A DNA stretch of 64,000 nucleotides from Oculina patagonica (GCF_052425735.1 NC_135768.1:16678001-16742000), one strand, 5' to 3'. Counted from the first letter of the stretch, positions 1-64,000 are shown. Notes: a model not told the origin generated them from the sequence alone. A program made the numbers and translations.

Positions 1-323
1 TTTCTCCCTGCAACCATTGTGAGGTTACCTTCTTCAACTATCCAAGGGAAGTGAATAGAATAGAACGCTTCGAATTATCTACAGTGAGTTTACTGTATTC
101 GCTACTTTTTAGAAGCAAAACATTGGGTGAGTGGCGTAATTTACTTCTGTTGCTCAAGCGCTCATGTTCTAGAATAGTCATTTTTAAATTAATTGTAAAT
201 ACTTCATGTCAAAAAGGTAATTTTTGGACAAATCGGCCTGTATGTTTCTGAATTATATCCTCTATTGTACAAATAAACTTAAATAAATTCGCACGAGGCG
301 GTACATTATGTGAAGTACATACA

Positions 324-858
324 GGGCCTGATTACATGAGCCGGGCCGGCCCGGTTAGCCGGGCTGGCTCGGTTTGCCGAGATGACTTTCAGCCCGGTAT
401 TACATGAGCCCGGTTAGCCGGGCTGGCCCGGTTTGCCGAGATGACTTTCATCCCGGTTTCAAGCATGAATAATCAGAGCACGAATGATCTTAATCACCTT
501 TTACCGGCAATTTGGTGGTAAATTTTTTGCACTTATGCAGCTGGATGGGTTACGTTACCTCTACATCCTATTTAGAAGGAGTAGCATTGATTTTTTCGTC
601 GGATATTGTGCTCGGAAGAGAAATTTAATGCTGGCCCGCTTTGCCGGGCTGGCCCGGTGAACGCGATTACATGGAAAATTTTCAGCCCGGCTAGCCGAGA
701 TCTCGGCATCGCGATACCGAGATCTCGGCTAGCCGGGCTGGCCCGGTTGTCATGTAATCGCAAAGTTGATGTTTGTTGCGTTTAACAGACGTGCCGAGAT
801 CTCGGCAAACCGAGACAGCCCGGCTAGCCGGGCCAGCCCGGCTCATGTAATCAGGCCC
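324..858. mobile_element. Non-autonomous DNA transposon (MITE), PIF/Harbinger-like
   Basis: Terminal inverted repeat GGGCCTGATTACATGAGCCGGGC...GCCCGGCTCATGTAATCAGGCCC; 3-bp direct repeat ACA on both sides (321-323, 859-861); internal subterminal repeats (ATTACATG, GCCGGGCTGGCCCGGTT, GCCGAGAT); GC-rich within AT-rich flanks. Confidence 0.85.
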
Positions 859-1419
859 ACAGAAAGATGCAAAGCTTAGAAATATCTTTTTACTGATTAT
901 ATGTAGTCCTCTGTATACTCTGCAGTCTTAATAAACTCACCAGCACGTCTTCAGTGTTGGTCACTTGTTTATCTCTGCCATGCAATGTAAAACACTACAG
1001 TAGGACTGTACTTCATTGTGCACTTAGAACAGTATTCATAAACATTTTCTGAGAAGTAAACTCAGGATAGAACACTGTTAGCCTGTCTCAGAGACATACA
1101 TGCTATCCGGATTTTACTCAGTAAATCTTTATTATATTTAAGTACAACAGGGGCCATGAGCTATATGGCCTGTGCCAATCACTTATGCTGTGTGCAATTT
1201 GCAACAGAGCACTGTTGAAATCCTAGCTACTCTTTATTTTAAGTTTGCAATAAAATATATTTATTTTTTGGCATGCTCTTTTTGTTCATAAGTGGAGAAT
1301 GTAGTAGCCAACAATAAATCATGTGAATGTGCCAGAGAACTCCTGAGCTGCTGATCCATCATAATTTCTAACACAAGTACAGTAAAATCTGTACCATAAA
1401 TAAAAATGTTGTATTGATT

Positions 1420-1704
1420 GAGGTGCAGTGGCCTAAGTGTAAGTTGTTGGACTCCAGATCAAGCGGTTCAGGTGTGAACTCTTACTGGTGTCATTGTGCT
1501 GTGTTCTTGGGCAAGACTACTCTCATGGTGCCTCCTCTCCAAGTGTAGAATGGGAACCGGCCGGGGGAGGGTAAACCTTTGATGAACTTATACTTGCATC
1601 TCATCCAGGGGGGAAGTAGAAATACTCCTGGTCGCTTAATCCTACTTAGCCAGGATAAGCTTGCTTGATGGGCAACTAGACTTGCATGCAGACCTTGCCT
1701 TTTT
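1420..1704 (+). mobile_element. tRNA-derived SINE, decayed copy
   Basis: tRNA-like head with A-box/B-box-like segments, followed by GTGTTCTTGGGCAAGAC and CATCCAGGGGGGA-GTAGAAATACTCCT body; same body as at 30345. Confidence 0.8.
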
Positions 1705-1864
1705 GTAACAAGGGGGTAATTTTGAGGTCACGCAGGACCCTTGCAACCATTATATATGTATTTATTTAAAGAGTATACGGAACTGCGAAGCCAACAACAA
1801 ATACAGTCAAACCTGTACCATAAATAAAAATGTTGTCATAGTAATGGGGTAGTAATATTGATTT

Positions 1865-2080
1865 AGGTGCGGTGACCTAATCGTCAGTGCGCGAGACTCT
1901 GAATCAAGCCGTTCAGGTGTGAGCCCAGACCAGTGTCATTACATGTATGTGGGGGAGTGGGGAGGTTAAACCTGTGATGCAATTGTACTTCCATCTCATC
2001 CAGGTTGCTAAATCCTACTTAAACAAAGTTATGCTCTGGCCTGATGGGCAACTAGGCTTGCATGCAGACTTTGCCTTTTT
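1865..2080 (+). mobile_element. tRNA-derived SINE, internally deleted second copy (part of a local tandem duplication)
   Basis: AGGTGCGGTGACCTAATCGTCAGTGCGCGAGACTC head; shares both flanks with the 1420 copy (CTGTACCATAAATAAAAATGTTGT upstream; TTGCCTTTTTG..CAAGGG..AATTTTGA downstream). Confidence 0.75.
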
Positions 2081-3139
2081 GCATCAAGGGAGCAATTTTG
2101 AAGCACATTTCTGGGAATTGACCCCTTATGGAAGGAGAAAACTGTCTCCAATAGGGTGTCTGTTTATTTAGGGTGCACCGGTACACGGAGCTGGCTTGTT
2201 TACAGTCACGTTAAGTTGACACAAAATTAGTCCCAAAATTGAACTCTCAATTACAGTACACATACTGCAGATGCACAATGTACTGCCAGTGTTATTCTCT
2301 AGAAAGAGCCACTGTCATATTGCATATGATACCGTATTTTCTTGAGTAGACGCCAGACCCCGACTCGACGCGGGCTTCATTTAAATGCTGGGTCAAAACT
2401 GGAGGCGTTTGATCAAGGTCTCAGTGTTTGTTCGAGGTCCAGGTGCCAGTCCCGTTTATGAACTTAAAACTTTATACCCTTAACATTACTTTACTTGTTC
2501 CCATGTTGTGCATATATTGTTTCAGTTATTTTTATCATCAAAAAATCACGGGGCCAAGAGGAAATCAAATGGGTGAAATGAATAAGAAGAACTACTCCTT
2601 CCCAGTTTTGCTGCTACTTGTGGGCCAGTTTCATAACATTATCAGCAAAATAATAGAGTGAAGGACTCTTTACAGTGTTCAAATGGTTTTCTTATTTTAA
2701 GAAACAGGAATACTGAATGCTGGCTGAAGCTGGATGTCTGAAGTGTTGTCACCCATAATAAACACTTAGTTTTAAAAAGTTTTATTACCTGTATTGTAGT
2801 CAAGGAAGGTAAAACTGTATAAAAGTCAAGGAGCTAAATCCATTGATCACCTGCACCACCTTGTTGACTTTAATTTTTCTGTTTAAATTTTACATTATTT
2901 CATGTTTATAAAGCTTTTTTCGGAATAAACAGCTGAGATAGATTTCTAATTAGCTCATTATGCCCATGACGTGTATGATAGATTACAAGAATGAAACAAC
3001 AGTTAAGATCATTTCAATCCTTCGAACGGCAATAGCAACCTACATGTATATGCAGCTCTATTAATTCAAACATTGCAGACATTTTATCCTAACTATTCAA
3101 TTACGTTTTTCTCATCATACCATGTATTCAAACGTATGT

Positions 3140-3620
3140 AGTCCCTGAATCGCCGTTCCTCTTCGTTCTTCGAGGCTTCTTCGATCGGACAAGAAGACGG
3201 CAGCTTCGTTGTAGGCATACAGCGCCAAAACCTCATCGAATGAAATAAATATTGAAGTATTTGCATACGAACATTGCCCTTTAGACCGAAGGCAAACGGC
3301 TTTAAATTCTCATTATAAGAAACGATACCGCAAAATTGCAATGTCTCTTCGTTGCGGCTCTCTTCGGTTTCGCCACCGGGCAAACTAGACGAAGAAAATA
3401 TCTTTTATAACCCTGTTAATTCTCAGTATATTCTCTCTTGGAACACTCGAAGCTCGAAGCGACGATGCGCATATGACGTCACGATCCAACTCATGCGTAA
3501 ATCCGCTTTTCAGTACAGTCGCTGGCTCACTTTAGACGTCCGAGTAATGGCGGACGGGTTTTCCACGATATTCGGCAAGCTATTTCAAGGCTTATATCGC
3601 TCGCAACGTTCTAAATTCTA
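3140..3620. promoter_or_regulatory. CpG-rich promoter-like block with a CRE palindrome
   Basis: Abrupt rise in CpG relative to 860-3000; TGACGTCA at 3474-3481, TGCGCA just upstream, AATGGCGG (YY1-like) near 3547. Confidence 0.4.
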
Positions 3621-3908
3621 GCGCGCTAGTTAAATATAGACTTATTGAACAAATTGACTTTAGAAAAAGTCGAAAAGAAAAACAAAAATTTTGGTCATAG
3701 TAGCACTTTAAGTAAACGATCACTTGATTAATGGATACATTATCCGTTACGTGCTTGGTTAAATTAAAATATCTCATTTTCTGACACGACCAAGCTAGCG
3801 GATGTCAATGTTGAAAGATGATTTAAAAAAAAAAAAAAACTTTGCTCAGTGCCATTTTCAATTTCGCTTCCGCTTGGGAGGGTCGACTTTGAAATTATGC
3901 GTGAGCAG

Positions 3909-4757
3909 CTAGTTGTCCTCTATCTGTTTCCACAACATCTGCCTTGCTGTCTTTACAACTGCTGTTCGAAGCTCGCGAAGACGCCAGCAATACAAAAATG
4001 GATTGATGGACGAGTTCATAAACGCTATAGTATCAGTAAAGTACCAAGCGCTTGTCCACTGACGAGGGGGGATAAATAAAATTGTAACAACAAATGGGGT
4101 ATAACACATAATCATCACCGTGTAATATATGAAAGTGCTTTTGGCACATTTAGTCGATCGCTGAATGTGTTGATTGTTTTCAGTAGACAAATTTTCCACA
4201 GCTTGTTGTTGAGCGTGAATTTGTAACTGATGATGCCTAACAATTCGATAGATTTGGATATAACAAACAGTGGAAATTAAAAGGCAGATACTCATTCCAC
4301 AACCCATAGCAAGATAATAAGCATCCATTTTCCAAAAGGAAAATAATGACAGCAGAAAGCTTAAGAACCAAAGCACTGCTAAAGTATATATAGCGCGCTT
4401 GGTGGTTATCAAATCCGGATATCGCATGTGATAATGAAGAGCCAAGAACCGATCCGCACTTATGGCTGTTATTGTAGAAAGCGAAGCACCACATACAGTC
4501 GTCGTGGTCAACGTTTTGTACACGGAACCGGTTTTTGTTAGTTGATAGGCTATGAAAACCGGTTGTACGACAAGTCCAACAAGAAGATCCGAAACAGCCA
4601 AGCTGGAGAGCAAAAACATGGACGGTGAACGAAGCGAAGGAGTTCTTAAAATGGCGGCTAGAACCAGAGTGTTGCCAATAATAGATATGATCATCAGTGT
4701 AGCATTCAGGACACAGTTTATGATGACAATAGTTTCAGGATGAGAAATGTTGCCCAT
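3909..4757 (-). CDS. Intronless class A GPCR (cluster family), 282 aa
   Basis: 7 hydrophobic segments; GN, LAVSD, DRF, CYTP, NPFLY; short in-frame deletions in TM3 and TM6 relative to the 42759 paralog. Confidence 0.9.
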   Translation of the reverse strand: MGNISHPETIVIINCVLNATLMIISIIGNTLVLAAILRTPSLRSPSMFLLSSLAVSDLLVGLVVQPVFIAYQLTKTGSVYKTLTTTTVCGASLSTITAISADRFLALHYHMRYPDLITTKRAIYTLAVLWFLSFLLSLFSFWKMDAYYLAMGCGMSICLLISTVCYIQIYRIVRHHQLQIHAQQQAVENLSTENNQHIQRSTKCAKSTFIYYTVMIMCYTPFVVTILFIPPRQWTSAWYFTDTIAFMNSSINPFLYCWRLRELRTAVVKTARQMLWKQIEDN

Positions 4758-6193
4758 ATTGCCGGAAAAATCCGCCTCTCAGTGACTCGTTCGCTGTCTT
4801 CGGAAAGATTAATTTAAGTTTATTTTCGAATGAAATAAACTCACTTTGCAAAGAATTATTGTTTGTTTAATTTGTGCCATTGAATATATGAATGTTGACA
4901 AAACAGTATGGTGCACGATAACAGATGTTTGAATTCAAGAAATCGATCTTTCGCCTTATAAGGTTATTTAAACAGTCTTGACCATTCTTGTTTATTTTAT
5001 TAGGTTTATTATTTGTTTTTTGGTATTTTTCTACCATAGAAAACTATTGCGAATCGGTCTTTTTCAATTTAAAAGTAATTGTGTACCTCCCAAAAATGAC
5101 TGATAACTTTCCTTATATGTTTATTCTACTTTATTAACGGAACAGAAGGTAGCCACACTGCATGTGCAAAACAAAATATTAGAGCGTGTCTTTCTATTAA
5201 TAATAAAAGCTACCAAATAAGCATAGGCTGTGCTGTCGATGTTCTTAAACACATTTAGCGAGATCTGTTTGACATTAAAATCACTCGTGACCAATAAAAG
5301 TTAAAAACATGTTAGACCGCCTTGCAATTCCGTTTCTGATTTAATTAAATCATACTTTTACTCATTACAAGTAAACTATTTATATTAAACTAGAACAAAC
5401 CAAAAAAAGAAGTTATTCTAAAGAGGAAGTTATTCGAAATTTATTGACGTTTGAGCATGGAAGACGGAAAATTTAATTTAAAACAAGTCACAATTCAAAA
5501 CAAAATCGTATACTGAAGTTATTTCATTGTAGAACCAGGTCAAGGTTGTGTGAGCCTTATTTGAATATTTTAATTGTTAAATATAATAATCAGCTGGGCT
5601 TATACCAAGGAAATATAAATTTCAGTTATTGCTACACGATGTGATTAAATACAAGACCGAACACTCTAGCTAATAGTAAGCAGGACGATTAGAGCTGTCG
5701 TTTGTCATGTGACAAACTTTTCCTTTTTCATTTTAATGGGGGTTGTAAGCAGAGATAACATTCTTCTTAAATGAGGAAAAAAGTTGACTTCAGAGTTTCC
5801 AGTTCACAAAATCTCCATTTTTTCCCCATAAGTACACTTATCCTAAGATTGTTTTTCCTTCTTCAGTGCAAACATTCAAAACAAATGGTCACAACATTCT
5901 TGTGGTTTGTAGGTCTTTAACACTGCGAACCTAGAAAATTTGTTTTTAGATTGCATGAAATCTCGAAGTAAACTTGTAGAAAAAAACGCTAAAAAACACA
6001 CACACACATAGATTGCGTTCACTTATACAGAACTAAGGGGAAAAATTTTCACGGTGTAACCAACGTCACGCGAGCTTTCCATCGAAATAAATCAGCTAAC
6101 GATAAATTGTGGTAGTTGAAAAGCTTCCAGATCAAAAGATTTTGGAAAACGTTTAAAATACGTTTTTTAGTTTCTGCTAAAACCGTAAATACA

Positions 6194-6827
6194 CTAGCTT
6201 TCCTCCGTTTGTTTACATAACATTTGCTTTGCTGTTGCAGATTCTGATTATTTTCTGCCTTTAAACGTCATTGTTGAGCGTCAATTTGAAGCTGATGTTG
6301 ACGAACAATCCGAAAGTTTCTAATGTTACAAACAGCTGAAATTGGTAGGAGAATAACAATACCAAGAGCTTTGGTAAAATAATAGATATTCATGCTCCAA
6401 AATGTTAAGAATGATTGATAGCTAACGAACCAAAGAGTTGCTGATGTATACTGAAATGGAACGCTTTGTAGTCATTAAATTCGGATACCCAATGTGATAA
6501 TGAAGAGCCAAGAACTGATCCACAGTTTTGGCTGTCATCGTTTAGAACGAAACACCACATGAAGCAAAGGATGCACTGGACATTGCCCGGTTTAGCAAAC
6601 TGTTTTGCGTTAATTCACGAGTTAGCTATGTAATCGGGTTGTACGACAAGTCCAACGAGAAGGCCCGAAACAGTCAATTTGCAGAACAAAATTATGGACG
6701 GTGAACGAAGCGAAGGAGTTCTCAATATGGCCAGAGTGTTGCCAATAATGGATATGAGCATCAATGGAGCATTTAGGACACAGTTTGTGAAAACAATAGT
6801 TTCAGGACAATGCTCCCTTTTGCCCAT
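6194..6827 (-). pseudogene. GPCR pseudogene (frameshifts/stops, TM6-TM7 deleted)
   Basis: MGKREHCPETIVFTNCVLNAPLMLISIIGNT start, stop after QPDYIANS, degenerate DRF block, ICL3 joined directly to the CKQTEES* tail. Confidence 0.85.
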
Positions 6828-6886
6828 ATCGCCTAAATTGTTAATTTCTGATTGGTTTGCCCCCTCATGTTTGAAGAAGTGAAAGT

Positions 6887-6920
6887 GGATGGATGGATGG
6901 ATGGATGGAAGGATGGATAG
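6887..6920. repeat. (GGAT)n microsatellite
   Basis: GTGGATGGATGGATGGATGGATGGAAGGATGGATAG. Confidence 0.9.
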
Positions 6921-6930
6921 CTGAAATATT

Positions 6931-7520
6931 AATAATAGTAGCTTATTGGAAAAGGTATAAGCATTCATGTTCCAAAAAAGTTACAAATACTGGATTTAAG
7001 CTCGTAAATAAGCCAAAGAGTCGCTGATGTGTACATTACCCGATATGTAGTTGTTGCAGTTTAAAATAAATTTCATGTCTAAACTATTTCAAACTAGTTT
7101 GGTTCGTTTTTTTCTTTGTTTAAGCATTATGGCACTAAATGTGGAAGAAGAAAGATACAAATTAAACTAAATTAACTAATTAAATTTGCTAAGTGTATGA
7201 CACATTAAACGACTATTGTATTGTATTGTATTGTAAATCTTTTTAACCTGAAATTCATTTCTAAACTACAATATAGTCATCAAATTCGCGGATATCGCAC
7301 GTAAACGCCACAAATAGAAAACCATTGCCTGGTTCAGCGAACTGTTTTCAGTACTTTAACTGCGTAGGTTAACTAGTTTACATACCTAACATACAACAAG
7401 CGGTTCTGACATAACTAAATAAATTGCAAAGCAAATCAGGTGGAAAGTGAACTAAACGCCAGAAAAGTTCTCAAAGGGGCGGCTAGCCTAAAATGATCTG
7501 GCAATGTTGGAGATAAGCAT
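6931..7520 (-). pseudogene. Highly degraded GPCR relic interrupted by about 220 bp of unrelated sequence
   Basis: AGCCAAAGAGTCGCTGATGTGTACAT (TM4 start) and GTCATCAAATTC..GGATATCGCA (ICL2) remnants; same relic occurs at 35880 and 63340. Confidence 0.65.
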
Positions 7521-7681
7521 CGATGTAGCATTTTAATAGTACATGGATAGAGAAAAATTTTAAAGAACTTACGCAAATTAAATTTGCGTAAGTTCTTACT
7601 TCTTGCTTTAGTTCATGCAAGGAGGATTGACGTATTAAGCAAAAACCCTTATTCCTAAACAAACGAACTTTCTCTTCCTTG

Positions 7682-8524
7682 CTAACAAAACACCTGCCTT
7701 GCTGTCTTTAAAACTGCCGTTTGAAGATCATGAAGACGCCAACAATACAAAATTGGATTGATGACCGAGTTCATAAATGCGACAGTGTGTGCTAAGGTCC
7801 ACGCAATTGTCCAGCGATAGCGGGAAATGGCTAAAATTGACATGGAAGCAAATAACGGGGTATAACACAATATCATAACGATATAATATATACAAGTGAT
7901 TTTAGCACTTTCAGTCAGTCGCAACATGTTCTGTTTAATATTTGCAGCATTAGTTTCCACAGCCTGATGTTGAACATGAATTTGTAACTGATGCACTCTA
8001 ACAATCCGATAGATTCGCACGTAACAAAAAGTACAAGTTAAAAGGCAAATGATAATGCCAAAAGCTGCAGCAAAAAAATAAGCACTCTTTTCCCAAAGGA
8101 ACAGCAATGATAACAGAAAGCTAATTAACCAAATAGTTGCTGATGTATACAGAGCGCGATGTGTAGTCATCAAATTCGGATATCGCATGTGATAATGAAG
8201 AGCCAAGAACCGATCCACAGTTATGGCTGTCATCATAAGAAGTGAAACACCACATCGTAACGCGGCCATTATGAACAATACTTGGAAAAGCAATTCATTT
8301 TCGGTGAGCTGATGAGCAATGTTAGCCGGTTGTAGGATAAGCCCAACAAAAAGATCCGATACAGCCAGACTGCAGAGCCAAATTATAGACGGCGAGTGAA
8401 GCGACGGTGTTCTCATTATGGAAGCTATCACCAGAGTGTTTTCAAATATAGATATCAGCATCAATAAAGCATTTAGTATACAGTTTATGATAACAACAGT
8501 ATCAGGAGGAGAATTACTGCCCAT
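7682..8524 (-). CDS. Intronless class A GPCR, FEN subtype, 280 aa (tail shortened by an AAG>TAG change)
   Basis: All 7 TM motifs; TM1 reads FEN instead of IGN; the sequence after the stop still encodes QGRESSFV*, resembling the QRVENSFT* tail of paralogs. Confidence 0.88.
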   Translation of the reverse strand: MGSNSPPDTVVIINCILNALLMLISIFENTLVIASIMRTPSLHSPSIIWLCSLAVSDLFVGLILQPANIAHQLTENELLFQVLFIMAALRCGVSLLMMTAITVDRFLALHYHMRYPNLMTTHRALYTSATIWLISFLLSLLFLWEKSAYFFAAAFGIIICLLTCTFCYVRIYRIVRVHQLQIHVQHQAVETNAANIKQNMLRLTESAKITCIYYIVMILCYTPLFASMSILAISRYRWTIAWTLAHTVAFMNSVINPILYCWRLHDLQTAVLKTARQVFC

Positions 8525-9510
8525 AATGTCGGGAAAATCAGCCCCTGATTCGTGTGCCGTCTCTGCGCACCCTCTCTAACGCAACGATTAATCTTATAAC
8601 TCGATATTGCTGAGTGCTCGGTTCATTTGCTCGACAAATACGACTCACTCACTAAAAATGAAAGCACGAAAAAATTAAATTTATATTCGAATAAAATAAA
8701 CACACTGTGCAAAACGTTATTGTTGGTTTGAGGCATTGAATATATGATGTAGACATAACAGTATGGTGCAAGGTGGCAGATGTTTGAATTCAAGGAATCG
8801 ATCAATATCGCTACAGAAAAGGTTATTAAAACAGCTATATAGCTAGCTCTTCAGTCCTAGCCATTCTTGTTTACTTTTGGTTTATTATTACTTGTTTGTT
8901 GTTTTGCTTCCTTAGAAAGCATTATTATGAGGTTTTCTTCAATCTGAAAGTATTTTGTACCTCCGAAAAATGATTTATAATCTCATGAAATTCTTTATTC
9001 TACTTTATTAAGATAGATAGCTACAATGGATGTGCAAATTGAATTATTAAAAAGTAAATTAAATTATTAGAAAGTGTTTTTCAATTAATAGTAAAAGCTA
9101 ATAAAAATGCAGCGTAGGCTGTACTGTCATTATTCTTTAGCACGTTCAGCGAGATCTGTTCGACCTTTAAATCACTCCACTCAAGCTAAAAACATGTTAT
9201 ACCGTCTCTAAATGTTTCAATCGAGCCGGATGTTGGAAACCCTTTTTATTAGATGTTTCTCAGACCTTAACATGTTTTTTATATAGTTACTTCCGGCATC
9301 AACCCATTTTATCCACGACAGAAGCAATTTGGTTATACGCTCGCCCACCAAAATCTTCTTCTCTTCTTAACTACATACACCCTTCCCAATCACCCTAAAT
9401 TTTAAAATTTACAGAACAGATATTTTTAAGACATTGCAATTTCATTTAATTCCAGTTCAATTCAATTCTACATTCTATACTTTTACACATTACAACTAAC
9501 TCCTAAACAA

Positions 9511-9642
9511 TAATTGCCCCCGCAGGGTTTTGGCCCAGAGGCCAAAACCCGAGGAGGCACACTAGGAGTCCCCGAGTGTATACATACAAGGACAATGAAT
9601 ATTTGTTGAAAAAGTAAGAAATGTGTCTGTAGTGGGCGAAGC

Positions 9643-9678
<36 letters not shown>

Positions 9679-10492
9679 GACGGGTAATATTTTTGCAAGC
9701 GCGCACGGTGGTGTCGGGTACTTGCAACCACGAGGTCGCGTTTGGTCACCTTCGCGTTTCGAGCTTCACCATCTGCTAGCAGCGTTTTGTTTTCCGATTT
9801 TGGCCTACGCGTGTTCACAGATTTGTTCGAGCGGTTTCTTTGCTTTGGTTGTGTTAAGTGATATTTGAAGCAAATGTTAGTAATACGTCGAAAGATTTCG
9901 AGCAATTGGTTTCGTGTTCTTGGCTACGTGCCGGCTACCTATGTTCCAAGCGTTACATTTGTAAGGTTTGCTTTCGGAGGTTTGTTGTAACGTATACATT
10001 TTACAAGTTACAACGAGTAATAAACAAAAGCGTGAACTTTGTCATGTATTACAAGGTACAACGTAATTCGTTTCGCTAACCTATGCGCTAACAAACTGTC
10101 AGATTATTTGATCCAAAGAGTGGGTTGTTTTCTCGAATCTTTGAATGTGCCATATTTTGTTACTCGTGGAATTTTTTAGGCTTTTTGGCCTGGAAATTAT
10201 TGTAAGTTTATTTTGAATGTTATAAGCCCGGGAATAAGCTTGTGTGTTGTCATCACGAATAATGTGTTATGTGTTATTTCCGCTAGGTGTTATTTACGCA
10301 CGCTAGGTAATATAATTCGACTTGAACTTGTGAATATTTTTAGGACGCAACGGTGTCACACAACAAGAAATTCCGCATGACACAGTAAAAAAGAAGCCTA
10401 ATTGTGCAGTCCATCTGCATTAATAAGTAAAGGCGACAAAAAACAAATTATAAAAAGGCGGGGGCAGCTTTATAGTGAGAACTATTACTAGT
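9511..10492 (+). mobile_element. Non-autonomous Helentron/Helitron2-like element (HINE-type)
   Basis: 5' subterminal TGCCCCCGC followed by hairpin GGGTTTTGGCC..GGCCAAAACCC; 3' inverted copy GCGGGGGCA (10458-10466), then stem-loop ATAGT-GAGA-ACTAT and CTAGT end; absent from the paralogous flank at about 5330-5400. Confidence 0.65.
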
Positions 10493-10639
10493 TATAACAT
10501 AGCGCGCGCGCAAGCCCTATCTAATTCCTGTTGAGCGATTATGGTATAAATCTTTATCTATGCACGGCCGTGCGTATATAAGATGACGTGTGCATTTGCA
10601 TTTTAGCTAAGTCGAGTTTTATAGCTGCGAGTTCCCTTT

Positions 10640-11330
10640 GTCTACTCCGAGTTGGCTTTAACCTCTCGTATCCAGTAAGGACGAATGGAAAATTGTCATA
10701 TTTTAAAATTCTTGGACATTTCCTTTCGACTTAAACGAAGTGATAGTCAAAGAGGCGGGAAAATCTGTGCCGCGGTGTTCACTTCTTGAGTTGAATGAAC
10801 CCGCGAGTAGAGCGAACAAGAGAGTTTTCTGTCGAAGATTTCCTCAAACAATCTCCTCCAAAGTCGTCTATACGCCCTGGAAAATTGTGAAAACAGTAAA
10901 TTTCCGAAAATTCGAAGCAGTATATTTTCTGGAGGTTATACGCCTTGTACAAGTCGAACAAAGCAAGCGTTTACATTGTACTTGTTTACGGCTCCACGGC
11001 TGTCATGAAGACTACTATATTATGCTGAAACTGAAGCGAAATTAAGCTCAAAGTGTTTCTAACAAGTTTTGACTTGACGTAGAAGGACAAGACCAAGATT
11101 CAAAGGTACAAACTTTAATATTTACGAAAGTGTCGCGCCTAATTTTATGTCGTACACTCTGAGTCTCTGACTGAACAAAATTTAGTTGTCAGTTTTCCGG
11201 TCATCCCGTTCTAAATTATTTGCTGCTTTTCATCTTCATTCAGTCGCTCTTTCTGTACATTTACAAGTATCTTCAATTAAACATTTCGCATCAATCCTTT
11301 TGTTTTGCGTAGTTGAGTTAACTATAACAT
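10640..11330 (+). repeat. Interspersed repeat; inverted homolog of the interior of the 12395-13318 element
   Basis: GAGGCGGGAAAAT..GTG..GGTGTTCACTTCTTGAGTTGAATGAA and TTTACGGCTCCACGGCTGTCAT match the reverse complement of about 12800-13190. Confidence 0.75.
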
Positions 11331-11428
11331 TTTTGTGGTTTTAGGGAAGGCCGATTGCTGTATTTCTTGTGTTTCAAAACTCGACAAATTTGCTATTTTT
11401 AACCAAGTTTGTAGTCGTTATGTTATAA

Positions 11429-11620
11429 AAGAATTGGTTCATGCTTTTAGCTGTGCGTATATTGAGTTATGGAGCACTTAGGAAGTTTGGAGAGCACTCA
11501 AGAAGCTAGAGTTGCTCTCGGCTTTCGCCTCGAGCAACTCTTACGCTTCCTTCGTGCTCTCCAAACTTCCCGCGTGCATCCATAACTCGATATACGCACG
11601 CTAAGCATGAACCAATTCTT
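11429..11620. repeat. Fold-back palindromic element of about 190 bp
   Basis: AAGAATTGGTTCATGCTT...AAGCATGAACCAATTCTT arms pairing inward to a CTCGGCTTTCGCCTCGAG centre. Confidence 0.85.
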
Positions 11621-12394
11621 AATTCAACAAAGAAAAAACCAAACAAAAGAAGTTATTCTAAATAAATCTAACTAACAAAATGTATTGTCATGATAGCATG
11701 GAGGGTAAATTTAATTGAAAACACATCGCAATTCAAAACAAAATCGTATACTGCAGTTATTTTTTCTAACTGAACCAGGTCAAGGTCCTGTGAACCTTAC
11801 TTGAAGATTTTAATTGTTAAATAGAATTATGAGCTGGTTTTATATTTTGAGTAAATATAAATGTGCTCGCTACACGATGTTATTTTAAAAATATACGACC
11901 GAGCAGTCTATAGTAAACAGAATGATAAGCTGTCGCTTGTCACCTGACAAACGTTCCGCTTTAAATTATAATAGGGTTGTAAGCAGAGATAATTTTTTTT
12001 CTTGAATGAGGAAAAAATGTTAACTTCAGAGTTTCCAGTTCACAAAATCTTCATGTTTTCCCTTTCATTACACTCATCCTACCATTGTTTTTTCTTTTTC
12101 AGTGCAAACATTCAAGAGATTTTCACAACATTCTGGTGGTTTGTGGGACTTTACACTAAGAACCTAGGATTTTTAGATTGCAGGAAACCTCGAAGTAAAC
12201 ATTTAGAAAAAACGCAAAACACACACAGATTGCGTTAACTAAGGAAGAAAAAAGGTTCACGATGTAACCAACGTCGCGTGAGCTGTCCATCTAAATAAAT
12301 CAGCTAATTACTATTATTTTTTTATTTACGAATTCTTAACCCGATTATTGCATTTCTTTCCTACTGGTTGACTCACAAATTCCGGTTATTAGTG

Positions 12395-13318
12395 ATTATT
12401 AAATTCTCAACCTCGGATATTGCATTTCTAGCTTTCTAATTGGTTCACTGAATCCCGGTTATCAGCTCGTATACCTATGTTTGACCTTATATGGGAAATG
12501 AGTGCGGCAAGTGCCCCTCAGCGTAAAATTTTTCTGCGGGAAGAGACAGTTCCATCAGAAAAGTGGTTGAAAACAGCAAATTTGGCGAGCTTTATGAACA
12601 CAAGAAATAATCAACGGTGCCTACAAAAACCCCAGAAATGCCATATTAAATTTAACTACGCAAAACAAAAGGATTGATGCAAAAAGTTTAATTAATAATA
12701 CTTGTAAACGCACAACAAAAGCGAGTGAATAAAGTAGAAAAGCAGCAAATAATTTACGAAAGAACGGCAAACTGACATAGTTTCATTCATTGTACGTCAT
12801 AAAATTAGGCTCAGCACCTCTGTAAAGTTTGTTACCTTTTAATCTTGGTCTTGTCCTTTTATACTTCGATAAACCTGTTCCACTTTGAGGTCAATTTCGC
12901 TTCAAATAATATAACAGTCTTGATGACAGCCGTGGAGCCGTAAATTACAAGTACAATGTAAACACTTGCTTCGTTCTACTTGCACAAGACGTGTAGTTTC
13001 CAGAAAAGCTTTTGCTTCGGATCATCTTAACTGTTGTCACAATTTCCAGGATATATAGACGACTTTAGAGGAAGTTATTGGATGAAAATCTTGGGAAGAA
13101 AACTCTCTCGCTCGCTTTTCTCGTGTGTTTCATTCAACTCAAGAAGTGAACACCACGCCACAAATTTTCCCGCCTCCTCATACTATCAAACTGAAATGTC
13201 GAGTTGATTTAAACTTAAAGACGAATTTAATAAAACAATTATTCTATTCGCCCTTGATGGATACGAGTCGTTATTGCCAACTCGTATCCAACGCGGGCTC
13301 ATAGAATAATTGTTAAAT
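12395..13318. mobile_element. Non-autonomous hairpin-ended element (possibly Crypton-type)
   Basis: Terminal hairpin AACAATTATTCTAT..GGATACGAG..CTCGTATCC..ATAGAATAATTGTT; AT-rich ends with no clear TSD; interior shared with 10640-11330. Confidence 0.55.
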
Positions 13319-14256
13319 AACCGGAGTTTCACCTTTAGTTATATGGACAGGCAATGTGTTTACACACAATTTTGTTCGTGTCAACAAGAATTTGCTTTAC
13401 AAAACGTTTAATGTATAGATTATTTGCGAGTAGCAACGTACCAAATGAAGATTATTAATAACCGTTGAGCAGTTGCTAAGAGTCTCATATTTTAGCTTTC
13501 TTTGATAGATATTTGTTGCTTCTGTCCATTTTCAACAATGAAAATAATTAAAATAAACGGGGAAAGGTACAAATCAGCGACGAATCACTAATTACAGGCC
13601 AATTAGTCCTTTTTAGCACTGCCGGATTCACTGAACCAACGAAACATAACGTTAAACAATCAATACTTTTGAAAAATTCTCACAGCTAGTAATTATAAGG
13701 CCAGGGATAATGGAACATGAAAATAAGTTTAACGGTACATTCGTTAACATTCCGAATCGTTAATCTTACGCATTTTTACTCATTTTGCCCAACACGACAA
13801 GATATCCAACTTAAAACGTTTGAGCAATCATTTTTAGCTAATTAACAGAATTTTTAACAAGGGAAAATCACTGCAAAGAAACAGTTGCTTGTGGCAAGAC
13901 ATTTTTTTTTTTACTCAATACACCTTCACTCTCCTGTGAGTTGACCAGTTGGTAAAGTTATCATTCGATTCAGGCTTCCAATCATGTTTAGGAAGAACAT
14001 AAAGGTTCAAATTAAAAGTGATTTTCCTCGGTTTTGAACAAAAAGTTGACTGCGTAAAAGGAAACAAAAATTAATCCACCACAAACACTGACAACGCACT
14101 ATAGCCACTTGAATACACGTGACAGCCAAACTTAGGTCGCACGGTACTAATGAAAAAACATCGGAGCCTCAAAAAAAAAAAACAGATGGAAAGAGTCTCT
14201 TGCATCGTTAACAGTTTTCATATAAACGATCGGAGATTCGAAGCGCAGAAACCGAG

Positions 14257-15405
14257 ATGAACTCAAGCCTACCAATCCAGACTGGCACGATTCCCTTCAG
14301 ATGTCACAATGACGATTTCATGGTTGGGATTCCACAGCAGTTTTCCACACACGCCTACAGTGTGATGGTCTTGAACATCGTCATCCTTGTTGTGTCCTGT
14401 CCTTTTACCATTGTACTAATAAACGTGCTGACGATGGTCGCCGTGAAGATCAAGGCGCGACTGCAAAGCATGTCCAACATAGCGCTGGCATGCTTGGCGG
14501 CCACTGATGTGATGGTCGGAATCATTGTCCAACCAGTTCAAATGGCTCTTGTAATTACAGTACTACAAGGGGAAGATACAAGCCATGTTTGTCGATTGCG
14601 AAATGTCTTGAAATATTTGATTAACTTTTTTAGTTTTTCGTCACTTGCCCACTTGGTGCTTATGAATGCAGATCGGTACATGGCTATCAAACAAAGCTAC
14701 AGTTATGATCAAATTGTCACCAAAGCTCGAGTACTGATTGCGTCTGCCATTGCGTGGATCTTAACTGCCATCCTACTTATTTTTCTTTCCGTCGACCATA
14801 ACCTATTTTTTTCTATCCAAAATTCACTCGCAGTTATATTTATGTTGTTAATTGCAATCAACAGTGCAGTGGTTTATAGTGAGGCTCGCCGACATGAAAG
14901 ACAAATAGCAGCTCAACAAGTATCAGTGGAAGCCAGAGAAAGGTTTTTAAAGGAAAAGCGAGCCCTAAAACTGACCACGACTATTGTTGTAATAGTGTTT
15001 CTAAGTTATCTGCCCATAATTAGTGTGAGAATAATCAGGAACGTTCTTAAAGACAAAGTCTCCATAGACACAATATATGCATTTTATTTCTCTGCTGCGT
15101 CTTCAGTAGTTATTAACTCTCTTATTAACCCACTCATTTATACTGTCAGATTAAGGCAGTTCCGTGTTGCATTTATCGAGTTACTTTTGAAGAAAAACCA
15201 CGCTCAAGCTGAAGAACTTGAAAAGAATATTTTTGGATCACTGAATGCTGCGCCCAACTTTACCAATCAGGGAGGAGAGACAGGGGAGCAAAATGTCAAC
15301 CAAGTGAATGCTATCATTGACGTTGAAACATACCAGGGAGCAGAGAGAGAGGAGCACAATGTCAACTCAGTGAATGCTGTTTCTGACATTGAAACAATCA
15401 TCTAG
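14257..15405 (+). CDS. Intronless class A GPCR of a different family, 382 aa, with a repetitive acidic C-tail
   Basis: 7 TM; LAATD, ADRY, SYLP, NSLINPLIY; longer N-terminus beginning with an N-S-S sequon; long uninterrupted ORF. Confidence 0.92.
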   Translation: MNSSLPIQTGTIPFRCHNDDFMVGIPQQFSTHAYSVMVLNIVILVVSCPFTIVLINVLTMVAVKIKARLQSMSNIALACLAATDVMVGIIVQPVQMALVITVLQGEDTSHVCRLRNVLKYLINFFSFSSLAHLVLMNADRYMAIKQSYSYDQIVTKARVLIASAIAWILTAILLIFLSVDHNLFFSIQNSLAVIFMLLIAINSAVVYSEARRHERQIAAQQVSVEARERFLKEKRALKLTTTIVVIVFLSYLPIISVRIIRNVLKDKVSIDTIYAFYFSAASSVVINSLINPLIYTVRLRQFRVAFIELLLKKNHAQAEELEKNIFGSLNAAPNFTNQGGETGEQNVNQVNAIIDVETYQGAEREEHNVNSVNAVSDIETII

Positions 15406-16029
15406 GTGAGTGCTAACAGTGACACTGAAAAAAAAAAACAGGGAGGGGAGATAGAGGAGCAAAAATTAATGATATGACGTTATAACTACTGAAGGACAAC
15501 AAGGGCGAACCAAAAAATCGTGAGTTTATAAATTTGTAAAAAGTTGATGAAAACCGCATCTTTCTTGTGTGAATAATTGACGATAAATATCAGCAATCGG
15601 CATTCGAAGTTATACCTCACATTTAATTTAAAGGCTTGTTTCCCAGCTGGGTCGAGCATGTAACATGTAAAAAAGGCAATAAAATGTTATAATCTGACAA
15701 TCAGAGTTCTAAATGAATGAAGATCGTGAGAGAGGGAACACTTTAGTACGTGTCCTACCTTCAGTATACAAAGCTTCAAGATTCGTCTCTGGAAAAATGA
15801 CCCAAAACTGGTACACTTACGTATACTGTTCATATGCAACATAGTGTACAGACGACGAAAACGTAGACGAATATAAGGATGTATAACTAAAGCGTGCTAT
15901 CTTAGAAATAATTAATGTGCCAATTATGTGTGCAAAACAAGACTAGAGCAGCATGCATCTCTTTGGTAAATTATATAAGGATACATGTTGCTTACCGAAA
16001 ATAGGGCCGTAGGAAAACACAATTTTTAC

Positions 16030-16789
16030 AATAACTGAGCGAATTCTCGCACGCTGATTGGCTAATTTTCATTGTCAATAAGAGTACAGACGCATGAAAC
16101 TCGTAGCTGACGCAATCAGCGAAGGTTTTGTCAAACTTTTCAGCGCTGATTTAGCGCTGTATTCTTGATGAGGCGAGAATTATACCACAAAACTAGAAGT
16201 CTTCAATGAGGAAATCATCTAAAATTTATCGGTTAAAACTTAAGAAACCAGTGCGACTTGAGAGCGAAGAGATCTGGATGTTTATTGAGGATTCAGACCG
16301 AAAATCGGCGGTGAGCGGGAATGTGTGCTGTCAATGAAATTAGAAAGCTGAACCACGTTTTAGCGGATTATTTTGTGAACACTTTTCAGTGGATTAAAGG
16401 TTAGTTGAACAATTCGAATTTTCTCGTGTATTTCTGGCGGTATTCTTACCAAACTTTTAATTTACGAGCCTGTGAGTGTGATTTTCCAAGTTGCAGCGAC
16501 AAAATTTAGATTCTGCGGCCGTACGGCAATCGCATCTTCCCGTAGATTTCTTTCCTTCGTTTTAAAATCATGCAGTTTTGGCTTTTTTTTATTGTAAAAA
16601 ACAAATTGACATCAGTTTTTTATGCGTCTGTCCTGTTATTGATGATAAATTGCGTCATGACATTGTCAAAGTTTGTTGTAGATCCGCTCGCCTGGCGGCT
16701 CGCGAATCTACAACACTTTGACAATGTTATGACGCAATTTATCATCAATAACAGGACAGACGCACAAAAAACTGATGTCAATTTGTTAA
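16030..16789. mobile_element. Non-autonomous element ending in a 188-bp hairpin (16600-16787)
   Basis: AACAAATTGACATCAGTTTTTTATGCGTCTGTCCTGTTATTGATGATAAATTGCGTCAT...ATGACGCAATTTATCATCAATAACAGGACAGACGCACAAAAAACTGATGTCAATTTGTT; other end has GCGCTGATTGG-like motif and a partial arm copy (CAATAAGAGTACAGACGCA). Confidence 0.7.
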
Positions 16790-16997
16790 GTTTCATACTA
16801 TGTCGAAGGCAACTGAAGGTTGCCGAAAATTAAGAGGTTGTTTCTGTAATTCCGGTCTGGTCAATCTGGCTTGTACAATAGATTTCGCTCATTTCTTGTG
16901 TGCTGCAAGACTTTCATGTACTTATACTAAAACCACAATTTACTTGACCGGATCATTCATTTTCTTCGAGTTTTAAAACATTTTCGGTTCACCCGAA

Positions 16998-17161
16998 CGA
17001 GAAGAAGTTCTCAATATGGCGGCTAGCACCAGAGTGTTGCCGATAATGGATATGAGCATCAATGGAGCATTCAAGACACAGTTTATGATATCAAAATTGT
17101 CAGGACGAGAGTCACTTTTGTCCGTATTGCTTGATTTGTTTATTTCTGGTTGGCTTTCCAT
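16998..17161 (-). pseudogene. GPCR 5' fragment (N-terminus and TM1 only)
   Basis: MESQPEINKSSNTDKSDSRPD..INCVLNAPLMLISIIGNTLVLAAILRTS, after which homology ends. Confidence 0.85.
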
Positions 17162-17451
17162 CCTCGCGTTCCCTCAACAGTCCATATGTACAGTTAAATA
17201 CCGTTTGACATTTCCGTTTTAGCAAGTATTGGGTAATCAATTACAAGCGTTTGGTGTCCAGGTCTGTGTCGTGTTACATCGTGTTCCATCGCTTTTCGTT
17301 GCAACCAGGACGCGTCAGATAACAATTGGCTGTTTGGCTTTATACAAAGTATTCCTCACAGAGATACAATGATACAATGAAGGAAATGAAAACACCTGAT
17401 TTTGTTTCATCTAAAAATATATTTATTTTTTGTATTTACAAATTTTCAACG

Positions 17452-17490
<39 letters not shown>

Positions 17491-17868
17491 TTCTTGAGAT
17501 ATTCTTAAAAAATCGCAAATTTCAGCCTCGATATTCTTATAAAATAAAAAGAGTGTAATTTATAGTTAATCAATCGATTCTCACCTGTTTTTGTTATTTT
17601 TATCTTAAGGCTGCTAGGACAGCGTTAAGCTTGCCAAAAGGTTCAGACATACGGCTGCTTTTTGGCAAGCATTTTTCTGCTTGTTCATTTCGTTCTCTCG
17701 TGAAGTGCACTGCTCACCATTGTGGTTCAGACAAGTGGCTGCCACTTTGTATGCATTACACTTTTGATTTCGTAATATCATCAGCCACGGGCTGCTGTTG
17801 TTTTCACCCTTTAACGCGAGCTTTGCCTTTCTTTTTGTTGTGGGGCTTGTGCCACAGTTGTGTGGCTC

Positions 17869-18601
17869 GTGGCGTTTTTTGGCGCCCCACGTTTACATTA
17901 TCGTTTAATCTGTTCAGATCTTCTATATTTTGTTATGACTTAGAGATAATTGATTCAATTAAAACTGCCACATGCGTTGCCAATTTTCTCCAAGTTATTT
18001 CTTTTATTGAGTTCTAACCTTCTCAACCCTGCGAAGTATCTTATTCAAGCAAAGCTCGCGTGAAAGGTCGTTTATCCTAGGAACGTGCATCGATATAAAA
18101 CCAAACATTATGTCTAGACATAATGTTGTTTATGTCGAGGCATGTTCATTTGATAACCCGTTGGGAGGTTCCGTACCAGGTACGAAGATGAACCAATAAC
18201 ATTTTAGGGCGGAGTTTGCTATGTAAGCAGAAACAATCGCTTAATTCGTCCTTTTATTCCTCGCCATTGAAGTGTCGAGAGCTCAAGAAAATATTTCCCT
18301 CCACCACCCCTTATCGCCGACCAACGGGTTTTCACTGCTATCAGCCGTTTTTCCGAATGTTTATTCATTTCTGTTCGCTTTATTGTTGTGGTGGCGTTTT
18401 TTGGCGCCCCACATTTACATCATCGTTTAATCTGTTCAGATCTTCTATATTTTGTTATGACTTAGAGATAATTGATTTAATTAAAACTGCCACATGCGTG
18501 GCCAATTTTCTCCAAGTCATTTGTATTATTGAGTTCTAACCTTCTCAACCCTTCGAAGTATCTTAAGGTCGTTTATCCTAGGAACGTGCATCGATATAAA
18601 A
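17869..18601 (+). repeat. Direct duplication of about 210-230 bp (17869-18100 and 18391-18601)
   Basis: Near-identical GTGGCGTTTTTTGGCGCCCCAC...CCTAGGAACGTGCATCGATATAAAA; both ORF translations end GVFWRPTFT.SFNLFRSSIFCYDLEIID. Confidence 0.9.
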
Positions 18602-19520
18602 TATATTATAATAACGTGAGAAATAGGTCTATCGCATCATTCTGCTGCTGTCGTCCCATATAAAGTTTAAATGGTCGTTGAAGTCCTAAAGAGGCTTACC
18701 TAAATAGCATAAGGGTACATCGAAAAGTATCGATTGTCGATTACCTCCGCATTAAACCGGCAAACCGTCAAGAAAGAAAAACCTCTTCATCGACAGCTGA
18801 AATTATGTTTACATTGGGGCATTGCCCACTATACGGTGACTATTTTTTTATTATTCGAGGGTTAAATGTTATTTGCGAAAATTGAATTCAGCTGTTATGC
18901 TTCAGCAAAACAAAAGATTGGAACAGCATGGCTCTTAGTGAGTGATTAACAAATTAATTTAATTTGTCCAAAGATGGAACTGGACGTCTTAAACAAATTT
19001 CTAGCACGCTTTTTTTTTAAATTTGAACTCACCTTTTTTTTCATAACAAAGTATATTATTTTGGGTTGTCATGACAATTTTTTTTCACGTGCCAATTTTA
19101 ATTCCGTTACCTTGAATGTACAACGCTTATGACATGATGTCTCATTAAGTGATGTAGGAATAGAAATAAAAATGTTGTAGACTAAAATAATCGCCTTCGC
19201 GAAGTCAAGAAAGTTTAAACTGCACGCTCAGAATAACTAGTTTTGGCCCCCACCGTAGAGTGTTCCTATGAACAAAACATTTTAACCAATTCTATGTCAA
19301 ACTGCATTTTTCAATTTGCAAATCCGACTCAATTTCATAACTCAATATATAAGTCCGAGTTTTTTACTTCATATTTAGCTGCTGAGTTTTATCATTTGAG
19401 TAAGTGCTTTACTTAAAAGCTCTATTTTTATTCGTCAACTTAAGACTAATTTGCACCTCTTTTCTTCTTATGGCTAGGGGCATTGTCGATTTTCTGTTGT
19501 TACGTTTGGCAAGCTATGAA

Positions 19521-20534
19521 TAGCCTGCGTTGCAGACGAGCAAAACCCCGGTTATATCCGTCTGCGAATTAGAGCACAAAAGCTTGTTCCGGCCCCAGCG
19601 GGTTACCAGGGATTTCTATAATAACCTCTGATTGGCTCTTGAAAAGGGCTGTTCTTTCGTGCGCCGTTATTGGTCGGTTGATCTTGTGAAACCATAGTTA
19701 CGCGTTCGATGAATAGCAGATACTAGTTACACTGAGGCGTTCTTGTCGTATAATTTGTATATTTGCCGCTCTGTGGAATGGGTCATCCAATTTATTTCGC
19801 TTTTCACTTGTTTAGAAAGGGTACTTTATGCTGTAGGCTGTATTATTTGGAGGCGTTTTAAATTGCGTAGAGCCATAAGACTGTCACTTTAATAGCAAAT
19901 GTGTAGAGGTCATAGTCTGCACGGCTTTTCGTTTGTATATTTTGACTGTTTTTGACACCTCTGTGTTAAATTTGTCATATGTAATTACTATTGCGGTTAG
20001 TCTTTGAACATCCTGGAACATTCATATTTGCTCTGGTCCTAAATTTTTTCGTGAAGATGTCGACTACTTGCATTCTGCATTTGTAACGCCGGGTTCGGCT
20101 GTTTATTGTGTTGCAAGGTCATGTTGCTTCTCATCACGGATGACGGATGGTTCGTTGTGTGACATTCTTTCACCACAACTGAAGACAATGACCTTTTTGC
20201 TTTTCAGTTGTGTTTGCTTCTTGTCGTTATTGTTTTCTTTTTTTTTTCAGATAGTTCGAACCGGTTGCTTTTTTACCGCTTCAAACGTTTATTCTCACCG
20301 ATCTGCCGTGATCGCCGCAAGTTTATTGTGTATCTGTTGTTCATTTAAAGCGTAACTATGGTGTTACAAGATTCATTCGACCAATCACGGCGCACGAAAG
20401 AACGGCCCTATCGAAGAGCCAATCAGAGGTAATTATAGAAATCCCTGGTAACGCGCGGGGGGCCGGGACAAGCTTTTGTGCTCTAATTCGCAGACGGATA
20501 TAACCGGGGTTTTGTTCGTCTGCAACGCAGGCTA
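19521..20534. mobile_element. Non-autonomous DNA transposon with long TIRs and an 8-bp TSD
   Basis: TAGCCTGCGTTGCAGACGA...TCGTCTGCAACGCAGGCTA with inverted arms over 150 bp; TSD GCTATGAA (19513-19520, 20535-20542); empty site in paralogous flanks near 38540 and 60870. Confidence 0.92.
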
Positions 20535-20838
20535 GCTATGAAAAACTTTTGAAAGTAGTGCAAGATACCCATATTTTTTTTTCATTATCTTGGCTCAGTG
20601 TTTAAGAAATGATGGTCTCATCTCTCAAGACACCTAAAAAAGGGGCCCAGTGTCTTCCCGTCCAAATCATGATTAACGACAAATTTAAGGAATAACTTAA
20701 GTCTATCGACAGAATGCCGGAACATGTTGAAATATAAAAAGCATAAACGAATTTCAGGGTTTTTGTTTACATATCATTTTTATTTCTACAAATAGGGCTC
20801 TTTATTTGAACCCAAACTCCCTGAGTTACGTACAGTAG

Positions 20839-21708
20839 CTAGTTTTCGTCCGTCTGTTTGCATAACATCTGTCTTGCTGTCTTTACAACTGCCGTTCGAA
20901 GTTCACGAATACGCCAACAATACAAAACTGGATTGAGGGACGAGTTCATAAATGCTACAGTATCGGCAAAGTACCAAGCGGTTTTCCAGTGATTACTAGA
21001 AATAACTATAATTAACATTGAAATAAACAACGGTGTGTAACACAAAATCATAACTACATAATATAAAAAGGTGTTGATGGCACTTTTTTTCGATCGCTGC
21101 ATATTCTGAACACTTTCAGCACTTAAGCATTCCATAGCCTGTTGTTGGGCGTGAATTTGCAACTGATGCTGTCTAACAACACGATAAATTTTGGTGTAAC
21201 AAACGGTAGTTATTACAACGCAAATAATAACAAAAAGAGCAGTAGCAAAATTATCTGCTTCCTCAGACTTTTCCCAAAAATTTAAAAATGATAATAGAAT
21301 GGTAATGAGCCAAAGAATTGCTGACGTATATACAGCACGATGTGTAGTCATCAAATTCGGATATCGCATGTGGTAATGAAGAGCCAAGAACCGATCCACA
21401 CTAATGGTTGTCATCGTAGAGAGTGAAACGCCACATGCAGAAAGGGCTATTATGGTCAGTACCTGAAGCAGGGCGTCATTTCCTGTTAGTCTAGTAACAA
21501 TGTAAATTGGCTGTACGACAAGTCCAACGAGAAGGTCTGACACAGCCAAACTGCATAGTAATATAAACGAAGGCAACCGCAGAGAAGGAGTTCTCAATAT
21601 GGCGGCTAGCACTAGAGTGTTACCAATAATGGATACGAGCATCAACGGTGCATTCAGGGCACAGTTTATGATGATAATCGTTTCAGGACGAGAGTAGCTT
21701 TTGCGCAT
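20839..21708 (-). CDS. Intronless class A GPCR (cluster family), 289 aa
   Basis: All motifs intact (IGN, LAVSD, DRF, CYTP, NPVLY). Confidence 0.92.
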   Translation of the reverse strand: MRKSYSRPETIIIINCALNAPLMLVSIIGNTLVLAAILRTPSLRLPSFILLCSLAVSDLLVGLVVQPIYIVTRLTGNDALLQVLTIIALSACGVSLSTMTTISVDRFLALHYHMRYPNLMTTHRAVYTSAILWLITILLSFLNFWEKSEEADNFATALFVIICVVITTVCYTKIYRVVRQHQLQIHAQQQAMECLSAESVQNMQRSKKSAINTFLYYVVMILCYTPLFISMLIIVISSNHWKTAWYFADTVAFMNSSLNPVLYCWRIRELRTAVVKTARQMLCKQTDEN

Positions 21709-23299
21709 ATCGCCTGAATTGTCGGTTTCTGATTGGTTTGGCTTTCCGCGATCCCTTTCACGTTTAAAATAGCGAAGCCTTGTTTTTGGTCCAAGAGTCG
21801 ATAATATGATATGTTGACGTGAAAAATGTCTATCGCATCCTTCTGTTGCCTGTCACAAATAAAGTTTAAGTGCTTGTTGATTCAAGTCCCAAAGTCAGGT
21901 TTACCTCACTAGCAATCCGCATCGATCACCTCCGTATTTGAAAACAGGTTAGAAAGAAAGACCTCTTGGGCGACAGTTAAATATATATTGACATAGCGAA
22001 ATTGCGACGACGCGTTGGCCTCTTTTTGTGTTCTATAACTTTTAATTTGAGAAATCTAAAGGCAGCTGTTTTATTTGCGTTAAGACTGGAGCAGCATGGC
22101 AAATTAATTTTTCCCAAAGAAAGAAATGTTAAATAAATTAGCCAGCTGCGACGATACCCTTTCTTTTAAAAATACAAGCTTATAAATGCAGCACAGACCA
22201 TGCTATAAAATGAAGGTACTTGGGAAACTTCCAAGTTTATATTTCACGCTCAAAACAAGTAATTTTTGCATGAGGCAGCCACATTTGGTACATCCACCAC
22301 TTCCAATTTTATGACGTGGTCAAGATAACTTTTTAATTTGTCGTCAGCCCGTTTTTTTGTGGCAAAATATATTGTTCCTTGCGGTCGTGGTAAGGTTTTG
22401 TCAATTTCCCTTCATTTTTGTCTCGTTATTTTAGATTTTATGACGTGACGTGCTTATACCCCACAAGGATCTCTTTAAAGATCTGGGAATGTTTTGCCAC
22501 CTTGTTTGCGCATGTGGGTACAATGTTCTCTGCAATGCCAAAGCGTGGTAACAATTTAAATATTGACGGTATGACTAATCATCACCAAGAGAGGTCCCTT
22601 CGCCACGTTATTGGCATCTTTTAATGCATTCAGTCTTTTGGCTAAATGAAACAATGGTAGATTTAGGAGCAATTTCAATTTTGTTTGGAACAGTAAAAGG
22701 CAAATTATTTAAAATATAAATTTGCATGAAATTTTGAGGGGTGGGGTATTTAACTTTCCTTCACAGTCTTACTGACTAACAAAACAGTTAGGATACAAGT
22801 TAAGAGATGAAGTATGTTCTTGACGAAAACAAGTAATTCTATATTATGGCCATAGAAACGAAGCACCAACTAGAATCAATGAATTAATAAAACAAAGAAA
22901 CAAAAAATCAAACCATGTTTGCAATCGACACCAACGAATATTGAGGTGATCCCCAATCACCAATTTGAACGCCTTATCACCTTCATATCATCGTCAAAAT
23001 ATTTCGCCCTCAGGGGTAAATAAGAGACGTAACCTAAACAACCTAACATGCCAAGTAAATGAGTCTTCCTTAATTGTTCCGCATTAAATCACCGTTCCTG
23101 ACTTTACTACTGCCAAAAATCTCGACTGATTGGTGTTTTGCTAGCTTTGGTTGCAGATAATTGCACCGTACGTAATGAAAGACTCGAAGTTACTTTTGGC
23201 TCTCCAAAATACAAAGAGTGATGCCAATATTTGAGGAAAGCATCAATGGTCGTAGCTCATGACTAGGATTATTGACGTAGTAAGTTTTAAACCCTATTC

Positions 23300-24169
23300 C
23301 TAAGTAAAGGAGTTTTCCACTCTTTGATTACATAAGATTTGCCTTGCTGTCTTTACAACTGCCGCTCGAAGTTCACGAATACGCCAGCAATACAAAATTG
23401 GATTGATGGTCGAGTTCATAAATGCGACAGTATCTGCTAAGGTCCATGCAACCGTCCAGCGATTGCGGGACACAGCTAAAATTGACATGGAAGCAAATAA
23501 CGGGGTATAACACAATATCATAACGATGTGATATATAAAAGTGTTTTTAGCACTTTTAGTCAGTCCCAGCATGTTCTGATTGATATTTGCAGCATTAGTT
23601 TCCACAGCCTGCTGTTGAACATGAATTTGTAACTGATGCTGTCTAACAATTCGATAAATTCGTAGGTAACAAACAGTACAACTTAAAAGGCAAATGATGA
23701 TGCCAAAAGCTGCAGCAAAATGATAAGCATCCATTTTCCAAAAGGACAACAATGACAACAGTAAGCAAATGAGCCAAAGAGTCGCTGATGTATACAAAGC
23801 GCGATGTGTAGTCATCAAATTCGGATATCGCATGTGATAATGAAGAGCCAAGAACCGATCCACACTTATGGCTGTCATTATGAGAAGGGAGACACCACAT
23901 CCCAAAGCGGCCATTATGGACAATGCTTGGAAAAGGGAGCCATTTTCCGTTAAATAATAGGCAATGTAAACCGGTTGTAGAACAAGGCCAACAAAAAGAT
24001 CCGAAACAGCCAAACTGCAAAGCAAAATTGTGGACGGTGAGTGAAGCGAAGGAGTTCTCAATATGGCGGCTAGGACCACAGTGTTTTCAAATATGGTTAT
24101 TATCATCAGTAAAGCATTCAGTACACAGTTTATGGTAACAACAGTATCAGGACGAGAATTACTACCCAT
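23300..24169 (-). CDS. Intronless class A GPCR, FEN subtype, 289 aa
   Basis: All motifs intact; FEN in TM1; QRVENSFT tail. Confidence 0.92.
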   Translation of the reverse strand: MGSNSRPDTVVTINCVLNALLMIITIFENTVVLAAILRTPSLHSPSTILLCSLAVSDLFVGLVLQPVYIAYYLTENGSLFQALSIMAALGCGVSLLIMTAISVDRFLALHYHMRYPNLMTTHRALYTSATLWLICLLLSLLSFWKMDAYHFAAAFGIIICLLSCTVCYLRIYRIVRQHQLQIHVQQQAVETNAANINQNMLGLTKSAKNTFIYHIVMILCYTPLFASMSILAVSRNRWTVAWTLADTVAFMNSTINPILYCWRIRELRAAVVKTARQILCNQRVENSFT

Positions 24170-25040
24170 ATTGCTGGAAAAGCCTTTTTCGCACAGTCAC
24201 CCTTTCTAAAGTAACGTATTCTAAAGTGTTCAGTCCATTTATTTAACAAATACTACCCCATCCGCAAAATTTAAATTTTATATTTAATGAAGTAAACACA
24301 CGATGCAAAAAGGTTATTGTTTGCTTGTGACATTGCATATATGAATGTTGACATAACGGTAAAGAGAACGGTGGCAGATGTTTGTATTCAATGGATCGAT
24401 CTTTTGCTTCATAACTTTATTAAAGGAGCTTCGCTTTCATTCTTAACCAATGTTGTTTATTTAAGGTTTATTATTACTTGCTTGGTGTTTTCTACCATAG
24501 AAAACAATTATTATGAGGTTTTCTTCAAATGGAAAGTAATTTTGTTCACCCGGAAAATGGCTTATAATGACGTGGCCTAGCTTATTTTATGAATGTAAAC
24601 AGAAGATAGCCATAATGCTAGCAAAATACATCTTTCTATTAATTAACCAAGCTACCAAATGCATCATTGGCTATACTGTAATAATTAATTAATAAACACT
24701 TTCAGCGAGATCGTTTCAACGTTTAATTAAAGCTCTCCACTAAAGATGAAAACATGTTAGACCCCCTTATTTTTTTTAAATCCAGCCCGATGTTTTTTTC
24801 TGAACCTCAATATGTTTTTGAAAATTACTTCAGACATCGAATCAGTCTACACACAGCAAAAGGAAGGAGTGTCATGGTTATCGGTGCAAGTTTTTTCTTT
24901 CTATTGTTGCAAATAGGTAATTTTTTCTCACTTGCTATATGTTTGTTAGTGATGTCTCGCTTTAATTTGCATCATCTACAGAGATCTGGGACCGAGAAGC
25001 AATCTCCTTGTCTGCTTGAAAATGGAAGAAACAGAAATTT

Positions 25041-36110: not shown

Positions 36111-37364
36111 GTTATTTTTAATTTACCAAATAAAAGAAGTTTACGAATCATAGACAAACTATGGACCTTATCACGGGAAGGCCAGAATGAATCGTTATAT
36201 ATACAGTCAAAACTTCATCTGCTATCTTATCCGAATTGTTTTGTTAGTAAGACCGTGAAGGATAAATTAAAAAGCCCTTCCAAATTTAATGCCATTTATT
36301 AATTTTAATTTTGATTTTAATGGCTTTCACTGTTCAATCAATTTCAAAATTGCTTTCAAACGTATCATCGCGTGATTCATTTCAACAACTATAAGACTGA
36401 AAGCGCAGAGACCTCAGCCACTAAGCGTTCATCAGTCATGTCTTCAACACTTCTAATTTTCAACCTGATTATTTTTTTTAATATCTGTTTTATACCAGCA
36501 TGCATAACAGTGGTGACAGAACAGACTAAAAAAATCTGGGTCCTCATTCCTGGATCTCTCAAGAGGATCCTTGTGGGGTGAGACGTCATGTCATGAACAT
36601 CCAAGAAAAGGAAACAAAAAAGGCAGGTGAATATGAAAGGAAAGTGCGACAAAGTTCCCACTTTCAACACGAAGTATTATATTTTGCTATGAAAAATGGG
36701 GCTGACGACAAATTAAAGGAAATAGTTTGTCCACGAAAACTAACGGAAGTGGTATACCGAATGTAACTGATTAATGCAAAAAAAAAAGCAAACAAACAAA
36801 CAAAAAAACTTGTTCTGGATGTGAAACTTCGAATTTTCCCAAATGCGTTCAATTTGCAGCACAGCCTTTGCTGTATTTATTAGCCTGTATTTTTAAAAGA
36901 AATCTTCACAGCTGGCTTATTCAATTATCTCTTTATTGACAAATTAATTTGCTGATCACTTGCTAAGAGTCATGCTGCTCCAATCTTTTGTCTTGCGCAA
37001 GCAAAACAGCCACCCTTAATTTTCCCAAATTAAAATCGAATAAATTAGCCACCGTGTAGTGGACAATGCCGCTATGTAAACACAAATCCAGCTGTCGCTG
37101 AAGAGATGTTTCTTTCTTTCTTGTTTCTAAATACGGAGGTAATCGACACTCGAACTCTTTGGAGATCCTTAAATGAAACTTGCTAGTTATGTAAGCCTCT
37201 TTGGGACTTGAATCATCGACCACTTAAACTGTTTATGTGACAGGCAGCAGGCAAATGCGATAAAAATACTTCTCAAGTTGAGACAACATTATAGAGCTGT
37301 GCATATCGACTATTGCACCATAAAGGAGGTTCGTTACTTTAAACGTGAGAGAGAGAACGCAAAG

Positions 37365-38264
37365 ATGGGAAACCAATCACAAATTGACAATTCAAGCGAT
37401 ATGGGCAAAAGTGACTCTCGTCCGGAAACTATTGTCATCATAAACTGTGTCCTGAATGGACCCTTGATGCTCATATCAATTATTGGCAACACTCTGGTGC
37501 TAGTCGCCATATTGAGAACTCCTTCGCTTCGTTCCCCGTCCACAATTTTGCTCTGCAATTTGGCTATTTCGGACCTTCTGGTTGCGTTTTTCGTGCAACC
37601 GCTTTACATCACTTACGAAGTAACGAAAAATCGGTCGCTGTACCAGGCAGTAAACGCAATGGCATTTTCAGTTTGTGGAGTGTCACTCTCAGCAATGACA
37701 GCCATAAGTGTGGATCGGTTCTTGGCTCTTCATTATTACATGCGATATCCGAATTTGATGACTACACATCGTGCTTTATATACATCAGCAACTCTTTGGC
37801 TTATTAGCATTCTGTTATCATTTTTAAATTTTTGGAAAAGCAGTGCAAATCATTTTGCTATGGTTTTTAGTATTATTCTTTGTCTTTCAGTTTCCACTAT
37901 TTCTTACATCCAAATTTATCGAATTGTCCGTCGACATCAGTTGCAAATTCAGGTTCAACAACAGGCAGTGGGATGTTTTAATGCTTAACATAATCAGAAT
38001 ATGCAGCGGTCGAAGAAAAGCGCTATCAACACTTTTATATATTATATAGTGATGATTCTATGTTATGCACCGTTGTTTATTACCATGCCAATTTTGGTTA
38101 TTTATCGTAATCGCTGGACAAGCGCGTGGAACTTTGTCGATACTGTAGCATTTATGAACTCGTCCATCAACCCATTTTTGTATTGCTGGCGTATTCGTGA
38201 GCTTCGAACGGCAGTTGTAAAGACAGCAAAGCAGATGTTATGTAAACAGACGGAGGAAAACTAG
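37365..38264 (+). pseudogene. GPCR with a single in-frame stop in ICL3 (TAA 37986-37988)
   Basis: ORFs 37278 and 38001 are in the same frame; NA*HNQNM vs NAEHNQNM in the 61166 paralog (GAA>TAA). Confidence 0.88.
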
Positions 38265-39840
38265 CTAACTCAAGGAGTTAAAGTTCATTTATAGTTTCTC
38301 CTCAGCGGAAACTAAAATGATATCTAAGTAAAAATCCTAAATTTATTTTTTTTATATATTTTTCAACATGTTTCGGTTTTGTATCGATAGACTAAAGTAA
38401 ACGCAATGGCATAATAATTTAACGAGAAGAGGCTGGATCTCATTGATATCAATGATATCAGACCATCATTTCATAAACACTGAATCAAGATAATGGAAGG
38501 AAACTTATGGTTGTCTAATTGCACTATTTGCAAAAGTTCTTCATAACTGACCAAACGTAACAATGCCCCTAGCCCTAGTTACAAAGAGGTGCAGATTAGG
38601 CTAACGAAAATTAATAAAAATACAGCTTTTAAGTAGTGCTAACTAACTCGGCAGGTGAATATGAAATAATGAAAACTAAAAAAAAACATATATATATTTG
38701 GTAATGGAAAAATGAAGATAATGGAAAATTCAAGGACGGTAGTTTCATAGGAAAATTGGTAAAAACGTTTTGTTCAAAGTGGTAGAGAAAATTTCGTCAC
38801 TTTCGGCAAAAAAATTGTTGTTCTGAACGTGCAATTCGTCCTCAGTCCCTGAAAGGTAAGGAAACGTTGCATTTTGTAGCTTGTATTGTAAATGAAAAGT
38901 CGCCACATAACGGCATCAAGTTACCATCTTAAGTAAAATTTATTTTTATCATTTACATAGAGTCATGTTGCTCTTACCTTTCGCTTTAGTCGGCTAAGTA
39001 GCTCTATCTTAACAGTTCTAGTTTTCTTTTAAAAGGTTCTTGGTTCTTTTGCTCTTAACACCAGGCTATGTCAATATAAATTCGGCTCTCGCTGAAGAAG
39101 CCTTCTTTGCCAGTTTAAAAAAAACGGAAGGCCAGAATACGACAATCGAAACTTTTGAAAGGATATTCGCTGTGCTACTTATTCCATCTCTACACTTCAG
39201 CAGGCTAATTCCTTGCTTAGAGATAAGCATGTCTCAATCAAAACCTTAATAAAAGAGTAATCATTTCGAGCTACATTTTCGACCCCCATTTTCGGCTTAA
39301 AGTGTACAAGATTTATGCAGACCGACACCTAATGTGAAAGTATGTTTAGGTGAAACATGTTTTCCGCCGTTGAAACAATTTAATGTTTTTTTTTTCATTG
39401 AAACATTTTGGGTTTAACGTGAACACGGCTTTAGACTTCAGCTCTCGACTACAATGTGTTAAATTTCTAACACAACTTACGGTGAATTCAGTAACAGCTG
39501 CCTAACATATTATTACCTTAAGACATGTTTGCTAACTGACTTGCAAATTTCGAGCATCAAAGCGACATTTGGTTTCCGCTAATAACATTTTGAAGCAAAA
39601 GATCACTTCATTTTAAACATCTGTCAGCAGGTACTTAATGTTCTTATGTCAACGAATATTCGTCTGAAGAAGTGACTAGTCTCTCTTACCGGATTATACA
39701 TTAAGATGCAATTAATGGTTGGGGCCTAGAGAAGCATACGCTGAACCCTTCTTAATACGCATCATCTACTGCAGCAGGTTGATTTTAGCCAAATACGAAA
39801 ACGCGTGCGACAATTTCAAAGAGGAAGAGAGTGTGCGAAG

Positions 39841-40733
39841 ATGGCAACCTTAACAGAGACTAATAGTTCCTGCAGTACGGGCAATAATTTTCGTCCTGAA
39901 ACGATTGTCATCATAAACTGCGCACTGAATGCTCCACTGATACCCATATCCATTATTGGCAACACTCTGGTGCTGGCCGCCATATTGAAAACTCCTTCGC
40001 TACGTTCACCGTCCACTGTGTTCTTATGTAGTCTGGCTGTATCAGACCTTCTAGTTGGCCTAGTCGTACAACCAGTTTACATTGCTCGCCTATTCACCGC
40101 TGATTTGCTGCACAAGATAAGTGATACTGTGGCCTTTGCTGCATGTGGTGTTTCGCTCTTAACTATAACAGCCGTAAGTGTGGATCGGTTCTTGGCTCTT
40201 CATTATCACATGCGATATCCGAATTTGATGAGCACATATCGTGCTATGTATATATGTGCAATTATTTGGTTGATCAGCTTTCTGTTGTCTTTTTTACCTT
40301 TCTGGAGAATGAATGCTTATCATTTTGTCATAGCCTTTAGTATAATCGCTTGCCTTTTGTTTCTTCTTTTTGTTACATTAGAATTTATCGAATAGTTCGT
40401 CAGCATCAGTTACAAATTCACGTTCAACAACAGGCTGTGGAAAGTTTAAACGCTGAAAATAATCAGAACATGCAGCGATCGACGAAAAGTGCCAAGAACA
40501 CATTTATATATTACACTGTGATGATTCTGTGTTATACCCCGGTGTTTATTTCCATGTCCATTTTAGTTATCACGCCTCATCACTGGACACAAGCTTGGAA
40601 CTTAACTGATACTGCAGCATTTATGAACTCGTCCATTAATCCGTTTCTGTATTGCTGGCGTCTTAGCGAACTTCGAACAGCAGTTGTAAAGACAATAAAT
40701 CAGGCGTTGTGCAAGCAAGCAGAGGAAAACTAA
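39841..40733 (+). pseudogene. GPCR with a single 1-bp frameshift in TM5 (about 40360)
   Basis: Otherwise complete; close paralog of intact 58545; TGCCTTTTGTTTCTTCTTTTTGTTAC is one base shorter than the family consensus. Confidence 0.82.
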
Positions 40734-40835
40734 AAGATAATAAAAATAGTATACTGATCATTGCGACAAGGTTTAAAAAATAAACGATCTTTATATTGTG
40801 CCCAATCGTAGTTTTCCAGTTCAGTTTATAAAAAA

Positions 40836-41135
40836 AAACGCGTGCCCAGGGTCTTCGTTCTCCTTGATCAGTGGTCGGGAAACGATCGACCCTGGGAAGT
40901 TCCTGCAGTACGGGCAAGAGATTGGATTGGAGATCCGAAAATATCAGACTTCCGGTTCAATTTCGCTTGCCTAGCGTTCAAAAGAATGTCTCAACGAACT
41001 TTTTGGTGTTTTACTTCCGGCCATTTTTGATGTTTTAAAACACCAATTAAGATTGATTCTGCGACGAAACTTTCGAGAGCCGCTCGTTTTGTCACGCTTG
41101 CGCAGTAAAGAACGAATACTCGGGGTACGAGATTG
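40836..41135. mobile_element. MITE of about 300 bp with CTCGTACCC-type TIRs
   Basis: CGCGTGCCCAGGGTCTTCGTTC...GAACGAATACTCGGGGTACGAG; mirrored copy at 58156-58435. Confidence 0.75.
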
Positions 41136-41174
41136 TAGGGGAAAAAAACTAGCCAACATAAGCGATCACCTTGA

Positions 41175-41250
41175 AACCAAAGAACGAGAGAACCAGAGAA
41201 TCAGAGAACCAGAGAACCAAGAGAGCCGGAGAATCAAAGAATCAGAAAAC
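41175..41250. repeat. Short AGAGAACC/AGAGAATC 8-mer tandem repeat
   Basis: GAGAGAACCAGAGAATCAGAGAACCAGAGAACCAAGAG; a reverse-strand version lies near 58070-58135. Confidence 0.7.
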
Positions 41251-42758
41251 TAAATATTTGATAAAAACGAATTGATTATTTATATTTCATTTTTTGTGTC
41301 CTTTTGGAGAAATTGTGACGTCAGTTGTGGCTATTACACGCGAGATCAGCCTCATTCTTCACCGCGATATAAAGACATGCAGTAATTACAACTTATTAAA
41401 ACACATGTTTCCGAGAATTTCAAAGTTTCCCGAGACAGAGCCGGATGAAACATTAATGTATGAGTTCCTTCAGCTAGTGCAAGTTCTCATAAAACACCAG
41501 AACTTGAAATTTTTGTGCCAAAAAAGGAAAACAAAAAGAAAATGAAGATTTTGTGAACTGGAGATTATGAGGTCAATTTTTTTCCCTGAGTCGAGAAGAA
41601 AATTATTCTCTTACAGCCTCATTAAAATGTAACGTGAAATATTTGTCACGTAACAAGCGAAAGCTTTTTTTTTAAGTTTTCTATAGACTGCACGTCCTGA
41701 TCTTGAAAATAATTACATCGCCAACGGTTGTAGCAAACACTGAAATCTATATTTACTTAAAATAAAGCCAGCTAATAAATTTTCTTTACAATTTAAAACT
41801 TCAAGAACATGACCTCATGCTGGTTTAGTTAGAGTAAATTGGATGTAAACTAGCTGCAGTGTACGATTTTGTTTTGAATTTTAATTTAAATTTATTTTCC
41901 ATGCTCTGATGTCAATAAATGTTGTAAGTTAGTTTTATTTAGAATATTTCGTTTGTTGCTTTTGGTTTGACCTTTATTCATTTAATGTTTAGGTTCGGTT
42001 TGTAATTACTCAAGGAAGAATTAAACTAAACTGCATTTAAATTTCGGAAAGGGGTAGTAAAGAAAAGGCTGTTCTACTATTCGGTTTTGTCACGTTACCT
42101 TAAAACTCGGATCCTCTAACTTTAATTGAAATAGCTGTATGTTAAAAGGCATTGTTTTAATCTAGCCGCGAAAATTAGGAAAAATATTTTTCGTTTTGAA
42201 AAACATTCAATGCAATATAACATTTTTCTCGCTTCCAACCAGTGACTTAGACTTCAATTCTCGCTTAATGTTTTAAATTTCTTACACAGCCCACGCTGCA
42301 TTTAATTACTTGAATTATTTATGGGAAGTACAGTTTGCCAGCTGGGTAAAAAATTACCATCTTTAGACATGTTTGCGAACTGACTTACAAAGGAGGCGTG
42401 TTCGTCGGGCTCATCTTTAATTTGAATTTCGAGCATCGTAGCGACCTTTCATTTCCTTTATAAAAACATTTTGAAGTAATAGAAATCAAGAATCTGTCAC
42501 CAGGCACCATTTTGTTCTGTCAAATTATATCCGTCTTAAGAAGTGCTTCTCTTTTTTTGCCGGTTTATATGAAATGTAGTTAATTTACTGTCGGGCTTAT
42601 GGAGGCATATGTTGCTTTCTTATCAGAGAGGTAGGTAGTCTTTGTTGAAAGATGCTTACTGCCCAGCGGGCTTATTCCATTCAAATATGAAAAACATCGG
42701 CTGAAGGTTTAAAACTTAATGAATGGATGAAAAACATTATTAACGAGTGTGTGCGAAG

Positions 42759-43766
42759 ATGGTAAACCTAACAGAGACTAATTATTCAGGCACTAGCGGC
42801 AATAACTCTCGTCCTGAAGCAATTGTGATCATCAACTGTATCCTGAACGGTCCACTGATATTCGTGGCAATTATTGGAAACACTCTGGTGCTAGCCGCCA
42901 TATTGAGAACTCCTTCGCTTCGTTCACCGTCCACATCCTTGCTATGCAGTTTGGCTGTGTCAGACCTTCTCGTTGGTTTTGTCGTACAACCGGTGTATAT
43001 TTCGTACAGACTAACGCAAAATGACTCCCTGTATAAGGTGCTGACCATTACGGCCTTTTCTGCATGTGGTGTTTCACTCTTTACAATGACAGCCATAAGT
43101 GTGGATCGCTTCATGGCCCTTCATTATCACATGCGATATCCGATTTTGATGACCACCAGACGCGCTATTTATACATCAGCAGTTCTTTGGTTCATAAGCT
43201 TTTTGCTGTCATTACTTTCCTTTTGGAAAATGACTTCTTATTACTTTGCTATGGGATTTAGCATTGCCATTTGCCTTTTAATTTCTACCGTTTGTTACAT
43301 GCGGATCTATCTAATTGTTAGACGGCATCAGCTTCAGATTCACGTTCAACAACAGGCTGTGGACAATTTGAATACTGAAAATAATCAAAACATTCGTCGA
43401 TCGACTAAAAGTGCGAAAAGCACTTTCATATATTACATCGTGATGATTATGTGTTATACCCCACTTTTTATTACTATGTCAATTTTATTTATTTCCCCTC
43501 GTCATTGGACAAGCCCTTGGTACTTTACTGATACCGTGGCATTTATGAACTCGTCTATCAATCCATTTTTGTATTGTTGGCGTCTTCGCGAGCTTAGAAC
43601 GGCAGTTGTAAAGACAGCAAGGCATATGATATGTAAACAGACAGAGCACAACAAGGAACAACGTATAAGAATTTCAAAGTCGACCCAGTCGAATGGAAGC
43701 GAAAATGGAAGTGGCACTGAACAAAGTGTTTTGGTATCAGCCTTAAAAATTGAATCTTTAAAATGA
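42759..43766 (+). CDS. Intronless class A GPCR with an extended Ser/Thr-rich C-tail, 335 aa from the ATG
   Basis: All motifs intact; first ATG at 42759 (MVNLTETNYSG); reads through the usual stop position. Confidence 0.92.
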   Translation: MVNLTETNYSGTSGNNSRPEAIVIINCILNGPLIFVAIIGNTLVLAAILRTPSLRSPSTSLLCSLAVSDLLVGFVVQPVYISYRLTQNDSLYKVLTITAFSACGVSLFTMTAISVDRFMALHYHMRYPILMTTRRAIYTSAVLWFISFLLSLLSFWKMTSYYFAMGFSIAICLLISTVCYMRIYLIVRRHQLQIHVQQQAVDNLNTENNQNIRRSTKSAKSTFIYYIVMIMCYTPLFITMSILFISPRHWTSPWYFTDTVAFMNSSINPFLYCWRLRELRTAVVKTARHMICKQTEHNKEQRIRISKSTQSNGSENGSGTEQSVLVSALKIESLK

Positions 43767-44760
43767 CTCACTGTTTGCCAACATATTGTCACGTGAAATC
43801 CGGTAGGTTGGTAGCTTCAAAAAAAAGGTATATCAATTTACCTATCACGTAATGGACAAGGTGTCAATTAATCAAAGATTCATTCATTTAACAACGAAAA
43901 GCTATAAACTAAAGGCACTTGATAAAAAACGGTTGTGTAACTAGCTTAAAAATTATTACTTTTGCCATTTTTTTTCGTTTTAAAATACGAATTAAGAAGT
44001 ATAAGACGCAAAATCCTAGAACACTTTTGGATAATATGTAAGTAATTGGGAAAGGAGCCTAAAATTCAAGTGTCACCTCTAGTAATTAACTCACATTCAA
44101 AATTTTTTGCAGTTATTATCCAATTAGAAGCTGAGGTGATGAATTGCTGAATTGAATTGCCAACAGCTTTATTCAAAAAGGCCAGACGTTTAGAGGAACC
44201 CTTTCATCAGTTTTAACGAAAATGTCTGCCAAATTATTGAAAATACTGCTTTCCATAAACATTTTAATTAAACGTTCATGTTAAATTAGGAACGGATGAA
44301 GTTGACAGGAAATTGTGAAAGCATTTTGTTTAACTTAAAACAAAAAGTTGTTTGCCAGGCAAAAAAGTTACTTCAGGCCTAAAGTTACTTGTTGTTGTGC
44401 GTGACACTGGTTAAAGTTCGAAATTCGCTGAATGTGTTCGACTAAAACATCACATATGCTGTGTTATATATTAAGTGCTTTTATTTTACGTAGTAGGGTA
44501 TCGTCACAGTTAGCAAACATATTAGAATCTTTACACAAATTTTTCCTGATCGAAACAATGAATCATGGCAATCATGCTGTGCCGATCTTTACACACATAT
44601 ATAATTACTACCTTATGTTTCATTGAATACAGATTTAAAAAAAAAATATCCCTTGAACTCGAAACGTTGAAGCCGGGTCTAATGTTGCTATGTCAACAAA
44701 TATTTGTTGATCGCCGAGTCTTTATTACCTGTTTATAAATTCAGTGCAAGTATTGAACAA

Positions 44761-44929
44761 TAGACCATATTTGTGTTTTGGGTATTGGACTGGAACTAGC
44801 TTGCAATTGAGGCTAGTGGGAGAAACCCTTCAAATGTAAATGAAATCAAACTCCTTTTAATGTTTTTTCCCCCGCGTTAGCCTCCACTGCAAGCTAGTTC
44901 CAGTCCAATACCGAGAATACTAATATGGT
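44761..44929. mobile_element. MITE of about 170 bp
   Basis: GACCATATT..GGTATTGGACTGGAACTAGCTTGCA..GAGGCTA / TAGCCTC..TGCAAGCTAGTTCCAGTCCAATACC..AATATGGT inverted arms. Confidence 0.85.
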
Positions 44930-45966
44930 CACGTAGGGGCCAAACCACCCCCCAAATGTTTCATGAAACCTAATTTTGGTTATTTTCAACATTAATTTAC
45001 TTAACTTGTGGTGTTAGCTCAAATTGATGTCCACTTCATTTTAAGCTGAAGAATTTCTCAAAATTTCACATAGTGACGTCACAAAGGATGACGTCACAAA
45101 AACCAGTAAAGTAAAATTTTGAATTATTATTTAAAAAGTGTCTCATCTGAAAGTGGTTATCAAGGGGAGTAAAACACTGAAAACCGTTCATCGCTACGAT
45201 TTTTTATTCCCGAGTTATGGCCAGTTAAAAACAGATCAGTGTTCCCCCCGGAACTATAGGTTTCCATACTTTCTTTGTAAAAGTAATGTCCTTGGTATTT
45301 TTTTGTCAGTTTTTTTCCAGCTGAGCTGGTATTTTGGTAAAAGAGACTTCTTACTGTCCCTAAAAATCGTATGGTTTTAGTTTTTCCACTTTTGCCTCCA
45401 GGACAATAATATGGCAAAGGAATTATTGGTCACGTGACCTTTTATTACGTCACAAATCTGCTTTTATGCTTCCAGGAATTACAAAAAATCTTTTTTTCAT
45501 AATTTTCTTTTCCCTTCTACTTTCTGCATTTAATGCAACCAATGTGTAATGTAAATTGCACTACTATTAAGACAAAAAGGCAGTCAAATTTAGCTTTATT
45601 ACCGAAGGAGGAGGTCCCATTTATTGACTTTAAATTTTTCCAACTTTAAAATGTCATATCTCACCCAGTATTTGTCGTATGTACATACTTTTTTCGGTTT
45701 TCAACTTCTCTTGACGCGCTCTATCTTAAACAGTAGAAAAATTAAAACAATTCCAAACTTTAATTTTAAGAAAATATTACGTCATCAGTTATGACGTCAT
45801 ATAGTGACAAGTTCTACAAACAAGTCTTTCAAAATGATTGGCATGTTGTCTTATATTAACCTACCAAGTTTCGCAAGCATGCGTTCAACATCAACAAAGT
45901 TATTAAAAATCTCACCAAATACCCAATTTTAGATGAAACATTTGGGGGTGGTTTGGCCCCTACGTG
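44930..45966. mobile_element. Non-autonomous CACTA/EnSpm-like transposon
   Basis: TIR CACGTAGGGGCCAAACCACCCCC(C)AAATGTTTCAT / ATGAAACATTTGGGGGTGGTTTGGCCCCTACGTG; 3-bp TSD GGT (44927-44929, 45967-45969). Confidence 0.88.
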
Positions 45967-46016
45967 GGTTTTTGAAACTTCTAGAAATTTGAGCCTCTAT
46001 CTACTAGGAAAGCCAA

Positions 46017-46130
46017 GGAAAACGAAGCAGAAACTGATTTTCTCAAAAATGTTGGTCGAAATAGGACTCGTTCTAAAACTATTGGCATAATAAACTGTGT
46101 ACTAAATGCATCAGTGATGCTCATATCCGT
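46017..46130 (+). pseudogene. GPCR 5' relic (leader and start of TM1)
   Basis: AACGAAGCAGAAACTGATT..AAACTATTGGCATAATAAACTGTGTACTAAATGCATCAGTGATGCTCATATCC. Confidence 0.7.
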
Positions 46131-46947
46131 TAGAAAATGTTTCCAAATGTTTAGTAACCTAGCAGGATACTATCGAACGTTGAACAGTTACAAATTTGAT
46201 AACCTTGCCTTTGAAATAGGTTTTCTCTTTTTGCAAATTTCCATTGTACCAGTCAAAATGCAAATACATGTACATTTCACCAGGACGGACAATTGGAGTC
46301 TGGTTCTCATTACCGGGTCTCACGAGATGGCCCTTGATTGGTGTGGTAGCATTTCATAAATAATATAAACGAAACGATACTCAGCAGGAGGTGAATATGA
46401 AGAGAAAATGCTTACACTAGTCACGACAATCAATTTACATGTAAGCAAAAAGGGGACTGAAGCTTAACTAATTACCTATAAATTGGCTCTGACACACTTT
46501 TAAAAAAAATTTGTTAAAAATTTAAAAGGCGTTTTGCTCGGTCGATCTTTCCCATAAATACAATAGTTTTGATCGTATGTAAATCGCGTTATCATGCAGA
46601 TGCATTTGGCTAAAAAAGTCTTTTTTACTAGTTTATAAATGCAGGCTGCAGTTATCGACTGTCGAACATATGAAAACATATGTCTCTAGATACTTGCGTA
46701 GGCCCCTGAAAAACATTTTTAAAACTATAATCATTTGGTTTTTGTCTTTGACAGACAGTAAGGTATTCTGAAACTTATTACGCAAAACTTAATTTCTTAT
46801 ATTTCTTGGGCTGTTGTGTTGAATTTTATAACATATTTTTATTAACATTTTTGACCAAACACTCGAAAACACTGTGCTAAAACCTTAAAACTCAAGAATA
46901 CGTGCGGGAAGATTGCAAACGAATCAAAAACTGATTACTGAGGAAAT

Positions 46948-48360
46948 ATGGGCGATAATTGTCGTCCTGAAACTATTGGCATCATAAACTGTGTAGTGAA
47001 TGCTCCATTCATGGTCATATCCATTATTGGCAACACTCTGGTGCTAGCCGCCATATTAACTCTATTCAGACCGGGGGGGGGGGGGCTTTTGAGGCCCGCG
47101 CTGACTTTGAACTTTTATAACTTTTTTAAGATTTAACCAAACGCTGCCAGACATTCTGAGTTTTCCTAAAATTTATCTGGCAACAATTTGGTAGAGTTGG
47201 ATGATGTGTCAGGAACTTGACATCACCATGCCAACGGCATTTTGACAGGCATGTTTTCCCAAATTTGTAATTTTGCGTGTTTCTGTTAATAAAAATCGAC
47301 TTAAATGGAATTATTTTTACATTTTTACGGGTTTAAAACACATTTTTTTTTATTTTGAGTACTTTGCAGTGATTTTGGGTGGTTTTCTGGCATTTTGGAA
47401 AAATTTTGAAATCCAAGATGACGGATCCAAGATGGCGGCTGTTTTGACATCATGATGTAATTGTCACGTGATGTGACGTCACCATCCCACTTGACGTATA
47501 CCAAAAGAAAGAGTTTCGGACATACAATACATCCTATAAGTTTCATGGTGATTGCTTAAATATTCTGGAAGTTACATGGGGGGGGGGCTTCCGAAGCCCC
47601 CCCGGTCTGAGAAGGTCCAAAAAAGCCCAGTCTGAATAGGGTTAAGAACTCCTTCGCTACGTTCACCGTCCATAATTTTTCTCTGCAGTTTGGCCGTTTC
47701 AGCAGCCGGTTTACATTGCTACTAGACTAACGGGAGATCGTTCCCTGTATCTGGCACTGTCCGTATTGGCCTTTTCTCCATGTGGTGTTTCACTCTTTAT
47801 AATGGCAAGCATAAGTGTCGATCAGTTCTTGGCTCCTTATTATCACATGCGATATCCGAACTTGATAACTGCCAAACGTACTATATATACATCAGCAGTT
47901 CTTTGGTTTATTTGCTTCCTGTTATCACTCATATATTTTTGGAAAAGCAATGCTTATTACTTAGGTTTGGCTGTTAGTATTGTCATTTGCCTCTTAACTT
48001 GTACCGTTTGTTGCATCCCATATATCAGATTGTCAGAAAGCATCAGTTACAAATTCATGCCCAACGAGAGGTTGTGGAAAGTAATCAAAACGTGCAGCGA
48101 TCGACTAAAAGTGCCCTAAATACTTTTATATATTATCTCGTGATGGTTCTGTGTTATACTCCATTATTTATTTCCATGTTACGTTCGGCTATTTTTCCTA
48201 ATCACTGGACAAACACTTTGATCTTAGCAGATACTGCAGCATTTATGAACTCGTCCATCAATCCATTTTTGTATTGCTGGCGCCTTCGCGAGCTTCGAAC
48301 GGCCTTTACCAAGTTAAGACTGCAATGAAAATGTTATGTAAAGAAACGGAAGAAAACTAG
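46948..48360 (+). pseudogene. GPCR pseudogene disrupted by a MITE after TM1, plus a TM2 deletion, DQF and a frameshift
   Basis: VLAAIL | insertion | RTPSLRSPS continuity across 47060-47641; remainder in ORFs 47766 and 47987. Confidence 0.92.
47060..47641. mobile_element. piggyBac-like MITE with TTAA TSD
   Basis: TTAA 47056-47059 and 47642-47645; ends CTCTATTCAGAC / GTCTGAATAGGG; removing it restores the GPCR reading frame at that site. Confidence 0.92.
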
Positions 48361-48446
48361 ACAACCTTCCTGAGTACAAACTATTAAGGAATTTAATAAA
48401 GTTTTTCCCGCCTGAGCTAACAAGGAAATTTGGTCATTTTTACATG

Positions 48447-48733
48447 AGGCTGTGGAAAGTTTCGATGCTGAAAATAACCACAACATGAAGCAATGAAAAA
48501 GAAAAGCCATAAATACTTTTATATATTATATCAAAATGATTCTATACTATACTCTGTTATTTATGTCAATGTCAATTGTAGCTATTTTCCCTAATCAGTG
48601 GACACGCGTGGGCGCTAGGAGAGACTGCGTCGTCCTATTTTTGTATTGCTGGCGTCTTCACGAGCTTGGAACTTTAACGGTAGTTGTAAATACAGCAAAC
48701 TAGATGTTATGTAACCAAATCGAGGACAGCTAA
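48447..48733 (+). pseudogene. GPCR 3' fragment (ICL3-TM7-tail)
   Basis: AGGCTGTGGAAAGTTT..AATACTTTTATATATTATATC..TTTTTGTATTGCTGGCGTCTTC with stops and deletions. Confidence 0.82.
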
Positions 48734-48963
48734 CCAACTTTGTGCTTTGGTTTTTACTTATCGGCTTAAACTAAGTCACTCTCACTGTTTCGCCCCTCGC
48801 TGCTAGCATCACAAAATCTGTCACAGAATTAAATATGATGGCGCTAGTGTGGTCTTTTATTCAAAAACTCAGCAGATGCGAAGTAAGTGTTGAAAATTTG
48901 TTTTTGGCGGCGAAATCATGAAAATGCACTCATAGCAGTAAAGTCTTGAAAATTTACTAATAG

Positions 48964-49125
48964 CAGGCCAATTCTTGAAAATACAATATTGGTGGGCCAA
49001 TTCTTGAAAAAACAATATTGGTAGGCCAATTCTTGAAAATACAATATCGTTAGGCCGAAACTTGAAAATAACATATTGGCAGGCCAAATGTAAAAAATTT
49101 AATATTTAGCAGGCCAAATCACGAA
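48964..49125. repeat. Minisatellite of about 29 bp, 5-6 copies
   Basis: AGGCCAATTCTTGAAAATACAATATTGGT variants in tandem. Confidence 0.85.
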
Positions 49126-50036
49126 ATAGTTGAAATTCAAAATTTTGAAATTTTTTGATTTGGTTAATTAATTCTTAGAAATTCAGAATTCAATATCAGC
49201 TAGTCAAATTTTGAAGATTTAACAGGCAAAATATTAAAAAAATAACGTTTGGCAACACACTCACTTAATTGGCAGACCCACTTCTTGTCGTCGTAAAATA
49301 ACTTAGGCGTCGAATGTCGCCGAATGTCTTACATTTACCTCAGAGCTAGTCTTTGCTGCATATTAAAGATGGCTTAAATTTTAAATTGAAAAAAAAATCG
49401 TTGCACCTGTCAGCTGTAATGGACAGTAGCCTAATTGCATGTTAACGATCAACCTTAAGTTATTGTTAGAACTATCGTGTTAAAGAAAACATCTCGCAAG
49501 CTGAACCAATAAACTATTTGACCACAACCACAGGGGTAATATATTTTGTGACACGGCGGTGATTTCTCGTGTTAATGCACGAATGGAAATGCCTAATGCT
49601 TTGTTTAGTAGCAACTATTTTTACTGGATATAAAATTTCTTCGGCTGCCCCGAATTATTCCTGATCCCTCACAGAAGATGTATGCCCCTCTTGCTTTTGC
49701 ATGTATAATTTACATTCTGAATATCAATGTCAACCCGCGTTCGTCTCAAGAAGTCGGTTTTTAAATGCAGGGGTAAATAATGTGACAGACATCATTCTTA
49801 CGCAGTCTCCTTTATGAGTAAAACTGCAATCAGTTATTACTCACAGGATGTTTATTTGACACAACAGCGATTTTATATTTCCTCTGTTATCGCATTGAGC
49901 TTAAGGGAAGAGAATAATATTTGTACAGCTTTTGGACCATTAGAACTCAAAAACATTGTGCTACAATTTCAAAACATAAGAAAAGACTTTCGAAGAGTGC
50001 CAACGAATCAAATTAAACCGATTATTTTTAGGGAAG

Positions 50037-50891
50037 ATGGGAAATAATTCTCGTCCTGATACTATTGTTATCATAAACTGCGCACTGAATGTACCTCTGA
50101 TGCTCATATCCATTATTGGAAACACTCTGGTGCTAGCAGTCTTATTGAGAACTCCTTCGCTTCGTTCACCGTCCATTGTGTTCTTATGCAGTCTGGCTGT
50201 ATCAGACCTTCTAGTTGGACTTATCGTACAACCGGTTTACATTGCTCGCGTATTCACCGCTGATTCGCTGTTCAAGATAAGTGATACTGTAGCTTTTGCT
50301 GCATGTGGTGTTTCGCTCTTAACAATGGCGGCCATCAGTGTGGATCGGTTCTTGGCTCTTCATTATCACATGCGGTATCCGAACGTAATGACAACATATC
50401 GTGCTATGTATATATCGGCAATTCTTTGGTTGGTCAGCTTTCTGCTGTCTTTTTTACCGTTTTGGAACATGAATGTTTATTATTTTGTCGTAGCCTTTTG
50501 TATAGTCGTTTGTCTTTTACTGTCCTCTATTTGTTACATCAGAATTTATCGAATAGTTCGTCAGCATCAGTTACAAATTCACGTTCAACAACTGGTCGTG
50601 GGACGTTTAAACACTGAAAATAGTCAGAACATGCAGCGATCGACGAAAAGTGCCAAAAACACATTTATATATTACACTGTGATGATTCTGTGTTATACCC
50701 CAGTGTTTATTGCCATGTCGATTATAGTTATCTCGCCTCATCACTGGACAAAAGCTTGGGACTTTACTGATACTGTAGCATTTATGAACTCCTCCATTAA
50801 TCAATTTTTGTATTGCTGGTGTCTTCGTGAGCTTCGAACGGCAGTTTCAAAGACAGTAAAGATGTTTTGTAAACATGCAGAGGAAAACTAA
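50037..50891 (+). CDS. Intronless class A GPCR, 284 aa, with NPxxY altered to NQFLY
   Basis: Complete ORF; closest to 39841 and 58545; P7.50>Q and WR>WC. Confidence 0.85.
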   Translation: MGNNSRPDTIVIINCALNVPLMLISIIGNTLVLAVLLRTPSLRSPSIVFLCSLAVSDLLVGLIVQPVYIARVFTADSLFKISDTVAFAACGVSLLTMAAISVDRFLALHYHMRYPNVMTTYRAMYISAILWLVSFLLSFLPFWNMNVYYFVVAFCIVVCLLLSSICYIRIYRIVRQHQLQIHVQQLVVGRLNTENSQNMQRSTKSAKNTFIYYTVMILCYTPVFIAMSIIVISPHHWTKAWDFTDTVAFMNSSINQFLYCWCLRELRTAVSKTVKMFCKHAEEN

Positions 50892-52651
50892 AGGTAATGA
50901 AAACAGCATACTGACCATTATTGCAGAGGAAAGGCCAAGGCAACATTTGAAAAATAATAAAAGATAAAAATGGCCCAACTGTAGAAGCTTTCAAGTTTGG
51001 TAAACGAAAAAAAAAAAACTAGTCAGCATGATTCACTTGAAACTCGCTTCCATTTTATGAATCGTTGTCAAAAAGAATAATTACTACTTTACAGGATATC
51101 TAAGAAGACATAAATGCTGATCCAATGTGTTAAGTTGTTCAAAAACTTGTGGATATTAATTCTGCTCAAGGAAGTACTGACAAGCAATAATAAGTGATAA
51201 CGTTTAGTATTTTAGTTTATTTTTTTTATGATTCCTTTGCAAACTTCCTGAATGCTAAAATATCTTTCTTTTAATTTACGTTTGTCGCGCGTAGTTCACA
51301 TGCATGTTCAATTAAAAAACGTATCAACTGGTATCACCTGCAGATTTATTCTTTCTGACGATAGAATACTTGCTCTGCAGTCCTAGGCCTGTTGAGTAGA
51401 GGCTTGCAACGTGAGAAATTTCAGTAGAAAACTTGGCAAAATGCAAGGAAACTTGTCAAAAACCTGCCATGATAACCAAAAACGAATTTTTCAGTGCAAA
51501 ACAAATATTAGACCGGCAAAAATCGTTCTCATTGGCTGAATTTTACTTATTGGCCCTCTCAGCTGTCGCAGTAGTGAAATAATCCTCGGCTTATTTGCAT
51601 AATTTTAAAAGTGATAAACGGCGAAAAACGCGCACATTCCCGCAAATATGTAAAAAACGAAAGTAACAACCAGCTTATCGAATAAAGCTTTGTAAGAAGA
51701 AAATTGGAGGCAGTGCGGTTAAACTATATAATATCAAGGTAAACTAAATTGCGTAAACCCAATAAGATTGGAGAGTCTTGTTATTAATACATGTCTATAC
51801 ACTAGAATCCCAATATCTTTAAACTCCACGGAAACAAGTGCAAAAATTGATTCTATAAATCGAGGGTAGAACTACAGTGTTAAAGAGGGAATGAGTGGAC
51901 CCTAGTTGTTATTACCATTTCCCGCGAGAAGTTCCTTGAGGGCTAAGGCATTTCAGAAACAATACAAACAACGCGATTGGAGTCTGGTTCCCATTACCAG
52001 GTCCCCCGTGATCCTTGAGGGGCGAGGCATCATTTCATAAACGATATAGATAACCAGACGAGTGGACTCTGGTTGTCATTACCAGGACTCCAATAAAACA
52101 CCTTTTGAGTGGTGTGGAATAACGAAACAAAATATTGCTCAGCAGGTGAATATGAAGAGAAAATGTCAAAAATTAGTCATGAAAGCCAATTATACAAAAA
52201 AGCGAACACAACTTAGCAAATTATCTCAGACGAGTCTCACTTTTAAAAACGTTTCGTTAAGGTATATTGAATAGATCTTTCCGATTAAAAGGTTTCAATC
52301 GTATGCGAACCATAAAATCATGTCAAAATGCATTTGGCATAAGAAGGCTTTCTTACTAGTTACACAGCCAACAGTTATTGATAGTCGAAACATTTGAAAA
52401 CATATGTCGCGTAGGCCTCTTTGTCTTACATTTAATTTTTGACTTTGACAGGCAGAAAGGTAATTTGAGACTTGTGCAAGATTTAATTTAATATATTTCT
52501 TGGGATATTGCATTGATTTTAGCAAAACATCTTTACATCTTTTTGGCCAAACTCTCAACAACACCGTGCTCAGCAACACCGTGCAACATTTCAAATCGTA
52601 CGATTGCGTGGGAAGATTGCAAACGAATAAGAAACGGACTACTTGGGGAAT

Positions 52652-53503
52652 ATGAGCAATAATTCTTATCCTGAAACTATTGTCATCACAAATGGAATAC
52701 TAAATGCGCCACTGATGCTCGTATCCATTATTGGCAACACTCTGGTGCTAGCTGCCATATTGAGAACTCCTTCGCTTCGTTCATCATCCATGATTTTACT
52801 TTGCAGTTTGGCTGTGTCAGACCTTCTAGTTGGGTTTGTCGTACAACCGCTTTACATTGCTTATAGACTAAAGGAAAATGGATCTAATGGTTCCCTGTAT
52901 CAAGCACTGACAAAAACGTCCTTATCTGCGTGCGGCGTTTCGCTTATGACAATGACAGTCATAAGTGTGGATCGGTTTTTGGCTCTTCATTATCACATGC
53001 GATATCAGAATTTGATGACTACCTTTCGTGCTTCATGTACATCAACAACCCTTTGGATCATAAGCTTTCTGTAATCACTCTTTTCTTTGTGGAAAACGAG
53101 TGTTTATTATTTTGCTATAGCGGCCACTATTATTATTTGCGTTTTAATTTCTACTGTTTGTTACATCAAAAATTATCGAATAGTTCGTCAGCATCAGTTG
53201 CAAATTCACGCCCAACAACAGGCTGTGGGAAGTTTAAACGCTGAAAACAATGAGAACATGCAACGATCGACCAAAAGTGCTAAAAACACTTTTATATATT
53301 ACATCTTGATGATTCTGTTTTATATGCCGGTGTTTATTGCAATGGCAATTTTATTTATTTCCCCCAATCACTGGACACATGCGTGGGCATTAGCAGAGAC
53401 TATAGCATTTATGAACTCGTCCATTAATCCATTTTTGTATTGCTGGCGCCTTCGCGAACTTCGAACGGAAGTCATCAAGACAGCAAGAAAGATGTTATGT
53501 TAA
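52652..53503 (+). pseudogene. GPCR with an in-frame stop in TM4 (TAA 53072-53074) and an early tail stop
   Basis: ORFs 52643 and 53087 are in the same frame; also RYP>RYQ and CYTP>FYMP. Confidence 0.88.
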
Positions 53504-54485
53504 CAGACAGAAGAAAGCTAGTCAACGTTGCGTTTTACGCAAGGCAGGTCGATGCTTCTTGGTTATGATACAAGCGACATTTAAATGGCTGATTAAGGTC
53601 TCTGAAATTAATCTTCGAAATTTTAAATTAGAACACAATTTAACTTTGACTGATTTAATCAGATGTTGGTTTGTTAAGTGTCACGTGATATACGGGAGGT
53701 GTAGGTAGCAAAAAAAAAAGAAGAAGATTGGCGCTTAAATTCAAGTTAGGGCTTAAATTCCCTTAACACAGTAAAGGCAAAATGCACAGTTAATTACCCA
53801 CTTTTTTAAATGCGGTGAAGGACAAGTTTAACCTGTCAAGATAAATGAAAATTTCATAATTCTCACACGGCGTTGAACCAGATCCCGTAATGCTTCCCAA
53901 AACACATACCTCTCAATAGGGACCGATAAATCCTGGGTTCATGCGATCGTGCATGCAAATATGGCGACAGAATGGACGAGTTGCCATGGAGCCTGGTTTC
54001 TCGTACCCAGGTCTCTTAAAACATTGTGCGTGAGGTGTGCCACCATTTCATAAACATTCTCGACTGCAGTGAACTAAAGAAAAAACGTCAAAAAATAGTC
54101 ATAGACACATCTCTAAAAGGGGACGATTGGAAAGTTTTTTATCGTATGTAATCCATTTCTATGTCAAATGTATTCGGCTAAACTAGTTTTTTTAATAGTT
54201 CATAAATGCAGGTGGTAGTTATCGATAATGAAAACATATGAAAACAGATGTTGCTTGCAAATTACGCATGTCCTTTTGTCCTTTTGAGAAACATTTAATT
54301 TATATCTTTGACATACAGCAAGCTACTTTGAAATGAAAGTAATAGAAAAATTTTAGACCTCTCAAGCTATCGTATTGAATTTATGCGTCCATCTATTTGC
54401 GAACAACACCTTGCTACAAGGTGGAAACGCATAGTGAAAGTGCTCGAAGGTAACAAATTTACCAGAAACCGAATACTCAGGTAAA

Positions 54486-55343
54486 ATGGGCAATAATTCT
54501 TGTCCTGAAACGATTGTTATCATCAACTGTGCGCTGAATACGCCATTGATGCTTATATCCATTATTGGCAACACTCTAGTGCTAGCCGCCATATTGAGAA
54601 CTCCTTCGCTTCGTTCACCGTCCATAACTTTTCTTTGCAGTCTAGCTGTTTCAGACCTTCTTGTTGGACTACTCGTGCAACCGATTTATATCGCGAATGA
54701 ACTTACAAATGATTTGCTGTACAACATAAGAAACGCTACGGCTTTTTTTGCGTGTGCTGTTTCGCTCTGTACAATAACAGCCATAAGTGTGGATCGGTTC
54801 TTGGCTCTTCATTATCACATGCGATATCCGAATTTGATGACTACACGTCGTGCTGTGTATATATCAGCAACTCTTTGGGTTATCAGCTTCCTGCTTTCAT
54901 TTTTAACTTTTTGGAACACGAGCGCTTATGGTTTCGCCGGAGCAGTTAGTATCGTCATTTGCCTTTTAATTACCACTGTTTGCTACATCAGAATCTACCG
55001 GATTGTTCGTCAGCATCAAATACAGATTCATGTTCAACAACAGGCTGTGGACAGTATAAATGCTGAAAATAATCAGAACATGCAGCAGTCGAAAAAAAGT
55101 GCTATAAATACTTTTATATATTATATTGTGATGGTCCTATGTTATACACCGTTGATTATTTTAATGACAATGTTAGGTCTGCCAAACATTCACTTAACAA
55201 CGTCGTGGATCTTCGCAGATACGGTGGCATTTATGAACTCGGCAATCAATCCCTTTTTGTATTGCTGGCGTTTTCGGGAGCTCCGAACGGCAGTTTTAAA
55301 CGCAGCGAGGGAAATGTTATGCAGAGAAACGCCAGAAAACTAG
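54486..55343 (+). CDS. Intronless class A GPCR (cluster family), 285 aa
   Basis: All motifs intact. Confidence 0.92.
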   Translation: MGNNSCPETIVIINCALNTPLMLISIIGNTLVLAAILRTPSLRSPSITFLCSLAVSDLLVGLLVQPIYIANELTNDLLYNIRNATAFFACAVSLCTITAISVDRFLALHYHMRYPNLMTTRRAVYISATLWVISFLLSFLTFWNTSAYGFAGAVSIVICLLITTVCYIRIYRIVRQHQIQIHVQQQAVDSINAENNQNMQQSKKSAINTFIYYIVMVLCYTPLIILMTMLGLPNIHLTTSWIFADTVAFMNSAINPFLYCWRFRELRTAVLNAAREMLCRETPEN

Positions 55344-55705
55344 AGTATGTTGGGTCTTAGTATCATTACCAACATTTGACTTTTTAACCGTTTCAAAGGT
55401 TGGACACTTCTACGCCGGTGACATTGGTTACTTTGCAAAATGTAATATGGCTGTTAAAGTATAAACCAAAGGTGAATTAATTTCAAAGGAGACTATAAAT
55501 GGCGAAGTCAACTTAGTCTGTCTAGTTTGATTGTGTAACTTAAGGTTATTTTTTTTAAGTGTCGGTAACATAAAGAGGTTTTTGTTTCATTTATTCATGC
55601 TAGCCGGTACTTGAATTTTCCAGTTATAGAAGACCAATATAAAATAGAATATTTATATTCACATTTCTGTAAAATGTTTTCCGCCAAATTTGTATACGTA
55701 TTTGG

Positions 55706-56420
55706 ACTACATGCTGTCCAATTTGGAAATAATTTGATGGAAAAAATTCCGAGGGCAGCCAAAATTGGACGAGGCCGTAGGCCGAGTCCAATTTGGCTGT
55801 CAGAGGAAAATTCAAGTAACGTAAACAATAAACTTATGTCCAGAACGGGAAAAGCATTCAACAATAGTAGGCATCACACAGCACATGCAACTCACGCAAA
55901 GCATTGTCTTCACAAATAAAACTTAAACAAAACGGTGCAATTTCATTCACCTAAGTTTGCGAAGCTTGCAACAAAGTGAGTGAAAACACTGCATCAATCA
56001 TTGAAAGTCGTAAACAAAGTGTCCGAAGAGCTTTACAACTTCTTGAATCTGACATACTCCTTTCCACTATCTCGTTTGTACTTCATCGCCGTCTTTCTTT
56101 TCGAATTTCAGCAAAAAACGACAAAGAATTGCATCTAGCTCATGGCGATGAATACCTGAGTGACAGATTTCTTGCTTCGCTTGGCTGCACTTACGTTCAC
56201 CCAAGTTTTGTACTATTGGAGGTGTTTTGCTCTTGGTTTTGCTTCTTAGTGTAGCTAGCTCCTCTTCTGACAACAAAGAAAATTTCTCTTTGTTGTTACT
56301 ATTGCTGAAAATCCCAAAAGTAATGGATAAACAATGCTAATTGGCTAATATCCGACACATGTTGTTTTTTCTTCGATTTGATTGGCTGAGACAAAACTGT
56401 CCAATTTTTCTCAAATTGGA
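55706..56420. mobile_element. Hairpin-bearing non-autonomous element at the inverted-duplication breakpoint
   Basis: CAGCCAAAATTGGAC-GAGGCCGTAGGCCGA-GTCCAATTTGGCTG hairpin; distal end GATTGGCTG..TGTCCAATTT..AAATTGGA. Confidence 0.55.
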
Positions 56421-58155
56421 ATTAAAATTGAATTAAATTGAATTGAAAGTGCAAGGTCTTAAAAATGCATCTGTTCTGTAAAGTTTTTTGGGCTTCTGGC
56501 TGGTATAAAAAATAGCAAAAAAAAATAGAACATACTATTGAGGAGAGAATTTGAGTCTCTTATAGGTTTGCCATCTTCGCACACTTTCGGTTAATAACGT
56601 TTCTCACCCATTAATTAAATTTAAATCCTTTAGTCGGTGTTTTTCATATTCGATTGAACTTAACCTGGCGTGCAGTAAATAATTGTTAACAAAGAAGCGT
56701 CCCTAATAAGGAAGCTAACAGATGTCCCCATAAGCCTGAAATATCATATGAACCGGCAAAAAAGAGTAGCACTTCTTAGACGAATATAAGTTGACATAAC
56801 AAGTGGTGCCTGGTGACAGATTCTTGAAATCAAGTGTTCTATTACTTCAAAATGTTTTTATAAAGGAAATGAAAGGTCGCTACGATGCTCGAAATTCAAA
56901 TTAAAGATGAGCCCGACGAACACGCCTCCTTTGTAAGTCAGTTTGCAAACATGTCTAAAGATGGTAATGTTTTAACCAGCTGGCAAAACTCACTTTCCAT
57001 AAATAATTCAAGTTACTAAATGCAGCGTGGGCTGGGTAAGTAATTTAACACATTAGGGGAGAAGTAAAAGTCTAAGTCCCCGGTGGAACAACAAAAATGT
57101 ATACCGCCTTGAATGTTTTTCAAGACAAAAATATTTTTTCCCTAATTTTCATGGCTACATTAAGACAGTGCCTTTTATCATACAGCTATCTCAATTAATG
57201 TTGGAGGGTCCGAGTTTTAAGGTTACGCGACAAGACCGAATAGTAGTATACATTTTTCTTAACTACTCCTTTCCCGAAATTTTAATGCAGTTCAGTTAAA
57301 TTCTTCCTTTAGTCATAAAACCGAACCTAAACATTATATGAACAAAGGACAAACCAAAAACAAAAGAATATATTCTAAATAAAACTAACTCACAACATTT
57401 ATTGACACCAGAGCATGGAGAATAAATTTAAATTTTAGTTTAAAATAAATTCTTAAACTGCAGCTAGTTTACTCTAACTAAACCAGCGTGAGGTCATGTA
57501 CTTGAAGTTTTAAATTGTAAAGAAAATTTATTAGCTGGCTTTATTTTAAGTAAATATAGATTTCAGTGCTGGCGACACCGTTGGTGATGTAATAATATAC
57601 AAGACCGTGCAGTCTATAGAAAACTTAAAAAAAGCTTTCGTTTGTCAGGTGACAAATATTTTACGTTACATTTTAATGGGGCTCTAAGAGAATATTTTTC
57701 TTCTCGACTCAGGAAAAAAAATTGACCTCATAGCTTCCAGTTGACAAAATCTTCATTTTCTTTCCTTCAAGTACATTCTCATCCGATTTTTTTCCTTTGT
57801 TTTAGTACAAACATTCCAAATTCTGGTAGTTTTTGAGAACTTATAGGAACTCATACATTATGTTTCATCCTGCTCCATCTCGAAATATTGAGATTCTCGG
57901 AAACATGTGTGTTAATAAGTGTTATGTTAATAAGTTCTATTTACTGCATGACAGTATCCCAGTGAAGATCTACAATAAGGTTGATAGCTACACCTGACGT
58001 CACATTTACTCCAAAAGGAAACCAAATAATGAATTAAAGATAATCTCCTCGTTTATATCAAATATTTAGTTTTCTGATTCGTTGATTCTCTGGCTCTCTT
58101 GGTTCTTTGGTTTTCTTGGTTCTTTAGGTTTTCTGGTGATGGCTATTTTTTTCTA

Positions 58156-58435
58156 AAATCTCGTACCCCGAGTATTCGTTCCACACTGCGCAAGCTTGAC
58201 GAAACGCGCGGCCCTCGAAAGTTCCGTTGCAGAATTGATCTTGATTGGTTTTAAAAACAATAAAAATGGCCGGAAGCAAAACACCAAAAAGTTCGTTGAC
58301 TGTCATTCTTTTGAAAACTAGGCATGCGATATTCAACCGGAAGTCCGATATTTTCGGACTTCCAATCAGAACTTTCCAGGGTCGCTCGTTGCCGACAGCT
58401 GGAAAAAGGGAACGAAGACCCTGGGTACGAGTTTG
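58156..58435. mobile_element. MITE, mirror copy of 40836-41135
   Basis: CTCGTACCCCGAGTATTCGTTC...GAACGAAGACCCTGGGTACGAG at the equivalent position downstream of the paralogous gene. Confidence 0.78.
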
Positions 58436-58544
58436 TTTTTGTTTTTGTTTTTTTCTAAAAACTGAACAGAAAAATTACGATTGGGTCTGATAAATATCTT
58501 TTTTTAACCTTGCCGCAATGATCAGTAGGCCGTTTTTATTGTCT

Positions 58545-59438
58545 TTAGTTTTCCTCTGCCTGTTTACAAGACACCTCCTTTACTGTCTTTGAAACTGCCG
58601 TTCGAAGCTCACGAAGACGCCAGCAATACAAAAATGGATTGATGGACGAGTTCATAAATGCTACAGTGTCAGTTAAGTTCCAAGCGCGTCTCCAGTGATG
58701 AGGCATGATAACTAAAATGGACATGGAAATAAACACCGGGGTATAACACAGAATCATCACAGCGTAATATATAAATGTGTTTTTGGCATTTTTCATCGAT
58801 CGATGCATGTTCTGATTATTTTCAGCATTTAAACTTTCCACAGCCTGTTGTTGAACGTGAATTTGCAACTGATGACGACGAACTATTTGATAAATTCTGA
58901 TGTAACAAACAGTAGAAAGTAGAAGGCAAACGATTATACTTAAGGCTATTACCAAATAGAAAACATCCAAGCCCCAAAAAGGTAAAAAAGACATCAGAAA
59001 GTTGACCAACCAAAGAGTTGCTGATATATACATTGCACGGTGTGTAGTCATCAGCATCGGATATTTCATGTGATAATGAAGAGCCAAGAACCGATCCACA
59101 CTTATGGCTGTTATTGTAGAAAGCGAAACACCACATGCAGCAAAGGCTACAGTATCACCTATCTTGTCCAGAAAATCAGCGGTGAATAAGCGACCAATGT
59201 AAACTGGTTGTACGACTAGGCCAACTAAAAGGTCTGATACAGCCAGGCTACATAAGAACACAATGGATGGTGAACGTAAAGAAGGAGTTCTCAATATGGT
59301 GGCTAGCACCAGAGAGTTGCCAATAATGGATATGGGCATCAGTGGAGCATTCAGTGCGCAGTTTATGATGACAATCGTTTCAGGACGAAAATTATTGCCC
59401 GTACTGCCGGAATTATAAGTCGCTGTTAAGTTTGTCAT
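58545..59438 (-). CDS. Intronless class A GPCR (cluster family), 297 aa from the ATG
   Basis: All motifs intact; ATG at 59438 (MTNLTATYNSG); inverted paralog of 39841. Confidence 0.92.
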   Translation of the reverse strand: MTNLTATYNSGSTGNNFRPETIVIINCALNAPLMPISIIGNSLVLATILRTPSLRSPSIVFLCSLAVSDLLVGLVVQPVYIGRLFTADFLDKIGDTVAFAACGVSLSTITAISVDRFLALHYHMKYPMLMTTHRAMYISATLWLVNFLMSFLPFWGLDVFYLVIALSIIVCLLLSTVCYIRIYQIVRRHQLQIHVQQQAVESLNAENNQNMHRSMKNAKNTFIYYAVMILCYTPVFISMSILVIMPHHWRRAWNLTDTVAFMNSSINPFLYCWRLRELRTAVSKTVKEVSCKQAEEN

Positions 59439-61165
59439 CTTCGCACACTCTCTTACGCTTTGAAAATGTCGCACGCGTTTTCGTATTTTTCTAAAATAAA
59501 CCTGCTGCAGTAGATGATGTGTATTAAGAAGGGTGCAACGTATGCTTCTCTAAGTCCCGACCATTAATTACATCAGAATGTATAAACGGTAAGAGAGACT
59601 AGTACTTCTTGAGACGGATATTTGTTGACATAAGAACATTAAGTAGCTGCTGACAGATGTTTACAATGAAGTGATCTTTTGCTTCAAAATGTTATTAACG
59701 GAAACGAAATGTCGCTATGATGCTCGAAATTTCAGAAATAGGCGGGATCAAAACGCCTCGAGCTCTTATGTAAGGTAGTTAGCAAACATGTCTAAGGATG
59801 GTAGTAAGTTAGGCAGCTGTTACTGAATGAAGCGTAAGTTGTGTAATACATTTAACACATTAAAAGCAAGAGTTGAAGTCTAAGTCGTTCCTTGAAAACA
59901 AGAAATACGTCATACCGCACCGCTTAAGGTTTTTCAAAATTGAAAATAATATTGATTGAGACATTTCCATTTTTTTTGTAGACAGCTATTTCAAATAACG
60001 CTGTCAGCTCAAATTAAATTTCCATCTTACGCGGCAAGGCCAAAAACTACAGGTTGTATGAGAAGTAGAGGGCTGCTAAACATCCGGATGGTAATTAAAA
60101 AAACATAATGACATGGCAAACCAACATGTCCTTTTTCGCTCTCCTCGGACGTGTGAAAGCTATGTACATTTAGCACAACTAATTTTTTTTGAGAAACTCA
60201 AAGCTAAAAACAGTCAAAGAAAAGATATAGAATAAAGCCTCAAACAAACATCCCCTACGTTTAAAAGTAAAAACTTGTAGTTTCCCTCTACACCGTTTTA
60301 ACTAAATCTTAAAATTTAAATTAGTTGCACGAGCGCTCTAAATGAGTACTTTTATGATTGATGGAAAGAATTATCCTCTCTTGTATCTTTTGTGGAGGAA
60401 AGTTGAAGGGACTGCTTCATGTCTCGGCGCATGTGCAAGCTATAACGTTGGCTTATTCGATCCATTGTTAAAGAAACACTCGGAAACATGCAGGCAACTC
60501 TTGCAGGAAAATTGCCTTGTTTTATTTCTTATTATAATTCCTTCTTCTTTTTTTTTACTCCGACTCTTGTATACTTTGTTACCGATCACTTGTATTACAG
60601 TAATCACAGGAATCTCGAATCCAAATTCTGTTTCGAACATTGATTGGCGCTTCTATTTTTATAAGATGAATGCATTCTTGAAATTGACTAACGGATTCAA
60701 ATTTCGAAAAAGCAATTCATTAATGTACTCTAGGGAAGGAGGGGGGGGGGATGTTTTTCTTGGCATGACTGTAAAAGCTCTACTTTTATTCGTCTAATCT
60801 GCACCTATTTTGATATAAGGGCTTGAGTCATTGTTTGTGTCGTTTGTCTATATTGTTACTTCTACTCAGTTATGAAGAACTTTTGCAAATAAGACAAGAA
60901 AATTATAAGTTTTATTCCATTATCTTAAATCTGTGTTAATGACAAGATGGTCGATCTCATCTCAATAGATATCGGGAAATAGGATCCTGAGTCTCTTCGT
61001 GTCCAATTATTAACGACAAATGCAAGGCTTAACTTTAGTCTATCGACTGAATGCTGGAACATGTTGAAGTATCAAAAACAAAATGAATTTCAGGATTTTT
61101 GCTTAGATATCATTTTAGTTTCCACTGAGGAGAAACTATGTGTCATCCCTTACTCCCTGGGTAAG

Positions 61166-61845
61166 CTAGTTTTCTTCCGTCTGTTTGAATAACATCTGCT
61201 TCGCTGTCTTAACAACGGCCGCTCGAAGCTCACGTATACGCCAACAATACAAAAATGGGTTGATGGACGAGTTCATAAATGCCACAGTATCGGCAAAATT
61301 CCACGCGCTTTTCCAGCGATTACGACAAACAACCAAAATTGACATGGTAATAAACAACGGTGCATAACATAGGATCATCACTATATGATATATAAAAGTG
61401 TTAATAGCACTTTTTTCGATCGCTGCATATTCTGATTATGTTCAGCATTTAAACATCCAACTGCCTGTTGTTGAACCTGAATTTGCAACTGATGAAGACG
61501 GACAATTCGATAAATTTTGATGTAAGAAATAGTAGAAACTAAACTAAACTGAAAATGCCATTGCATGTACCGTCTGATACAGTGAACGATTTCCCGTTAC
61601 TTCGTAAGTGATCCACAGCGGTTGCACGAGAAACCCAACGAGAAGGTCTGACACAGCCAAACTGCATAGCAAAACTGTGAACGGTGAACGAAGCGATGGA
61701 GTTCGCAATATGGCGGCCAGCACCAGAGTGTTGCCAATAATTGATATGGCTCATTTAGGACACAGTTAATGATGACAATAGTTTTAGGACGAAAGTCACT
61801 TTTGCCCATATCGCTTGAATTGTCAATTTGTGATTGGTTTGCCAT
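61166..61845 (-). pseudogene. GPCR pseudogene (TM3-TM5 deleted, frameshifts); inverted paralog of 37365
   Basis: MANQSQIDNSSDMGKSDF start; GCATTTTCAGTTT joined directly to TM5, apparently via a TTTCAGTTT microhomology; 3' end intact. Confidence 0.9.
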
Positions 61846-63102
61846 CTTCGCGTTCTCTCTCTTACGTTTAAAGTAACGAACCTTCTTTTTGGTGCAATAG
61901 TCGATTTGCACAGCTCTATAATGTTGTGTCAACTTGAAAAATATGTTTATCGCAATTTTCGGCTGCCTGTCACATAAACAGTTGAAGTGATCGATGATTC
62001 AAGTCCCAAAGAGGCTTACATAACTAGCAAGCTATATCGAAGGATCTGAGTGTCGATTACCTCCGTATTTAGAAACAAGAAAGGAAGAAACATCTCTTCA
62101 GCGACGTACAGCTGGATTTGTGTTTACATAGCGGCGTTGTCCACCACGCGGTGGCTAATTTTTGGTGTATTCGATTTTCATTTGGAAAAAATGAAGGGAG
62201 CTGGTATACTTGCGCAAGAGAAAAGATTTGAGCAGCATGACTCTTAGAAAGTGATCAGCAAATTATTTTTTCTATAAAAAGAGAAATTAATTAGCCAGCT
62301 GTGAAGATACCCTTTCTTTTAAAAATACAGCATAATAATAAATGCTAATAAATGCTGCACATTGAACGCATTTGGGAAAATTCGAATTTTAACGCCGAGA
62401 ACAAGTTGTTTTTTTTGGACTAAGCAGCTTCCTTTGGTATGCCACTTCCATTACTTGTCATTGTCAAACAATATCCTTAATTTGTCGTCAGCCCCATTTT
62501 CAAACCAAAATATAACGTTTCGTGCTGTTGTCGTAACTTTTTATTGCTCTCCCTTAAGATTCTCTTGCCTAGTTTTGTTTTGTTTTCTTGGATTTTCATG
62601 GCATGACATCTCACCCAATAAGGACCTTCTTAGCTTGAGAGATGTGGGAATGAGAACCCAGTTTATTCTAGTCTGTTCTCTTACCATGGTTACGCATGCT
62701 GGTATTGAAGAAATAATAAAATAAATCATTAGGTTGAAATAAGAAGTGTTAGAGATACGACTTATAAAATATATGTCTAATAAACGCTTAACGGCTGAAT
62801 CTTTTCGTGACATCATGGCTTTCGGTCTTATAGTTGTTGAAGTGAAACAAGTGATGAAACGTTTTGAAACATTTTTGAACGGTGGAGGGCAACTAAATTA
62901 AAATAAGGTATCACCCACTTTGCATTAATATTTGTACAGTTTTTTTTTGCTTAGTTAATAGTTTTAATTAGGTTTTTTAAATGTATATAAATATTTTCTA
63001 TTTTATATATATTAATTACGTTCTTAGTTAGGCAGGTTAGGTGTCCACAATTAGTAGAGGGGACTTTTCCCCTCAGCTACTACAGTTTGACACGATAATA
63101 AA

Positions 63103-63103
<1 letters not shown>

Positions 63104-63139
<36 letters not shown>
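63104..63139. repeat. (ATT)n microsatellite
   Basis: About 11-12 TTA units. Confidence 0.95.
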
Positions 63140-63339
63140 GATGTTGTAGGGCTTTTTAACTTATCATTTAAGTTCTTACTTAGAAATCAATTCGGATAAG
63201 ACAGCAGATGAACAACGCTCTTGACTGCCACTTATAACGTTTTGTTCTGGCCTTCTTATGATAAGGTCCATAGTTTGTCCATGATTCGCAACCTTTTTTA
63301 TTTGGTAAATTAAACAGTAATATAAATAACAAAAAATGA

Positions 63340-63680
63340 CAGCTAATTGGAAAAGTTATAAGAATTCAGATTCCAAAAAAGTTACAAATGCTAGTATCAA
63401 GCTAATAAGTAAGCCAAAGAATCGCTGAACATTGTGTACATTACGCGATTTGGGGTCATCAAATTCGGATATCATATGTAATGATATTTATAGCGTAAAG
63501 AACGCCACATACTGTCGCGTTGCCTTGTTCAGCGAACTGTCTTTCGTATGACTTAAAGAAATGTTAAATGGTTGCAGAACAAGTCCAGCGAAGGGGTTCT
63601 GATAAATTGCAAAGCAAAGTTCTCAAACTGGCTGCATGCTAGCTCTAGAATGATGCCAGTATTGGAGATGACCATGAGCT
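63340..63680 (-). pseudogene. Degraded GPCR relic
   Basis: AGCCAAAGAATCGCTGA, GTCATCAAATTCGGATATCATATG and GGTTGCAGAACAAGTCCA remnants; mirror of 35880. Confidence 0.65.
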
Positions 63681-63749
63681 ACAAAAAATGGTTTTACGCA
63701 AATTTGGTTTTTAGTTTATGCCTAGGAGGATTGGCTTAAACCCCTACTC

Positions 63750-64000
63750 TTAAGTAAACGAATTTTCTACTCTTTGTTTACAAAACATCTGCCTAGCTGT
63801 CTTTACAACTGCCGTTCGAAGGTCACGAAAACGCCAACAATACAAAAGTGGATTGATAGCAGAGTTCATAAATGCTACAGTATCTGCTAAGGTCCATGCA
63901 ACTGTCCAGCGATTGCGGGACACAGCTAAAATTGACATGGAAGCAAATAACGGGGTATAACACAATATCATTACGATATAATATAAAAAAAGTGTTTTTA
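63750..64000 (-). pseudogene. 3' end of an FEN-subtype GPCR running off the window; apparent +1 frameshift in a T7 run
   Basis: MILCYTPLFASMSILAVSRNRWTVAWTLADTVAFMNSAINPLLYCWR..QRVENSFT*; near 63990 the frame is one base off from the KNTFIYY consensus, which could be a sequencing error. Confidence 0.6.

Follow-up and report, generated by a model that had tools for sequence, protein, structure and literature searches.

A tandem array of stripped-down, single-coding-exon class A GPCR genes in the stony coral Oculina patagonica, a candidate chemosensory repertoire

Introduction

What kind of receptors are encoded by the closely packed, look-alike genes found in a 64-kb stretch of the genome of the stony coral Oculina patagonica (CM126645.1:16,678,001-16,742,000; hereafter the window), and what could they serve for? 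A sequence-only reading of this stretch had described them as a birth-and-death array of orphan G protein-coupled receptors (GPCRs) resembling a chemoreceptor repertoire. Here we examine the gene content of the window, the anatomy and variation of the predicted receptors, their relatives, and the explanations that compete with a chemosensory role.

Results

Gene content of the window

The window covers one part of a longer tandem array, built of class A GPCR genes with a single coding exon each. The list of open reading frames and a tblastn self-scan identified 10 open single-exon copies of one family, encoding 280-335 aa, together with 9 disrupted copies, and the self-scan added 5 short relics; these counts match the roughly 20 genes, 10 complete ORFs, about 9 disrupted copies and several relics proposed beforehand. 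The 19 family copies per 64 kb are accompanied by more on either side, as the array extends past both window edges, and 28% of the window is GPCR-homologous DNA. Self-scan and relatives also agree with the description of a lineage-expanded orphan class A family whose tandemly arranged copies include many pseudogenes. The term "intronless" was correct for the main coding exon, but the NCBI model of one copy has an upstream coding micro-exon of 6 nt. A search upstream of the intact copies revealed no element common to them, and exact-sequence look-ups of the copies gave matches in the genome assembly only. The features are listed below in window coordinates.

3909..4757, minus strand: intact family GPCR, 282 aa, annotated P0033 (ORF list, self-scan); a mosaic, its 5' third nearest to the 31416/P0001 group and the remainder nearest to the 42759 copy
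6208..6887, minus strand: pseudogene with at least 2 frameshifts and 2 stops, lacking the C-terminal third (self-scan)
7682..8524, minus strand: intact family GPCR, 280 aa, sister group of the 23300 copy (ORF list, tree)
14257..15405, plus strand: an additional class A GPCR of 382 aa, orphan, divergent and unrelated-looking, which shares 25% identity with the array family; Cys3.25, an N-terminal Cys and DRY are retained, ECL1 is longer, and Y6.48 is present
16952..17167, minus strand: relic, N-terminal ~55 codons of a family copy (self-scan)
20839..21708, minus strand: intact family GPCR, 289 aa, P0042
23300..24169, minus strand: intact family GPCR, 289 aa, P0085
27233..28042, minus strand: pseudogene, degenerate in its central part and interrupted by 2 in-frame stops (self-scan); dN/dS against the nearest intact copies ~0.5
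28487..28588, plus strand: relic, N-terminal ~33 codons (self-scan)
29391..30248, plus strand: intact family GPCR, 285 aa, P0023
31416..32258, plus strand: intact family GPCR, 280 aa (ORF list), our reference for residue numbering, structure model and searches; P0001, 1.7 kb past the window end, is 90% identical to it
33600..42780, no strand: one arm of an inverted segmental duplication, paired with ~56554-64600
33602..34512, plus strand: pseudogene with 2 stops and 1 frameshift, sister of the 63753 copy; it opens the three-gene block that was duplicated in inverted orientation (self-scan, tree)
35945..36052, plus strand: relic, ICL2/TM4 codons with 1 stop (self-scan)
37329..38261, plus strand: copy with a single nonsense TAA at 37986-37988, sister of the 61169 copy; dN/dS 0.35, similar to that of intact copies; a young pseudogene or null allele
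39805..40730, plus strand: copy whose frame is broken once, by a frameshift near 40354-40359; it pairs with the 58545 copy as its sister; branch dN/dS 0.37; likewise a young pseudogene or null allele
42759..43766, plus strand: intact family GPCR, 335 aa, with a 37-residue C-terminal extension and the ancestral long N-terminus MVNLTETNYSG...
46060..47058, plus strand: two N-terminal relics, 46060-46131 and 46903-47058, the second with a stop (self-scan)
47642..48730, plus strand: pseudogene with several frameshifts, lacking the first ~50 codons (self-scan); a second partial C-terminal copy lies at 48443-48724
50037..50891, plus strand: open ORF, 284 aa, P0013, with NQFLY for NPFLY (Pro7.50 lost), alone in this among 119 aligned kin, and CWC for CWR; although its frame is intact, the receptor may be dead
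52589..53518, plus strand: pseudogene with 3 in-frame stops and 0 frameshifts (self-scan)
54486..55343, plus strand: intact family GPCR, 285 aa counted from an internal Met; in-frame upstream sequence is homologous to the long N-terminus, its ATG lost; NCBI model P0044 (299 aa) splices the 6-nt micro-exon 53663-53668 to 54447
58545..59438, minus strand: intact family GPCR, P0012, 297 aa, whose N-terminus is of the long type (MTNLTATYNSG); of the six genes that make up the two three-gene blocks it alone survives
61169..61881, minus strand: pseudogene with frameshifts and a ~75-codon internal deletion (self-scan, tree)
63753..64000, minus strand: C-terminal part of a pseudogene crossing the window end; in the full copy (L003:4777-5690) TM3 is shortened by an internal deletion and TM6 carries a frameshift

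Duplication, exchange and decay

The array has grown by tandem and block duplication at the DNA level. The two arms of the inverted duplication are 80-84% identical over kilobase-scale stretches that include intergenic DNA, three sister pairs of the DNA tree (33602/63753, 37329/61169 and 39805/58545) fit the inverted block, and subsets of copies share flanks of 0.5-3.4 kb. In the duplicated blocks, five genes out of six have died, and about half of all copies (9/19) have decayed. Birth-and-death evolution, as proposed, is seen in both its duplicates and its decay, with exchange between copies in addition: nearest neighbours change along single genes, which are mosaics, and silent-site divergence falls to 0.115-0.26 in three cytoplasmic blocks, two- to four-fold below the rest (0.48), whereas the equally conserved TM2 and TM6 controls stand at 0.51-0.63. 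We infer that the cytoplasmic face (DRF/ICL2, ICL1 and TM7/helix 8) is uniform partly through gene conversion. The intracellular segments are indeed near-constant, as noted earlier, but part of this constancy is homogenisation at the nucleotide level and not protein-level selection alone.

Class and anatomy of the receptors

The family belongs to class A (rhodopsin-type) by its match to Pfam 7tm_1 (E 3e-35, 122 bits against a gathering cut-off of 30.5; 7tm_4 reached 27-33 bits, far under the 7tm_1 score), by its fold and by its microswitch residues. Motifs were checked on alignment A1 and on an AlphaFold2 model of the 31416 copy (pLDDT 82, pTM 0.78), which has seven helices plus helix 8 and a TM-score of ~0.8 against solved class A receptors. 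The reference residues are N29 (1.50), D57 (2.50), DRF 104-106, W132 (4.50), CYTP 217-220 (Y6.48) and NPFLY 253-257, and these 7TM motifs are invariant across the open copies, the NQFLY of 50037 excepted. With respect to class A the variant microswitches are F3.51 and Y6.48, so that the changes from DRY to DRF and from W6.48 to Tyr (CYTP) reported from the sequence are both present in the alignment.

The receptors are as minimal as had been claimed. The N-terminus measures 8-20 residues, helix 1 of the reference starting at residue 9; in the model ECL1 consists of 2 residues (75-76) and ECL2 of 1 (145), while ECL3 spans 231-239, and Tyr80 occupies position 3.25 in place of the Cys. Since N-terminus, ECL1 and ECL2 are minimal and the TM3-ECL2 disulfide is missing, the helical bundle of the predicted structure should be accessible from outside.

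In generic numbering, 119 kin carry at 3.25 mostly Tyr, His or Phe (Asp in 4), at 3.29 mostly Thr, Ser or Asn (Asp in 6), and at 3.32 Ala (90/119), Ser (17/119) or else Val, Thr or Gly, never Asp. Pro5.50 is absent, the residue in its place being Cys, Tyr or Phe, and 6.55 is Met in 94 of the 119, otherwise Ile, Val, Leu or Thr and never Asn. One side of the predicted cavity would be common to nearly all members, formed by Y6.48 (118/119), F6.52 (105/119), W7.35 (116/119), D/E7.39 (115/119) and F7.43 (114/119), a geometry given by generic numbering and the predicted model and not by coordinates of a complex.

Variation and selection

Entropy is higher in the outer half of the receptors than in the inner half (1.41 against 0.81 bits, p = 2e-9), pN is highest at residues 65-90, 140-160 and 220-240, and copy-to-copy differences lie at the tops of TM3 and TM5 and in TM6/ECL3. 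The contrast between a constant cytoplasmic face and a variable outer half is thus borne out by entropy and pN, but the centre of ICL3 (188-197) varies too; similarly, ECL3 is variable together with the top of TM6, whereas the top of TM7 (240-250), which had been included, is rather conserved. Variable sites were expected around the extracellular pocket. The outer half is enriched in them but the canonical pocket positions are not (1.39 against 1.27 bits for other outer-half helix positions, p = 0.56), and this comparison lends no support to the suggestion of many ligand pockets. As the pocket is not extra-variable, relaxed constraint rather than ligand tuning could explain the variability of the outer half.

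Moderate purifying selection acts on the intact copies, with a mean dN/dS of 0.33 at dS of 0.26-0.88; values near 1 everywhere, which would have spoken against the earlier reading, were not seen. No sizeable region had dN/dS >1, only segments of 1 to 5 codons exceeding this value.

Relatives and age

Several window copies have counterparts of ~90% identity among sequences not labelled O. patagonica, which implies that the array did not arise in a very recent burst; it mixes old subfamilies. Kin identity is ~70% in Orbicella, 44% in Acropora and 36% in Nematostella, so far as the closest relatives found are concerned, the Nematostella one being a lone gene in its 21-kb locus. Database relatives at E<=1e-10 numbered 3006, and the named ones within the best 120 are all coral. 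With members from Nematostella through corals, this is an orphan hexacorallian family, greatly expanded in stony corals. Logan contigs of an Orbicella relative lack poly(A) and follow the genome colinearly, and thus do not indicate transcription.

Discussion

Taken together, we consider it rather probable that these stripped-down, tandemly arrayed class A GPCRs constitute a set of receptors for diverse ligands with one transducer, chemical sensing being the likeliest role. Each gene would give rise to a 7TM receptor with nearly no N-terminus, ECL1 or ECL2. The copies would bind different diffusible ligands having a common, probably cationic, moiety, the variable top of TM3, top of TM5 and TM6/ECL3 differing per copy while the residues on one side of the cavity are shared, and all copies, with their uniform cytoplasmic face, would feed one transducer.

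A possible, though rather unlikely, alternative is that the array encodes receptors for endogenous neuropeptides or neuromodulators used in cell-to-cell signalling inside the coral, expanded like the hexacorallian peptide-receptor clusters of Nematostella. A cnidarian class A cluster with >100 Nematostella genes expanded late within Hexacorallia and includes low-sensitivity, promiscuous peptide receptors (Thiel et al., PMC11087051); the supplements of that paper, one of which was incomplete, gave no hit for short motifs from the nearest Nematostella relative. Peptides that contain Arg or are amidated would go well with the conserved acidic residue at 7.39, close counterparts of the subfamilies exist among sequences without an O. 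patagonica label, and many class A GPCRs are expressed in coral neurons (PMC8162421). However, peptide receptors usually possess a sizeable ECL2 and N-terminus, and the ECL2 of this family is a single residue; furthermore, a pseudogene load of ~50% with block duplications is unusual for endocrine or neuropeptide receptors.

We regard as improbable a role in innate immunity or symbiosis, in which the receptors would recognise microbes or dinoflagellate symbionts. The copy-number dynamics are akin to those of immune receptor families, but the array sequence holds no pointer to immune signalling, nor to the binding of large ligands because the receptors have no ectodomain. O. patagonica is a facultatively symbiotic coral, which we count against recognition of symbionts. 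Noel et al. proposed such a role for coral-amplified GPCRs generally, although this suggestion is speculative (PMC10236652).

Still a little less probable is that the locus reflects mostly evolutionary churn, that is, duplicates of an unstable locus that drift into pseudogenes, while hardly any copy, if any, has a distinct function. The 9 disrupted copies among 19, the five dead genes of six in the blocks, the open 50037 ORF without Pro7.50 and an outer-half variability not focused on pocket positions are all consistent with it; against it stand a dN/dS of 0.33 at dS up to 0.88, the 7TM motifs invariant in open copies, the fact that several copies have close counterparts in sequences without an O. 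patagonica label, and the retention of the family from Nematostella to corals.

Database names would make the genes genuine orthologues of the melanocortin, adenosine, histamine or beta-adrenergic receptors of vertebrates, a reading that is refuted at the residue level and can practically be discounted. The top PDB sequence matches were MC1R and MC3R (E 2e-19), with the beta-1 adrenoceptor and A2A close behind, but the E-values of melanocortin, aminergic and adenosine receptors are indistinguishable, at 21-28% identity. Melanocortin receptors (within the wider MECA group) share with the array the absence of a TM3-ECL2 disulfide and of Pro5.50, the very short ECL2 and the short N-terminus; the first three of these traits are common to other receptor groups as well and do not define the family alone. 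In MC1R, D117 and D121 at the top of TM3 bind ligand and Ca2+, whereas the family has Met or Leu and Ala there (Met83, Ala87; HMMER alignment), NPxxY (INPFLY) in place of DPxxY (IDPLIY), and Tyr in place of Trp6.48; its similarity to aminergic receptors is equal. An aminergic or TAAR identity (histamine H2, beta-adrenergic) fails for want of the Asp3.32 counter-ion in all 119 kin. In adenosine receptors Asn6.55 contacts adenine and a Phe of ECL2 stacks on it; neither Asn6.55 nor more than a one-residue ECL2 is present here. A vertebrate odorant receptor is equally rejected by the weak 7tm_4 score, the one-residue ECL2, and the TM3 and TM6 motifs ISVDRFLALHY and MILCYTP. With the equivalents of MC1R D117/D121, Asp3.32 and Asn6.55 missing, melanocortin, adenosine and histamine names therefore carry no information on the ligand, as had been anticipated for such labels. 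The Orbicella, Pocillopora and Acropora relatives bear the same automatic names as coral-amplified GPCRs, and a label of this type has been taken literally in at least one paper (PMC8484447).

Regarding the chemosensory reading that we favour, the array resembles the vertebrate OR/TAAR clusters in its single coding exons, dense tandem arrangement, many pseudogenes and birth-and-death evolution, and in variation concentrated in the outer portions of helices TM3-TM6. The Tyr6.48 of the family presumably matches the Tyr of the OR 'FYG' motif. Unlike ORs, it has no Cys3.25-ECL2 disulfide, a one-residue ECL2 in place of the long OR loop with its conserved cysteines, and neither MAYDRYVAIC nor KAFSTCxSH; unlike TAARs, it lacks Asp3.32. 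Clustered protocadherins are also built of single-exon tandem units in which some coding segments are homogenised, silent sites included, while recognition segments stay diverse, and regionally restricted gene conversion in their variable exons was reportedly described by Noonan et al. in 2004; they are, however, another protein class, whereas the array units are complete genes without shared constant exons. Also comparable are the sea-urchin 'surreal' GPCRs and the lophotrochozoan candidates, lineage-specific, clustered, single-exon class A receptors of marine invertebrates which are proposed as chemoreceptors on genomic grounds (PMC9897584, PMC11886862). These are independent expansions in other phyla, some with organ-specific expression.

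Corals are known to have many tandem arrays of rhodopsin-like GPCRs, and this array is of the same kind. According to Noel et al. (2023, Genome Biol 24:123, PMC10236652), the rhodopsin-like GPCR is the commonest domain of tandemly amplified coral orthogroups; such coral-amplified class A families arise largely by tandem duplication and differ in copy number between genera. The array has the rhodopsin-like domain, the tandem arrangement and the amplification relative to sea anemones. In the part consulted, that paper counts orthogroups and does not describe the anatomy, pseudogene load, block duplication, mosaicism or silent-site homogenisation of one array. In Stylophora, expression of many rhodopsin-type GPCRs has been reported for neuronal metacells (PMC8162421). 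Judged from its genes, the array is a plausible candidate for a chemosensory role in O. patagonica, where its likeliest use would be the sensing of external or tissue-borne chemical cues by neural or sensory cells.

Copy number, duplication and decay

The ORF list, together with a tblastn search of the window against its own ORFs, yielded ten open copies of the orphan class A GPCR family, nine disrupted copies and five short relics, which bears out the copy count of the sequence-only reading. Copies are named here by their start coordinate in the window.

Family copies in the window, from the ORF list and tblastn
Open, minus strand: 3909, 7682, 20839, 23300, 58545
Open, plus strand: 29391, 31416, 42759, 50037, 54486
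Disrupted, minus strand: 6208, 27233, 61169, 63753
Disrupted, plus strand: 33602, 37329, 39805, 47642, 52589

The 63753 copy is cut by the window end, and the flanking DNA revealed that its TM3 is affected by a deletion and its TM6 by a frameshift. Annotated proteins are identical to six of the ten open copies, and GPCR-homologous DNA makes up 28% of the window. The array extends past the window, since an intact family gene lies on either side (P0003, 4.3 kb before it, and P0001, 1.7 kb after it). The other ORFs between the genes of the window gave no Pfam match; one of them lies on the strand opposite to the 33602 pseudogene, shortly beyond the end of that copy at 34512:

34606-35451, minus strand, 281-aa ORF without a Pfam match

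Among protein-atlas clusters, those nearest to this ORF consist of hypothetical proteins from molluscs and cnidarians, and one set carries zf-CCHC; the ORF may be a gag-like remnant of a mobile element.

Subsets of copies have 0.5-3.4 kb of flanking DNA in common, implying that duplication occurred at the DNA level and ruling out retroposition as the copying route. In a DNA tree, the sister pairs 33602/63753, 37329/61169 and 39805/58545 were recovered with 99-100% support and at similar depths; their order and strands imply an inverted duplication of a block of three genes, now present as two blocks at about 33.6-42.8 kb and 64.6-56.5 kb. As these blocks are merely 80-84% identical, an artefact of assembly duplication was discarded. 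Five of their six genes are broken, two of them by a single lesion:

37986-37988, plus strand, nonsense TAA in the 37329 copy
40354-40359 (approximate), plus strand, frameshift in a T-rich stretch of the 39805 copy

The dN/dS values of these two copies (0.35 and 0.37, respectively) are the same as those of the open copies, which, together with the single lesion, implies that they are very young pseudogenes, segregating null alleles or assembly errors. One further copy has an intact frame and altered motifs:

50037-50891, plus strand, open 284-aa ORF in which NPxxY reads NQFLY

This replacement of Pro7.50 by Gln is the sole case among 119 aligned relatives, and helix 8 begins with CWC instead of CWR; the 50037 copy may be a non-functional receptor.

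Receptor anatomy

All copies tested matched Pfam 7tm_1 (E ~1e-33 to 1e-35). An AlphaFold2 model of the 31416 copy, our reference for residue numbering, was built from an alignment of 119 relatives (pLDDT 82, pTM 0.78) and predicted TM helices at residues 9-38, 45-74, 77-111, 121-144, 146-188, 194-230 and 240-260, with helix 8 at 262-277. According to these bounds, ECL1 would comprise two residues and ECL3 nine, and ECL2 would be a single residue. Residues that anchor the numbering are N29 (1.50), D57 (2.50), D104-R105-F106, W132 (4.50), C217-Y218-T219-P220 and N253-P254-F-L-Y257; Tyr80 occupies position 3.25, and Cys replaces Pro at 5.50.

Only the 42759 and 58545 copies keep a longer N-terminus, M(T/V)NLTxT(N)YSG. 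The remaining open copies begin at an internal Met, and upstream of several of these, most clearly 20839 and 54486, recognisable homologous sequence persists that is now untranslated. The homologous ancestral ATG is mutated in the 54486 copy, and the NCBI model of this copy (P0044, 299 aa) restores a start by means of an upstream coding exon:

53663-53668, plus strand, 6-nt micro-exon ATGTTG, spliced 0.8 kb downstream to 54447

Such a micro-exon may be an annotation device and not a real exon. The family had been described as intronless, and this holds for the main coding exon; because of the model of the 54486 copy, the term has to be limited to that exon.

The array also contains a divergent member of class A:

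14257-15405, plus strand, 382-aa orphan class A GPCR, 25% identical to the family

The N-terminus of this gene product contains a Cys, another Cys lies at about 3.25, ECL1 is longer, and the C-terminal tail is acidic and repeat-like. A longer ECL1, Cys at about 3.25 and an N-terminal Cys characterise distant relatives in general, including the Nematostella protein, and Tyr6.48 is kept in all of those compared. From these alignments, the 14257 gene appears to resemble the presumed ancestral form of the superfamily, and the longer ECL1 and the cysteines of the distant relatives make the coral array family look secondarily reduced from an older type of anthozoan receptor.

Comparison with named receptors

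The best PDB sequence matches were MC1R and MC3R (2e-19 to 6e-19), followed by the beta-1 adrenoceptor (7.5e-19) and A2A (8e-18), while fold searches ranked aminergic receptors, TAARs and MC1R together, with a TM-score of ~0.8 and 20-28% identity. None of these likenesses amounts to orthology. The aspartates 117 and 121 of MC1R align to Met and Ala, which excludes a melanocortin receptor, and where MC1R has DPLIY the coral family has NPFLY. None of the 119 relatives has Asp at 3.32 or Asn at 6.55, which excludes aminergic and adenosine receptors, respectively. Vertebrate ORs have motifs of their own and a long ECL2, both absent from the coral family. In databases this one family goes under four names ('melanocyte-stimulating hormone receptor-like', 'adenosine receptor A2b-like', 'histamine H2 receptor' and 'beta-2 adrenergic receptor-like'). 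The residue tests fail for each named family, in agreement with the earlier claim that automatic melanocortin- or adenosine-type labels are uninformative. One such label was taken as evidence for melanin production in a published study (PMC8484447); biological inference should not rest on the database names of array genes.

Variation, selection and exchange between copies

Pairwise Nei-Gojobori estimates for the ten open genes gave a mean dN of 0.21, a mean dS of 0.64 (range 0.26-0.88) and a mean dN/dS of 0.33. Non-synonymous changes peak at residues 65-90 (end of TM2, ECL1 and top of TM3), 140-160 (top of TM4, ECL2 and top of TM5) and 220-240 (top of TM6 and ECL3), with a short additional peak in the middle of ICL3. 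Regional dN/dS is 0.4-0.6, apart from stretches of one to five codons. Across the 119 aligned sequences, entropy averaged 1.41 bits in the outer half of the receptor versus 0.81 bits in the inner half (Mann-Whitney p = 2e-9); these values and the non-synonymous peaks agree with the proposal that the inside is constant and the outside variable. The cavity itself has a conserved side, formed by Y6.48 (118/119), F6.52 (105/119), W7.35 (116/119), D/E7.39 (115/119) and F7.43 (114/119), and a side that varies among the same relatives (2.64, 3.28, 3.29, 3.33, 4.60, 5.42, 5.43, 5.46 and 6.51). The sequence-only reading went further and proposed many ligand pockets. The 26 canonical pocket positions showed no excess variability over the remaining helix positions of the outer half (1.39 vs 1.27 bits, p = 0.56), and the variability pattern by itself would fit relaxed constraint as well as ligand tuning. 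Moreover, the mosaic structure of the copies would lead to false positives in tree-based site tests for positive selection.

This mosaic structure is apparent in 150-nt windows, along which the nearest paralog switches within single genes. The 5' third of the 3909 copy is nearest to the 31416/P0001 group and the remainder to the 42759 copy; similarly, P0003 matches 31416/P0001 at 91-95% identity across the alignment windows from 150 to 375, but from 375 to 825 its nearest copy is just 72-84% identical. Superimposed on it are three cytoplasmic blocks whose silent sites are nearly invariant, carried by paralogs otherwise at a dS of ~0.6.

Blocks with near-invariant silent sites, in codons of every copy, and silent-site divergence (pS) within Oculina
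29-46, end of TM1 and ICL1: 0.26
99-116 (29694-29734 of the window in one copy), DRF block, around D104-R105-F106 in TM3/ICL2: 0.115
246-268, end of TM7 and helix 8: 0.24

Outside the blocks the corresponding value is 0.48, and it reaches 0.51-0.63 in equally conserved segments of TM2 and TM6. Between Oculina and Orbicella, the divergence of the blocks is less reduced (0.28-0.42 vs 0.54). That the effect is stronger within the genome is as expected from regionally restricted gene conversion, which would account for most of the likeness. The reduction that remains in the blocks between species leaves room for constraint at the nucleotide level. The DRF block is partly conserved, in near-identical form, in Orbicella genes, but not in Nematostella. 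In our view, the silent-site likeness of these specific coding blocks is the most interesting loose end of the analysis.

Age, distribution and expression of the family

A protein tree was built from the ten window genes and 112 further rows (109 search relatives, two Orbicella proteins and an Acropora outgroup). No single clade unites the window genes, and several of them have close counterparts among sequences without an O. patagonica label, likely from other coral species: the 3909 copy is 90% identical to the relative P0094, and 29391 groups with P0114 with 98% support. This topology implies that the array consists of old subfamilies to which recent duplications have been added. Named relatives share ~70% identity with the window family in Orbicella faveolata, 51-64% in Pocillopora, ~44% in Acropora and ~36% in Nematostella, and in a whole-library search identity fell smoothly over 377 representative clusters (E<=1e-30). 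Relatives in Orbicella occur in tandem, with two to three genes within 7 kb adjoining a Forkhead-domain gene (L007:10001-13098 and L008:2975-9857), from which it follows that small arrays of the family exist in other robust corals. The nearest named Nematostella vectensis relative ('histamine H2 receptor', 36% identical) is a single-exon gene (L011:10001-10951, OW051990.1) located within a large ferlin gene and on its strand, with no array partners within 10 kb on either side; its short motifs were not found in the available part of the supplements to the paper on deorphanised peptide receptors (PMC11087051).

Upstream of the genes, flank similarity exists at the subfamily level only, and no 8-mer was common to more than six of the ten upstream regions, a result no better than shuffles; an exact motif considered as a shared promoter element occurred a single time. 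Exact-protein look-ups for four window genes returned the genome assembly (GCA_052425735.1) as sole match and put the window at about 16,678,001-16,742,000 of chromosome CM126645.1. Logan contigs of an Orbicella relative follow the genome colinearly, lack poly(A) and may be DNA-derived; their two ends agree between two runs, and a third run shares the start. Many rhodopsin-type GPCRs were reported to be expressed in coral neuronal metacells (Levy et al. 2021, PMC8162421).

Significance of the array

According to Noel et al. 2023 (PMC10236652), the rhodopsin-like GPCR is the commonest domain among coral-amplified orthogroups (34/192); those orthogroups are rich in tandem duplicates, a role in immunity or symbiosis is suggested and their function is said to need investigation. 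Thiel et al. 2024 (PMC11087051) report more than 1000 GPCR genes in Nematostella and late hexacorallian expansions. The array described here belongs to this published kind of coral GPCR tandem expansion, and by itself leaves existing knowledge unchanged, as the phenomenon is already on record. Judged by its sequence, the genomic behaviour of the array is chemoreceptor-like. This part of the chemoreceptor interpretation stands, as does the uninformative nature of the names, but that of many ligand pockets does not gain from pocket positions that are no more variable than their surroundings. We regard as a long shot the combined proposal that these loop-less minimal receptors are the long-sought exteroceptive chemoreceptors of stony corals, serving for example to detect prey, symbionts or settlement cues and showing sparse or exclusive expression in sensory neurons, and that the silent-invariant cytoplasmic blocks are not just conversion tracts, the DRF block being a family-wide functional nucleic-acid element, e.g. 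for receptor gene regulation or choice.

The molecular detection of settlement cues, food, partners and symbionts by corals is poorly known, and large arrays of orphan GPCRs are obvious candidates. The array represents a concrete and well-delimited set for expression and ligand screens, with ten open genes (of which 50037 may be inactive) in clear subfamilies, sharing a cavity floor with a conserved acidic residue at 7.39 and differing in the walls formed by TM3 and TM5.
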